Origin: an uncultured Spirochaetota bacterium
GTDB lineage: Bacteria > Spirochaetota > Brevinematia > Brevinematales > JAOACQ01
Assembly: GCA_963783575.1 (NCBI GenBank)
Contig: CAWAOD010000014.1
Location: forward strand, 128,001 to 192,000
Length of the DNA: 64,000 bases
Direction of reading: 5' to 3'
The notes beneath the pieces are model-generated. The model was not told the origin of the DNA. It saw nothing but the letters and a program-made list of their open reading frames with translations, and did no database searches. Every line of letters starts with the position of its first letter. Positions within the stretch are counted from its first letter, which is position 1. This document shows, piece after piece, positions 1 through 64,000 of the stretch. The position numbers and the translations under genes are program-made.

Positions 1-47
1 GTTCTAAACAGAAAAATATAATTATTATAAAAAAAAATAGCGGATTT

Positions 48-929
48 TTGTCCCGTTACAACAATTTTTGGGGGTGGCTTTTCCTGACGCCTGTTGTGCT
101 GGGTCTTTCGCTATGGGTGGCTTTCCCGCTGGGATTAAGCTTATTTACAAGTTTTACAAAGTGGGACCTGATTACCAAACCGGTTTTTATCGGGTTCAGA
201 AATTATGTCGATATGTTTACCAGCGATCCGCTTTTCGGACAGTCGGTTTTCGTAACGCTGTATTTTACCATTGCAGGCGTCTCGTTACAGATTATACTGG
301 CTTTTGCCGCCGCGCTGCTGCTGAATACAAAAGTTAAGGGCATGAATTATTTCCGGACGATGTTTTATATGCCATCACTTGTCCCGGTAATCGTTTCTTC
401 CGCTCTCTGGATGTGGCTGTATAATCCTCAGTTCGGACTCTTCAATATTTTGTTAACTTCTCTTGGTTTTTCTCCGCTTAAATGGGTTTACGGTATAGGT
501 TCTGTAATACCCAGTCTGATCTTGATGAGTGTCTGGGGAATTGGAAATATCATTATCATTTTTCTTGCGGGTCTGCAGGACATATCGAAAGAGTTGATTG
601 AGGCCGTGGAAATTGACGGTGGAAACCTATGGCACAGGTTCAGGCACATTATTCTGCCCTTGATGACGCCGACAATCCTTTACAATATAGTGATCGGTAT
701 CATCAATGGCTTCCAGACATTCACACAGCCCTATATAATGACGAATGGAGGTCCCGCGAACGCCTCTCTTTTTTATGTTCTGCATCTTTACAAGCAGGCG
801 TTCCTTTATTCAAAAATGGGCTATGCCAGCGCGATGGCCTGGTTTGTATTTATTATGACAGGTATAATTTCGATCATTATCTTTAAAACATCCTCGGGAT
901 GGGTATTTTATCAAGGAGACGGCAAATAA
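48..929 (+). CDS. Carbohydrate ABC transporter permease (MalF/UgpA-like)
   Basis: Multi-TM protein with EAA-type loop ELIEAVEIDGGN and C-terminal GYASAMAW; TTG start. Confidence 0.92.
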   Translation: MSRYNNFWGWLFLTPVVLGLSLWVAFPLGLSLFTSFTKWDLITKPVFIGFRNYVDMFTSDPLFGQSVFVTLYFTIAGVSLQIILAFAAALLLNTKVKGMNYFRTMFYMPSLVPVIVSSALWMWLYNPQFGLFNILLTSLGFSPLKWVYGIGSVIPSLILMSVWGIGNIIIIFLAGLQDISKELIEAVEIDGGNLWHRFRHIILPLMTPTILYNIVIGIINGFQTFTQPYIMTNGGPANASLFYVLHLYKQAFLYSKMGYASAMAWFVFIMTGIISIIIFKTSSGWVFYQGDGK

Positions 930-1774
930 TGAAAAGGAAAAATAAAAACAAATCCTATTTTACCATTATGGTTTATTTTTTTCTGGTCATTTTTTCCCTT
1001 TTCTGCGTTTTTCCTTTAATCTGGCTGATCAGGAGCTCATTAATGAATTCGCGGGAAATTTTTACCCTTCCTCCGTTATTATTTCCCGCGGTTCCGAGCT
1101 GGAACAACTATCTCGATTTGTTTAAAGTTGTTCCATTTGTACGGTATTTTTTCAATACAGTTCTTATTGTTTTAATTAATGTAGCGGGCGCTCTGATGAG
1201 CAACACCATTATAGCTTACGCGTTCGCCAGAATCAGGTTCAAAGGCAGAACTATTATGTACGGGTTATGTATCGCAACACTGATGCTACCGCAAACAGTT
1301 ACCATGATCCCACTTTATATTGAATGGACAATATTCCATGGGATAAACACATACGCGCCGTTAACTGTTATGTCATTTTTCGGAAACGCCTTTTACATAT
1401 TCATGCTTCATCAGTTTTTCAAAACCATCTCGATCGAATACGATGAAGCGGCTTTTGTGGACGGCGCAAACCACTTCCAGGTACTCACAAGCGTAATAGT
1501 CCCGATGTCAAAACCGGCTTTAGCTGTAGTAGTGATCTTTACTTTTATGTCTTCATGGAACGATTTTATGGGGCCTTTCCTTTATATAAGCGACCAGAGT
1601 AAATACACCCTTTCTCTCGGCTTGAAATACTTGATATCGGGCTACTCGGTAATCGGACAATGGCAGGTTTTGATGGCGGCCTCTGTCCTGATTGTATTGC
1701 CGGTAGCGCTTTTGTTCTTCTTTATGCAGCGTTATTTTATAGAAGGTCTGACAATGGGCGGTTTGAAGGGATAA
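929..1774 (+). CDS. Carbohydrate ABC transporter permease (MalG/UgpE-like)
   Basis: EYDEAAFVDGA EAA motif, WNDFMGP, QRYFIEGL; ATG at 929 overlaps upstream stop (TAATG). Confidence 0.92.
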   Translation: MKRKNKNKSYFTIMVYFFLVIFSLFCVFPLIWLIRSSLMNSREIFTLPPLLFPAVPSWNNYLDLFKVVPFVRYFFNTVLIVLINVAGALMSNTIIAYAFARIRFKGRTIMYGLCIATLMLPQTVTMIPLYIEWTIFHGINTYAPLTVMSFFGNAFYIFMLHQFFKTISIEYDEAAFVDGANHFQVLTSVIVPMSKPALAVVVIFTFMSSWNDFMGPFLYISDQSKYTLSLGLKYLISGYSVIGQWQVLMAASVLIVLPVALLFFFMQRYFIEGLTMGGLKG

Positions 1775-1796
1775 TTAAAATAAATTGGAGATTCTT

Positions 1797-3743
1797 ATGG
1801 GTCAAGATACACAGGAAATAAACCTTAAAGATATTAAAATTAAGGATGATTTCTGGACAAAATACCAGGTTCTGGTTTATAAAAATGTAATCCCTTATCA
1901 GTGGGATGTTATCAACGATAGAATTCCCAATATTGAACCAAGCCATGCGGTTAAAAACTTCAAAATCGCGGCTAAACTTGAAAAGGGAGAATTCTACGGC
2001 TTTGTTTTTCAGGATTCAGACCTTGCAAAATGGCTTGAAACATTTAGTTACAGTCTGATGATACATCCGGATCCTCTGATGGAAAATAATGCCGATGAGG
2101 TAATTGACATAATCGAAAAAGCCCAGCAGCCAGACGGTTATCTCAACACATATTTCACCATCAGGGAGCCGGGTAAACGGTTTACCAATATGCATGAAGC
2201 ACATGAGCTATACTGCGCCGGCCATTTTATTGAAGCGGCAGTCGCTTATTATAATGCGACAGGCAAGAGAAAACTGCTGGAAATAATGTGCCGTTATGCT
2301 GATTTAATTGATCGGACGTTCGGTCCTGAACCTGGAAAATTGAAAGCATATTGCGGCCATCCGGAAATAGAGCTTGCGCTGGTTAAACTATACCAGACTA
2401 CCGGCGAGGAAAAGTATTTGAAACTCAGTAAATATTTTATCGATGAAAGAGGCAGGGAGCCTTATTATTTCGATCTGGAATTTAAAAAGAGGGGAGGAAC
2501 CTATATACTTCCTGAATTCCGCGGTTTCGACCGGAAATATCTCCAGGCACATCTTCCGGTAAGAAAGCAGACTACTGCTGAAGGCCATGCCGTCCGCGTA
2601 ACATATCTGTTTTCCGCTGCCACAGACATCGCCCGCCTCACATGGGACCTGGAACTTAAGGAAGTATGCGGAAAAATCTGGAATAATATAACTTTAAGAA
2701 GGATGTATATTACCGGAGGTATTGGTTCAGCATCTTACGGAGAAGCATTTACCTGTGATTATGACCTTCCCAATGATACTATGTATACCGAAACCTGCGC
2801 GTCTGTCGGGATGGTCTTATTTGCTTACCGGATGCTTAAGCTGGAAGCAGACAGGCATTATTCGGATATAATGGAACTACAGCTTTATAATAATGTATTA
2901 AGCGGAATTTCATTAGACGGTACACGATATTTTTATGTAAATCCACTGGAAATATGGCCAGAAAGGTGTGAAAAAAACCCCGGCTTAAAACATGTCAAGC
3001 CTGTCAGGCAGCCCTGGTATGCCTGCTCCTGTTGTCCTCCCAATGTATCAAGACTTATTGCTTCCCTCGGAATGTATATTTATACAATTATGGAAAATCA
3101 AGTTAATATTCATCTTTATATCGGAAGTGAAGCCGGGCTGAATATCGGTGGAAATTCTGTAAAAATCACACAGAAAACCTCGTATCCGAATGAAGGGATT
3201 GTTCAGATTAAGATCGGTACGGAAAAAACTCAGTCTTTCTCAATAAATTTAAGGATTCCGGGATGGTGCAAAGAATTTTCCTGTATAATAAACGGTGAAA
3301 GTCAAACAGACCGGAAACAGGAAAAAGGTTACCTGAAAATTGACAGAGTTTGGTCTGACGGTGATATGGTGGAGCTAAACCTGAAAATGCCTGTAACTTT
3401 AATCTATTCTCATCCAAAAGTCAGAAGTACCGCTGGAAAAGCAGTAATTCAGCGGGGGCCTGTTATTTATTGTCTGGAAGAAGCGGACAATGGCCCGGAC
3501 CTTCAAAATATCAGCCTTGCAGATAATCCTGACTGGAAAACTGAATTTAAACCTGACCTACTGGGAGGAATTGTAATTGTCAAAGGCAGTGCTTTCCGCT
3601 CCGAGGAAAGCCAGTGGGACAACTCAACTCTTTATGGACCTATAGAAATTGATAAAAAATCGGTCGAAATAACGGCTATTCCTTACAGCCTTTGGTGCAA
3701 CCGTAAGCCGGGAGAAATGATAGTCTGGATTAAGAAATGTTAA
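1797..3743 (+). CDS. Glycoside hydrolase family 127 (beta-L-arabinofuranosidase-like)
   Basis: Motifs FQDSDLAKWLE, HELYCAGH, GHPEIELAL, GHAVR, ETCAS, CSCCPPN; GGAG RBS before ATG 1797. Confidence 0.92.
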   Translation: MGQDTQEINLKDIKIKDDFWTKYQVLVYKNVIPYQWDVINDRIPNIEPSHAVKNFKIAAKLEKGEFYGFVFQDSDLAKWLETFSYSLMIHPDPLMENNADEVIDIIEKAQQPDGYLNTYFTIREPGKRFTNMHEAHELYCAGHFIEAAVAYYNATGKRKLLEIMCRYADLIDRTFGPEPGKLKAYCGHPEIELALVKLYQTTGEEKYLKLSKYFIDERGREPYYFDLEFKKRGGTYILPEFRGFDRKYLQAHLPVRKQTTAEGHAVRVTYLFSAATDIARLTWDLELKEVCGKIWNNITLRRMYITGGIGSASYGEAFTCDYDLPNDTMYTETCASVGMVLFAYRMLKLEADRHYSDIMELQLYNNVLSGISLDGTRYFYVNPLEIWPERCEKNPGLKHVKPVRQPWYACSCCPPNVSRLIASLGMYIYTIMENQVNIHLYIGSEAGLNIGGNSVKITQKTSYPNEGIVQIKIGTEKTQSFSINLRIPGWCKEFSCIINGESQTDRKQEKGYLKIDRVWSDGDMVELNLKMPVTLIYSHPKVRSTAGKAVIQRGPVIYCLEEADNGPDLQNISLADNPDWKTEFKPDLLGGIVIVKGSAFRSEESQWDNSTLYGPIEIDKKSVEITAIPYSLWCNRKPGEMIVWIKKC

Positions 3744-3913
3744 TCCCAATAACGTGATTGAAAATTCATGAATTACATTTTTTCCATAAATAATGTTTAA
3801 TATACAGGCTAATCTCTAGGAAAATTTATAATTCCTACTTTCCGGCAGGTCATATGGCAGCAGGCTTTTTTTTCGAGACTTGTGCTGAGCTTATCGAATG
3901 TATACCGAGCCCC

Positions 3914-4747
3914 CTATATATTTGAAATGCTTTCCAGGACCATTGTTACCCCGGGCCTATGCGCCTTTATAACAAGAGCTCGCGGAGAATCCTCCACCCA
4001 GAAAGCGCCTTCCCTGGCATACGCATCCAAAAGCTTACCGAGAAACGGATCGGCGCAGGTAAAACCAATTTTGATAGTATTAAATTTTCCGGCCGGCGTT
4101 TCGATCGTTTCCTTTCCAATATAACGTACATAACACGGGATTGCTTCTTTCAGGGCAAAGGGCTCGACCAGTAGCAGAATCCCGCCGCCCATAATGTCCA
4201 GAAAGCGCATTCCTACCCATATGAAGGCCATAGAATTATAAACCGGATACTCCTTTTTAATTCTGACCTTGCTGAATGTCCTCTTCAATTCATAGCCGTC
4301 CCAGAGCTGTTGTTCATAATTCACCTTCTCATTGTCCGGGTCAACTTTCAGATCAAAGGCCATTATCCCGGTCTTATTATACTTTTTTATAGATTTCAGC
4401 TGATTATCATAATCTTCAATCATGGAGCCTGTTTCCAGTGAAACGGAGATAAAACCGTTATATTTACTGTAATCGGAGGGTAACTGGTCCGAAGTACCTG
4501 CATTAATAGTCTGGTAAAATATTTTCACATATTTTTCGGCTTTATTGACCTTTGACACGGTATAAAAGTATTCGGAAATTTCCCCGTTTACGTAACTCCT
4601 GTATTTTAAATATTCCCCATCCGCAATAATGATTTTTGCCGGCTTCATAGCGGGGATATCATCTCTGGAACCCATCGCGGATATTTCTCCGGCCGTCAGC
4701 ATCATCCATATGGAAATTATCAGAATCCCTATTTGTTTCTCTTTCAT
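3914..4747 (-). CDS. Secreted hypothetical protein, DUF3108-like C-terminus
   Basis: Signal peptide; GKETIETPAGKFNTIKI motif. Confidence 0.55.
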   Translation of the reverse strand: MKEKQIGILIISIWMMLTAGEISAMGSRDDIPAMKPAKIIIADGEYLKYRSYVNGEISEYFYTVSKVNKAEKYVKIFYQTINAGTSDQLPSDYSKYNGFISVSLETGSMIEDYDNQLKSIKKYNKTGIMAFDLKVDPDNEKVNYEQQLWDGYELKRTFSKVRIKKEYPVYNSMAFIWVGMRFLDIMGGGILLLVEPFALKEAIPCYVRYIGKETIETPAGKFNTIKIGFTCADPFLGKLLDAYAREGAFWVEDSPRALVIKAHRPGVTMVLESISNI

Positions 4748-4844
4748 TTTTTTTCCTCCTGATTAGTTTCATCTCAAAAATAATAGCGCAAAATTTGCCG
4801 GAATACAATAGGAATCATGATTCATTTTCAATAGGAAAAACGGT

Positions 4845-5936
4845 CTATTTTTTCTCATACTGGATCTGCTGTATCAGAAAGGAAAGCTCCATCCTGCTGT
4901 TCACACCGGTTTTCTTATAAATACTGTGAACATGGTTTTTTACGGTTTTTGGGGAAATAAAGCATTTTTCGGCGATTTCCTGATTATTCAATCCCTGCAG
5001 AATAAGCCTGACAATCTCCTGCTCCCTGCCGGATATGGCGAATTTATTGAAAAATATTTCGTCCGGTTCCACAACGTGGGTTCTTACCGACAGAATATAG
5101 AAAAACCTTGCTGTAAAAACTAAAAAAAGGATGTTCCAGAAAAGATAGAACGCAAGATGCGTCCAGATATAGAGCCTGTCGTCGGATGGTATAAAAATAA
5201 ATGATTTCCTTGATACCAGAAAGTCAAAAAGGAGAAAGCTGTAGAAATATGCCAGTGTCAAAATGACGAGGCCTTTTGTCTCCACTTTCAGGCTGATATT
5301 TTTAACAAGCGTGACCTGTCTGCCGCCTATCTGCCGGAGATCCCCCGTAGGCAGGCCAAGCAGGCTGCTTGATCGGTGTAATTCCCCGCGATCTTGCCGT
5401 GATTCCCTTTCCCGATCCTGATTAATACTCCGCTGATTGCTGTGGAGTAGTTTAATGTTTATAACCAGCAGGACCGGCAGATAAAGTGCGATCAGAATGA
5501 TAATAATTCCCGGGATTATATTGATGAATTGAAACGGGGCATCGGGAAGCGACCAGGCACCAGCAAGAAGATAGGGAAGAATTTCTGCCGCAGCTGTCAG
5601 AGTTACCAGAACTAAAAGAACTGTATTACCGGCTTTTTCATACGAAACCGATAAAAAATGGTGCAGAAGAAAAGGTGCGATGAATAAAAACAGAAGTGAT
5701 ATATCGGAGCTTATCTGGTAGCTGATCAATAAATAATAATATAATACCGAATTATCCATTCTAATGGCGAATAAAATATTATTTAAAAGTACCCGGATGG
5801 TAAATATAGACAGAAAAATAATATAATACTTTACGCTCTTGTATTTGTATTTATAATATAGGATGATGGACACAACCAGAGATGCCAGCCCAAGGGAAAA
5901 TGAAAGGAATTGAAAAGAAATAAGAAGATATTTCAT
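4845..5936 (-). CDS. Membrane-anchored LuxR-family transcriptional regulator
   Basis: Multiple TM helices; C-terminal ISGREQEIVRLILQGLNNQEIAEKCFISPKTVKNHVHSIYKK LuxR HTH. Confidence 0.88.
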   Translation of the reverse strand: MKYLLISFQFLSFSLGLASLVVSIILYYKYKYKSVKYYIIFLSIFTIRVLLNNILFAIRMDNSVLYYYLLISYQISSDISLLFLFIAPFLLHHFLSVSYEKAGNTVLLVLVTLTAAAEILPYLLAGAWSLPDAPFQFINIIPGIIIILIALYLPVLLVINIKLLHSNQRSINQDRERESRQDRGELHRSSSLLGLPTGDLRQIGGRQVTLVKNISLKVETKGLVILTLAYFYSFLLFDFLVSRKSFIFIPSDDRLYIWTHLAFYLFWNILFLVFTARFFYILSVRTHVVEPDEIFFNKFAISGREQEIVRLILQGLNNQEIAEKCFISPKTVKNHVHSIYKKTGVNSRMELSFLIQQIQYEKK

Positions 5937-7438
5937 AATAATAGGTTCCTTTCCAGCTTTTGTGTGGATCAATTTTCATGAATCCTCATCATACCGATAA
6001 CGATCTGCCTTTCCGCTGTGAAGGATTTATTGACTGATAGGAATTTTTATAATACAGCCAGAGGTAGTGTACTGGAAATATATAAATATTGCAAAAAAAC
6101 GCATTGATCGCTTGACCAACATGTGAATGGATGCGAAAACAAACTCCCGTTATTTTTTAAAACTGAATGGCCGAGGCGGTAAACCATGCCGGTTTTTGTT
6201 TCACCTTTCCTGATTACAGGGCATTTCCCGTTATTGGAAGATTTTTCGAGCTCTCTGATAACGTCGTTTTTAACAAAAAAAACAAGAACATAAATATTCC
6301 CGTTTCTGAGATAGCCTGCATTTCCGTTGGCTATGTTCTAAATGATAATGTGCCTGAATGCCTTGATGGCCCTCTCTATATAGCAGCTCGATCCCTATCT
6401 TAGAGGTTTTAGAGTGGTAAAACAACAATTTTTAAGGCATTCCCCCGAGAGTTTTCAACGTACGCGCTGGTTCACCCGACTTATTGGACATACTTCTGGT
6501 AGATTCTGTCCAACTCGCTAGAATCTTTGAGACTTTTTATAGCGAAATGGATACGATTCATTATTTAAAAGGCCATATTATATATAAAACATACTAAAAT
6601 ACATATTATCATAATTTTAAGGTTTTATATTGAGAAATTTCAACACATCCTTTTTTAGGATGTGAACTCAAATAATTAATTTCAGATCTTTATTGATCTA
6701 TTAATCAATTTCTTTGATTTTTAATGATATTCTAAAAATAGTTATAAATTTTCATATTTTATATTATTTTAAAATCTTTCTGTTAATCTGACTTTAATAA
6801 ATCAGGTCTCTGCCACGAGAGTGCTTTATTAAATATTTTCAATTCATTATTTCTTATCAATCATAAAATTTAATTTTCATATCACCCCACATGGGTGATA
6901 CGTTTTGATATTTTCTGTATTATAATAATATATGTGGGGATTTTGGGGGCTTATGAAATAATTAATAATGAAAATGGGGCTTCCATATGTACAAAGGTAA
7001 CTTGTTTATGGGTACACATTAAATTAGGTTAATAACTGGTATGGTACCCCACAATATCAGCTTACCTATTTAAGATACCCAATCAAACATTTACCGCAGA
7101 ATGCTACAAAAAGGAAGCCCTTTAATTTAATAAAGGGGTTTTTGGGGAAGGGGGCTTTAATAGGGGCTTCCAAATGAGCAATTGTAAATGTCAATGGATA
7201 CTCATTATACTTGGCTACCACATGGCAAATCCCCCCTCAAACCAGCCTGCCTGTTTATGATATCCAACCCTAAACATTTACAAAAGAATTTTACATAAAG
7301 GAAGCCCTTATCTTTTATTTTTAAAATATTACTCTGCGAGAATAAAATATATTGAGAAGGAATAGTCGATCTGGACATATATGTCACCTAATAGATTTTC
7401 ATGTCATATTTTTGAATACATGAATTTTGGAGGATACT

Positions 7439-8137
7439 ATGAAAATATTCTTTATGATTTCCGCCTTTATTCTGATTTTCTGGAGTTTGGTCTCAGCAAC
7501 TGACAATAATAATAATATTCTGACTACGAACATCGTTACATACGGAATTGAATTGACACCGGAAATGATTCCAAACATTCAAGAGTTGTTCCAAACATCT
7601 AACGATATCAAACGCATAGAGACTAATCTTACCATCAACAGAACACTATCTCAAGAGGATGAAGAATTGTTATTGAACTTTATGGTTAAATGGCAGAAAT
7701 GGCAAGAATATATTACTTTAATCATTCAATCCAATCAATCTCTTGATATAAAAGTTATAACCAATATTACTATTAATAAGAATGATAGCAACAATATAAA
7801 TAAAACACACATTATATCAGCAAAATTCTTGGGAACTAAAATGATGGAAGATACTGTCGGGCCACCAAATAGCACTGTCACAACACCAAATAAAATAGTA
7901 CATTTTTCTCGACAAATCTCACTCCTTACTCGAACTCCCAGTCAATTTACTTACGTTAATATGCCATTAATTATTCGTGGTATAAATAATACAAAAGCAG
8001 ACCCAATATTTGGAGGTTATGTTCATCTTAGTGGGATAGGAACAACGATACTTACAATAGATTGTGGTGTTAATGGTTGGTCTGGAGAGCCAATTAGACA
8101 ATTTACAACAACAATATCTTGCGACATTATGTATTAA
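7439..8137 (+). CDS. Secreted hypothetical protein, Asn/Thr-rich
   Basis: GGAGG RBS, signal peptide, open frame of ~230 aa; no family recognised. Confidence 0.6.
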   Translation: MKIFFMISAFILIFWSLVSATDNNNNILTTNIVTYGIELTPEMIPNIQELFQTSNDIKRIETNLTINRTLSQEDEELLLNFMVKWQKWQEYITLIIQSNQSLDIKVITNITINKNDSNNINKTHIISAKFLGTKMMEDTVGPPNSTVTTPNKIVHFSRQISLLTRTPSQFTYVNMPLIIRGINNTKADPIFGGYVHLSGIGTTILTIDCGVNGWSGEPIRQFTTTISCDIMY

Positions 8138-8796
8138 TATATATTCACATGATAAAAACCGAAGATGGATAAAAAATCCCGAAATAGAAACTTAAGAATG
8201 ATCTACTGGTTCCGTACTCTACTGACTACTTCAAATGCTTGAAATATTTATTTTTGATTTTCTTGGAAGACAATAAATGGAACCTGGAAAACCCTTTGCT
8301 ACACAAACCTGGAAGACACCGAAAAACTTCAGAGAATATCTCAGTTTACGGCATCTTTATTTGATGAGATTATTCTGAAAGCAGTGGTAGATTAATAATC
8401 CCGTTGAGTCAAATATTTTTCTACTCAAATTTGATTATTTTAACGAGTGGGTTTAAGATTTAACAAAATCGGAAATAGTAAATCAGCGTTAACAGAGTTT
8501 TTCATGTTTAAACAATTGCAGTTCATGGTTATCCCTTCTTCTTCTGAATTGGACCTCAGCATCGGATATCGTTCTTTTAATGGTAATTATGAGAATTATT
8601 TTTTTAAGGAACTGATACCGTATATAGAATCAAACTATTCTACTGATACCTCGAACCGCCAAATCGGCGGTAATTCAATGGTGGAAATGATAAACTAATT
8701 TACCAGGGTAGCAATAAATGAAATTCCCATACCTGTCACAAACAGATTTCCCATAGAGAAGCTTGAAGATTACCTTTAATGAAAATTCATTAAAGG

Positions 8797-10094
8797 ATGG
8801 CAGGAATAGTGAAAAATATTATGTATCAGGACATAAAAAAACTGAAACTTTTGGGGAAAAGTAAAAATGGTGTATCCCGGGAACTGTCAATAGATATTAA
8901 GACAGTCCGAAAATATTGGGCTATGAACGATTCCGAATACCAGAAAAGCCTGATGGAATTCTCTTTCCGTGAAAAAGAATTCGAAGGAATAAAAACAGAC
9001 ATATTGAAAGTATATGAAAAGAATGATTACATCCGGCTAAATATGTCTGCTTTGTATGACTATTTATTGGAGGTAAAAGGCAAACTACCGGCGAATGAAA
9101 ATACGATGAGGAATTTCGTACATTACCTGATTGAAAGCGGGCAGCTTACCTTGAATGAAAAGCGACGGTATTACACAAAAGTGCCGGACATGCCATATGG
9201 AAAGCAGCTCCAGCTTGATTTCGGTCAATATACCGACAGATATGGCAGAAGGTATTACATATTTGCCGCGGTGTTATCCGCCAGTCGTTTTAAGTATGCG
9301 GCCCTCCAGGAGAGGCCATTCCGGACAGAAGACCTTATCAATCATCTATTGGACTGTTTCGCATATATGAGCGGGATACCGCAGGAACTTGTCATCGATC
9401 AGGACTGCACGATGGTTGTGAGTGAGAACTCCGGCGATATCATCTACACGAAAGACTTTCAGTATTTCAAAGATGAAAGATCGGTGCAAGGGAAGCTCGC
9501 AGTGTGAGTGACAAATGCCGGATCGCTGTGGACACAAGCCAGTATGATATACCTGAAAAATACAGGAACGGTTCGGTTGACATTTACAAAACTGACAGCC
9601 TGCTTTTTGTCTTTGACAGGATTACGGGTGAGCAAATCGCTGAATATCGGCTTTCGGTGATTCCGGGGCAGATTATAACCAACAGGGCAATGATCCGTGA
9701 AATGGGAAAGACAGTGAAGTTATTGAAAGAAGAAGTAAGCGGGTACTTTGATATTCCAGGCTGGAAGGATTTTCTTGAATGTAATTTCAGGAAGTTCAAT
9801 CGTTATGTAAGGGACCAGTGTCTTTCCGGAAGAAAATACTTCAGGGACAAGATAATTGATACAGATAAGCTGACACAAGCGATCTCAAACTGTCTGGATA
9901 ATGATAGTTACTCAATGAAGGATTTATGGGATAATTACCGGAACTGTCTGAAAATAGAACATTTAGAAATACCTATGAATGTAGAAAAGATAGTCAGGCC
10001 ACTTATGAATCCTGAACACTATCTGGAAGTAGCCAAATCAGACATCGGGAAATACCAGAGACTCTGTAGTTCCATTGGGGGCCGGCAATGTTGA
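8797..10094 (+). pseudogene. istA: IS21 transposase, internally deleted and split into two frames
   Basis: N-terminal HTH, QLDFG and VIDQD catalytic Asp motifs, then a jump to the C-terminal RSVSDKCRIAVDTSQYDIP domain in another frame; no KGKVE-type Glu segment. Confidence 0.85.
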
Positions 10095-10837
10095 AGATAA
10101 GAGAACAAATCATAACTGCGCTTACAACTCTCGGGTTGAAGGGGATGATAAAACGGATTGACGATGAAATCGGCGAGGCTGAAAAGGCGAAAGAGTCTTA
10201 TCTGAGTTTTTTGCAGAGGCTGCTTTCTCTGGAATTGAATTATAGAGTGGAAAAACGTTTTCAGCGGAATATGGCAGGAGCACATTTCCCAGTCCGTAAA
10301 GATGTGGAAGGTTTTAATTTTGAAAAAGTGAATGGAATATCTAAAATGGATGTTTCACAGCTATTGGATTTCCGCTGGATTGATAATCATCATAATCTTT
10401 TGTTCTTTGGGTCTCCGGGGCTTGGGAAAACGCATCTGGCAATTAGCATCGGAATCCGGGCAGTTGAAAAGGGATATATTGTTTGCTTTGAAAGGATGAC
10501 TACTCTCATTAAGTTTCTTAAAACGGCGGACATCCAGAGAAGTTCTGCTTTCAGGCTGAACCGGATGATGAAGTCACACTTATTAATCATTGATGAGATA
10601 GGCTACACGCCTATCGAAAAGAAGGAGGCAAATCTATTTTTTAGTCTTGTAAGTGAATTGTATGAAAAGACATCGATCGTGATAACATCGAATAAGGGAT
10701 TTCAGGATTGGGCTGAAATGATGGGAGACCCGATTATGACAACAGCTCTTCTGGATAGGCTTTTACATCATTCAAATATTTATAACTTGAGCGGAGAATC
10801 TTACAGAATACAAAATTTGAATAAGGAGGTTGAGTAA
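10088..10837 (+). CDS. istB: IS21 helper AAA+ ATPase
   Basis: GSPGLGKTHLA Walker A, LIIDEIGY Walker B, TSNK, ALLDRLLHH, GESYR. Confidence 0.95.
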   Translation: MLKIREQIITALTTLGLKGMIKRIDDEIGEAEKAKESYLSFLQRLLSLELNYRVEKRFQRNMAGAHFPVRKDVEGFNFEKVNGISKMDVSQLLDFRWIDNHHNLLFFGSPGLGKTHLAISIGIRAVEKGYIVCFERMTTLIKFLKTADIQRSSAFRLNRMMKSHLLIIDEIGYTPIEKKEANLFFSLVSELYEKTSIVITSNKGFQDWAEMMGDPIMTTALLDRLLHHSNIYNLSGESYRIQNLNKEVE

Positions 10838-10857
10838 CCATTCTTTGCCTCCTCACT

Positions 10858-10978
10858 ATGGGAAATACTCACGTGGAAGGTATGGGGAAAACTCTTGTGA
10901 AGCATATGGGAAATACTCTTGTGGAAGGGGTGGGAAATTACCCGAGCGCAGATATGGGAAAAACTCTTGACATTTCCA
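10858..10978 (+). repeat. Five 24-bp subterminal repeats at the IS21 right end
   Basis: Units resembling ATGGGAAATACTC start at 10858, 10882, 10906, 10930 and 10954; inverted TTCCCAT copies 24 bp apart at the left end. Confidence 0.9.
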
Positions 10979-11527
10979 AATGGGGGGATTTATTGCGCTT
11001 CATTATGCTTTTTCACATCCGGATATGTTCGTTAAAGTTGGCGGTCATCAGCCGGCTCTTTACCTTGACGCCAGCCTTGTTACTTTTTTATATCAGAAAT
11101 GGGTTTACTCTGATGAAAGTATCCATAGCGTCCGTGATCCTTTATACCTTACCCGGATAATGAATCTGAAAGGGCTTAAAGTCTACATTGACTGTAGAAA
11201 GAACGACCACTTCCGGTTCTATGAAAACTGCAAAGTATTATTCGATACCCTGCAGTCGAGAGGCGTCGAATCTGAATATCATATGTTTCCAAGGGATCAC
11301 AACCAGGCTTATCTAGAGGAAAATATTGAGAAATACCTTTTATTTTATGCAGGAATTAAATGATTTCACAGTAATGCTGCATAGAAATGAGATTATGTAA
11401 ATATTAGGCTTTATACAGATAAGGAATCGAAGCAACTTAATACAGCATTATAATGTAAGGAATTAACCGTTGGTTTCGGTATATTGCGTCTAAAATTAGA
11501 TAGCATAATTTATTATTAGGAGAAACT

Positions 11528-12115
11528 ATGGATGAGTCACGATTTCAGAAACAACTAGATTTTATCTTTGAGGTAGATAAGGTAAAATCTATCTTTAGAA
11601 AAACAAAGTTATTCAATGGTTCACGCTTTGAAAATGATGCTGAACATTCTTGGACAATTTGTTTAATGGCTTTTCTTTTAAAAGAGTATTCTAATTTTCC
11701 AATTGATATTGAGAAAGTTGTTTTTATGCTTATTATCCATGATATTGTAGAAATTTATGCAAATGATACTTTTCTATATTCCGTAGAAAGGGATATGGCC
11801 CATAATAAAGAAGAATTAGCAGCAAAACGTATCTTTGGAATGCTTGATTTAGACCAAAGTAAGAAATTCTTAGATATTTGGTATGAGTTTGAAGAAAGAA
11901 AAACAAATGAAGCCAAGTTTGCATCAGTATTTGATAGAATAGAGCCAATACTACAAAACTATAAGACAGAAGGAATCACATGGAAAAAACATGGAATAAG
12001 AAAATCTCAAGTAATAGAAAAGAATAAACATATTGAAGAAGGGTCTAAAGAGATTTGGGGATTTGTTCTGAAACTAATCAATATGTGTGTTGAAAAAGGT
12101 TATCTTCTAGAATAA
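11528..12115 (+). CDS. HD-domain phosphohydrolase (YfbR-like)
   Basis: ENDAEHSW, IHDIVEI, DRIEP motifs. Confidence 0.88.
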   Translation: MDESRFQKQLDFIFEVDKVKSIFRKTKLFNGSRFENDAEHSWTICLMAFLLKEYSNFPIDIEKVVFMLIIHDIVEIYANDTFLYSVERDMAHNKEELAAKRIFGMLDLDQSKKFLDIWYEFEERKTNEAKFASVFDRIEPILQNYKTEGITWKKHGIRKSQVIEKNKHIEEGSKEIWGFVLKLINMCVEKGYLLE

Positions 12116-12184
12116 TAAACAAAAGCGGAGACTGTTGCAAAGTAATAAATGAATCAGCCATAAATTGCCTATTGGAAGGTTATA

Positions 12185-12840
12185 ATGACGAAAAAGGAAT
12201 ATAAAAACATTAAAGGAGGTGTAAAATACTCATATAATATTGTTGCTGAAAAATATCATAAATTATTTTATGATGAATTGAAAGGTCATGATTGTGACCA
12301 ACAATTATTGGATAAATTTGCAAAAGAGTTGCCAAAAGGCTCGATAATATGTGATATTGGCTGTGGACCATCTGCCCAAATGGGAGGCTATTTATTTGAA
12401 AAGGTTACAATGTCGAAGGATTAGATTTCTCCGATAACTGCATTGAAAATGCTAAGACAGTATATCCAAATATGAGATTTCATAATTCAGATATGACAAA
12501 TACAAATTTACCAGATAATTACTATGATGGCATTATATCTTTTTATTCATTATTCCATATACCGAAAGAATATCAAAATGAAGTTTTCATAGAATTTTAC
12601 AGAATATTAAAACCAGGTGGAAAATTACTTTTAATGAATCACAAAGGTTCTGAACGAAAAACAATTGAACAAATATGGGGGTGTAAAGGGTTAAAATTAT
12701 TCATTAATTTTTCATCAGAAAATGAAATTGAAGAATTATTGATAAATAATAAATTTATTATCAACATTATAGAATCAAAAAAAGCATATTATGATTTTCC
12801 CGCAGAAAGAATTATTGCTCTTGCAACAAGTTATATATGA
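12185..12840 (+). CDS. Class I SAM-dependent methyltransferase (frameshift near 12400)
   Basis: DIGCGP motif I in the first frame; FYSLFH and RILKPGGKL in the second. Confidence 0.8.
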
Positions 12841-13146
12841 CTATCAAGTGTTTTTATCAAAAAGCAAACCTTCTTGATAAAACAATTGTGACCATTTACA
12901 TCTTGTCATTTATTGGAGCCACTTATAATCATATAATCGATTTAATTAAAGGCGGGTTGTTTCCATATTAGAGCTGGTCTATGGTTCTATTTAGTAATAA
13001 TGATATCTGATGTGGCAATCAATTTATTTTCTAATACTTTCTATTGGAAAGTGCTGTTAATTCACCAGCCAGCTTTAATAATGCAGATAATATTCCTATT
13101 ATTTCTTATCTTTAATTTTAAGAGAATTTATAAGATTGCTAGATAA
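12837..13146 (+). pseudogene. Small membrane protein remnant
   Basis: IYILSFIGATYNHIIDLIKGGLFPY*, then in another frame RAGLWFYLVIMISDVAINL...; looks internally deleted. Confidence 0.5.
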
Positions 13147-13275
13147 AATACTTCACTTTGTATAAATTTGCACAATGTCACTAACTCTAGTTAATTGTGA
13201 AGTGCCAATAATAAGTTATATATTTCAGGGTTTTTCTTTCCGCCATATTGGGGGTGGGATGGAAGGGGGGGGTTA

Positions 13276-14630
13276 CCCATAAGCGCTAACTTGTTAAGGA
13301 AAAATATTCCACAATTTGCATTTTTCTTCTTCTCTTTTTATTAATAAGTCCTCTGGAAATTCTTATCCAATTTATAAAAATACCGGTAAGCGAAAGGCAT
13401 GGAATAATTACTCTCTGCATTTCATGAAGCATAAATGCAAATTCACGCCAACGGCTTACTATCCCTGCCCTGATTAATAATATCATAACCCCAGGGGGAA
13501 AAAGTCTGGGCTTGCCAGATAAGTTTTTCGTTTAACAGGGCCACAAACAATTTGCCATACAGCCAAGCCTTGGAACTTTCATCTGTATATTTAGGCAAAT
13601 GCCCAAGTTCCGCAAGTTGCTTAAAACGTTTAAATACTAATTCAACCTGCCATCGTAATCTATACCATCGCAGTATTTCTGCCGGCGGAAAACTTGACTC
13701 TTCAAAAGTTGTGAATACAATCACAAACTCCGCATATATTAGTGTCTCCGGTTTTAACTTCTGACTCTTTTTTATAGCATGCTTTTTAATACGTTTGTGA
13801 GCCTTAAGAATAGCTTGTTCAGATTTTCTTATAACACAAACTCTACCGGAAACAGTGGTTTTATCAGGGCATTGTAAATGAACATTCCATGAACATGCTT
13901 GTCCCGATTTCGAAACTTCTGATAATCTATCCAGCCAATTAAATGGCTTACCGGATGAATCGCTAACTACAACATGATGAGGGCTGATGCGGACCAATAG
14001 AGAAGCTTTCTGCTCAACGGCAAACTTTATTCCCGGAGCCTGACCATAACCTCGATCACCTATAATATAATCACCCGGTTTCAAATCAAATTGTTTAAAC
14101 GACTCACCCGTCCCTATACCGTTCATTTGAGTTACGCGAAAGTACTCACACTTGAATGTAGGTAGTCTAAGACTGTAATGAACCTTCCATAAACTTCCCG
14201 TCCTTCCAGGTTCTTTAACTACAGTAGCATCAAGAAGGCGAACTTCAAATCCATCTTTATTTTCCAGTTTCACACCTCGCTCCTCAAATAAACCTTCACA
14301 TAATGACGCCAACCAATCCGAACTCTTTCTTAATCGCTTCAGCAAGGCAACATCAGATAAATCTGCTAAATTGGCTTCACGAGCCCTTACTACTGTTTCT
14401 CTTAGAGAAAACCCGCCAGCCAGATGAATCAAAAGGGTTCTGAGCAAGTCCTCCTCAGATTTGCACTTACGCAATCCCCTTAATGCACCCGTTTCCTTTG
14501 CCTTTTCACGCCAACCTATTGGAAACATTGAAACTAAAATATTCCAATCTTCATTAATCATAGCCACCTCCATATAAATATTATAGCTATGATTTGTAAA
14601 AATATCAAGAATCAAGTTAGCGCTTATGGG
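13276..14630 (-). mobile_element. IS4-like insertion sequence
   Basis: Perfect 18-bp terminal inverted repeats CCCATAAGCGCTAACTTG / CAAGTTAGCGCTTATGGG flanking a DDE transposase. Confidence 0.92.
13443..14561 (-). CDS. IS4-family DDE transposase
   Basis: LLDAT, IGDRGY and YRLRWQVELVFKRFK (YREK signature); start at 14561 or 14573. Confidence 0.92.
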   Translation of the reverse strand: MINEDWNILVSMFPIGWREKAKETGALRGLRKCKSEEDLLRTLLIHLAGGFSLRETVVRAREANLADLSDVALLKRLRKSSDWLASLCEGLFEERGVKLENKDGFEVRLLDATVVKEPGRTGSLWKVHYSLRLPTFKCEYFRVTQMNGIGTGESFKQFDLKPGDYIIGDRGYGQAPGIKFAVEQKASLLVRISPHHVVVSDSSGKPFNWLDRLSEVSKSGQACSWNVHLQCPDKTTVSGRVCVIRKSEQAILKAHKRIKKHAIKKSQKLKPETLIYAEFVIVFTTFEESSFPPAEILRWYRLRWQVELVFKRFKQLAELGHLPKYTDESSKAWLYGKLFVALLNEKLIWQAQTFSPWGYDIINQGRDSKPLA

Positions 14631-14863
14631 GGCATGCCCCTTTGTCCATTTTATAGCCCGTTTCTGGAAGGGAATCAGAAAGCATAAAAATATCGGCTAA
14701 AATAAGATTAAGGCTACTGTTTGGCGTTGGTTAATACTAAAACACGATAGATTTTACAGGAGGTTACTGTCGGCTTTTTGTATAAAAGTTTTCAGAAAAT
14801 CGGCTGGAATCTGATTTTATATTAATATCGAAGGGATTTTGGAAAGAAAACCGGATTTTGACA

Positions 14864-14892
14864 TTGACAGGAATGTTTCCCGCTATTATAAT
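14864..14892 (+). promoter_or_regulatory. Consensus sigma70 promoter
   Basis: TTGACA-17 bp-TATAAT exact match. Confidence 0.75.
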
Positions 14893-15039
14893 AAAATAAT
14901 CTCTCAAATAGGGTAGTGTTCGGAGTTATTTGGGAAATATCGGTTTAAATCCCAATGTAAGCCGCCCGGATTCCTCCAAACGGCTTTTTAAAATCAAGTA
15001 AAAAGCTGTGCTTTATGAAGTAAAAGACAAAATTTACTT

Positions 15040-15068
15040 TTGACAAGGCTATTATTTCGGGTTATAAT
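15040..15068 (+). promoter_or_regulatory. Consensus sigma70 promoter
   Basis: TTGACA-17 bp-TATAAT exact match, ~110 bp upstream of the ATG at 15179. Confidence 0.8.
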
Positions 15069-15178
15069 TGCTTTGGTGGCAGAGAGGTTCTCAATAATGG
15101 CAAAGATAACGAGTCATCTGGGAAATCTCGGTTTATTGTCAAATGATCTCACTGTAAAAATTAAAAAACGGGGGCAAC

Positions 15179-16579
15179 ATGAGAAATATCTTGTTATTTT
15201 CGTTTATTTTGATCGTTTCCGGATTCTTTATCACCTCTTGTTCTTCGTCACCAGTTTCTTCATCTTCGGGTTCATCATCATCAGTAATATCTGCTCTGAG
15301 GTATCCAGCATATCCGGTTACAAATTCCATTTCCATAACAATCCCTGCAAATGTCATTAGTTCACTTAGCCCGCTTTTCTTCGGAAATAATACACCCATT
15401 ATTGGAGATCCATCAGTGCCGGGGTCGGAATCGTTCATCAAACCTCTTAATATTAAATTTCTTCGCGCGGGTGGAGCAACAAGCGACTTGGAAATCCCAA
15501 ATCCAATCGACTCAAGCTATTTGGATTTCATTGCTAATTATTGTTCTGCTATAGGCGCAGAAATTTTGCTGCAGGTGCCCCTTGTCAGTTCATCAAATAT
15601 GGCGGCAAGGGTTGCCAGGGCGATAAATATACTTTCTTACTATATTGATACAAATCATTATCCTATTTCATGGGTCGAAATAGGAAATGAATCGGATCTT
15701 TACCCATTATTTGCAACTAACAGCGATTTGACTAATTGGAATATTTATATGAATAACTTAACAAATGTCGCCGCTGCGATAAAAAGCAGATACCCCTCTC
15801 TCAATATTGTTGCTCCTGATCTTTTTTGTAATTATCTTAATCCCGGCAGTGATGATCTGACATTATGTTTACAAAATTGTGGAAAGTACATAAATGCGGT
15901 CTCCGTTCATTACTATCCTATCCCGGGCTGTGCAACGTATGATTGGGTAACGAATCAATTTGATTGCATCACAAATATATATTCTATTCTTTCGAACACT
16001 CTTACAACCTATGGCCAGGGCCAATTTCTGATTAACGGCGAATGTAATATTTTCCCTGGCGATGAAACCATGATTGAGATGGGGGAAGCTTCTATGGGAA
16101 CATATGAAGGGGGGTTATGGATGGCTGATGTGCTTGGAATATCAAGTTTGCAACCTAACTTTCTATCAGTAATGCCGTTCGCTGCCTGTGCAGGTTGGGG
16201 ATCTACTGGAAATTTTATAGATTATACATCAGGTAATTCCCCCAGACCTATATATTACATATACGATTTATTTTCAAATCATGCCCTCTCGAATATGATT
16301 CTGTGTATAAAACCGACAAATGATATCCGAATTTACGCATATAAAGACGTGGCAGGTAATGTAAGTGTTTATTTTGTGAACTGGAATAGAACAGTCCCAT
16401 ACTTTGCGACTTTCAATTTTTCCGGAGGACTTCTCAATAATACTAATATTACATATACCTTTGTACCTTTGTCGCTGACATGCCTTTTTATTTCGGCGAA
16501 CTTATCCCATAACATCTCATATACTTATACTTCAGTTGATGCCTCGGTGGGTTATGGTATTGAAACAAACAATTTTTAA
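15179..16579 (+). CDS. Lipoprotein glycoside hydrolase, clan GH-A-like
   Basis: Lipobox FITSC, Ser-rich linker, FLRAGG, EIGNE (acid/base), SVHYYP, GECN (putative nucleophile). Confidence 0.7.
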   Translation: MRNILLFSFILIVSGFFITSCSSSPVSSSSGSSSSVISALRYPAYPVTNSISITIPANVISSLSPLFFGNNTPIIGDPSVPGSESFIKPLNIKFLRAGGATSDLEIPNPIDSSYLDFIANYCSAIGAEILLQVPLVSSSNMAARVARAINILSYYIDTNHYPISWVEIGNESDLYPLFATNSDLTNWNIYMNNLTNVAAAIKSRYPSLNIVAPDLFCNYLNPGSDDLTLCLQNCGKYINAVSVHYYPIPGCATYDWVTNQFDCITNIYSILSNTLTTYGQGQFLINGECNIFPGDETMIEMGEASMGTYEGGLWMADVLGISSLQPNFLSVMPFAACAGWGSTGNFIDYTSGNSPRPIYYIYDLFSNHALSNMILCIKPTNDIRIYAYKDVAGNVSVYFVNWNRTVPYFATFNFSGGLLNNTNITYTFVPLSLTCLFISANLSHNISYTYTSVDASVGYGIETNNF

Positions 16580-16642
16580 TGCTGTAAAGGATACGAAAAA
16601 AATCTGATCTACTCGAAAAAATGTCAGAAATGGAGACCGATC

Positions 16643-17637
16643 ATGAATATGCATGGCAGGAATTTAATATTATCGTTGATTTTATTTGCCGCAGTATCAG
16701 GCTGTTCCATCTCTCCCGGTAATACCGGGGCTCTTCAGGTGGCTCTGTATTGCCCGGCTTGCACTGGTCCATGATATCGCTTCCATGCTATGCCGGATGG
16801 ATCTCGGTTGTCTACGGTAACGGAAGATTCGTAACGGTTGCTAATGGGTCACAAATAGCGGCGGCTTCAACCGATGGCATAAACTGGACAGCCGGAACTC
16901 TTCCATACAATGGATTCTGGCAAAGTGTCGCTTACGGTAATAGCGAATTTGTTGCTGTTGCAGATTTTGATATAAGAACTGCTGAATCTTCTGATGGTAT
17001 AAACTGGACCACCTCTTTTCTTCCTGCCATCTCGAGCTGGTGTTCCGTTACTTATGGCGGCGGCGAATTTGTTGCTGTCAGTTACAGCACTAATATAGCC
17101 GCAGTATCGCATGACGGATCAAACTGGACCCTGGAAAGTCTTCCTGCAAATAACGGGAGCGCCTGGAATAACGGCTTCACCGGATGGAACACGATTACCT
17201 TCGGTAATGGTGTATTTGTTACGGCCTCAGATTACAGCTCATCTGTAGCGGCGTCGCATGACGGATCAAACTGGGTTCTTCAGAATGTTCCAGCTACTGA
17301 TTACTCGATAGACATGTACATTACTGTCATATACGGGAACGGGATGTTTGTATGGCTTGCCAGTGGAATTGAATCTTCAGTATCGCCTGATGGGGTAAAT
17401 TGGAACTCACAGTACAACCTTCCAGGCTATATGGGCTGGTGCAATCTCGCCTATGGTAAGGGAGTATTTATCGCAATCGCCAATGGTAGCAGTCAGGCTG
17501 CAGGGTCATTCGACGGGCTTACTTGGACGGTTCGGACCCTTCCGTTAAACGCGGATTGGACATCAATTGCATATGGAAACGGAACTTTTGTACTGGTCGG
17601 TGACGGCATGTCGACTGCAGCGGTATCGACAAATTAA
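16643..17637 (+). CDS. Lipoprotein with repeated beta-propeller-like units (frameshift near 16728)
   Basis: Signal peptide/lipobox VSGC from ATG 16643 lies in a different frame from about seven W..VAYGNG.FVAV...S.DG.NW repeats. Confidence 0.7.
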
Positions 17638-17908
17638 ATAAAAGGTGACGGTTTTTACAAATACGTTTTATATTTAGGGCTTGCTGAAAAAGTCACAACT
17701 CATTCACAAATAATGAAATATAATAATAATCGAGCTATAATAATGCAAGCAAAAAGAGGGTTTTATTTAAAAAACCTTGCATTAGGTGATGTAAAATGTA
17801 TATTGAGAATAAATTATACAGATTGAGATATTATATTTAATCGGGTAATAATATGCAAGACTAAGAAGTTATTAATCAAGAAAATATTGAGCTTGTTAAA
17901 AAAACGTC

Positions 17909-18465
17909 GGACTGTTGACGAACACTCTATTTATCCTTAAAATAATAGATTAAAACAAGGATAAAACTATGCTAAAAAAGAAGAACATGGAACAAAAAAT
18001 ATTCTATAATTATGATCTGGAATCTTTTATACCGGCAGATCATTTTCTTAGAAAAGTTAAGGAATACATATCTTTTGAATTTATCTGTGAGAAAGTGAAG
18101 CATCTTTATAGTCAGGGCAACCTACCATTGATCCGGTTGTATTGATAAAAATGCTCCTGATTGGATATTTTTACGACATTAAATCAGAACGAAAGCTTAA
18201 GAAAGAAATCCAGGTCAACCTGGCCTACAGATGGTTTATCGGATATGATATAGACGAAAAAATCCCTGATCATAGTGTCATATCTCAAACCCGAAGGCGA
18301 AAATTTAGCAATAGCGGGATATTCCAGGAAATATTTGATGAAATCGTAAGAAAACTCATAGATAAGGGACTTGTTGAAGGCGATACGATTTTAACAGACT
18401 CAACGCATATAAAAGCCAACGCTTCAAAAAGGAGTTTTGTGCCGACAAAAGAATACCTGGAAAAT
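17909..18465 (+). mobile_element. IS1182-family transposase 5' remnant
   Basis: IR-like GGACTGTTGAC; ATG 17969 IPADHFLRK...IDPVVLIKMLLIGY..SERKL..NLAYRWFIG..PDHS..DSTHIKANAS; frameshifted and truncated. Confidence 0.85.
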
Positions 18466-18800
18466 CTATGCCGCCTTCATAATTTTCTTCTTTTCAAGGA
18501 GGCGTGCCTTTCTTTCCAGCCTTCTTATATGTTCCTTGCAACAAAGGACAAACTGACATACCGCTTAAACCTAACTATTCCGTGATCAAGACATCTGTCC
18601 AGACCATGATTTTCCATGGCGCTGATTCCTGACTCCACGGCTCTGTGCGCTCGTCTTGCCGCACGGTACTCCTTTGTATTTTCATGCTCCTTTTCATCAA
18701 CCGTGAGCTTGCCTTTCCTTGTCATAATCAGTTTATCCACCATTTTTCCCAGTTTGCTCTTGTTTTCAGGACTATAAAATACTTTATCGTAGCTGGCCTG
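18466..18800 (-). mobile_element. ISNCY/IS5-like transposase 3' remnant
   Basis: SYDKVFYSPEN...RRAHRAVESGISAMENHGLDRCLDHG..FKRYV C-terminal motifs. Confidence 0.7.
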
Positions 18801-18827
18801 TCTGATATTATTAAATACTCACCCCGT

Positions 18828-20042
18828 TTATTTTTCTTCTACCGCCTTTCTTTCGCCCTGATGGTTATTTTTACTTTTTACCGCCAGAACAAGAAATGGG
18901 ATAATAAAAATAAAAAATATGCAAATAAAAATTATACCATATTTAGCCGTAAAAAAATCATTCATTACCCCTGTTATAAACGAGAGTAAAGAAGATCCTG
19001 ATGCATTCACAATTAAAATAATACTTGTTGCAACTTCCAAATCCTTTTTAAAATCCGCAGTTACCAGATTTTGAATGGCCGGAAATATGATGGAAAAAAA
19101 GAATCCGGTAATAGAAATAAAAATGTCGATATTTGATAATCTGATCCTGAAAATCAAACCGGCTATTAAACATATCATTGATAAAAATAATACTACCATT
19201 AATAATTTCAATTTATCCATCCTGTGAATAATCAATACCCCGAAAAGCCGACCAACGCAATACAAAATAAAAAATACAAGCATGGTCATTGATGAGTAAG
19301 TAATGCTAAGATTGAAACCTCTTTCTAAAAATGTCGGTACCCAGCTGATCAGGCAAATTTCCAATCCCCCATAAAAAAAAACACATATTGAATAAAAGAT
19401 CATTTTTTTATTGAATATTAATGAAAAGAAAACGTTGGGATCCATATTATTTGCATCTGTTTTAAAATCCTTTACCGGGCGATAACTGGAAAAAAATAAA
19501 ATAAAAGGAATTATGGCAAATGCAATTCCTAAAAGAAAATAAATATGTCTCCACCCAAGATAATATTTAAATAAAGAACCGCTTAATAATACCAATGAAG
19601 ATCCCAATGAATAGATGAAATGGATCAAAACCACTGCATTGTCCTTATATTTCGGTTTTATAGAATCAAATGAGTCAATTATAGAAATGTTTGCTCCGGT
19701 TCCAAAAATAAATGAACCTAATCCCATAAATAAAGAAAAGATTAAAAATAATAAATATGAATTTGAACAGGGTATTAATAAGAAGGAAATAAAAACAACG
19801 GCACTTGAAAAAATTAATAGAAATTTTTTATTAACAGATGTAAAAATATATCCAGAAAATAAACTAACTATAAAACCGGGTAAAGCGGTTATCACAATCA
19901 TCAAACCGCTGGTTGTATAATTTATATTAAAATTATCTTTTATCTGAGGCAGTAAAAATCCTCTAATTGCATTAAAACAACCAAGAATCAAAAAATAATA
20001 GTACCCGGCGAAAATAAATAATAATAACTTTGGATTATTCAT
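18828..20042 (-). CDS. MFS transporter (FucP/TsgA-like)
   Basis: About 12 TM helices; FYGGLEICLISWVPTFL and GR motifs. Confidence 0.85.
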   Translation of the reverse strand: MNNPKLLLFIFAGYYYFLILGCFNAIRGFLLPQIKDNFNINYTTSGLMIVITALPGFIVSLFSGYIFTSVNKKFLLIFSSAVVFISFLLIPCSNSYLLFLIFSLFMGLGSFIFGTGANISIIDSFDSIKPKYKDNAVVLIHFIYSLGSSLVLLSGSLFKYYLGWRHIYFLLGIAFAIIPFILFFSSYRPVKDFKTDANNMDPNVFFSLIFNKKMIFYSICVFFYGGLEICLISWVPTFLERGFNLSITYSSMTMLVFFILYCVGRLFGVLIIHRMDKLKLLMVVLFLSMICLIAGLIFRIRLSNIDIFISITGFFFSIIFPAIQNLVTADFKKDLEVATSIILIVNASGSSLLSFITGVMNDFFTAKYGIIFICIFFIFIIPFLVLAVKSKNNHQGERKAVEEK

Positions 20043-20545
20043 AAAATAGTCACCTTTTAATAATTATTTGAAAGGGTGAATTATTATTAAATAATTAATA
20101 CGTTTTTACATACTAATCAATATATTTTTGCTATATGAGTGAGGGGCAAATCCTCCTGATAGGAAATTAATAGTTCCATTGAAGTATTGTACATAAGGGT
20201 AGAAAAAACCGCAAAATATCGCCGTGTTTTCCTTGATGATTATTCGAATCTGGATTAAAAACCTGAATGCGTAATCTGCATTTTCCATCCTTGTTACTGT
20301 TTACGTATTGTCAAAAGTTTTGATTTAATAATACTTTATCTATATCAAATCAAAGCAAATATAGTATTCATGCCGACCTCCCCCCATTTTTGGCATGCTT
20401 CAAGTATAATTTGTGTTTCTGAACAGTCCCTAATTTCAAGGACTGTGAGGAAATACAAATTTATATCTATAATTAGAAAATTTAGAATTCAATATTTTTT
20501 TCATAAGACTTTTGACATTACCACTGTTTACTCATTACTTAGATA

Positions 20546-21508
20546 TTATAATATCATCCGCCAGTAATCGATCATATCATGCAGAGTTTGAGTTAATGTG
20601 TATTTCTGCACCCAGCCCGTATCCCGAATTAATTTTGAAGAGTCTCCATAAATAATCGGCTCGTCTGTTTTTCTTAATAGTGCGGGATCAATTTTTATCT
20701 CGAAATTTATATTCATATAATTTTTAATAATTTCAATTATTTCAGAGATCTTATAAGTTTTCGCCCCACTTATATTATATACGTCTCCATACTTTCCTTT
20801 TTCCGATAATAAAATTAAAGCTTCGACTAAATCTCTAACATCAGTTAGAGCTCGGATAGTATTGAGATTCCCAACCCTTAAGATTTTATTTCCGTCATTA
20901 GCCATTTCGATTTCGACAGCACGCTTTGTAAAGTCTGAACACACATCATTTATCTTTCTGGTTCCTGTAGTATTGAAAATTCTTGCCCTGACCGTCTTTA
21001 ACCCGTCATTCTTATAATACTGAAATGATAAAAGATCTTGTGCGACTTTACTTACGCCATACGGATGAAGCGGGAGAAGCTGAACATCTTCAGATATTGG
21101 GGCATTAGTTTTAATTAAAGATTCCCCATATTCGGCACTGGAACATGCTACAACTATTACCGGATCATAATCCTTAAAACTTTTTTTTATCAATTTTACC
21201 GATTCGAAAACGTTAATTGTACCGTTCACATTGATATCGATTGTTTCATCCGGCCTTTCCCATGAAACGGTCGGGTAACTTTGTGCGGCTAAATGAAAGA
21301 TCACATCAGGTTTAATATCAAGTAAAATTCCGTAAATACCATGAAAATACCTTACATCGCATTCGATAAAATTAACTTTATCCACTATTTCAGAAATATT
21401 TGTAGTTGGTTTATAAAAAGTTCCTATCGGTTTAATTCCATTTTTATGATAATATTCGACCATATGGGATCCGACCATTCCGCAAGCACCGGTAATTAAG
21501 ACATTCAA
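20546..21508 (-). CDS. GDP-mannose dehydratase / GDP-4-dehydro-6-deoxy-D-mannose reductase (Rmd-like extended SDR)
   Basis: ITGACGMVGSH, HLAAQS, SSAEYG, PYGVSK (YxxxK), VGNL...DVRD. Confidence 0.88.
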   Translation of the reverse strand: MNVLITGACGMVGSHMVEYYHKNGIKPIGTFYKPTTNISEIVDKVNFIECDVRYFHGIYGILLDIKPDVIFHLAAQSYPTVSWERPDETIDINVNGTINVFESVKLIKKSFKDYDPVIVVACSSAEYGESLIKTNAPISEDVQLLPLHPYGVSKVAQDLLSFQYYKNDGLKTVRARIFNTTGTRKINDVCSDFTKRAVEIEMANDGNKILRVGNLNTIRALTDVRDLVEALILLSEKGKYGDVYNISGAKTYKISEIIEIIKNYMNINFEIKIDPALLRKTDEPIIYGDSSKLIRDTGWVQKYTLTQTLHDMIDYWRMIL

Positions 21509-21835
21509 AATCTTTACTCCTCAAAATATCAACTATCTAAATATATTTAGGATAAAATTATCTGAAATAATAGTCAAATAACCAAGGCAATTTATGAGTT
21601 TATGAGATTCACAAGATATTCTGCAACTGTTATACGAAAAGCAATACGAATTTATGTGTTTTTTATAAAAACTTTTCTGTCATTTTTTTGAGATTATTCC
21701 AACCTCTCATTATAATTCTTCCTATCAGTTCATCGTCGTAATTATCATCACATTTTTGGAAAATAAATTTAAGAATGGCTGGCAAGAGCCAGGTAATAAG
21801 TCTTCCGCCGCCTTTAAAAAGGAGTGTGACGCATT

Positions 21836-22906
21836 ATGGACACCATCGTAGAACAAAACAATTTTTTAACAATTAGTGTCATTATACCCGTCGGTAACGG
21901 GTATCCCTACCTTACCGACGTTTTCCAGGCGCTTAATATCCAATCACGCCGTCCCGACGAACTTATTATCGTCAATGACAGGGTAAGAGATGGTTCCCTG
22001 GATTGCCTTGATCTCCTGGATATGGAATATCGAGTGATTGGGACAAATACCGAAAATGGAAGGTATGGGGTCTCTGCTGCCAGAAACATTGGCGCGGAAA
22101 ATTCAAGTTCCGCAATTCTTGTGTTTCTGGATTCGGATGTCATTCTGCCTGATCTGTATCTGGAGAGATTGTACGAACAATTCCGTTTGCCGCGTCATCC
22201 GGAAGAACATATCGACGGCATTGTAGGAATTTCCGGCGAGGAATGCATTTTCAGGAATTTTTTAAGCAATTATAAGAATCTTTGGATGCGATATACCTAC
22301 CTGAGGTTGAAAGGTTTTATTGGGACCGTGAATACCAGCTGCTTCGCCATGAGAAGAGAGGCTTTCTTGGGCTCGGGCGGTTTTGATGAATCATTCCGTA
22401 GACCGGGTATTAAATCATGGCGCTTACCGGGTATTGAAGATTTTATTTTCGGGGATCGGCTTCGGGATAAAGGATACAATAATATCGTTGTAAAAGAACT
22501 ATACTACATACACAAGAAAAAGTATAATTTACGCTCGGCGATTCGGGTTGATTATATTAGAAGCAAAGAATTAACGGAATATTATATTCGCTTAATCTTG
22601 AGAGGGGGGAAAAAACCAAAAAATTCTATTCCGGGAAATTATTATTTAGGGATTCCCCTTTTCTATTTAGCACTCGTGTTATTACCGTTAGGATATTTCA
22701 ATCGATATATTTTTTTTATTTCCCTTTTTCTCTTCATTATCTCATCCGTGTTGGGCATGAATTTTTTATTATATGTAAAGAAAATCAAGGGTCTTCGTTT
22801 CTCCTTTAAGGCCTTTTTTTACCAGTTTATCATGTATGCATCAAGTGGAATCGGTATAGCCTTAGGAATTCTTAGTGCAATATTTCCGGAAAGATCAGAA
22901 AAATAA
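21836..22906 (+). CDS. Glycosyltransferase family 2 with C-terminal TM helices
   Basis: SVIIP, AARNIG, FLDSD, GGFDE, ED motif. Confidence 0.9.
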   Translation: MDTIVEQNNFLTISVIIPVGNGYPYLTDVFQALNIQSRRPDELIIVNDRVRDGSLDCLDLLDMEYRVIGTNTENGRYGVSAARNIGAENSSSAILVFLDSDVILPDLYLERLYEQFRLPRHPEEHIDGIVGISGEECIFRNFLSNYKNLWMRYTYLRLKGFIGTVNTSCFAMRREAFLGSGGFDESFRRPGIKSWRLPGIEDFIFGDRLRDKGYNNIVVKELYYIHKKKYNLRSAIRVDYIRSKELTEYYIRLILRGGKKPKNSIPGNYYLGIPLFYLALVLLPLGYFNRYIFFISLFLFIISSVLGMNFLLYVKKIKGLRFSFKAFFYQFIMYASSGIGIALGILSAIFPERSEK

Positions 22907-22936
22907 ATAAAAAAAACTTAAATTAGGAAGGATCAT

Positions 22937-23626
22937 ATGTTTTTAAAAAAAATATGGAAAGAATTGCCATCACTGCTTTGTTTGTTCGTCGCATGCATAC
23001 TCTCACTGATCATTTTTAAAAGTCTGCATAATTCCTTGGAAATACCCAGCATCTGGGTTTTCCTGTTTAAATTACTTCCCTTTATCTTCGCGCTGGCGTT
23101 TATCTCGCTTTTCCCATTCGACAAGTTCAAAACTCCACTGAAATTGCTGCTGATACTATTCGCGTTCGCTGTTATCTTCAGCTATTGTATCGGTAAGCTC
23201 ATTTATTACTTTGTGGATAAACCGGTTTATGTGGAATTTTATCTTTTGTTGCAAATTATGACGCCTCTCATCATTTTATCCCTAGCCTTGGCCTTGCGCT
23301 GCGGTGGGATGGACACCAAGGATGTCGCCATTTTCGGCGTCACAGGTATAATTCTCATGGTATCAGGAATAGAAGACCTGGTGTCCCAAATTGTCAGGGT
23401 TATTATCGTGCCCGGGTATACCATACCTGAAACCTGGAATTGGGCCCGGCACATAACAGTATTTTTAGGCCATGTTACTACGAAGAATGAAGCATATGTT
23501 TTCATATCCATTCATTTCGTGATTATTTTCTTCATTTTATATTTCGCGTATACAAAAAACAATCCTTATACGTGGATCATAAAAAATATAGTCGGCCGGC
23601 GACAGGCGGGCAACGGAGATCAATAG
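22937..23626 (+). CDS. Integral membrane hypothetical protein
   Basis: Several hydrophobic helices; sits between two GT2 genes. Confidence 0.7.
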   Translation: MFLKKIWKELPSLLCLFVACILSLIIFKSLHNSLEIPSIWVFLFKLLPFIFALAFISLFPFDKFKTPLKLLLILFAFAVIFSYCIGKLIYYFVDKPVYVEFYLLLQIMTPLIILSLALALRCGGMDTKDVAIFGVTGIILMVSGIEDLVSQIVRVIIVPGYTIPETWNWARHITVFLGHVTTKNEAYVFISIHFVIIFFILYFAYTKNNPYTWIIKNIVGRRQAGNGDQ

Positions 23627-23672
23627 AGAAGCTAAACCCGTTTATTCCGGTTATGAGCTCAGGAGGTGTCAT

Positions 23673-24428
23673 ATGAAGGACGATAACATATATCAGTATA
23701 GTATTGTAATAGCGGCGAAGAATGAGGAGTCGACTATCGGGTCTGTCCTCGCGCCGCTCTGCAAGATGACTGACGATCTCATCGTCGTGGACGGACATTC
23801 GAAGGACAAAACCGTTGAAATAGCTGGCAGTTACGGAGCAAGAATTTTTCAGGAGAACGGGCCAGGCAAGGGATATGCTCTCAGAGTCGGATTAAGCCAT
23901 GTTAAGCATGGGATCACTGTCTTTATTGACGCGGACGGCTCTCACGATCCCGACGACATCCCCAAACTGGTGGAACCGATCATCAAGGATGAGGCGGACC
24001 TTGTCATGGGATCTAGAATGCTGGGTGGCAGTGAGGAACTTTTTTCCTCCCTCTATGAAATGATCCGCTTAATAGGCAGCATGGTTTTCAACCTTTTCAT
24101 AAACAGTAAGTACGGATTACATCTCACAGATTATCATAATGGTTTTCGGGCCATCAAAACGGATTTGGCCAGGGAAATCAATCTGAAAAGTAAAATCTTC
24201 ACCATCGAGATGGAAATGAGCATAAGGTGTCTGCAGTACGGTTACCGGGTTACGGAGGTACCCACCCATGAATATCAAAGAAAAGGCGGAAAATCAAAGA
24301 TCCATCTCAGAAGAGTCTTGCTTAAATATTTATGGTTTCTGTTAACGGAATTTATAAAACCGAAAAGACTAAATAGAAAAAGGCGTGTGGGCGAAGATAT
24401 TAATCAGTTTGACGATCATGTCGTCTGA
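23673..24428 (+). CDS. GT2 glycosyltransferase, DPM-synthase-like
   Basis: VVDGHSKDKT, GKG, FIDADGSHDP, GSR, GFRA, R.GG.SK. Confidence 0.9.
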   Translation: MKDDNIYQYSIVIAAKNEESTIGSVLAPLCKMTDDLIVVDGHSKDKTVEIAGSYGARIFQENGPGKGYALRVGLSHVKHGITVFIDADGSHDPDDIPKLVEPIIKDEADLVMGSRMLGGSEELFSSLYEMIRLIGSMVFNLFINSKYGLHLTDYHNGFRAIKTDLAREINLKSKIFTIEMEMSIRCLQYGYRVTEVPTHEYQRKGGKSKIHLRRVLLKYLWFLLTEFIKPKRLNRKRRVGEDINQFDDHVV

Positions 24429-24798
24429 CAAAAGGCGGAGATTTGCCTCTCAATAATTATCTAAAGAAAATAATAAAAAATTTGAATTTCAAACAGGTGT
24501 GATTTTAGTCACACCATAAATTCCAAAATCTGCAGGATTTCATCTTTTCCCAAATCCTTCAATTCTTCAGCAGCTGCTGTTGAGTTATAAAAATATTGTG
24601 TAATGGGTAATCGATGATAAAGCATTTGCCGTAATAGTTGTTATTTTCATGTAAAACATAGTTGTATAATAGATCATTATTATAATCTGCTATCAAATTT
24701 AAGGTAAAGTTGAACCTAATGAAATCACCAATATTGAAAATCTCATATTATCATTGTTGAAAGAATCGTAATAGTCATTAAAAAATTATGAGGTAAAA

Positions 24799-25613
24799 AT
24801 GAAACCAAAATTTTATCCCGTTACAAAAATATTTTATTTTTCAAGTACTGGGAACAGTTTAATGGCTTCAAGGAAGATAGCAGAATATTTGGGTAATACG
24901 CAAATATTTAATATACCAAAATGTATAAATACTGAGATTGATTTTTCCGCCAATAGAATTATTGTTGTTTTCCCAGTTTATATGTGGGGGCTACCAAATA
25001 TAATTTTCAGGTTTTTTGAAAAAATTCAATTATCTGAAAAAACCCAACTTATCGCGGTCGCTACTAATGCCGGGCTTGCTGGTGATCCATTCAAACAGGC
25101 GAAAAAAATTTTAATAAAGAACAATCAGAAATTAAATTATGGATTTCTTATCTGGATGCCGGAGAATTTCACTCCCAGATACCCTGTCTCGCCATTATGG
25201 CTTCAGAAACTATCTCTTAGATTATCTGATAGAAAAATCAATCGAATTTGTAAAATAATACAAAATAATAAATCGTCAGGAACTTATGAAAAAAGCCACT
25301 TTGGTATTAATTGGTTTTTGACTTATATGCATAATTATATGATAAATATGATATGGGGTTCAAAACCATTATTGGCAAAAGATTATTTCTGGACTACTGA
25401 AAAATGTAATGGATGTGGTATCTGCACTAAGTCTGCCCAGTTGAAAATATTAATATTAAAGATGGTAAACCAATATGGGGAGATCATTGTGAACTCTGCG
25501 TTGGCTGTCTTCAGTGGTGCCCAGAAAAAGCCGTTCAATTCCTAAAGTCCACAATTAAAAAGGGAAGGTATCATCATCCAGGAGTTTTATTAAAAGATAT
25601 GATAATTCGTTAA
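24799..25613 (+). CDS. EFR1-type flavodoxin-ferredoxin protein (frameshift near 25430)
   Basis: YFSSTGNS, FPVY, MPEN; CNGCGIC..VCP and CELCVGCLQWCP in the shifted frame; GRYHHP tail. Confidence 0.85.
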
Positions 25614-25689
25614 ACACAAAAGATCATACATAAATCCTTGAGAAAAGCCAAGTTTTCAACAACCGGATCCGGTTTTCTTATGGAGAACA

Positions 25690-26058
25690 TTAAAGTAAAA
25701 CATTTTTTGTTTTCGAGGGGTTTAGATGCTGGTAAACCTGCTTCTTAATTCCAAGCTGTGATTTGGATAAATTGTTTAAATTGTTTGTCTGGAAATATTC
25801 AACCCAAATCCTGTCATATGAATTTGACTCTTTCTTAAGCTGAATTACTTTCTCATGATTCAATTCAGTGGAGTTGTTATTAATATTTAAACTTAATTTA
25901 GAAGAGAAAAGCTCAGGTTGTATTTGATAGACCAGATAAGACTGGTATAATTCAGTAGCCAGAATTTTGTTTTTTGTTTTCAAGCTCAGTGTTTTAAGTT
26001 TTCCATTTCTGATAATCCTTACATAATAAAAACCATTGGATCTTTTAATTAAACCCAT
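25690..26058 (-). pseudogene. Tyrosine integrase N-terminal fragment
   Basis: MGLIKRSNGFYYVR...SLKTKNK..A arm-binding-type N-terminus with GGAGG RBS, adjacent to the att site; no catalytic domain. Confidence 0.6.
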
Positions 26059-26173
26059 AGTAACCTCCCAAAATTAAAAATGAGTGGTTACAAATCGTAT
26101 ACAAATCGTACACACTTAATCCCATGATTTTTCTAACTATTTGATATGATAAGAATTAGAGTAAGAAAGGTAT

Positions 26174-26190
26174 CGGAGAGAGGGGGATTT
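26174..26190 (-). repeat. att site: copy of the tRNA-Ser 3' end
   Basis: CGGAGAGAGGGGGATT identical to 44710-44725. Confidence 0.85.
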
Positions 26191-26317
26191 TAATACCACG
26201 TAATATCTTACCCCGTATAGAATAACAAGACTTCAATAATATTTTACTGGCACCTGGCTGACAGAAAAATTCATTAAAATATTTTTAAGTTATTGTTAAG
26301 GCAGATGAAATGTCAAT

Positions 26318-28807
26318 CTATCCATTTATCTCATAACCAATCGCTTTGTAACCTTTCAGTCTTTTTTCAAACATCCTCTTTAACACTGGTTCATTTATAT
26401 CTGCATAATCATAAACTATTAATTCTTTTTTTGCGTGATGATTCCTCTGGAGTCTTCCGACATATTGTTCCAGTGTACCTCGCCAGGATATCGGCATTGC
26501 AAGGAAAAGAGTATCAAGCCTTGCATTATCAAATCCCTCTCCTATGTATTTCCCTGTTGAAATAATTATTCTTGGTTCATTGTCTGATAAATTGGCAAGC
26601 ATATCCAGTATTTCCTCAAGCTTCTTTTTACCCATACCGGCGCGAAGTACAATTATATTTTTGACGGCTGGTCTTAATTCTTTTTCAAAGAAATCCACAT
26701 GTTCTTTTCTTTCGGTAAGAAGGAGGGGAATTCTCTTATTTTCTAATGCTATTAAAACATCTTTAAGAATAAATTGGTTTCTGTTATTATCCTGAATTAA
26801 CTCTGAATAAATATCCTGAATGCTTTTATCATTTTGATTAGTGAAAAATCCCGAATAGGAACAAAAATTAGTATATTTTGGAATAACTGTGTGTTTCAAA
26901 ACCTTCTGATCAGCAATTTCTTTATTCTGTATTTTGAAACGGATTGGTCCGCACTGCATGAACAGGATAGGGTGGTGTCCATCCTTACGGATAGGAGTTG
27001 CAGTAAGGCCAAGTATAAATTTTGCTTTAACTCTTTTCATCACCTGCTCAAAACTAAATGCAGAAATATGATGGCATTCATCCACAATCACAAGCCCGTA
27101 TTCACTGACAATATTTTTAATTTTTCCATTTCGGTTTAAAGTTTGCAGCATGGCAATATCTACTATTTTTGTCGATTTATCCTTACTACCGCCAATCTGT
27201 CCAATTGATTTATCATTCAGTTCCAGAAATAATTGTAATCTTTGTTTCCATTGTTCCATCAATTGTTTTCTATGAACCAATATCAGGGTACTTACTTTTC
27301 TTTCTGCTATAATCGCTGCTCCAACCACCGTTTTACCGAAAGCTGTTCCTGCCGATAAGATTCCTATATCATATTTAAGCATCGATTTTAAAGCATCTTC
27401 CTGAATCGGGCGGAGCACACCTTTAAAATTTACTTCAATCGGAAAACCGATATTCCTTTTATCCTCTAAATTTACTTCAATTCGATTTATTTTTGCAAAT
27501 TCTGTCAAATCATCCAGACAACCCCTGGGGATACCTATATGGTTCGGGTATTCTTCGGTCGAACAGATTATCCTGGGTTTGCCGAAGGTATTGATACGCA
27601 TTGCCTGTGCTCTGTAAAATTCAGGGTTTTGAAATGCTGCTAATTTCCGTAATCTATTAATAAGGATAGAAGGAAGATTCCGTATATCAATAAAAATCAT
27701 ATTAGACAATACGGCGCCCAATTTATCCGGTAGATTATAGCAAATTAATGGTTCGTCTAAAGCCGGAGTCGGGACAATATTCCATGGTTCCAATTCATCA
27801 TCATTTAAGTGTGTTTGAATGGCAAAATAAGAAACTTGCAGATATTTCTCAGAAACTATTTGATTGATATCCGATTGGGACATTTTTTTGACCTGAGCTA
27901 AAAATGCCCATTGATCTGGAAAAGGTAAAGTAGATTCATTAATGAAGACACTATTTCCTTCCATTCTTGGCTTATATTGGAGAGGCATTGCGATCAGATT
28001 TCCGAAACCGCCTTTCGGTATTGTATCCTGGTTTGGAAAAAATCGGTCATAAGATGATAAGCTGATCTGATGTCTGCTGTCTATTGTTTTAGTCAGTATA
28101 ATAAAACCAAGTTTTCTGGCCTGGAATACTGGAATTTTTGTCTCAAAAAATATCCAGATATGCCCGCCATTGCCTGAACGTGAACGCTCAAGATATGCGG
28201 GGATGTTCAATTCCCTGCACACTTTCAAAAAGGCATAAGCATCTTCCTGCCATTTGAGGCAAGCTTCTTTATCATCAAAATCACATACCAGAAAGAAACA
28301 TTTTTCATCCTGAAGCATCGGAAATACACCGGCAGTTAATTTCCCGGAGAGATGGTCTGAGATAACTTTATCTGTAAGAGGAGCATATTTCTTATTTTCA
28401 CATTCACTACATTTTAAAGCCGGTTTCCGACAGAATTTCTTATCCCATTCATTGACGCAAACAGGAGAATACCCTGATTTTCCCTTTTGATTTTCCCATC
28501 TTGAAGGATAAACGTCTTCCCTTCCTTTAAATAGACTCCTGAAAAGCATTATTTTCAATTTATTATCAGATTGTTGATCAATAATTAACTGAGTATTTAA
28601 TAAATCTTTAGAATTAATGGCGTTTATTAAAAAGCTTTTTTTCTTTTCATCCTGATTAATTGGTCCGGGATTGTTTTTATCGATTTTCTTAATCGATAGT
28701 AAATTTCTTAATCTATAATTTTCTTCTTTTAATGTTTGATTATCAAGACTAAGTGCAGATAATTGTTTTTTCAATTCATTTAATTCTTTGCATTCGGTTT
28801 CAGTCAT
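26318..28807 (-). CDS. Archaeo-eukaryotic primase (TOTE-type) fused to SF2 helicase
   Basis: AEP motifs LFKGREDVY, CDFDD, SRSGNGGHIWIFF, DRFFPNQD, GFGNLIA; helicase motifs TAFGKT, DECHH, GLTAT, QYVGRLQR. Confidence 0.88.
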   Translation of the reverse strand: MTETECKELNELKKQLSALSLDNQTLKEENYRLRNLLSIKKIDKNNPGPINQDEKKKSFLINAINSKDLLNTQLIIDQQSDNKLKIMLFRSLFKGREDVYPSRWENQKGKSGYSPVCVNEWDKKFCRKPALKCSECENKKYAPLTDKVISDHLSGKLTAGVFPMLQDEKCFFLVCDFDDKEACLKWQEDAYAFLKVCRELNIPAYLERSRSGNGGHIWIFFETKIPVFQARKLGFIILTKTIDSRHQISLSSYDRFFPNQDTIPKGGFGNLIAMPLQYKPRMEGNSVFINESTLPFPDQWAFLAQVKKMSQSDINQIVSEKYLQVSYFAIQTHLNDDELEPWNIVPTPALDEPLICYNLPDKLGAVLSNMIFIDIRNLPSILINRLRKLAAFQNPEFYRAQAMRINTFGKPRIICSTEEYPNHIGIPRGCLDDLTEFAKINRIEVNLEDKRNIGFPIEVNFKGVLRPIQEDALKSMLKYDIGILSAGTAFGKTVVGAAIIAERKVSTLILVHRKQLMEQWKQRLQLFLELNDKSIGQIGGSKDKSTKIVDIAMLQTLNRNGKIKNIVSEYGLVIVDECHHISAFSFEQVMKRVKAKFILGLTATPIRKDGHHPILFMQCGPIRFKIQNKEIADQKVLKHTVIPKYTNFCSYSGFFTNQNDKSIQDIYSELIQDNNRNQFILKDVLIALENKRIPLLLTERKEHVDFFEKELRPAVKNIIVLRAGMGKKKLEEILDMLANLSDNEPRIIISTGKYIGEGFDNARLDTLFLAMPISWRGTLEQYVGRLQRNHHAKKELIVYDYADINEPVLKRMFEKRLKGYKAIGYEING

Positions 28808-28821
28808 GAAATACCTTGATT

Positions 28822-29207
28822 TTAAGCTTTTATCTTTTTTAAAATAAACTGTTTTACATTGTTGGCTAAGTCATAAGCTTTGATTGATTCTGCAAGGCTG
28901 GTGTGTAAAAATCGTCGGGATAACGGACGGAGATAGCATAATCTGTCAAATTACCGATATCCATTTTTCTAAAATCTTTATCTAAATCTATACAAATTGT
29001 TAACAAATACTCGAGATCGTGGGATTTTGGGATATTTACACTTTTTGTTAAAAGATAGGCTTTTATATATTTTTCAGCGGCTTGCTGTGAGTGAAAACAA
29101 ATAGCTCCGGTAGCTCTTTCTTCTTCCTCCTGGTTCATCTCATGCCTTACAACTTTTAAATCTTCATCGGCTTTTTTTATCCAATTATTTATTACTTCTT
29201 CATTCAC
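28822..29207 (-). CDS. HEPN-domain protein (frameshift near C-terminus)
   Basis: KADEDL, FHSQQAAEKYIKA, SHDL, RYP; shifted frame continues SLAESIKAYDLANNVKQFI. Confidence 0.85.
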
Positions 29208-29560
29208 AGCAAAACACCTTCCTTCAATGCCTGATAGGTTACTGTTCCCATTAAATTTTTATATTTTTCTATTTCTTGTTTAGAATGGATAATAATATCT
29301 GTCCCAATTGCCGGTATATGATTCTCAATATAAAACTGGGCCAACCGCTCTCTTATTTTCTTCATAACTTGAAGACTCAAATTTCTATCCTGATAGTTTT
29401 TTGTGATCAGTAATAAATCGTAATCAGTCTGTTTATCTGCATCTCCAGTTGCTTTTGAGCCAAAAAGATAAATTTTATAAACTGGAGAACCATAATCATT
29501 CATGGTTGAAATTACAATGTGCTTGAGTTGTTTTAAATTTTTATCCATAATCTTCTCCAA
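29204..29560 (-). CDS. Minimal nucleotidyltransferase (MNT)
   Basis: IYLFGSKATGD....DYDLL and C-terminal KEGVLL; overlaps the HEPN start. Confidence 0.88.
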   Translation of the reverse strand: MEKIMDKNLKQLKHIVISTMNDYGSPVYKIYLFGSKATGDADKQTDYDLLLITKNYQDRNLSLQVMKKIRERLAQFYIENHIPAIGTDIIIHSKQEIEKYKNLMGTVTYQALKEGVLL

Positions 29561-29756
29561 TATTATTATAAACTATAACTTATTTATCTGACAAGAAAAA
29601 GAATGATAAAAATTTTGGAATGATATGATAAATTTCTACCAAAATGAACCAATCTAACCAAAAAATTTCATTGTAAAATAAGGAGTTATGAATTTTAAAG
29701 TTATTATGGGCGACAAAATGTTTGTGTAATTTATTGGCATGTATAGAGTTATATGA

Positions 29757-29779
29757 TTCGGAGAGAGGGGGATTTGAAC
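29757..29779 (-). repeat. att site: copy of the tRNA-Ser 3' end
   Basis: TTCGGAGAGAGGGGGATT(T)GAAC matches 44708-44730 with one mismatch. Confidence 0.9.
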
Positions 29780-30034
29780 AGACTGTATATCTATGATATA
29801 TAAAGAGTAACAAAACTTCCAAAAAATTTCACTGACACCTGACTGACAGTACGAAACATGTGTTTTTTACCAAATCACGAAAAAAATTATAAAAATAATT
29901 TTTAGTGAAAATTAAATACAAAATAGTTTGCATGTTGCGCTTTGTGTTTGAATTTTCAGGTCGTGTCAAATAATTGAATTTATTTTAAAATTTAAAACAT
30001 TAAGTTTGAAATTATACATATTGTCAAAACCAGC

Positions 30035-30409
30035 TTAATTATCAGCAGTTAAATCTTTCAATTTTCTAGATTTCTTTTTATCAGATTGAAAGTGTTTATC
30101 CTTTAAAATCTTTTCCTTAATACCTTCGGGCTTATTATTGATCTTCTTTTTTCTTTTTTCTATTTCGAGATCCCTTTTTAATTTTTCATTTTTATCAGAA
30201 AGTTTTGTTATCAGTCTAGAAAGAGCGGTCTTTTTATTTTCAAACTGATCCCGTGAATCCTGCACACGAAAACGGATGCCTGACGAAGGGTGGTAAACCT
30301 GGATTGCAGATGATGTTTTATTTATATGCTGACCGCCCGGCCCGGAAGCAAGTACAGCCTTCATTTTCATTTCCTGTAAAACAATATTAGGATTTAAATC
30401 AAATAACAT
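30035..30409 (-). CDS. Peptide chain release factor-like protein (ArfB/YaeJ-like)
   Basis: SGPGGQHINK GGQ motif, SRDQFENK, Lys-rich C-terminal tail. Confidence 0.85.
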   Translation of the reverse strand: MLFDLNPNIVLQEMKMKAVLASGPGGQHINKTSSAIQVYHPSSGIRFRVQDSRDQFENKKTALSRLITKLSDKNEKLKRDLEIEKRKKKINNKPEGIKEKILKDKHFQSDKKKSRKLKDLTADN

Positions 30410-30415
30410 AAATGA

Positions 30416-30700
30416 TTAATAATGATGAAGTTCAAGTTCTTCTTCCATAAGAACAAATGGTTTTCCTGTTGCTTTTATATAAAGTGTTTCAGGTGCAATA
30501 TCTATTTCCCCATTTCCCCAAACAAGTGTTCCAAATTCAACCTTAAAATTTTTGAAGTATTCAGCATCTCTAAACTGATTGAAAACTTCTCCATTATTAA
30601 CATACCAGGTATGATCGGCAATTCCTGTTGAACCATCCTGGAATGTCAATTCAATTTGATAATCTTTTATATAATACGCTTTTATTACATTGAAATTCAT
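30416..30700 (-). CDS. DUF2442 family protein
   Basis: YQIELTFQDG and GTLVWGNGEIDIAPETLY. Confidence 0.85.
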   Translation of the reverse strand: MNFNVIKAYYIKDYQIELTFQDGSTGIADHTWYVNNGEVFNQFRDAEYFKNFKVEFGTLVWGNGEIDIAPETLYIKATGKPFVLMEEELELHHY

Positions 30701-30712
30701 AAGTTTTATCTC

Positions 30713-30972
30713 CTATTTTAAGGTTAGATTACAAAAGTATACTTTAGAATTGCTGCTAACTCCCAGTTTTCTAACAATTCCTCTTTATGCAATTCAGCCC
30801 ATTCTATAATCAATCCCAATGCTTTGGCGGAAAATATCCTTTTTAAAATCCTGAAATTCTGTATGGATATCAAAACCTCAAATTCATTATAAAACTCATG
30901 AAAATGCGGAGGGTTCTAATCGTCAGAAAACATCCTGATAATTATACCATAAAACTAACTAATTTCAGGCAT
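30713..30972 (-). pseudogene. DUF4160 family pseudogene
   Basis: MPEIS*FYGIIIRMFSDD*NPPHFH...EWAELHKEELLENW; two in-frame stops plus a frameshift. Confidence 0.85.
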
Positions 30973-31396
30973 CCTTGCCCCATACTATATCTTTATATAT
31001 ATATATTCAATATCGCCGCAAATCTGATTTCATTATAATTCAAACATTAATTACAGGCAAATTTCTAGCAAAATGAGCAAAATCAGCGAAAAAAAACCAG
31101 CGAAAAAAAAATGCAGCAAACCAAATAAATATTAATATAAGCGTCTAAATCATGAGCTTCTTTTTATGTCTCTTATTCATTATTCTTTTTTTTCCCTTTT
31201 TCCAGCAGGTTTGATATGTTACCAAATAATTTATGGCCCTGATCCTTTATATTAAATTAAATGAATTCTAATAATAGTTAGGGTATTTTTATCAAAAAGA
31301 AGGAAATTTTACAAGTTAATAAGGGTATTCATAAAAAATTCATCAGAATATATTTTTTTATTAAGTGAATATTATGAGATCTTATAATAATTTAAT

Positions 31397-31446
31397 TTGA
31401 CAATATACAATATATAAATTAATATTACTCTGAAATTAAAAGTACT
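31397..31446 (+). promoter_or_regulatory. Putative sigma70 promoter with adjacent palindromic operator
   Basis: TTGACA-17 bp-TAATAT followed directly by the imperfect palindrome TACTCTGAAATTAAAAGTA. Confidence 0.5.
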
Positions 31447-31569
31447 CTTAATATATTATTAAAAAACAGAAAAAAATTATAATAGTTGAAAGAAATATAC
31501 TGGCGTTTTGGCAGTATTATGATATCTTGTAATTAATTATTTTGATAAACTAATTGAAAAGGAGATAAC

Positions 31570-32502
31570 ATGAAAAATAGGTTTTATGGTTTGACGGTAA
31601 TTATGATCCTCTCTTCTCTTTTTTTTAACCTTTTAATGGCGAATGTGAATGGCTCCGGCAATACTATTTCCGAAACAAGGAAGGTGGATTCATTTAAGAG
31701 GGTAGAAGTGGGTGACTTACTGAAATCTTTCATTTTAGCCGGAGACAACTTGAATCCTGATAATTATCAGGTTGAAGTTATTCAGGGTGAAAAGGAAGGC
31801 TTGGCTATAGAAGGTGAAGAAAATATCCTCAAGGTCCTGAATACGGATGTCCAGAACGGAACCATCTATATTTATTTTGAAGAACCGGTACACCTCTCAA
31901 AAATCCTGCGCATAACCATCTATATGAAAAATATTGATGCGCTGGTAAATAGCGGACCAGGTTATCTTTATGCGAAGGGTGTGATTAATGCATCAGACCT
32001 TGAACTATCTATCAGTGGCTCAGGATCAATGATGTTGTCTTACCATGCCGATGATATCGAGGTAAATCTTTCAGGTTCGGGTAACGCTCTTTTAAACGGG
32101 AATTCGGATTCCTCAGATTGGAGTGTGAATGGTTCAGGCAGGATAAAAAATGGAAAGATTATCTCATCCAATAAAACGGAAATTCATATCAACGGTTCCG
32201 GAGATGTGAAGATGGATTTGACCACAAAATATCTGGAAAGCGGGCTATTCGGATCGGGTTCGCTCAGCCTTTCCGGTAGTGCTGAACAGCATAACATTAC
32301 CATAAGCGGATCTGGAAACATACTTTCAACAGACCTGCAAACAAAAATAAGCAAAGTAAAAATAAGCGGATCCGGCAGTGCGGAAATAAGCGTCAGAGAT
32401 CAACTTAAAGCAAATATCTCTGGAAGCGGCAGCGTTTATTATCACGGCAGGCCCGTAATTAATTCCCATTCTTCAGGAAGCGGTAGCGTGACACAGAGAT
32501 GA
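31570..32502 (+). CDS. Head GIN domain (DUF2807) secreted beta-helix protein
   Basis: Signal peptide, VNGSGN...R, many (I/L)SGSG repeats, ISGSGSVYYHGRP end. Confidence 0.88.
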   Translation: MKNRFYGLTVIMILSSLFFNLLMANVNGSGNTISETRKVDSFKRVEVGDLLKSFILAGDNLNPDNYQVEVIQGEKEGLAIEGEENILKVLNTDVQNGTIYIYFEEPVHLSKILRITIYMKNIDALVNSGPGYLYAKGVINASDLELSISGSGSMMLSYHADDIEVNLSGSGNALLNGNSDSSDWSVNGSGRIKNGKIISSNKTEIHINGSGDVKMDLTTKYLESGLFGSGSLSLSGSAEQHNITISGSGNILSTDLQTKISKVKISGSGSAEISVRDQLKANISGSGSVYYHGRPVINSHSSGSGSVTQR

Positions 32503-32696
32503 AATCGGTACCAGGCGGTATTAGTTTTAAACTCGATTTTATTGAGTATCGAGTTAATCAAGCCATTTATAATCTATATTGTTCATTATATTTTAATCTT
32601 GAGAGGATATAGCCTTTATATGATAGATCATTAACACAGTAAGAAGAAATTCGGAAATAAGTGTGGGTCTTACATTATTATTAGTAGGAATTTAGT

Positions 32697-32930
32697 ATGA
32701 AAATGTGGTTTATATTTATTATGATTGTTATGTTCACAATTCCTGCTTTAACTTTTACGCAGTCTTTAAGAGACTGTTTTTTTAGTGCAGCCTGGTCAGG
32801 GCAAACCGATGTGATCTGGGAATTGATCATGGATGGCGCCCAATGTCAATACTAAGAGGGATGATGGCGATCTGGTATAGAAAAGTTGATGTGATTAAGG
32901 TATTGATAAACGCGAAGGCCGGTGCCAAGT
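32697..32930 (+). pseudogene. Decayed secreted ankyrin-repeat gene
   Basis: MKMWFIFIMIVMFTIPALTFTQSLRDCFFSAAWSGQTDVI matches the start of the 36743 gene, then degenerates. Confidence 0.8.
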
Positions 32931-33015
32931 ACTGTCTGGGATATCTCAGCTATTCTATCATCGGATGGAATTATAAAATTCCTATCAATCATATTACTAA
33001 TAAGGAGTGTGGATT

Positions 33016-34330
33016 ATGAAGATTCAAAAACTATTGCAACAGATATTTGGACTTATACTGATTATTGCGTTTCTTGCCGGGTGTAGTGGAAAGGCCGTCA
33101 AAACTTTCATGGAAGGATTTTATCATCACAAATTTCAGCGCAATTCATTTGCCCGTTAACGGCGACGAGAATGAGCATCTGATCTTCGGGGCGATACCAA
33201 TTTCTCAACCGGCACAGAACCTCTCACCGGATTTAGCCGCCTTTCTTGGAAGATGGGAGGGCTATGATTACAGTCCGCCCGTTAAAAAGGATTACAAGGG
33301 CATACTGGTAATTCAGGAAATTACACCGAAGGGAGGCAATGCCTTCTTCTGGTCAGGCTCCAATCTTCAGTTCCCGTTCTGGGTTAAAGAGATTAAATTC
33401 AAAGTTGTGCCCGGTACCACGCCCTCGATACAATGGCAAGATGATCTGACCGGTGGGCCGAACGGAATGAGTGGAATGGGAACATTCATGTTTACCTATG
33501 ACCGCGAAAAGGGCGTTCTCAAAGGCGGCATAAATCTTCCGGGCGACAGCGCGCTCAAAGGGCCTCTCGAATTCAACCGGAATAAGTCCTTCTATGTTTA
33601 CCGGGACTACGCCAAATATCTGGCAAGCAAACGAATCTATCCCAAAGAATTTCTCACAAGTGATTTGCGGCGTTATGGCAGCGGGTATCTGCTCTACTTG
33701 CCGGAAGGCTACGAAGCCAATTCCAAAAAGACCTGGCCGCTGATCATTTTTTTGCATGGCACGGGTGACCGAGGTACAAATGTATTCCTGCTGGCAAAGG
33801 CAAGTCCGTATATGATGATCCGGGAAAAAGGGCCGCTCCCCTTTATTATTACCGCACCACTTTTAAATCTGTCGAAGAAGTTCCGTTGTTTTCCTGGACA
33901 TTATCTCGAAGGCGTGCTTGATGAAGTCATGGGAAATTACAGGGTTGATGATAAGAGGGTTTATCTGACAGGGATTAGCATGGGCGGTGAGGCAAGTTAT
34001 CGTTTTGCGATGGAACACCCTGAAAAATTTGCTGCAATTGCGTCTTTATCGGGATATATGGCGAAATATTTTCCCGCTTTCTATCGAGAAGAAGCGGAAA
34101 TAAAAGGCATTCCGTTAAGCCGGTTAAAGGGAGTTCCGGTCTGGGAGATACATGGATCGGATGATATTATTCTTTCGGTAAATAAAGCTCAGGATATGAT
34201 AAATGATTTTAATAATTCAGGAGTCAATATCAGGTTCACAATATTGAAAAATCATGACCACGATGTATGGACGGATACTTACTCAGATAGCAAGTTCTAT
34301 GACTGGCTGCTTCAACACCGGCGGTCTTAA
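33016..34330 (+). CDS. Lipoprotein with C-terminal esterase/phospholipase alpha/beta hydrolase (frameshift near 33100)
   Basis: Lipobox FLAGC from ATG 33016; YLLYLPEGY, FLHGTGDRG, GISMGG, HGSDD, HDVW. Confidence 0.82.
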
Positions 34331-34395
34331 AACATATGAAGCGTAAGGAATGGATTCATAAAGAATTCATAGGGTGAAAAAAAAGGAGGATAAAT

Positions 34396-35028
34396 ATGAA
34401 AAAGATAATTTTAATTTTGACAATATTTTGTTTTTCGATAACTTTGGGATTTTCTCAACAAAAACAATTAAAAGAGGATATAAAAACAGCTTTAATAATT
34501 ATTGATATTCAGAATGATTATTTCGACAAAGGTACAATGACTCTTGTCGGTTCTGATAAGGCAAGTGAAAATGCAAGACTGATTCTTGATAAATTTAGAG
34601 CGGATAGCTTAACTATAATACACATACAACATATTGCAACAAAACCGACCGCAACATTTTTCTTACCTAACACGATAGGAGTAGAAATTCATAAAAATGT
34701 AAAACCTTTAGAACAAGAAAAAGTTATAATAAAGAATTATCCAAATAGTTTCAGAGAAACAGAGTTGTTAGATTATTTAAGAACCAAGAAAATCAAAAAT
34801 TTGGTGATATGTGGAATGATGACACATATGTGTGTTGATGCAACAACAAGGGCAGCAAAGGATTTTGGATATAACTGTATTGTAATTGGAGATGCGTGTG
34901 CAACCAAAGACCTTGAAATAAATGGGCAAAAAGTTAAAGCAGAAGATGTACAGAAAAGTTTTTTAGCGGCATTAGATTCTTTTTATGCGACAGTTAAAAC
35001 AACAAAACAATATTTAGATGAAAAATAA
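34396..35028 (+). CDS. Isochorismatase-family cysteine hydrolase with signal peptide
   Basis: IIDIQNDYF, KNYPNSF, GMMTHMCVDAT. Confidence 0.9.
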   Translation: MKKIILILTIFCFSITLGFSQQKQLKEDIKTALIIIDIQNDYFDKGTMTLVGSDKASENARLILDKFRADSLTIIHIQHIATKPTATFFLPNTIGVEIHKNVKPLEQEKVIIKNYPNSFRETELLDYLRTKKIKNLVICGMMTHMCVDATTRAAKDFGYNCIVIGDACATKDLEINGQKVKAEDVQKSFLAALDSFYATVKTTKQYLDEK

Positions 35029-35149
35029 TAAAGCATATGACTGGTGAAATCCAAATCGGGCTGATGTACCAATGTAAATGCTAAGAAGAATGATGGCAGA
35101 CTGCTAAAAACTCAGCAGTTGATATAAAAACGGTATCACTGGAGGAAAA

Positions 35150-36700
35150 ATGTATTTTCAATCTTTACCAATAAAAAGAATATTAGGTTCGAGTATTTTT
35201 ATTATTATTGCGGCAGCGCTTGTTAAGCTGGTAATCCATCTCGCGACAGGTTCCAATTATGGTTATTTTATTGATGAACTTTACACTCTTGCCTGTGGAG
35301 AACATCTCTCGTTCGGTTATGTCGATATACCTCCGTTTGCTCCCTTTTTATCAAGAATAAGCGGTTTGATATTTGGTTATTCTTTATTCAGCATACATAT
35401 ATTCCCTGCGGTATCAGGAGCGCTCTTAATAGTTTTTGCCGGTTTATTTACCATGGAATTGGGCGGGAAAAGGTTTGCCGTGCTGTTGACCTGCATCGCT
35501 GTTTTGACATTAGTAGTCTGGCTCATCTTTAATTCCATGTTTGCGTATGATAATTTCGATCAGCTTTTTACCCTGATTTTCCTTTTTATGCTGCTGAAAT
35601 TAATCAAAACTGACAATCCCAGGCTGTTTATCAATCTGGGAATAATCGGGGGTATTTGTCTTCTAACAAAACTGACCCTTGTTTTCATTGTCATTGCTAT
35701 AATCCCGGCATTACTGCTGACAAAAAGCAGAAAATATTTCGCTACTAAATGGCTGTGGATTGCGCCTGTTATTGCAGCCGTTATGTCTGCTCCATACTTG
35801 CTCTGGCAGTACTTTCATCAATGGCCGCTTCTTGAATACCTTCAAGAATACTCGAAATACGGAACTTATCATGCAGACCCGCTTGAATATATCAGGATGA
35901 TTGCCCTTATGATAAACCCGATTTCCCTTCCTTTATGGCTTTCGGGATTTTATTATTATTTTTTTGATAAAGAGGGAAAGGCATATAAGATTTTCGGGTT
36001 TATTCCTGTATTCTTATTCTTTGTATTGTTTATTGTTATAAAGGCTAAGGCTTATATGATTATTGTTACTTTCATTCCATTAATAGCCGCAGGGGCCGTT
36101 TTATTAGGGAATCTTCTTGAAAACAGGAAATGGTTATGGCTGCGAACTCTTTCAATTATTCTGCTGCTGGTCCAGGGATGTTTGCTTTTGCCGATCAGCG
36201 TTCCGCTCTTGAAACCTGATAATCTTGCTGAATATTATATTTTTTTCAATAAGTTTACTAATAAAGTAAAAACTGATAATTCGAAGACTTCAATTTTTCC
36301 GCAAACAACTGCCGATCGTTTCAGCTGGGACGAGCTCGTAAAGAATGTGGCGGATGTTTACAATTCGCTTCCGTTAGAGGGAAGAAAAAAATGTACTATT
36401 TTCGGCGGTAATTACGGAGCAGCCGGCGCCGTTGACCTTCTCGGCGGAAAATACGGATTGCCCATGGCTATAAGCGGCCACCTGACTTATTATATTTGGG
36501 GCCCCGGCACAAACACCGGAGAAATTCTTATATCCATCGGCGTTCCAATGAAGAGGCTTGAAGGCTTTTATGATGAAGTAACTGAAGTCCGGAAGTTGTA
36601 CAATAAATATACAATGCCGAGAAATAATGTACCTGTTTATCTTTGCAGAAAACCAAAAATGACAATACAGGAAGCCTGGAAATTCACGAAGAGTTATTAA
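35150..36700 (+). CDS. GT-C glycosyltransferase (GT39/PMT_2, ArnT-like), copy 1
   Basis: YGYFIDELY, GYVDIPP, many TM helices, NYGAAGA, YIWGP. Confidence 0.85.
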   Translation: MYFQSLPIKRILGSSIFIIIAAALVKLVIHLATGSNYGYFIDELYTLACGEHLSFGYVDIPPFAPFLSRISGLIFGYSLFSIHIFPAVSGALLIVFAGLFTMELGGKRFAVLLTCIAVLTLVVWLIFNSMFAYDNFDQLFTLIFLFMLLKLIKTDNPRLFINLGIIGGICLLTKLTLVFIVIAIIPALLLTKSRKYFATKWLWIAPVIAAVMSAPYLLWQYFHQWPLLEYLQEYSKYGTYHADPLEYIRMIALMINPISLPLWLSGFYYYFFDKEGKAYKIFGFIPVFLFFVLFIVIKAKAYMIIVTFIPLIAAGAVLLGNLLENRKWLWLRTLSIILLLVQGCLLLPISVPLLKPDNLAEYYIFFNKFTNKVKTDNSKTSIFPQTTADRFSWDELVKNVADVYNSLPLEGRKKCTIFGGNYGAAGAVDLLGGKYGLPMAISGHLTYYIWGPGTNTGEILISIGVPMKRLEGFYDEVTEVRKLYNKYTMPRNNVPVYLCRKPKMTIQEAWKFTKSY

Positions 36701-36742
36701 TAAAACATCCGGCAAAATATTCATTAATTGGAGGAATTTACC

Positions 36743-37780
36743 ATGAAAATGCGGTTTAAATTTATTTTGGTTATTATGCTCGCAATCCCTGCTTTAACTT
36801 TTGCTGAGTCTTTAACAGACCGTTTGTTTTATGCGGCCTGGTCCGGGCAAACCGAAGTGATTCAAGAATTGATCAGGGAAGGAGCCGATGTCAATGCGCC
36901 GCATAAATATGAAAATTATACAGGCTATACGGCTTTGATGGCGGCGGCCTGGAATGGAAAAGTTGACACGATTAAGGCATTGATAGAAGCAAAGGCAAAT
37001 GTCAATTCTTCGAGTACAGTCGATATGGATAAAACAGGCTGGACAGCTTTGATGATGGCTGTGACCAGGGGAAATATCGACGCGGCTAAAGTATTGATAG
37101 GAGCAAAGGCAAATGTCAATGCCAGGATGAATAACGGCTGGACAGCTTTGATGGAGGCTGTGACCAGGGGGAATATCGACGTGGCTAAAGTATTGATAGA
37201 AGCAAAGGCAAATGTCAATTCTTCGAGTACAGTCGATATGGATAAAACAGGCTGGACAGCCTTAATGGAGGCGGCCTATCATGACAAAGTCGACGCGATG
37301 AAGGTATTGATAGAAGCTGAGGCCGATGTCAACGCTAAGAGGAATGACGGCTGGACGGCTTTGATGGCCGCGGCGCAGAGGGGGAACGTTGATGCGATTA
37401 AAGTATTGATCACGGCGGGGGCCGATGTCAATGCGACGCATAAATATGAATATTATACCGGTTATACGGCTTTGATGGCAGCGGCCAAGAATGGGAATGT
37501 TGACACAATTAAGTTATTGATAGAAGCAAAGGCCGATGTCAATGCCAGGAGGAATGATGGATGGACAGCCATGATGGAGGCGGCCGATTATGGAAAAATT
37601 GATGCGATTAACGCTTTGATCGAGGGTGGAGCCGATATCAATGCTAAGGATAATAACGGCAGAACGGCTCTGGGAGTAGCGGCCTGGTATGGGGGGAATG
37701 TGACGCGGTTAGCGCTTTGATCAAGGCAGGGGCAGATATCAATAAAGAGGAATGACGGCGGGACAGCTTTGAAATGTTCA
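36743..37780 (+). CDS. Secreted ankyrin-repeat protein (frameshifted tail)
   Basis: Signal peptide plus about nine G(W/Y)TALM.AA..G....K.LIEA.ADVN repeats; ORF stops at 37720 but ankyrin-like sequence continues. Confidence 0.9.
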
Positions 37781-37863
37781 TAAGAAAAAAATAGCCGTTG
37801 ATAAATAGCCGCAATGAAGCTGCTCTAAAAAATAGTTATATATTAATTTTATAAGGAGATATT

Positions 37864-39432
37864 ATGAAAAGTATTTTTAAGTTTAAGAAAGAAATATTGC
37901 TCGGGGAAACAGCGGTCATTTGCTTTTTTATTATTATTAAACTGGTTATCTGTCTCTATCCTTACCATTATGGGTTTTTCAGGGATGAATTTCTGTATAT
38001 TTCCCTCAGCGACCGCCTTGGCTGGGCCTATCTCGAAGTTCCGCCTATCGCGCCTTTGATTCTGGCGGGAGTCCGTTTTTTATTGGGAACTTCTTTCCTG
38101 TCTCTGCATCTGATACCGGCATTGCTCTGTTCCATTGTCATTATTGTTACGGCCTTGATGGTGAAAAAAATGGGCGGGGGCATTTACGCAACGATCCTCT
38201 GCCTGATTTGTGTAACTATGGCCCCCGGGTTTATCGGCAGTGGAATCACATATGATTACAATTCATTTGACATGCTTTTCTGGAATCTTTCCATCTATAT
38301 GATTTTACTTCTACTTGTCTCCGGGGATAAAAAATACTGGCTGTATTTCGGCCTCTTTGCCGGGCTTGGCCTGATGTCTAAAATTACCATGCTTTACCTT
38401 GGTTTTGCGTTATTCTTATCTTTTCTGGCACTAAAAGACCGGAAATACCTTTTTGACAAACGCTTTCTGTTCGGCGGCCTAATCTCGTTATTCATTTTTC
38501 TTCCCTTCATAATCTGGCAGGCTTATTATCATTTCCCGATCATAGATTATTTTAAAGGCTATGTAGGCAAGCTTTCTCATCCATCTCCGGTTCAATATAT
38601 TTTTACCCAGATCGACAATATGAACAGGTATGCTTTTCCAGTCTGGATACTGGGATTAATCTATTTTCTCTTCGATAAGGAAGGCAAAAAATACAGGGTC
38701 TTTGGGCTTGCTTATATTTTCCTCTGCGCTCTTTTTATTTCACAGAACGCAAAGTCTTACCTTATTTACCCATTTTATATGGTGCTTTTTGCCGGGGGAT
38801 CGGTTTTCATAACCCGGTTTATTAAAGAATATAAAATAAAATGGCTCAAAACGGCAGCAGCGGTCATCACTGCGGTCATAACTTTACTTATTTTACATAA
38901 TGGAGTGCTCACCTTACCTTACTGCCGGCCTGTCCTTTCGCCGGAAGCATTTATTAAAATGACAGGCGGCAAAAAATTTTCCGGTGATGAGAAGAGAAGC
39001 TCAGGATTGCTGCTTCCTACGGGTTTTGCCGACTGCTTCGGGTGGGAAGAATTGACTGGAGATGTCGCCGGTGTATATCAAAAATTGAGCGATCAGGATA
39101 AAAAGAAGGCATGCATTCTGGCTAATAATTACGGAGAAGCCGGCGCCCTTCATTTTTACGGTCCGAAATACGGCCTGTCCGATCCGGTCTGCGTCCATAA
39201 TATCTGGTATATCTGGGGGCCGGGAAACAATACCGGTGAAGTGATGATTTTTGTAGGCTATTACAAGGATTTTTATAAGATTCTAACTGCTAATTTCGAT
39301 AGTGTGGAAATTGCCGGGAAAACTGTAACAAAATACGCAATGCCGGATGAAAACGAACACGCGATTTTTCTATGCAGGGGATTGCATTGGCCGTTAAAGA
39401 AATGCTGGAAATATTTAAAGAATTTCAATTAA
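37864..39432 (+). CDS. GT-C glycosyltransferase (GT39/PMT_2), copy 2
   Basis: YGFFRDEFLY, AYLEVPP, NYGEAGA, YIWGPG; paralog of the 35150 gene. Confidence 0.85.
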   Translation: MKSIFKFKKEILLGETAVICFFIIIKLVICLYPYHYGFFRDEFLYISLSDRLGWAYLEVPPIAPLILAGVRFLLGTSFLSLHLIPALLCSIVIIVTALMVKKMGGGIYATILCLICVTMAPGFIGSGITYDYNSFDMLFWNLSIYMILLLLVSGDKKYWLYFGLFAGLGLMSKITMLYLGFALFLSFLALKDRKYLFDKRFLFGGLISLFIFLPFIIWQAYYHFPIIDYFKGYVGKLSHPSPVQYIFTQIDNMNRYAFPVWILGLIYFLFDKEGKKYRVFGLAYIFLCALFISQNAKSYLIYPFYMVLFAGGSVFITRFIKEYKIKWLKTAAAVITAVITLLILHNGVLTLPYCRPVLSPEAFIKMTGGKKFSGDEKRSSGLLLPTGFADCFGWEELTGDVAGVYQKLSDQDKKKACILANNYGEAGALHFYGPKYGLSDPVCVHNIWYIWGPGNNTGEVMIFVGYYKDFYKILTANFDSVEIAGKTVTKYAMPDENEHAIFLCRGLHWPLKKCWKYLKNFN

Positions 39433-39457
39433 AAATTGATTATAAGGAGAAATATTT

Positions 39458-40986
39458 ATGAAAAAAAAGTTTAAATTTATTATATTTGTCATACTAATAA
39501 TACCTGCACTAACTTTTACAGATTCTTTAACAGACCGCTACTTTCCCGGCGATGAATGGCGGATATCCACTCCTGAAGCTCAGGGAATGGATTCCGGGTA
39601 TCTTGTAAAGATGCTGGACTATGTTAAATCGAATAACCTGGAGATACACAGCTTAATAATTATAAGGCACGGATATGTAGTAATGGAGGCTTACGGGGAA
39701 CCTTTCAGAAAGGACATCATACATACACTTAATTCGGGCACAAAAAGTTTCACTTCGGCTTTAGTTAGTATTGCGATAAGGGAAGGCTGTATTAAAAACG
39801 TTGATCAAAAAATTGCCGATATATTTTCTGACAGGGATATTAAGAATCTTGATGATAAAAAAAAGTCCATATCCGTCAGACACCTGCTGACAATGAGTTC
39901 GGGGATTGAATGGGGAATGTGGGATTCGAATACTGGAGATTACTGGAGATCTGATAATTGGACTCAATATTTTCTTGATCTTCCTGTAAAAACGCATCCC
40001 GGCAAAGTTTATAATTATAATACAGGAGGCGCTAACCTTCTACTGGCGGCCGTTCAGAAAACAGCCGGTATAAAATTACAGGAATTTATAGAAAAGTTTC
40101 TCTTCAATCCGCTTGGAATCACCAAATACTATTGGCTGACCGATCCCCAGGGAATCAATATGGGCGGCGGAGGACTCGCTATAACACCGATGGAAATGGC
40201 CCGGTTCGGGTATCTTTACCTGAAAAACGGTAACTGGGATGGAACCCAGGTCGTGCCTGCCGAATGGGTTAAAAAATCCATGACAGAATATATTAAAGTA
40301 TATATGGGGGATCAGGGCTACGGATTCCTGTGGTGGAAAATCCCGTCCGGCGGTTTTGCGGCCGATGGTTACGGCGGTCAGCAAATAATGGTTATACCAC
40401 GGCAAGATATGGTTGTAGTAATTACCGCTAATCTTGATAATGCCTCTCATTGGCCGGTTGAAAACAATCTATGGAAAAATTCATAAACAGGTCGGTTGTT
40501 TCCGGTAAAAATATTCCGGAAGATCAGGGAAAAAATGATGCGTTTGCAGCCGCCATAAGTAATTTCAGTAATCCGGCGAAAGAAACCGCAATTTATATCC
40601 CTGAAAAGGCGAACGAATTATCAGGCAGAAAATATATTCTGGATTCCAATCCGTGGGGTTTGAAATCTATTATACTGAGTTTTAATGGAACAAATGAATG
40701 CATATATGAAGAAAATTATCCGGATTTAAACTTTAAAATGACAATCGGAATTGATGGAAAATACCGGGAGAACCGGTTTGCCGGAGATTCACGAAAACGG
40801 GAACTTTCTAATGGAAGATGGATTGACGATAATACTTTTGTTTATGAATATTACAAACCCTGGGCTGATATAAGTAAAATTCACTGTATCTGCCGGTTTG
40901 AAGCTGACATGATTTCTTTAAAAATTCAGGGAAAATCGACTGACGCAGTATGGTCACAAGTATTTACAGGTGTTATGGAAAAATAA
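39458..40986 (+). CDS. Serine hydrolase, class C beta-lactamase/AmpC-like fold (frameshift near 40478)
   Basis: SGTKS (SxxK), HLLTMSSG, YNYN, MARFGYLYL, GYGGQ; C-terminal domain in the next frame parallels the 43507 gene end. Confidence 0.88.
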
Positions 40987-41064
40987 TAAAAGATAGGGAG
41001 GTCTTTAAAAAAAGACATAATTATGGTTCATCCATCAAAATATACATTAATAGGAGAATTTAGT

Positions 41065-43507
41065 ATGAAAATTTGGTTTATAATTATTGTGGTTGTTATG
41101 ATTAGAATTCCGGCTTTAACATTTGCTGAGTCTTTAAAAGACCGCTTATTCGGTGCGGCTTCGTCCGGGAACGCCTATATGATTCAGGTATTGATCAAGG
41201 AAGGTGCTGATGTTAATGCCAAGAAGGATAACGGCTGGACGGCCTTGATGGAGGCGGCGTACAAGGGGAATGTCGACGTGATGAAGGTATTGATGGAAGC
41301 AAAGGCCGATGTCAACGCTAAGAGGAATGACGGCTGGACGGCCTTGATGGAGGCGGCGTACAAGGGGAATGTCGAAGCGATGAAGGTATTGATAGAAGCA
41401 AGGGCCGATGTCAATGCTAAAAGGATTAATGACGGCTGGACAGCCTTGATGGCGGCAGCGGACAAGGGGAATGTCGAAGCGATGAAGGTATTGATAGAAG
41501 CAAAGGCCGATATCAATGCTAAAAGGATTAATGACGGAATGACGGCCTTGATGGCTGTGACTGAAAGCGGGAATGTTGATGGAATTAAGGCATTGATAGA
41601 AGCAAAGGCCGATGTCAATGCTAAAAGGATTAATGACGGCTATACGGCCTTGATAGCGGCGGCCTCGCGAGGGAATGTCGATGCGTTGAAGGTATTGATA
41701 GAATCAGGGGCTGATGTAAATTCCGGAAATAATAACGGCGTGACAGCTTTAATGTGGGCAGCAGGAATGGGCAAAAACGACATAGTCGCGTCATTGATCA
41801 CTAAAGCCGATGTCAACATAACGGATAAAGACAACAGTACCGCCTTAATGTGGGCGGAAGAAAATTATCAAACTACGGCTGTTGAACTGCTGAAAAAGGC
41901 GGGCGCAAAATATTATTCTTTACCGAAATATATTTCTAAAGCAAAACCGGGGCTGAATTCAAAAAAGGATACTAACGACTACTTTCCAGGAGATGCCTGG
42001 CGGACATCCACTCCCGAAGCGCAGGGAATGGATTCTGAATATCTTATAAATATGCTTAATTATATTATTTCAAATAATGTAAATATTCATAGCATAGTAA
42101 TTATCCGGCACGGATACGTTGTAATGGAAGCTTATAGAGAACTCTTCGGAAAGGACGATATCCATATACTTGAATCATGTAGCTAAAAGTGTGACTTCCG
42201 CCCTGGTAGGCATCGCCATAAAAGAGGGCTATATTAAAAGCGTGAATCAGAAGGTTGTTCCGATCTTTACCGGCCAGGAAATAAAAAATCTTGATGAAAA
42301 TAAGCAGTCGGTAACGATTAAACACTTGCTGACTATGAGTTCGGGGATCAGCCAGCAAGGTAGTGTTTTTATGCCGCAGGAATATTTAAATTCAGGTAAC
42401 TGGAACATGTATTACCTCAATCAGCCGATGGTCGCGGAACCGGATAAATTATACGCTTATGATAACGCGGATGTTAACCTCCTTATGTTGATTCTGCATA
42501 AAACCAGCGGAATGAAAAATTCTGATTTTGCCGAAAATTTTCTTTTCAAGCCAATCGGCATAACCAATTACTACTGGCAGACAGATCCCCAGGGAGATTA
42601 TGACGGCGGAGGAGGACTGGCTATAACCCCAATGGAAATGGCCAGGTTCGGGTATCTTTATTTGAAAAAAGGCAATTGGCAGGGCAAACAAGTAATACCC
42701 GCCGATTGGGTCGAAGCATCATTGTCCGATCAAATCAAACCACCGGCCTGGCTTTCAAAGGACAAGGGGTATGGTTACCTCTGGTGGGAGCTGCAATTCG
42801 GCGGTTTTACAGCAAGCGGGCACGGCGGCCAGCATATATTGGTCATGCCCGAAAAAGACATGATAGTCGTTATAACTGCCGGACTTATCGATGAATATAA
42901 TAATTGGAGAGTCGAGGAATATTTGACTAAAGAATGCATAAATAAATCCATTATCTCCGGCGGCAGTATCCAGGAAAATCCTGTTAAACAGGAGGAGTTG
43001 AATTCTTCAATCCGGGATTTAGGAAACCCACCGGCAATAACAAAAGTTATTATACCAGAAACGGCGTACAAAATCTCAGGCAAGAAATATATCATAGATC
43101 AAAATCTTTTAAAAACCGTTTACTCTATAAATTTAAAATCCGTCATCTTAAGCTTTAACAGGACCGGTGAAAGCATTTTCGAAAGCGATTGGCTGGATAA
43201 TAATTTAAATATTTTCGACAGTTATTCGCCGAATAATAAGACGTCTCATAATATAAAAATGTCTGTAGGATTAGACGGTAAATATCGGGAAAGCGGATTT
43301 AATCCTCACAATGATTTGCATAAAAAACAATTTGTTCGCGGTAAATGGATAAATGAAAACACTTTTGTCGTAGAATTTTATTGGCCATGGAAGGTGGAAA
43401 GTAAAATTCAATTTACATTTCAATATAATGATGACAAAGTTAAAATAACAACGGAAGCGATGTCCGGAGATTTGCTGCAGGAATTTATAGGAATAATGGA
43501 AAAATAG
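41065..43507 (+). CDS. Ankyrin-repeat / serine hydrolase fusion (frameshift near 42179)
   Basis: Signal peptide, about eight ankyrin repeats, then YFPGDAWRTSTPEAQGMD; removing one base restores SVAKS (SxxK); HLLTMSSG, GHGGQ. Confidence 0.85.
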
Positions 43508-43578
43508 TAAAAAGGCAGGCCGGTGCTTAATAAAATATATTTATGAGATTTTATACTTAATTTTATAGGAGAATTGTT

Positions 43579-44163
43579 ATGGAAATAGATAAAGCATATG
43601 AGGATTTAGCTTTTATAAAACAGATGATTAATGCAAGCAGGAAGAAATTCGAAAATAACGGTGTGCATTACATTATTATCGGCACCTTGTTTGTCGCAGC
43701 GACAGCGTTGACATATTTATTTATTGACCTTAGGATGTACAATCTAATTACACCTATATGGATAATATTTATTCTCTCATTAGTTGCTTTACATATCTGG
43801 AGAAGGTTGAAGTCAGTTAAATCGCCTACTTCGCCAACGTTCGGAGAAATAATTTATAATAACTTATTAATGTCCATTACTGCAGTAATAATTATTCTAT
43901 ATGTAATTACCATCGTACACAGGCTTGGTTCGTCAATATTCCTGGGCATAATGTCTATTGTTCTAGGACTAGGGTACTATGTATCGGGAGTAATAATGCA
44001 GTCAGGGTGGATGAAGGCACTTTCTTTCGGTTGGGCCGTGGGGGGAATTGTGATTTTCTTTTTACCCGATTATATAACCCTGCTTTTTATGGCCATTATT
44101 ACTATTCTTTTTGAACTCATCCCGGGTATTATCATGTACGCGACATCAAAAAAGGGACAATAA
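43579..44163 (+). CDS. Membrane protein preceding a wHTH regulator
   Basis: EDLAFIKQMI N-terminus plus about six TM helices. Confidence 0.7.
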   Translation: MEIDKAYEDLAFIKQMINASRKKFENNGVHYIIIGTLFVAATALTYLFIDLRMYNLITPIWIIFILSLVALHIWRRLKSVKSPTSPTFGEIIYNNLLMSITAVIIILYVITIVHRLGSSIFLGIMSIVLGLGYYVSGVIMQSGWMKALSFGWAVGGIVIFFLPDYITLLFMAIITILFELIPGIIMYATSKKGQ

Positions 44164-44166
44164 TAT

Positions 44167-44466
44167 ATGCCTGATTATGATTATAAAAAGCTTGATAATG
44201 TACTTCATTCTCGAATCAGGCTTGCTATAGTTTCTGTTATGATAGGAGCCGGTGAGATTGAATTCACAGCTTTGAGGGACGCTGTTGGGGCTACTGACGG
44301 AAACATGAACACTCATTTGAAAAGACTGGAAGAAGAGGACTACATATCCGTCGAGAAAAAGTTTATAAACAGGAAACCAACAACAATTTACCGTCTTACT
44401 AAAAAAGGAATAGGTAACTTTGAGGAATACATAAAAGAACTTGAAAAGTTCATAAAGAAAAATTAG
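44167..44466 (+). CDS. Winged-helix transcriptional regulator (MarR/ArsR-like)
   Basis: HSRIRLAIVS, TDGNMNTHLKRLEE, KPTTIYRLTKKG. Confidence 0.9.
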   Translation: MPDYDYKKLDNVLHSRIRLAIVSVMIGAGEIEFTALRDAVGATDGNMNTHLKRLEEEDYISVEKKFINRKPTTIYRLTKKGIGNFEEYIKELEKFIKKN

Positions 44467-44709
44467 TCATTGATAAATACTTGCGATGAAGTCACTCAAA
44501 AAACTGCCGTAAAACACATGGGCCATATACTAAATCACTATATGCCTCATAATATGGTTATTGCTGATCCAGAGAATACAATTTCTAGCCAATCCAACCA
44601 ATTTAACCAAAGAATTTCAGTATAAAATACGAAAAATATAGAATTACATGAACAAGAATTTTCAGCAATAATCATGTATCTAATTGTTATATATAGAATT
44701 ATATAGTTT

Positions 44710-44795
44710 CGGAGAGAGGGGGATTCGAACCCCCGGTACATTGCTGTACACGCGCCTTCCAAGCGCGCTCCTTTAAACCACTCGGACATCTCTCC
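44710..44795 (-). tRNA. tRNA-Ser(GGA)
   Basis: Reverse complement GGAGAGATGTCCGAGTGGTTTAAAGG-CGCGC TTGGAAG GCGCG-long variable arm-GGTTCGAATCC-CTCTCTCCG; CCA not encoded. Confidence 0.97.
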
Positions 44796-45138
44796 TTAAT
44801 TATGTTGGATGACTCCATTATGGATTCATCCAACATAATACGGCTGCAGTTTTTTATTAGAAAAGTACTGGGGCGTAAAAAACCGCAAGTTTAAATTTTA
44901 ATATAGGAAGTTTTATGCCTAAATAGACATGTATTTTAATGGAAATATGTCAAAATTGCAATTTTCATGGGAAAATAAAGGTTATAAAAAATCAATGATA
45001 AGTTTATATCATTTTATATTCTAAAATAAAAGAATGATTTTGTGTGAGAATTTCTATTACTAAATTATATACTCTGATAAACTTTACAGATTCCTTAATT
45101 ATGTTTAAAATTTTATATGTTATCAAAGGGGAGATTTT

Positions 45139-46068
45139 ATGACAAGTGAAAATTTCATTTTTATTGATCCGGAAGGATATGAAATTTTTACTTATAAATG
45201 GCTTCCTGATAATGTTTTAAATATTAAAGGAGTGGTGCAAATTGCTCATGGAATGGCTGAGCATGCCGGCCGCTATGAAAGATTTGCAAAAATTTTAACA
45301 GAAGCCGGATATTCGGTATATGCTAACGATCATAGGGGAAATGGAAAAACTGCTAAAACACTTGAAAATGTGGGCATCGCAGGTGATAAAGAAGGCTTTC
45401 GGTGGATGATAAAGAATATGTATCAATTAACGGAAATTATTAAGAAAGAAAATAAAGGTCTTCCTGTTTTCATTTTAGGGCACAGTATGGGTTCATTATT
45501 ACTACAGGGTTATCTTTCACTGTATGGAAATGAGATAAACGGGGCTATACTGTCAAGTACAGCAGGAAAAGCGGGACCGGTTATTAATTTGGGAATTTTG
45601 CTGGCAAAAAACGAGATAAAGAAAGCAGGTAGAAATAATAAAAGTCCCAAACTTAGTCGGTTATCTTTCGGGTCTTACAATAAAGCTTTCAAACCTAACA
45701 GGACAAAATTTGACTGGCTCTCACGCGATGAAAAAGAAGTGGATAAGTATATACAGGATCAGTTTTGCGGCGGGACCTTTACATCGGGTTTTTTTTATGA
45801 TTTGACTAGGGGAATTAAGTGGCTTCATCAAAAGACCACAATGGATGGAATTCCAAAAAATCTGCCTATTTACCTGTTTTCCGGCGATAAAGATCCTCTA
45901 GGCCATCAAACTAAAAGTGTTTATCAATTGATCGGGATGTATCGAAAATTGGGGATTAATAATTTATCATTTAAATTTTATAAGAATGGTAGGCACGAAA
46001 GTCTTAATGAAATTAACAGGGATGAAGTAATGGCCGATGTTGTAAACTGGCTGGATCGGCAAAAATAA
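45139..46068 (+). CDS. Lysophospholipase-like alpha/beta hydrolase
   Basis: HGMAEHAGRY, DHRGNG, GHSMGS, GDKDP, RHESLNE. Confidence 0.9.
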   Translation: MTSENFIFIDPEGYEIFTYKWLPDNVLNIKGVVQIAHGMAEHAGRYERFAKILTEAGYSVYANDHRGNGKTAKTLENVGIAGDKEGFRWMIKNMYQLTEIIKKENKGLPVFILGHSMGSLLLQGYLSLYGNEINGAILSSTAGKAGPVINLGILLAKNEIKKAGRNNKSPKLSRLSFGSYNKAFKPNRTKFDWLSRDEKEVDKYIQDQFCGGTFTSGFFYDLTRGIKWLHQKTTMDGIPKNLPIYLFSGDKDPLGHQTKSVYQLIGMYRKLGINNLSFKFYKNGRHESLNEINRDEVMADVVNWLDRQK

Positions 46069-46081
46069 AATCAGTTATTTA

Positions 46082-46990
46082 ATGAGGATTAATGTGCGTT
46101 ATGTAATTATTTCAGGCTTTATATTATTTTTTGTTTCCTGCAGTAAATTTAATATTGAAGAGAAAATTAATACGAATATGAGCAGTAATGGTACTTTTCG
46201 TGAAATCACAATTAATGAAATTAAAACAAAGAAGATATTAATTGATATTATGTATTCCGGAGAACAAGCCGGATTTAAAGACTTTCCGCAGCTTCTCAAT
46301 AATTTTGTACAAAGGTTTTCAATTTATAACGAAATAAAGAGTTCAAATACAGGTATTTTAAAAATTGAATTCAATGGTAATATTTACCGGCTTTTTTATC
46401 AATTAGGACTTTTTTTTCTTTCTGATATGAAAAATGATTTGATTAAATATGGTATAATTCAAATGGAGTGGAATGATTTATTACTAAAAAATAATAATCA
46501 ATTTTTGGGACCAGAAAAATATAATTTGATACGGATCAGCGATTTTTCTGATTTAATGAATAAATATGGGCTTAACAATAATGATTTGCTTGAAGTCTAT
46601 CCTTATACAGTCAAATACTTGCTTAACCAGATTTTGTTTATTTCACCTCAGGAGATTTTGTCACGTCCCGCACGTTATTTGACCGAGAATGAATTGGAAA
46701 ATATATTTTGTCAGGTTGTCATTTTACCGGAAGTAACTGAGTTTACTGCTTATATTAAAAATAAATTCGGTATTAACAGATTATTAATGCTCTCAGAAAG
46801 CGAATTCACAATAAAAAACTGGAAATCAATTTCAGGTGAAGAAATGAGTGATACCGAAGGCGGATTTGCAAAAAATATTGAGAATAAGAATTTTCAAGGA
46901 ATATTTCTTGATAAAGGTTTTACAGGCAGTCTGGACAGGAATCTGGAACTTTATAATAAAATAACCAAACCAACATTATTCAAAAAATGA
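46082..46990 (+). CDS. Hypothetical lipoprotein
   Basis: Lipobox FVSC; 302-aa ORF in operon context. Confidence 0.65.
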   Translation: MRINVRYVIISGFILFFVSCSKFNIEEKINTNMSSNGTFREITINEIKTKKILIDIMYSGEQAGFKDFPQLLNNFVQRFSIYNEIKSSNTGILKIEFNGNIYRLFYQLGLFFLSDMKNDLIKYGIIQMEWNDLLLKNNNQFLGPEKYNLIRISDFSDLMNKYGLNNNDLLEVYPYTVKYLLNQILFISPQEILSRPARYLTENELENIFCQVVILPEVTEFTAYIKNKFGINRLLMLSESEFTIKNWKSISGEEMSDTEGGFAKNIENKNFQGIFLDKGFTGSLDRNLELYNKITKPTLFKK

Positions 46991-47013
46991 AGCAGTATTT
47001 GAGGAGGATATGA

Positions 47014-48024
47014 ATGATTGAAACAAAATCTTTAGGCAGGATAATGATTATTATTTTAATTGTTTGTGCTATTTTAAGCTGTTATATGATTGTTGTAATG
47101 TCGATCAATGCAAAGAATAAAGATAAATCATCACTCGCCGATTTAAAAAACTTTTGGGTTAATAAAGCTGCGGCATATCCGAAAGATACCATTGCCGTTT
47201 TGAATATATTTACTCCGATTATTTATAATGATGACACTGACTATTTTGGTATAAGAAGGAGTGGAGCTATTTACTGGGTAAATATGCTTAAATCAGTAGA
47301 ATCCAATCCCAATATTCATGCTGTAATACTAAGGATTAATTCACCGGGCGGAACTGTTGCTGCAACACAGGAAGTTTATAATGAAATCAAAAGATTAAGG
47401 GAAAAGGGAAAGCTTGTTACGGTATCTATGGGTGATTTGGCAGCTTCAGGGGCTTATTATATATCAAGCAGTGCCGATTATATAGTCGCAAATCCCGGTA
47501 CTCTTACCGGCAGCATAGGTGTGATTATTGAAGGACTTGATCTCAGTGATTTGTTTAAAAAAATTGGGATTACTTATAATGTTATTAAAAGCGGTAAAAA
47601 TAAAGATATTCTGTCAAGCTACAGGAAAATGACACCGGAAGAGTATAATTTATTAAAAGACGTAATAATGGATACTTACGATCAATTTTTTAATGCCGTA
47701 TCGGAAGGCAGAAAGATCAAACCCGACGAATTAAAGACTATAGCCGACGGAAGAATATTCTCGGGTAGACAGGCTTTGAAAGTAAAATTAATCGATGAAT
47801 TGGGAGATTTTGAAGATACGGTAAAAATAACGGCAAAAATGGCCGGTATCATCGGGGAGCCAAATGTAATAGAGCTGAAACCGGATGTTGAAAATATATT
47901 CAAATACTTAACATCAAATTTCGAAGGATTCCTTTCTGCAAAGAATAATCTGAAACTTATCAACAGTCCGTTTGATTCGCTGAAAGATAATAATTCGCCG
48001 GTTCTTTATTTCTATAATTATTAA
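47014..48024 (+). CDS. sppA: Signal peptide peptidase SppA (S49)
   Basis: [37 protein letters not shown]. Confidence 0.93.
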
Positions 48025-48035
48025 AGGGGGAAACA

Positions 48036-48745
48036 ATGGATTTTTCTGAATTTATCCTGGTTTCTTCCGGGATTTTCATCAAACCATTTCAGACATTACA
48101 GAAAATATATGAACAGTTTCTAACCGAAACCAGGCTGAAAATTGTTTTAAACTGCTTTTTAGTGTCAATGATCGGCAATATGAGCCTTATAATATCGAAC
48201 ATGATTTCAAGCAAAAGCGGGATTTATTCAAGTGTTCCATTTTTAACTTTTCATATCTTTTTTTCGCTATTGATTTATTATATTTTAAATTTTATATTGA
48301 TATCCTTATACTTTTTGATGACATCAATAATAATTAACAAAAAAAATACAGGGTACAATACAATTGAAAATACTGGAAATGGGTCTGATCTACAAACGAC
48401 AGTTTTGCAGCCGCTCGAAACATGGAGTATTTTTCAACTGATAAATTTTCCTGGGACAAATTAACCGGATTATATCTGTTCTCGGATTATTTATTTTTGA
48501 TTCTATTCCCGATTTCCATACTATCGGGAGTATTTTTACCGGATCTTGATTTCTTGTATTATCTTATAACCCTGGTTGTTATGATAATTGTGATATTGCT
48601 TAAAATAAGGGCTATATCAATAATAGCTTCAATTAGTAAATCAAAAGCCTTCTTTTTATTTGTAATGCCATTTATCTCGATTTTAATTTTTATTATATTT
48701 TTTATTGTTTATTCGGTATTTTTAATTTTCCGTTTTTTGGCATAG
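48036..48745 (+). CDS. Yip1-like membrane protein (split by frameshift near 48420)
   Basis: Two overlapping hydrophobic ORFs; GIFIKP N-terminus; follows sppA. Confidence 0.55.
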
Positions 48746-48763
48746 AGTGTTATAGGGGCTTTT

Positions 48764-50111
48764 GTGTTTAGATCTGCTTTAAGATGGATTAAGTTCTCTT
48801 TTATATCAGAAATTGATATATATATTTATAAAGAAATTATACCAAATTATTTTTTCGGTTTGATATTTTTCACATTCATATTATTACTTAACCAGCTGTT
48901 TTATATAGTTAAATTATACATTGAATATAATGTTCCCATCAACCAGGTATTCATTCTTTTGTTCAACCTGATTCCTTTACTTCTTTCAATGACCATACCA
49001 ATAGGTATTCTTCCTGCATATTTATTATCAATGGGGAGGTTTTCACAGGATAGTGAAATTATTGCTATGAAATCCTGCGGTATTTCAACATTCAGAATTT
49101 TCAGCCCGGGAATAATTTTTGGTTTTCTGATAAGTATTGCCGCATTTTTTTTTACAGATAAAGTTGTTGTGACTGCAAATTTGAATTATCTAAAACTGAA
49201 TGCTAAAATTATGGCTCAGAAACCGGCAGTCGAGTTAAAGGAAAAAGCTTTCATTGAAATCGGCGGATATAAAATAAGTTTCGATAATTTTAAACTGGAA
49301 AATAATAAGGATGTTTTATATAATATCCATATGGTTGATCTTAATGAAAGGAGAGTAATTAATGCTGAAAAAGGGAGATTGTATTCGGATCCAGAAAATT
49401 CTGGACATTATATTTTGAAGTTCATGAACGGTAACATTTCTGAGGTAATGAAATATAAATCGGCAAATAACTCAATTGTCGATAAGTTTTTTATTTCTTC
49501 CTTCCGTTATATATCTATCCACACTTTTGTCAGTGTTCCTCCGGAATATTACAATAAGAACCCGGATACCATGACAATACGGGAGTTAAAGAGCGATTTA
49601 CTTCTGTAAATCGAAAACCTCGGTTGAGAGGATTGATGTTTTTTTAAAAGATAAAGACAGGATGAAAAAAGATATTAATTTATTAAGGGAAGAGATGAAA
49701 AAACAATCTGTTAATATTTCTAAGGAAGAAATTTTCAGAAAAATTACCGAACTTGAAAAAAAGGTCAACTCGATAAAAGCGGAAATCAATAATGTTGATA
49801 AAAGTATTTCCAATTATAGAAAGAACTTGCCGAATTATTATATTATGAAATATTATGAAAAATTTGCCCTGCCGTTTTCCTCCCTGGTTTTTGCCATAAT
49901 GAGTCTTTCTCTGGGAATTTATATGGTAAGGAGCGGAAGGAATGAAGGTCTTGGTATAAGCATTATCATAATGCTTCTTTTTTTCGGTTTGAAATACGGA
50001 ACAGAAAACCTGATAATGAAAGGAACTTTACCACCTTTTTTTGAATGGGTTTATGATCTGATTTTCCTGGCTTCAGGGTTAACCATGCTAATTATTAAAA
50101 TAAGAGATTAA
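48764..50111 (+). CDS. LptF/LptG-family permease, copy 1 (frameshift near 49607)
   Basis: GRFSQDSEIIAMKSCGIS; second frame EKFALPFS; collinear with the 50113 gene. Confidence 0.85.
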
Positions 50112-50112
50112 T

Positions 50113-51459
50113 GTGATAATGAAATTTTTAAAAATGATAAAAATCGATTTTTTCTCAACAATCGATATTTATTTTTATAAAGAATTGATTCCAAACTATT
50201 TGTTCGGGCTGCTATTTTTTACATTTATTAATATGCTTAATGAGTTGTATTATCTTATTAAATTTTATATTGATTATAATGTTCCCATTGATCAGGTTTT
50301 TTTACTTGCGGCTAACCTGGTACCTTTTTTATTGTCCTATACAATACCGATCGGCATTCTGCCTGCTTATCTACTATCAATGGGAAGGCTTTCACTGGAT
50401 AGTGAAATCACCGCAATGAAATCATGCGGTATTTCAACATTGAGGATATTCCGCCCCGGAATTTGTTTCGGTATTATTATTAGCATTTTAGCTATTTTGT
50501 TTACAGATAATGTTGTAGTTCCTTCAAATATCACTTACTTAAAACTCAGGGCAAGGATTATGGCACAAAAACCTGCTGTTGAACTTAAAGAACAGGCGTT
50601 TGTCGAGATGGGCGGTTATAAGATCAGCTTTGAAAAGATAAAGATGGAAAACAATCTGGAAGTGCTATATAATATTCATGTGGTGGATTTAAACGGAAGA
50701 AGGACAATTGAGGCTGAAAAGGGTCGATTATATACAGATCCTGAAAATTCCGGGCATTATATTTTAAAATTTATGAACGGTAGCATATCTGAGGTTATGA
50801 AGAGTAATGCTAAAGAAGGCAAAACGGAAGAAAAATTTTTCATATCATCCTTCAGGTATTTATCCATACATTCCTTCGTTAGTTTACCGAGCGAATATTA
50901 TACAAAAGGCCCGGATACAATGACATTAAAAGAATTAACCGAAGATGTAAGAATAAAATCACTAACTTCGGTAGAAAAAATTGATAGTTATATGAAGGAT
51001 AAAGAGAGATTATTAAGAGATATTAACAGTGTCCGGAATGATCTGAAAATTAATGCAGTTAAACTCAATAAAGAAGAATTATTAAGGATTTCAAGGGATT
51101 TTGAGAATAAAATAAAATCCTATAAGACAGAAATAAACTCCCTGGACAAAAATATTTCAAATTACAGACATAATTTTCCCAATTATGACATTATGAAATA
51201 TTATGAAAAATATGCTCTTCCAATATCATCTTTAATTTTTGCACTGATCAGTTTATCAATAGGAATGTATACGGCAAGAAGCGGAAGGAATGAAGGGTTG
51301 GGAATCAGTATTGTAATCTGGTTATTATATATGGGAATCAAACTTGGTACGGAAAATTTAATATTAAAGGGTGTTGTTCTGCCTGTATTTGAATGGTTTT
51401 CGGATTTCTTTTTTCTTACGATAGCTATTGTATTAATGATTCAAAAAATCAGGGAATAA
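50113..51459 (+). CDS. LptF/LptG-family permease, copy 2
   Basis: GRLSLDSEITAMKSCGIS, EKYALP. Confidence 0.88.
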   Translation: MIMKFLKMIKIDFFSTIDIYFYKELIPNYLFGLLFFTFINMLNELYYLIKFYIDYNVPIDQVFLLAANLVPFLLSYTIPIGILPAYLLSMGRLSLDSEITAMKSCGISTLRIFRPGICFGIIISILAILFTDNVVVPSNITYLKLRARIMAQKPAVELKEQAFVEMGGYKISFEKIKMENNLEVLYNIHVVDLNGRRTIEAEKGRLYTDPENSGHYILKFMNGSISEVMKSNAKEGKTEEKFFISSFRYLSIHSFVSLPSEYYTKGPDTMTLKELTEDVRIKSLTSVEKIDSYMKDKERLLRDINSVRNDLKINAVKLNKEELLRISRDFENKIKSYKTEINSLDKNISNYRHNFPNYDIMKYYEKYALPISSLIFALISLSIGMYTARSGRNEGLGISIVIWLLYMGIKLGTENLILKGVVLPVFEWFSDFFFLTIAIVLMIQKIRE

Positions 51460-51473
51460 AAGGTATTGTTTTT

Positions 51474-52763
51474 ATGAATAATGATGTATTAAACAAAAAA
51501 AGTGTGAAATCAGTATTGTCAGAATTTGCATCTTTTTTAAGAATATTCCGGTGGACATCTCTTGATTCCCATATTTTATATGGGTTTATATCCTCACTCT
51601 TTGGTTCCATGATTTTATTTATTTCAATCTATCAATTGACTCAATTGTTCCAGGACCTGAGATGGCTGCCGCAGGGGACTGATGCAGTCATGCTGATCAA
51701 GTATTATAGTTATAGTTCAATTTACTGGGCGACTATACTCGAACCGTTTTCATTTCTTTTTGCCACAGTTTTTGTTTTAAGCCGTATGGCCCAGCAGAGA
51801 GAATTGGTTGCCATTATCAGCACAGGTACAAGCATTTACAGGGTTAGTTTTTATATTGTTTTATTTACAGTATTAAATTACTTTTTCATGGTTTTTTATT
51901 TTCAAAATACTGTTGTTTATCCGTCTTATCAAAAAAAATTTATTCTTGGTGAAGTGATTTTTCATAGTAAAGATATGAAATCCATTGATAAATTGAAGGA
52001 TAATACTGATTTTTCCATTTTTGGGGCAAATAACCTGATTTATATTGTCGGACATTATGATGCTATAGTTAAAGAAATTCAAAATGTAACCATTATACAA
52101 TTAAATGATAGAGCTAAAATCAGTAATAATAATCAATCAACTTTAACCAATATAAATCAATGGCTTTTAACCAATATGAATGAATTGACTAGGCAGAGAA
52201 GCCTCCTTTATGAAAATACGATAAATCTATTGCTGAGAATTGATGCTGATAAAGCGGTGTGGAATAATAAAGAAGGAAAATGGCTGTTTAATATCGGAAC
52301 GATAAGATATGTTAAGAATTATGGGGAAAGTTTTGTAATCAAATCTTTCACAAATCAATCCTTTGATTTTATTACCGATCCGCCTTATTATTTCGAGAAA
52401 ATCTGGTATGTTATGAGTGCAATGACATATGAAGAGGGAAGGCGTTATATAGAAACGCTTAAGAGATCACATCAGGATTATAAAGGAGATGAAGCTAACT
52501 ACCTTTCCAAGTTCAGCTATCCTCTTGGGTTAATCTTTGTCGTTTTGGCGGGTATCGGCATTGTTGATATGTCAAGAAGAAAGATCTCGTTTATTGTTAA
52601 TTTAATGGTTTGTCTTGCTTTGTTTATTGTTTATTATCTGTTTTATGCCATTGGAATATCATTAGCGGAAAAAGGAAATATTTCCACACAGGCAGGCGCT
52701 TATTCGGGTGGCATTTTTTTTGGGATAATTTCAATTATATTATTCTTAAGGACAAAAACATAA
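51474..52763 (+). CDS. LptG-like permease
   Basis: SRMAQQRELVAIISTGTS, KFSYP; three N-terminal and three C-terminal TM helices. Confidence 0.82.
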   Translation: MNNDVLNKKSVKSVLSEFASFLRIFRWTSLDSHILYGFISSLFGSMILFISIYQLTQLFQDLRWLPQGTDAVMLIKYYSYSSIYWATILEPFSFLFATVFVLSRMAQQRELVAIISTGTSIYRVSFYIVLFTVLNYFFMVFYFQNTVVYPSYQKKFILGEVIFHSKDMKSIDKLKDNTDFSIFGANNLIYIVGHYDAIVKEIQNVTIIQLNDRAKISNNNQSTLTNINQWLLTNMNELTRQRSLLYENTINLLLRIDADKAVWNNKEGKWLFNIGTIRYVKNYGESFVIKSFTNQSFDFITDPPYYFEKIWYVMSAMTYEEGRRYIETLKRSHQDYKGDEANYLSKFSYPLGLIFVVLAGIGIVDMSRRKISFIVNLMVCLALFIVYYLFYAIGISLAEKGNISTQAGAYSGGIFFGIISIILFLRTKT

Positions 52764-52789
52764 AATAATTGTTTTTTCAATATTAGATT

Positions 52790-53866
52790 TTACAAAACAT
52801 CGCCGAAACAAGTATCGATCAATTTCGCTTCCTTAATAAGAGGGTCATCGGCTGGTACAATTTTAATCTTTCCGGCGATTTCTTGAAGCGGGACAGTTGT
52901 GATTTCACTGCCTCTTAAAGCTACCATTCTTGAGAATTTCTTTCTTGCAATCATCTCTGCAGCATACGTACCGAAACGAGTCGCAAGAATTCTGTCGCCC
53001 GGCGACGGAGTACCGCCCCTTTGAAGGTAGCCTAGAATGGTTTCCCTGGTTTCAAGCCCTGTCATTTCTTCAATCTTCTTGGCGATATAATGGCATGGAG
53101 AAATATTTGTTCGGCAGTCATTACTTTTGTTTTTTTCGCCGGCATCCTCGGGAACTTTTATTCCTTCTGCAACAACAACGATCGAGTATGGTTTTCCCTC
53201 TGCGGCTCTTTTTTCAAGATATTTTGCTATTACCTTCTCATTGTATTCTATTTCCGGCATCAGAATAACATCTCCTCCACCGGAGATACCGGAATATAAA
53301 GCCAGCCAACCAGCATGGTGTCCCATAACTTCCATTACCATAATCCTTTTATGTGAATTAGCCGTTGTATGCAGGCGATCGAGAGCTTCGGTAGCAATAT
53401 TTACAGCCGAATCAAATCCGAATGAAACATCTGTGCCCCAGACATCATTGTCGATAGTTTTTGGAATTCCGATGATATTCAATCCGAATTTTGCAAGTTT
53501 ATGGGCAGTTTTTTGCGTACCGTTTCCTCCGATACATACAAGACAATCAAGATTAAGATCCTGGTAATTTTTTTTAATCAATTCCGGTTTGCTTGACGCG
53601 TATTTAGAATCGGTCATATTTTTGAAGGGTTTAACCCTTGAAGTTCCAAGAATTGTTCCCCCGACAGTCAGAATTCCTGACAGCTTACGTTCGTCAAGTT
53701 CTATATATTCTTTATTAATCAATCCCTGGAAACCGGATGAAATGCCGAATACTTTCATTCCGTATTTTAATATCGCCGTTTTTCCGACTCCACGGATTGC
53801 CGCATTCAAACCCGGGCAATCGCCGCCGGATGTCAATATTCCGATTCTCATTACTTTTTTTGTCAT
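52790..53866 (-). CDS. pfkA: 6-phosphofructokinase
   Basis: TSGGDCPGLNA, GGTILGTSR, GGNGT, PKTIDND, EVMG, LGYLQRGG. Confidence 0.93.
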   Translation of the reverse strand: MTKKVMRIGILTSGGDCPGLNAAIRGVGKTAILKYGMKVFGISSGFQGLINKEYIELDERKLSGILTVGGTILGTSRVKPFKNMTDSKYASSKPELIKKNYQDLNLDCLVCIGGNGTQKTAHKLAKFGLNIIGIPKTIDNDVWGTDVSFGFDSAVNIATEALDRLHTTANSHKRIMVMEVMGHHAGWLALYSGISGGGDVILMPEIEYNEKVIAKYLEKRAAEGKPYSIVVVAEGIKVPEDAGEKNKSNDCRTNISPCHYIAKKIEEMTGLETRETILGYLQRGGTPSPGDRILATRFGTYAAEMIARKKFSRMVALRGSEITTVPLQEIAGKIKIVPADDPLIKEAKLIDTCFGDVL

Positions 53867-53888
53867 ATTTTACTCCGGAAAACATAAT

Positions 53889-55856
53889 CTATTTATCCGA
53901 ATAAACACCTTTAACGGAATAATTACCGAATATATCAGTAACTTTTACCTGTACTACAGAACCTGGTAATAAATTGAGACGAATATCAAAAGATTCCGAT
54001 AATGAATCAAAAATACTATCAATTGGAAGGATTTTTATCCATTTGGAACCGTTTATACTGTAGCACGCTTCATATAACTGGGAAAGGCCGTCTGTTGCTG
54101 AAAATCCCAATGAATAATTTGTTCCTTCTTTTTTTAAAATAATATCTCCAATTACCGGGGGGGTATTGTCTATAATGAAATAATCGCTTAATTTTACACT
54201 CTTTTTGGATTCCTGATCTGTGTTTGACCTTTCATCCGATGCAGTAATTTTAATTCTGTATCTTCCATCGGGAAAATTTTCTTTATTAAGATCGAAACTA
54301 CTATCTTCGAGTGGTTTGTCATTAATCTTTACCCAGGAATTTTCATTCTGAGAAAGATATATGTCATAAATAAGAGTATCCTTATTCGCATCGCTTGCAT
54401 CCCAGCTGACTTTAATGACGTTGTTGTTATACCCGATATTTATTTTATCGATTTCCGGTGCAATGTTTTTTTGAACATAAGGAATATAAATGCTCCGGAA
54501 TAGAGGATTTTTCTTCCCGTCAGATTTAAGGTTAACCCTGTATTGAATAAAACGGTCAGGGGATGATACGATTTTATCTTTTACCGGAGACCAATCTTCC
54601 CATATATCCATGTTAAAGATAGCTCCGCTTCGGGTGTATAAGTCAATTCCAGTTTCAGCCGGAACTATACTGCTGATGTTCGGAGATCCCCACTGTGAAA
54701 CATTACCGGTATCGAAAGCCGATGATATAAAATAACCCTCTTTAGAGATTGAAGTATTCATTTTTATTATTCTTGCCGGGTCAAGTAAAATACCATAACT
54801 TTCATTATCAATAGAAATAAACCTTGCAAACTTACCATTTCCAAGGCTTGTAAACTTATTGACCTCATCATTCTGAGAAATTTCAAAATATCCGGCGTTT
54901 TTATCACTGCCTATTATAAGCTTATCTTCAATTTGAGTAAGTGAAACGAATTTGATGCCGCTTTTTTGAAACAATTCAACAAGGTTGCCTTGAAGATCGT
55001 ATGAGTAAAGAGCACTTTTTTCGGAAATTTTTGATCCGCGTTTATCTGATTGACTGCCCCTAGATGAATTATCATCATCGGAAGAGGCTGTTCCTGATTG
55101 TGTCTGTGCGGGCTTCTGTATATCCTTGATTGATGTGATTATATATATCTTTCCTTTTGATAAAATTAAATCGGAAATATTATTATCAAAAGATGCGGCG
55201 GCAATTATTTTTCTATGATTTTTTACCGGTGTTTTATATAGTATATAACCGTCGCCGAAAAAATATAAGTAATCTCCGATAACAATACCTTTTAATATAC
55301 TCTTTTCCTCTGGAACCGGCAATGACCAGATCATATTGTTATTACTTCCGTAAAAATAAATTTCCGCAGGATTTCCGGCGAAAACATATAATCCGGTTTT
55401 ATCCGGCATTATCTGCCAGATGTATTCATTTGAAATATGGATTTCACTTTTCAATGTAAATCCACTATCCAGAATATAAATTGAAGCCCTGGGAATAGCG
55501 GAAAAATATATATTGCTCCCGATTATTTGTATATCGCTTATAAGAATCTTATTTGAAACAGTGAATATATTATAATTTGTCTGGCTGTTGATAAAAAAAA
55601 GCGCTGCCGATTCCCCGCTTCCGGCTAAAAAACCGTTTTTCCATTTTTCAACTGACCATATCATTTCCCGAGATGTAAATATTTCGCTGTAATCCCTTGA
55701 AAGCTCTATTCCGCCATTCTCAATAAAGCTGATATTGCTGTATTCAAAATTTTCGATATTATCAAATTTAAAATCATTGACATATTTAGTAGATACCGTA
55801 AAACCGTATGACTGACATATCATTATTATCAATAATAAATATCGGGACAATCTCAT
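53889..55856 (-). CDS. Secreted beta-rich protein with C-terminal Ig/FN3-like domains
   Basis: Signal peptide after GGAG RBS; WDASDANKDTLIYDIY, DGRYRIKITASD, IDNTPP. Confidence 0.65.
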   Translation of the reverse strand: MRLSRYLLLIIMICQSYGFTVSTKYVNDFKFDNIENFEYSNISFIENGGIELSRDYSEIFTSREMIWSVEKWKNGFLAGSGESAALFFINSQTNYNIFTVSNKILISDIQIIGSNIYFSAIPRASIYILDSGFTLKSEIHISNEYIWQIMPDKTGLYVFAGNPAEIYFYGSNNNMIWSLPVPEEKSILKGIVIGDYLYFFGDGYILYKTPVKNHRKIIAAASFDNNISDLILSKGKIYIITSIKDIQKPAQTQSGTASSDDDNSSRGSQSDKRGSKISEKSALYSYDLQGNLVELFQKSGIKFVSLTQIEDKLIIGSDKNAGYFEISQNDEVNKFTSLGNGKFARFISIDNESYGILLDPARIIKMNTSISKEGYFISSAFDTGNVSQWGSPNISSIVPAETGIDLYTRSGAIFNMDIWEDWSPVKDKIVSSPDRFIQYRVNLKSDGKKNPLFRSIYIPYVQKNIAPEIDKINIGYNNNVIKVSWDASDANKDTLIYDIYLSQNENSWVKINDKPLEDSSFDLNKENFPDGRYRIKITASDERSNTDQESKKSVKLSDYFIIDNTPPVIGDIILKKEGTNYSLGFSATDGLSQLYEACYSINGSKWIKILPIDSIFDSLSESFDIRLNLLPGSVVQVKVTDIFGNYSVKGVYSDK

Positions 55857-56068
55857 AATAATCTCCGGTTTGAAAAAATCACTTTTAAGCAAGTTAAAAC
55901 GGTTTATTTTAAAGGAAATATCATTTATTCTCAAATTGCTAAAAGGAGTATTTTATGTTAAAATCAATCAGTCGAAAGTCTGTCAGTCTATTAGTCAATC
56001 AGCCGGTAATTAAAAGACTAGCAGACTAACTGACCGGTTGACGACTAAGCTATTCGGATGGTATAATT

Positions 56069-56791
56069 ATGAAGGGTTTGATAATTGTTCCCACATATAA
56101 TGAATCTGAAAATATTGCTAAGCTCATTCCTGAAATATTAAAGCAGAATGAAATATTAGAGGTCCTGATTGTTGACGATAATTCTCCTGATGGAACGGCT
56201 TCCATTGTAAAGAACCTGATGAAAAGCAATTCCCGCATCAATTTACTGGAAAGAGAAAAAAAAGCGGGTCTTGGGAAAGCGTATGTCGCTGGCTTCAAAT
56301 GGGCTCTTCAAAGCCCGAAAAACTTCGATTTTGTCTGTGAGATGGACGCGGATTTTTCACATGATCCCAACGAGCTGTATTTATTTTATGAGGCTCTTGA
56401 TGAAAAATACGATGCCGTTTGCGGTTCAAGATATATCAGGGGTGTTAGGGTTTTGAACTGGGATATTAAACGATTTTTTTTGAGTCTCGGAGGAAATTAT
56501 TATGCAAGGATTGTTACAGGCATCAATTTGACCGATTTAACCGGCGGATATAACTGTTATACCAGAAAAGTTCTGGAAAGTCTGAACATTGATAATATCA
56601 GTTCAAGCGGATACTCTTTCCAGATCGAGATGAAAGCAAAAACAATATACAGGGGATTTAAAATCAAAGAAGTACCGATTATTTTCAGAGACCGCTTTGA
56701 GGGTACTACTAAAATGCATGGCGGAATAATCAAGGAGGCTTTTCTTAAGTGCTGGAAAATCAGATTTGACAAATGGTTTGGGAATATCTGA
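56069..56791 (+). CDS. Polyprenol monophosphomannose synthase (GT2)
   Basis: VPTYNE, DDNSPDGT, GLGKAY, EMDADFSH, GYSFQIE. Confidence 0.92.
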   Translation: MKGLIIVPTYNESENIAKLIPEILKQNEILEVLIVDDNSPDGTASIVKNLMKSNSRINLLEREKKAGLGKAYVAGFKWALQSPKNFDFVCEMDADFSHDPNELYLFYEALDEKYDAVCGSRYIRGVRVLNWDIKRFFLSLGGNYYARIVTGINLTDLTGGYNCYTRKVLESLNIDNISSSGYSFQIEMKAKTIYRGFKIKEVPIIFRDRFEGTTKMHGGIIKEAFLKCWKIRFDKWFGNI

Positions 56792-56799
56792 TACTTTCT

Positions 56800-58527
56800 T
56801 TATTTAATGCTTTCTAACATTGATTTTACACGGAAAAGCATATTATCGGATTTTTCCGGGTTGACATCGCTGTTGCCAGAATTTTCGCTGTAAGCGTTTT
56901 GATTGCAGTCGTTGTAAATTTCCTCAATATTCTTTATGGTTTCTTCCCTTAATTTTCTTTCTCTTAGGTTTAAAATTAACTCTTTTATTCCGATTCCACC
57001 GGGTATATTAAATTTATCGGTGATGTAATAGAATATCCCTTTTTGAAGGGATGTATAAAAATCTCTGTTATTTCCCTTCTCAAGATTGATTCTTGCTTCT
57101 GATAAATACCCGGCGAATCTTTTATTAGCAAGAAATTTTCTGGAATAATTTTTATCTATGCTCATTTTATCCTTATGCCGACCATATAAAAATGATAATC
57201 CGGGAAGAACAATAAAAAGTAAGGCAGTCAGCAAAAACAGGGGATTAAATATTATATACCGGTATGATTTTGGGTTATCTATAATTTTAAACTTAAGGGA
57301 GCTTTTCTTTTCCACTATATTACTGTCTATTACTTTTATATTAAATCCATCCATTACTACTTTTTTTAATGCTAAGTCTTTATCAATATAATTAATAATA
57401 ACCTGTGGTATTGAAAAATCAACTCCTTTTTGAGAAAGGAAAGAATATTTAATATTCTGCTTAAAATATGCCCTGCCGTTTCTGTATTCCATAAACTTTA
57501 ACTCTGTTACCGGGGATGATAAAAATATTCCCTCTTGCTTAAAATCGCTGTAAGGGTTGGAGAGAACTTTTAAGTTGCCGTCTCCGGTCATTTCAATCTG
57601 GATATCAAAGCTTTTGCCTTTTTCTATTATATTTGTCAGCAATGTTGTTTTAACGGAAAGATCACCGATGTAAGATATTCCGGAATCATTTTTTGTCTTA
57701 ACCGAATCTATGCCGATATTTTCCGATTTAAGCTGAATCTGCCCATATGGAGTTATGGCAACGATGGAAGGGGGAACGATTCCGATTTTACCGGCCTCAA
57801 CAGGATAAACAACATATCTCTTGACCAGCTTTTGATAATATTCGCCGTTTATTGTTATTCCGTTGTCGGGAAACTTCGGTAAATCGTAAAGTGCTGATTT
57901 ATCCGAACGGATAGGCGCTACTTCTGTATATTGATAGTTGAAGGCTTCTTTGTCGGAAGCCAGTATATATGCGTCCAGGATCACCTGCTGGTTTTGATAT
58001 GCAGATGCTGGTTTTGGTACCAGTTTAAGAAAGAGCGAAGGAATTTTTGGGCGTCTTCCAAAAAACTCATCCAGGTCTGCAAACGGATTTACTGTATTTT
58101 GTCTTTGTGTCTTACGGTTTTCTTTTACAACCTTTAATTTTTGAACTGGGGTATGGTAAGAAATTTTTTGTATTAAAATTTCAAATGAATCAATTTCAAT
58201 AATACCTTGAATCTTGGGTGTAATAATAAAACTGTATGTAAATGTTGTACTGGAAGACATCTGGCCGTTAACAATGCTTACCTGTGAACTTGTGGATTCT
58301 CCCGTATAGCTTAATTCGTAATTCTTGCTCCTGGGCGCATTAATGTTTTCAGGTTTTTGATTAATTTCAATTGTGATTTCAGCCTGATCTTTTATGCCGA
58401 TAGTTTCCGGATTCACCCTTATATTGATTTGAGGTTCGGCCGAAAACATAACTGTGGCGGATAGCATCAATAAAATTAATATACTGAATTTATTAATAAT
58501 TATTTTAAGAACAATCTTTTTTAACAT
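56800..58527 (-). CDS. batD: BatD-family protein
   Basis: Signal peptide, SSQVSIVNG, YQNQQV, GDGNL, C-terminal TM. Confidence 0.8.
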   Translation of the reverse strand: MLKKIVLKIIINKFSILILLMLSATVMFSAEPQINIRVNPETIGIKDQAEITIEINQKPENINAPRSKNYELSYTGESTSSQVSIVNGQMSSSTTFTYSFIITPKIQGIIEIDSFEILIQKISYHTPVQKLKVVKENRKTQRQNTVNPFADLDEFFGRRPKIPSLFLKLVPKPASAYQNQQVILDAYILASDKEAFNYQYTEVAPIRSDKSALYDLPKFPDNGITINGEYYQKLVKRYVVYPVEAGKIGIVPPSIVAITPYGQIQLKSENIGIDSVKTKNDSGISYIGDLSVKTTLLTNIIEKGKSFDIQIEMTGDGNLKVLSNPYSDFKQEGIFLSSPVTELKFMEYRNGRAYFKQNIKYSFLSQKGVDFSIPQVIINYIDKDLALKKVVMDGFNIKVIDSNIVEKKSSLKFKIIDNPKSYRYIIFNPLFLLTALLFIVLPGLSFLYGRHKDKMSIDKNYSRKFLANKRFAGYLSEARINLEKGNNRDFYTSLQKGIFYYITDKFNIPGGIGIKELILNLRERKLREETIKNIEEIYNDCNQNAYSENSGNSDVNPEKSDNMLFRVKSMLESIK

Positions 58528-58552
58528 TATTTTGCCTCAAGAATTTTTCAGC

Positions 58553-59434
58553 TTATTTCCAGTATTTTCCGTAAAATAAATCCAGATCACGTCGAATTTC
58601 ATAAGGAATGAGTTCTTTTTTTGTCATTATGGCATATTTAACAGCAGATCCGCAGGAACATCCGTCATCCGTTGTAATATTTTCGATGACAAGAGGAATT
58701 AGTTGATTTACTGTATTATTATTCTCCTTCATGTTTTCCAGAATAATCGAAACATCAACCGCTTCTTCTCCTTCCCTCCAGCAGTCGTAATCGGTCGGTA
58801 ATGCTATCGCAGCATAGCAAATTTCGGCTTCCCTCGCGAGTTTGGTTTCCGGAAGCGCTGTCATACCGATAACTCCGGCTTCCCAGCTTCGGTAGAGATT
58901 GCTTTCAGCACGAGTTGAGAATTGAGGGCCTTCCATGCAAATATAAGTCTCTTCTGTAAATAACCTTTTTCCGGAATTATTATCTTTAATATAATTTTCA
59001 ATAACGGCTTTTATTCCGGCCCTCAATCTGCCGCAGAAGGGATCTGCGAAGGATATATGACCGACAACCCCTTGCCCGAAATATGAAAGAGGCCTGCCCT
59101 TTGTCCTGTCAATAAGCTGTGAAGGTAATACAATGTCGGTAGGCCGGATTTCCTCCTTTAAGCTTCCGACTGCGCTTATACCGATAATGGAAGTAACACC
59201 GAGTGTTTTCAGTGCATAAATATTGGCCTTTGAATTAACTTCCGACGGTATTAATCTGTGACCCTTACCATGGCGAGGCAAGAAAGCGGCCTTTTTATCT
59301 CCGATCTGTGCGATAGTTATATTATCAGAAGGTTTGCCGAATGGTGTATTAATTTCAATTTCTTCAATTACTTCTGCATTTGACAATTCATAAACTCCGC
59401 TTCCGCCGATAATTCCAATTTTTATTTTTTCCAT
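58553..59434 (-). CDS. mtnP: S-methyl-5'-thioadenosine phosphorylase
   Basis: IGIIGGSG, TPFG, RHG, SAVGSL, EGPQFSTRAES, TDYDCW. Confidence 0.93.
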   Translation of the reverse strand: MEKIKIGIIGGSGVYELSNAEVIEEIEINTPFGKPSDNITIAQIGDKKAAFLPRHGKGHRLIPSEVNSKANIYALKTLGVTSIIGISAVGSLKEEIRPTDIVLPSQLIDRTKGRPLSYFGQGVVGHISFADPFCGRLRAGIKAVIENYIKDNNSGKRLFTEETYICMEGPQFSTRAESNLYRSWEAGVIGMTALPETKLAREAEICYAAIALPTDYDCWREGEEAVDVSIILENMKENNNTVNQLIPLVIENITTDDGCSCGSAVKYAIMTKKELIPYEIRRDLDLFYGKYWK

Positions 59435-59457
59435 AAATACCTCCGGGATATTATTTT

Positions 59458-59886
59458 CTAATCAATGATAAATAAACGGTCCATCTCATTTTCTTCAATT
59501 GTAATATGTATATTTGCTGTTTTGAAATTCAGGAGCGGTTTAGCTTTATCCGGCCATTCTATAAAACTATAATCGCCATGCGTAATAAAATCTTCAAGGC
59601 CCAGTTCTTCAAGCTCTGATACGGAATATAACCTGTAAAGATCAATATGGTATATAATAACCAATTCGTTTTTATATTCATTAATTATGGTGAATGTCGG
59701 ACTTGTAACCGATGCTCCCAAACCCCAATACGAAGCAAATCCTTTGACAAATGTGGTTTTTCCGCTTCCCACTTCTCCAACCAAAAGTACAACATTTCCC
59801 TTACAAATTCCGTCTATTTTACCGGAAGCCAGATCGCTGGCAATCTTCATTGTTTCCTCAGGGCTTTTAGTCTTGATTTTTATCAT
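59458..59886 (-). CDS. tsaE: tRNA threonylcarbamoyladenosine biosynthesis ATPase
   Basis: GEVGSGKTTF, VTSPTF, HIDLYRL, IEW. Confidence 0.93.
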   Translation of the reverse strand: MIKIKTKSPEETMKIASDLASGKIDGICKGNVVLLVGEVGSGKTTFVKGFASYWGLGASVTSPTFTIINEYKNELVIIYHIDLYRLYSVSELEELGLEDFITHGDYSFIEWPDKAKPLLNFKTANIHITIEENEMDRLFIID

Positions 59887-60079
59887 TTGATTGGCTGACC
59901 TCAAAATCGATAATGTCAATTATGATTAATTTCACAAACTAGTATCAATTATAAGAACACTTCAAAAAACTCATTAGTTAGAAGTGATTTGGCAGTTCCA
60001 GTTTATTAAAAAAATTTTGTTTAATGAGATTTTCCAACTGCCCATAGATTATAAATAATTTATTATTATTTATCAATAT

Positions 60080-60763
60080 TCAGAATACGGCTTTATTTAT
60101 TTTCCATAAAAAATCATAGAACGGCTTTAGAATTTGAAAATTGGTTTTCAATTCTTCAACAAGATTGCTACTGAATAAGGTGTCATCAATTTTTTTATTA
60201 TTTACAAGATAAAAATTTTTTCTCTGATACCAATCCAAAATGTCTATGGATTTTGTTTGATCAAGAACTTTTTTATATTTATCACCCTCAAGTTTAAAGA
60301 TATTTTTATTCATAAATCCCGATACAATCTTTAAAAATTCATCAGGGTGTCGATCGATAAAATTTCGTAGTTTGTCCATGGTTTCCTTTTCTGCCTGATA
60401 ATATCCCAGGCCATATCTATAATCTTCCGGATTTAATTCAAAATAAAAAACCGGAGAGTCTTTCCAGTCCTTAACCCTTCTTTTAAAAGAGATCCACATG
60501 TTACTCCGGTATGGCGACTTATCTTTAGAGAATCTGACATCTCTGTATATTCTCGATATTGTTTTATCAACCATAGGAGATGTTTCCAACTCATTGTCGA
60601 TTCTTTGCATAAATCCCGCAATATCGATAACAAGTTCCTGGAAAGGCTTTAATAAAAATTCTTTATAATCATTTCTATGGGATTCGAACCAGGCTTTATT
60701 ATTATTAAACCTCAGATTAACAAGGAATTCTAATGTTTTGACCGAAAATCCTCTGAAAGCCAT
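60080..60763 (-). CDS. DUF2461 family protein
   Basis: NNNKAWFESHR and RIYRDVRFSKDKSPY. Confidence 0.9.
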   Translation of the reverse strand: MAFRGFSVKTLEFLVNLRFNNNKAWFESHRNDYKEFLLKPFQELVIDIAGFMQRIDNELETSPMVDKTISRIYRDVRFSKDKSPYRSNMWISFKRRVKDWKDSPVFYFELNPEDYRYGLGYYQAEKETMDKLRNFIDRHPDEFLKIVSGFMNKNIFKLEGDKYKKVLDQTKSIDILDWYQRKNFYLVNNKKIDDTLFSSNLVEELKTNFQILKPFYDFLWKINKAVF

Positions 60764-61058
60764 ATTTTTCTCCCTTAATTCTGATTTCATCATTATAATA
60801 TTTACAGAAAGTATTATATAAAGACGAAGGAATAAAATCAAACAGTAAATTTATTATAAATTATAGTTTTATAATTACTAGAATTATTCTTGATTATTTA
60901 AGTACGTTGCTTTATATTATTAGCCGATTTATTTTATATATAACCATTAACAAATATTTATTTAACCGAATATTAATTTAATATTAATCAGGAGAATTGA
61001 AGAATTTATCTTCAAAGAATTATATAATAAATCAAAATAATAAAATGTGGGAGAAATT

Positions 61059-62594
61059 ATGAAGAAAATTATTGTTCTAATAACAGTGATTATTATGGGA
61101 TTAGTAGTATTCAACGGATGTTCAAAAGATGGTGTTGTATTATCGAAATATTTAGATGGAAAAAAGGAATATACCATAAAAGTCGGTGATGTAAAAAAAG
61201 AAGTTTTAAACTATGTAATCTATGACCCGATGATTGCCGGAAATAGCACATGGCATAAAGATTATTTGTTCGATAGATACATATTTCCGGATATAGCCTT
61301 TTTCGTGGAATCCGCAAAAGGTTTAACCAACCAGCCGGAATTTATTTCTAAAATGGATTTACAATATAAAAAACAATACCTGACTAGATTATTTCAGATC
61401 GGGCAGGAAAATATCAATAAAAAAGCAAAAAATTCTAAATTTGAAGTTGTTAGGGTTTCACATATTCTTCTTACAATAAATAAATTTACTAATATTAATG
61501 GAGAAACTAAAGAATTAAATACTAATGATTATCAAAAATTATTATCGGAAAAAGAAAATAAAGCAATGAATATTATTGATTCACTAAAATCATCCAAGAA
61601 TATTTTATCCGATTTTAGCAATGCCGCTGTTTCACAGTCTGATGACGGCAGCAGCTCTCATGTTGGCGGAGATGTCGGATATTTTGTTAGAGGATCTATG
61701 GTGAAAGAATTCGAAGAAGCATCCTTTGATGCAAAAGTCAAAGGGTTGATTGATAAACCTGTAAAAAGCAGCTACGGTTATCATATAATCTATGTAACTG
61801 TTCCGAGCCAGCAAAAGAATATGGATGAAATAGAAAAGATAATGGGTAAAGACGGCTATAAAAGGATTGAACCTTATATACAGAATAATTTTAATGAGGC
61901 TGACAGGAAAAATACCTATAAAGAATTTTATACAGTTGATCTAAGCAATAATAATGTTCAGATTGAAGGGAAGAATTATATTATTGATCAAATACCGCCT
62001 GATTCCAAATTATTTTCGATATATGGAAAGCCGTATACTTGGAAAGATTCGAAAGAGATAATCTCTTATTTTATACCCGGTTTTACAAATGGGATTAATT
62101 CAACCAATTTTAACGATCAGATGGGCAATTTAAAGAATTTCATCCACCCTGTTGAAGCGGCTAAAAATGATAATACCGAGAAATCACAATCTTTCATTAA
62201 AGAATTATCCTCTTTTAGGAATAAACTTTGCAAAGACCTTGCCTCTCAGGAGTTTGAAAAGGATTTTGTAGACAACGGTAAATCCAAGATTACTCCGGAG
62301 GCCGTTCAAAATTATTATAATTCTATGAAAAGCACCCTTGTAAAAGATGTTAAAGGAAAATCCATTCAGATGACTTTGAAAGAAGCCGATGGAAAAATAC
62401 GTGATGAGTTATTAAAGCAGAATTTGAGGCAGGCTTATCAGGAATGGAAAGAACAAATTAAGTCGAAATATAAAGTAGTTTATCTTGATAATGGGTTGCA
62501 GGCTCTTAAGGAACTTGAAACGGCTCAATTGAAATTACAGCAGAAAAATGCAGATAAAACAAAAAAGCAAAATGTCCCCCCCCAAAAAAAATAA
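61059..62594 (+). CDS. Lipoprotein parvulin-type peptidyl-prolyl isomerase (PrsA-like)
   Basis: Lipobox FNGC; VSHILL, SDD.SS..GGDVG.F.RG.MVKEFE, SSYGYHII. Confidence 0.88.
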   Translation: MKKIIVLITVIIMGLVVFNGCSKDGVVLSKYLDGKKEYTIKVGDVKKEVLNYVIYDPMIAGNSTWHKDYLFDRYIFPDIAFFVESAKGLTNQPEFISKMDLQYKKQYLTRLFQIGQENINKKAKNSKFEVVRVSHILLTINKFTNINGETKELNTNDYQKLLSEKENKAMNIIDSLKSSKNILSDFSNAAVSQSDDGSSSHVGGDVGYFVRGSMVKEFEEASFDAKVKGLIDKPVKSSYGYHIIYVTVPSQQKNMDEIEKIMGKDGYKRIEPYIQNNFNEADRKNTYKEFYTVDLSNNNVQIEGKNYIIDQIPPDSKLFSIYGKPYTWKDSKEIISYFIPGFTNGINSTNFNDQMGNLKNFIHPVEAAKNDNTEKSQSFIKELSSFRNKLCKDLASQEFEKDFVDNGKSKITPEAVQNYYNSMKSTLVKDVKGKSIQMTLKEADGKIRDELLKQNLRQAYQEWKEQIKSKYKVVYLDNGLQALKELETAQLKLQQKNADKTKKQNVPPQKK

Positions 62595-62607
62595 TAAATA
62601 ATAATAT

Positions 62608-62643
62608 AATTAGGCGGTATGTTATCATACCGCCTAATTTTTT
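62608..62643 (+). terminator. Rho-independent terminator
   Basis: AATTAGGCGGTATG-TTAT-CATACCGCCTAATT stem followed by a T run, just after the PPIase stop. Confidence 0.88.
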
Positions 62644-62769
62644 CGTGTAATGAAATATTATCAAATTTAATGCCGGATGATTTGACTTAGTAGAATTTGT
62701 TATTTATTTTTATTATTGGCTTATATTTGTAATTATTATATTAAATTAAAGTAAGATAAGGGAGTTTTT

Positions 62770-64000
62770 GTGAAAAAACAGGAATTATTACAACTGGTTA
62801 ATGAAAATAAAAAAATAGGAGTGACTGAGATATTTCAATATTTTCAATGTGATACAAAAAATAAGCAAAAGAGGGCCGAACACATCATAAAAGAACTTGT
62901 TTTTGATAATCTTGTTCACTATGATAATAATGAACGAACAGTTAGCATTCCTGAACTTTCAAGAAAACCGGTTAATAGAAGACCAAAAATAAATAAAAAT
63001 ATTGAACAACATAATAAAGAACCAAACAGAAATATTAAGAATGCAAAACTTGATTTAGATTCTATAATAGAAAAATATGAGATTCGTAAAGAATTTCCCA
63101 TTTCAGTCATGGCCTGAAACAGAAAAAATTGAATCTTCCATATTTCCGGAAGAATATGAGAAAAGGCTCGATTTAAGGAAAGAAATGATTGTAACCATTG
63201 ACGGTGCGGATGCAAAGGATCTTGATGATGCCGTAAGCATTTCATCAAATAAAAACGGATGGAGTCTCGGAGTTCATATTGCAGATGTTTCTTATTATGT
63301 ACCGAAGGATTCAAAACTTGATAAGGAAGCACTAAAACGAGCAAATAGCTTTTATTTTATCAATAGTGTAATTCCTATGTTTCCAAAAATACTGTCAAAT
63401 GGAATATGCAGCTTGAATCCTGAAGAAGACAGGCTTACATTGTCTGTATTTATGCAGATAGATAAGTCAGGTGTTGTAAATAAGTATGAGATTCATGAAA
63501 GTGTTATACATTCCAGGTACAGGCTGACCTATGACTGGGTTCAGGGATATCTTGACGGCAAGGAATCTACGAGCGATATTGGGCTGATAGAAACACTATC
63601 GGAAATGGACAAATTATTCAGGGTTCTTTACAGGAAAAGAATTGAGGAAGGCGGGATCGATTTTGATTTCAAAGAGCAAAAATGCATTTTAAACGACCTT
63701 GATGAACCGGACAAGATCTGGCTTAAAGACAGGCAGGATTCTGAAAGGATAATTGAAGAATTTATGCTGATCGCCAATCAAACAGTTGCAAAATTTTTAT
63801 CGGAGAAGGGTATATCGCTTTATAGAATTCATGGTGAGCCGTCGGCTGAAAAACTCCAGGATTTTGTCCGGATAGCATTGAAATTCGGGCATAAAGTTTA
63901 TGGAGTTCCTATTCCTGATACAAAAGATCTTCAGAGGATATTACTGGAAGCAAAGGATAAACCTCATAAGGAACTGGTTAATCAAATACTTCTGCGTTCC
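62770..64000 (+). CDS. rnr: Ribonuclease R/II family (frameshift near 63114; runs off the window)
   Basis: Shifted frame has RLDLR, VTIDGADAKDLDDAVS, VHIADVSYYV, IPMFP..LSNGICSL, IEEFMLIAN. Confidence 0.9.

Follow-up and report, generated by a model that had tools for sequence, protein, structure and literature searches.

Islands A and B at the tRNA-Ser locus

The analysed window, a 64,000-nt stretch, belongs to an uncultured spirochaete genome placed with Brevinematales (G000, a MAG that is 89.85% complete). The 16-nt 3' end of its tRNA-Ser(GGA) gene, CGGAGAGAGGGGGATT, occurs at 26174, 29759 and 44710. These three att copies are spaced 3585 and 14951 nt apart and delimit island B (3,585 bp) and island A (14,951 bp), confirming the three tRNA ends and the islands of ~3.6 kb and ~15 kb described in the initial annotation. 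From the tRNA outward, the locus contains the following features.

44710-44795, minus strand: target gene tRNA-Ser(GGA), whose final 16 nt (44710-44725) form att copy 1
44580-44709: near (tRNA-proximal) end of A; AT-rich TATAGAAT block beside att, three CCAA repeats at ~44589-44610, arm block absent
31131-44579, plus strand: cargo of unit A2 (~13.4 kb); DUF2807, esterase, isochorismatase, two PMT_2, two ankyrin and two serine-hydrolase (beta-lactamase fold) ORFs, a membrane protein and an HTH_34 protein
31029-31091: degenerate near end within A that has kept its CCAA block and a promoter-like TTGCCT-17-TATAAT (31060-31032, minus strand) but not its arm heptamers, and has no att next to it
30035-30975, minus strand: cargo of unit A1; RF-1-domain (ArfB-like) ORF (30035-30409), DUF2442 ORF (30416-30700) and a stop-broken upstream partner gene
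29759-29849, plus strand: att copy 2 (29759-29774), then the far end of A, whose arm pair ACTGACA-4-ACTGACA (29831-29848) lies 72 nt past the att start
29565-29758: near end of B; CCAA repeats and AT block at 29631-29758, arm block absent; promoter-like TTGTCA-18-TATAAT (29594-29565) facing the MNT-HEPN pair
28866-29560, minus strand: minimal nucleotidyltransferase (MNT, 29204-29560) and HEPN (28866-29207) genes in B, toxin-antitoxin-like
26318-28807, minus strand: 829-aa AEP-TOTE primase / SF2 helicase in B
26174-26264, plus strand: att copy 3 (26174-26189), then the far end of B, whose arm pair ACTGGCA-4-GCTGACA (26246-26263) lies 72 nt past the att start
26080-26173: near end of unit C (55.4 kb, extends past the window); second end type, with CAAATCGTAC repeats
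25690-26058, minus strand: remnant of a second-type tyrosine integrase (N-terminal 122 aa), 63% identical to P0001 (353 aa, PF00589)

A fourth att copy was detected 55.4 kb further out (G000:C14:98732), so that the contig carries four copies in tandem at the tRNA-Ser 3' end, the arrangement expected of accretion. This copy, unit C and the integrase remnant had all been overlooked earlier. The array is ~126 kb long, with A and B at its head. Presence and absence among relatives also followed expectation: both islands were missing at the matching tRNA of the same-genus genome G001, in which the shared genes begin ~8 kb past the tRNA, compared with only after ~126 kb in G000.

Neither island contains an integrase, as was noted initially. 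A scan of 17 island ORFs detected no recombinase family, the genome's 15 PF00589 matches all lie on contigs other than C14, and tblastn with nine integrases against A and B gave a single match (E 0.076) inside a serine-hydrolase gene of A. Both islands are without integration or transfer genes, as CIMEs are, and without the site-specific integrase of their own that characterizes Tycheposon- or PICI-like elements.

Island A consists of two fused units, A1 and A2, because it contains the internal degenerate near end at 31029-31091, which the initial annotation had not noted. This segment was the top genome-wide match (E 8.7e-4) of an HMM built without G000; no far end belonging to A2 was found. 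The stop-broken gene upstream of the DUF2442 ORF in A1 is presumably DUF4160. In B, the segment spanning the MNT-HEPN pair and the near end shares 82% identity with G011:C5:369749-370627, and homologues of the AEP-TOTE primase/helicase occur at six places in 4 of 12 family genomes.

Conserved ends resemble lambda-type att arms

The far-end motifs of B and A (26223-26264 and 29808-29849) are identical at 35 of 42 positions without gaps, and each stops at a distance of 90 nt from the att start. When att was left out, the far ends gave a local score of 53, compared with maxima of 29 in dinucleotide shuffles (0/2000 reached 53) and 42 in GC-matched genomic windows (0/5000). The near ends are 71% identical over 156 nt (E 1e-10, the top non-self match in the genome), and their score of 56 was likewise not reached by any shuffle (maximum 35, 0/2000). 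One of 5000 genomic windows scored 174 at first; when windows overlapping both ends were removed, none of 5000 reached 56. The shared far ends and collinear near ends reported in the initial annotation thus stood up to these controls.

Both islands retain the att core on both sides and the whole far arm. Every integrase-bearing parent (described below) has a 63-bp arm block in its near end; in A and B this block is lost, and with it the integrase arm sites of the near end. The AT block and the CCAA repeats may be IHF-like and Xis-like sites, respectively. Two other candidate sites were rejected: a single CTGACA in the near end of B is more simply explained as the -35 box of a promoter than as a surviving arm site, and the ATTATAAT block, considered as an IHF site, coincides with the -10 box of the predicted integrase promoter.

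Judging from their layout, the ends of A and B are probably lambda-type att arms and not integron sites. The earlier likening of the islands to integron cassettes was therefore not upheld: the ends do not fold (z +1.46 for the near end and -0.65 for the far end of B) and show the spaced arm sites of lambda-type integrases, with direct tRNA-end repeats and distant arm pairs. No intI or attI was found at the array head, which starts at the tRNA. Genes resembling integron integrases, as judged from translations, are present away from the array, at G000:C5:457-458 kb (broken) and G011:C6:427-428 kb, but an integron-type array formed by single-stranded attC recombination is very improbable. The same holds for an assembly artefact, which would not yield copies with a divergence of 64-71% or an identical kind of joint in other genomes.

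The same ends occur in tandem arrays of related genomes

The same ends were detected in 6 of 43 genomes of the class, all from one family (f1), in tandem arrays at tRNA-Ser genes (seen in G003, G006, G010 and G011), with several tRNA-Ser isoacceptors serving as targets. The distance from att to the arm pair was 72-73 nt in 17 of 18 far ends. An HMM built without G000 and without att recovered the far ends of B (E 1.9e-15) and A (E 3.9e-10) and a third at tRNA-Ser(TGA) (E 1.2e-8), each with att in register. Outside f1, the far-end model had no match among the 43 class genomes; of 151 genomes sampled from the phylum, the near-arm model matched three, each belonging to f1. A pattern scan of genome contigs yielded eight stretches from three assemblies. 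The two islands are non-autonomous members of a family with conserved ends, and further units with other cargo are present in G000 and its relatives, both as initially suggested. Co-descent of far ends with the TOTE gene was considered and rejected, since the far end of B is equally close (80%) to that of a TOTE unit and that of an unrelated one, and the tree did not resolve them.

Prophage and satellite-like parents carry a tyrosine integrase

An intact 353-aa tyrosine integrase was found directly inside such a near end in G010, G011 and G005, which substantiates the integrase-bearing parent type that had been anticipated. In G003, the same integrase runs off the contig, and all four cases adjoin a tRNA-Ser gene. 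The integrase matched phrog_1 (E 2.4e-49) with its N-terminus aligned from residue 4, and in P0004, which matches PF00589, the catalytic residues R198, H285, R288, H316 and Y325 are conserved. The G005 element encodes capsid, protease, portal and terminase (prophage), and the G010 element encodes a repressor, a replication initiator, ParA and a restriction-modification pair (satellite-like). No relaxase was detected in Pfam/PHROG scans of chosen ORFs from the assembled parts of the parents, which are cut by contig ends, and no conjugation genes were seen in the helper segments examined. Searches of metagenome and viral contigs for the integrase gave one 100% match, one weak match and one of 83%. 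A matching integrase was not found in G000 (given its completeness), G006 or G008.

The near arm of the parents and the far ends contain the same heptamer pair. The link between the integrase and the far end rests on this shared pair, because no contiguous parent with both ends was seen; the contigs break, and G005 has no far-end match. A candidate far end of the G011 parent (G011:C6:406693) was rejected, as the gene order is inverted relative to G010. A predicted integrase promoter, TTGCCA-17-TATAAT, matched at 10-12 of 12 positions in all five parents, and a TTGCCA-type promoter without heptamers persists at 31032-31060 and G011:C6:406521. Far ends showed no conserved promoter (7-9/12).

Decay of such elements was seen directly: in G011:C2 the integrase next to a near arm has an internal deletion, and the remnant at 25690-26058 is a second case. 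With a contig-end case set aside, an integrase remnant was present beside only 1 of the 16 near arms that lack a functional integrase.

Mobilization of the integrase-free units

Integrase-free units are common in the relatives: for 15 of 21 near-arm blocks, neither a protein nor a DNA trace of an integrase was found within 1.5 kb, and the cargo begins directly past the arm. Some units keep both ends whole (e.g. G006:C2:14395-18156), and the smallest (0.8-1.5 kb) hold little beyond a toxin-antitoxin pair. In 11 integrase-free units the arm block is kept ungapped, with 81% mean column identity to the parents. A GH43 unit without integrase shows 95.4% identity across 1245 nt in a comparison of G006 with G010, where the core flank is 69-75% identical. 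G006 and G003 share a TOTE-Fic unit that is collinear, both ends included (81-85%), and has different neighbours in the two genomes. G006 (two contigs, 94% complete) has seven near-arm matches, and the 353-aa-type integrase was not found there.

These observations favour a standing family of non-autonomous cassettes, of which A and B would be worn members. A visiting prophage or satellite would supply the integrase in trans, and each cassette would be excised as its own circle and reinserted at a tRNA-Ser. Nevertheless, we regard this only as a minority possibility. Transfer in cis accounts for the same sharing, and the arm block is missing in A and B. The GH43 match is bounded by the arm pairs, not by att sites, and the near att is missing in both genomes; att was likewise absent within 330 nt in 8 of the 15 integrase-free near arms. 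Furthermore, 11 of these 15 were chosen by their arm-site pattern and also formed the model training set, so the near-arm conservation is partly built in. The near arm may also persist as a promoter, though the first cargo ORF is co-oriented in just 9 of 15 units. Trans mobilization of A and B, as initially proposed, is doubtful because the near arm block is missing and a matching integrase was not found in G000; for the intact units of relatives, judged from their ends, it is plausible. A broader version, equally tentative, would be a family-wide, integron-like exchange on lambda-type att sites. Small integrase-free cassettes, often toxin-antitoxin, would keep both arms and the integrase promoter as a cassette promoter, be moved in trans among tRNA-Ser genes by a prophage integrase, and travel across species as units.

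The ends might instead be inert scars of old insertions, with the cargo fixed or moved by IS elements or homologous recombination and the motifs kept by descent or as promoters. The failure to find a matching integrase in three genomes, the frequent degeneration or loss of att cores, the lack of an A2 far end and the absence of a TOTE grouping in the far-end tree all fit this explanation, as do homologues of A cargo elsewhere in G000 and relatives with no such ends nearby. However, the far-end spacing is constant across genomes whose core DNA is ~70% identical, no conserved far-end promoter accounts for it, and a 95% identical unit in two species points to recent movement. We consider inert scars improbable.

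The best reading, which we hold to be probable, is accretion of the CIME type with mobilization in cis: A and B, as integrase-free units, would travel solely as passengers, carried by a visiting element that has the 353-aa integrase. They are likely stripped-down descendants of prophage- or satellite-like elements. By analogy with lambda Int and its arm and core sites, the integrase would bind the paired ACTGRCA heptamers and recombine within the tRNA 3' end. Each newcomer would insert at the tRNA and shift older units outward, so that all internal joints, in which an att lies between an older near end and a newer far end, would be attP-like. A helper with a whole near arm may exit alone via the adjacent joint, leaving no integrase trace, or may pair with a more distant far end and carry the intervening units along. 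Such exits would favour the retention of far ends rather than near ends. The predicted integrase promoter, with which the near arm overlaps, may last as a cargo promoter once the arm sites decay, and loss of att cores would fuse units into larger islands such as A. As no helper was found in G000, A and B are likely stranded at present.

Several observations speak against the cis reading. The single remnant among 16 near arms is fewer than random decay suggests, and the 11 ungapped arm blocks fit the use of both ends. A touches the tRNA while the integrase remnant lies farther out, which is opposite to the order of S. salivarius CIMEs. In addition, at the completeness of G000 a helper could be unassembled.

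Implications and comparison with known systems

The principle of integrase-free accreted units is already known from streptococci, and the present array broadens the range of accretion to an uncultured lineage of spirochaetes in which the helpers are of phage type. Integrase-based island finders overlook such units. The family provides a compact test set (one integrase, its parents, whole-ended units and units that lost one arm), in which cis, trans or stuck can be asked directly, a question so far argued mostly from streptococcal ICEs. It also suggests that an integrase promoter can be recycled for cargo.

CIMEs and site-specific accretion were reportedly described for the ICESt1/ICESt3 family (by Pavlovic in 2004 and Bellanger in 2011). 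In the available parts of the sources, CIMEs and microCIMEs of this family and of streptococcal tRNA-Lys islands resemble A and B in being att-bounded, free of integration and transfer genes, and stacked at a gene 3' end; the definition and accretion route are given in PMC5704250 (section 2.3) and PMC7563491. The cargo units described there are 1.2-13 kb and the gene-less units 130-220 bp (PMC5704250, PMC7563491). The S. salivarius CIMEs were always farthest from the target gene, in a survey that could see CIMEs only in tandem with ICEs/IMEs (PMC7563491, in part). In contrast, the parents here are prophage and satellite-like elements, not ICEs/IMEs, several tRNA-Ser isoacceptors are used, integrase-free units lie beside the tRNA, and the near arm of A and B is incomplete.

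Among accessible papers (subscription papers and bioRxiv supplements lay outside the scope), none was found on Brevinematales together with an integrase or such cassettes, and the accessible parts of bioRxiv 10.64898/2026.10.07.757358 and 10.1101/2023.11.06.565760 contained nothing on such units. As far as the consulted text of each source goes, several other systems are comparable. Dehalococcoides ssrA islands are likewise tandem and cut by target-gene direct repeats, and 15 of them lack an integration module and were proposed to be cis-mobilizable, but they use a serine recombinase (DsiB) and a tmRNA target instead of a tyrosine integrase and tRNA-Ser (PMC3146451). Klebsiella asn-tRNA islands are also integrase-less, with excision by the related integrase of another island proposed; they are few and large, whereas many small toxin-antitoxin-bearing units form the arrays here (PMC4891358). 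In Prochlorococcus Tycheposons, successive insertions at one tRNA similarly push older ones outward and leave partial tRNAs and integrase fragments, although the elements encode their own integrase, unlike A and B (bioRxiv 10.1101/2020.12.28.424599).

By layout alone, the far end resembles lambda P', a core plus a short arm with paired sites, and the near end resembles P, the long arm with repeats and arm sites; the P2 site, needed for excision, lies in the P arm (PMC4880445, in part). Finally, in phage-ICE tandems both partners are functional, while no conjugation genes were seen in our helper segments; as described in the accessible text, the phage integrase excises the accretion-formed tandem, just as we propose for the arrays here (PMC13651849).

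Islands A and B have matching ends and no integrase

The window is positions 128001-192000 of contig C14 in a 4.9-Mb MAG (G000; 18 contigs, completeness 89.85%). Copies of the tRNA 3' end delimit two islands:

44710-44795, minus strand: tRNA-Ser(GGA)
29759-44710: island A, 14,951 bp
26174-29759: island B, 3,585 bp

The last 16 nt of the tRNA (att) were found again at 29759 and 26174, and these copies set the island sizes. The tRNA-distal (far) motifs of A and B were identical at 35 of 42 positions, in register with att. With att left out, the far-end score (53) was reached by none of 2000 shuffles and none of 5000 GC-matched windows. The tRNA-proximal (near) end score (56) was reached by none of 2000 shuffles and exceeded by one of 5000 genomic windows, or by none of 5000 after removal of windows overlapping either end. 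These scores bear out the matching ends described in the initial annotation. Its statement that neither island has an integrase was likewise confirmed: no recombinase family was detected in the 17 island ORFs scanned, none of the 15 PF00589 matches in G000 fell on contig C14, and nine integrase queries gave a single match in A and B (E 0.076), within a hydrolase gene. The likeness to integron cassettes was not supported, as the ends do not show attC-type folding; an integron, or an artefact, is highly improbable.

The wider array and a second end type

Islands A and B stood as described, but the array is larger than first noted. A fourth att was located at C14:98732, and unit C, between there and 26174, spans 55.4 kb. 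Its end type differs from that of A and B, having CAAATCGTAC repeats (26080-26173). At 25690-26058, unit C contains a 122-aa integrase N-terminal remnant, 63% identical to a 353-aa integrase of the second type (P0001). Another second-type near end (93% over 90 nt) lies beyond C14:98732, and a degenerate A/B-type far end occurs at C14:53081 (E 2e-5). Unit C also contains transposase genes or remnants (IS21-type, DDE_Tnp_1 and DUF772; 8797-10837, 13443-14615, 18142-18743). In a same-genus genome (G001; 57% complete, yet a single contig at this locus), genes shared with C14:36.8-46.6 kb come within about 8 kb past the tRNA, on the same strand but in a different local order; in G000 the shared genes come only about 126 kb past it.

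Second end type:
25690-26173, window
98640-98870, C14
720-1949, stretch L016 of G008

The second end type has its own integrase family (P0001-P0003) and uses the same tRNA as A and B; in G008 it stands at the head of a prophage-like element. Near-identical second-type near ends occur at two or three tRNA-Ser genes per genome in G006 (L015, L098) and G008 (L016, L099, L100), which suggests target switching among tRNA-Ser isoacceptors.

At tRNA-Ser(TGA) on contig C15, a 3-kb unit is bounded by a third far end of the A/B type and carries a distant homologue of the pair that membrane protein and HTH_34 form in A. Gene-less, microCIME-like units of ~110 bp follow tRNA-Ser(TGA), (CGA) and (GCT):

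222927-223030 and 225930-226034, C15 (L105)
224581-224682 and 203153-203255, C11

Most finish in a further tRNA 3'-end copy, and the terminal hairpin gave z values of -2.4 and -2.2. C3, C11 and C15 together hold four weaker copies. When these units were sought in five relatives, only the tRNA part matched in four.

Composite islands and related arrays

The best genome-wide match (E 8.7e-4) of an HMM from relatives' near ends was 31029-31091, inside A. Island A is, on this match, a composite: 1.4 kb form one unit, which carries ArfB-like and DUF2442 genes with the broken partner, and 13.4 kb remain. Island A also contains tandem ankyrin-repeat genes (36728-37720, 41023-42186) with a decayed third copy (32697-32930), alternating with duplicated PMT_2 and serine-hydrolase genes that have signal-peptide DNA in common; ORF 41023-42186 joins ankyrin to a hydrolase start. 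Island B is a mosaic. At the DNA level its TOTE gene shares 75-80% identity with TOTE genes of G003, G006 and G011, and its MNT-HEPN pair plus near end shares 82% with a unit of G011 whose cargo is otherwise different, a match that ends at the TOTE start codon. Core DNA of G000 and these genomes has identities mostly of 64-72%.

Along some 240 nt, the entire B-att-A joint was 71-72% identical to two G011 joints, which lie 3.7 kb apart. Of the 43 genomes searched in the class, six, each from the window's family, matched a far-end model trained on 17 sequences that included A and B; the 38 matches contain a few cross-hits to near arms. An independent HMM, built without G000 and without att, recovered the ends of B (E 1.9e-15), A (E 3.9e-10) and the C15 unit (E 1.2e-8), each with att in register; the att-to-arm distance was 72-73 nt for 17 of 18 far ends. 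Further cassettes with other cargo were present on C15 and in relatives' arrays, which occupy tRNA-Ser(GGA) and (TGA) and whose units measure 0.8-7 kb. A large number of these units carry TIR proteins or a toxin-antitoxin-like pair (HigB, ParE-like, PIN, BrnA/CopG, RelB, AbiEii, NT-HepT, Fic). One 7-kb integrase-free unit adjoining tRNA-Ser(TGA) (L049:2821-9820; G006:C2:22820-29819), with two TIR_2/ThsB-like proteins and a TPR-S-plus-cyclase protein, is a possible defence module. In a tRNA-Ser(GCT) array (L092; G006:C2:1679064-1682200), a TOTE gene adjoins, together with a truncated Fic and the small partner of Fic, an att whose arm is of a further type, indicating that cargo passes between end types.

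A candidate integrase and its parent elements

Integrase-bearing elements of a parent type were found in relatives. Three of these, in G010, G011 and G005, have an intact tyrosine integrase of 353 aa (identity to P0004, 83-100%), which begins directly inside a near end at tRNA-Ser(GGA). The same type occurs at tRNA-Ser(TGA) in G003, cut by the contig end, and G011:C2 has a relative with an internal deletion. Catalytic residues are conserved, and this integrase is likely the enzyme for A/B-type ends. Capsid, protease, portal and terminase genes mark the element of G005 as a prophage; that of G010 encodes ParA, a repressor, a replication initiator and a methylase alongside an EcoRII-C protein. 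The best match in G000 was a Xer-like gene (E 2.6e-6), and a 72-row integrase profile found only Xer-like, paired and broken recombinases there. The paired genes (about 450 and 368 aa), which we take to be RIT-like, occur in five copies, two identical:

3402-4858, 15009-16465 and 30933-32380, C5
6573-8020 and 26288-27747, C15

At C5:457129-458100, short ORFs follow a broken gene whose translation reads as integron-integrase-like; this is possibly a chromosomal integron remnant.

Parent near ends run att, AT block, CCAA repeats, ACTGRCA pair, second inverted pair and integrase; far ends run att, AT block and an ACTGRCA pair as in the parent near end. No parent with both ends on one contig was seen, and G005 had no far-end matches. 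By layout only, near and far ends resemble the P (long) and P' (short) arms of lambda att. In lambda, the P2 arm site is required for excision (PMC4880445).

Near arms and movement

In relatives, 21 sequences matched a near-arm model, and 16 of these had served to train it; in G000 the model gave only a cross-hit to the far arm of B. Three of the 21 had an intact integrase, one a contig-cut and one a decayed integrase, and one lay at a contig edge; the other 15 had no integrase trace within 1.5 kb, and eight of these had no att within 330 nt. A promoter-like TTGCCA-17-TATAAT overlaps the near arm and faces the integrase in all five parents (10-12/12), with 9-11/12 in 11 integrase-free units; two sites, 31032-31060 and one in a unit of G011, retain it although the heptamers are gone. 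As the first cargo ORF runs in its direction in no more than 9 of the 15 units, a promoter role is a lead.

Two units in relatives show signs of having moved as units. G006 and G010 share a GH43 unit with 95.4% identity across 1245 nt (core DNA 69-75%), and a TOTE-Fic unit (81-85%) is collinear through both ends between G006 and G003, with different neighbours. The GH43 match, though, runs from arm pair to arm pair rather than att to att. Both units would fit cassettes mobilized in trans, a less probable reading that applies to relatives' whole-ended units. In A, B and the unit on C15, the near end wholly lacks the arm block. Two G010:C25 near arms (L139:3480-3540, 9660-9720) directly precede far-type flank with att absent, apparently fitting joint collapse between two direct-repeat arm pairs.

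We consider it probable that A and B are accreted CIME-type units moved in cis by a helper, with every recombination, binding and promoter step inferred. The helper would integrate at the tRNA and excise alone via the adjacent joint, or together with older units via their far ends, leaving integrase-free units behind. Far ends would be retained while near arms decay, att core loss would fuse units, and A and B would then be mobile only in cis; both are likely stranded in G000 at present. That the units are inert scars seems improbable.

Comparison with known systems

No paper joining Brevinematales with an integrase was found in our literature search. CIMEs have lost integration and transfer genes, keep attL and attR, and move by accretion (PMC5704250); a second source describes them likewise and adds gene-less microCIMEs (PMC7563491). 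A and B are CIME-like in their presumed working. As strict members of the class they are candidates, since part of the near arm is missing and the parents found resemble phages or satellites. Dehalococcoides module-less ssrA islands (PMC3146451), Klebsiella integrase-less asn islands (PMC4891358) and tycheposon islands (bioRxiv 2020.12.28.424599) are also close to A and B. The principle of CIME-type accretion is already known, and the array described here is a variant of such systems.
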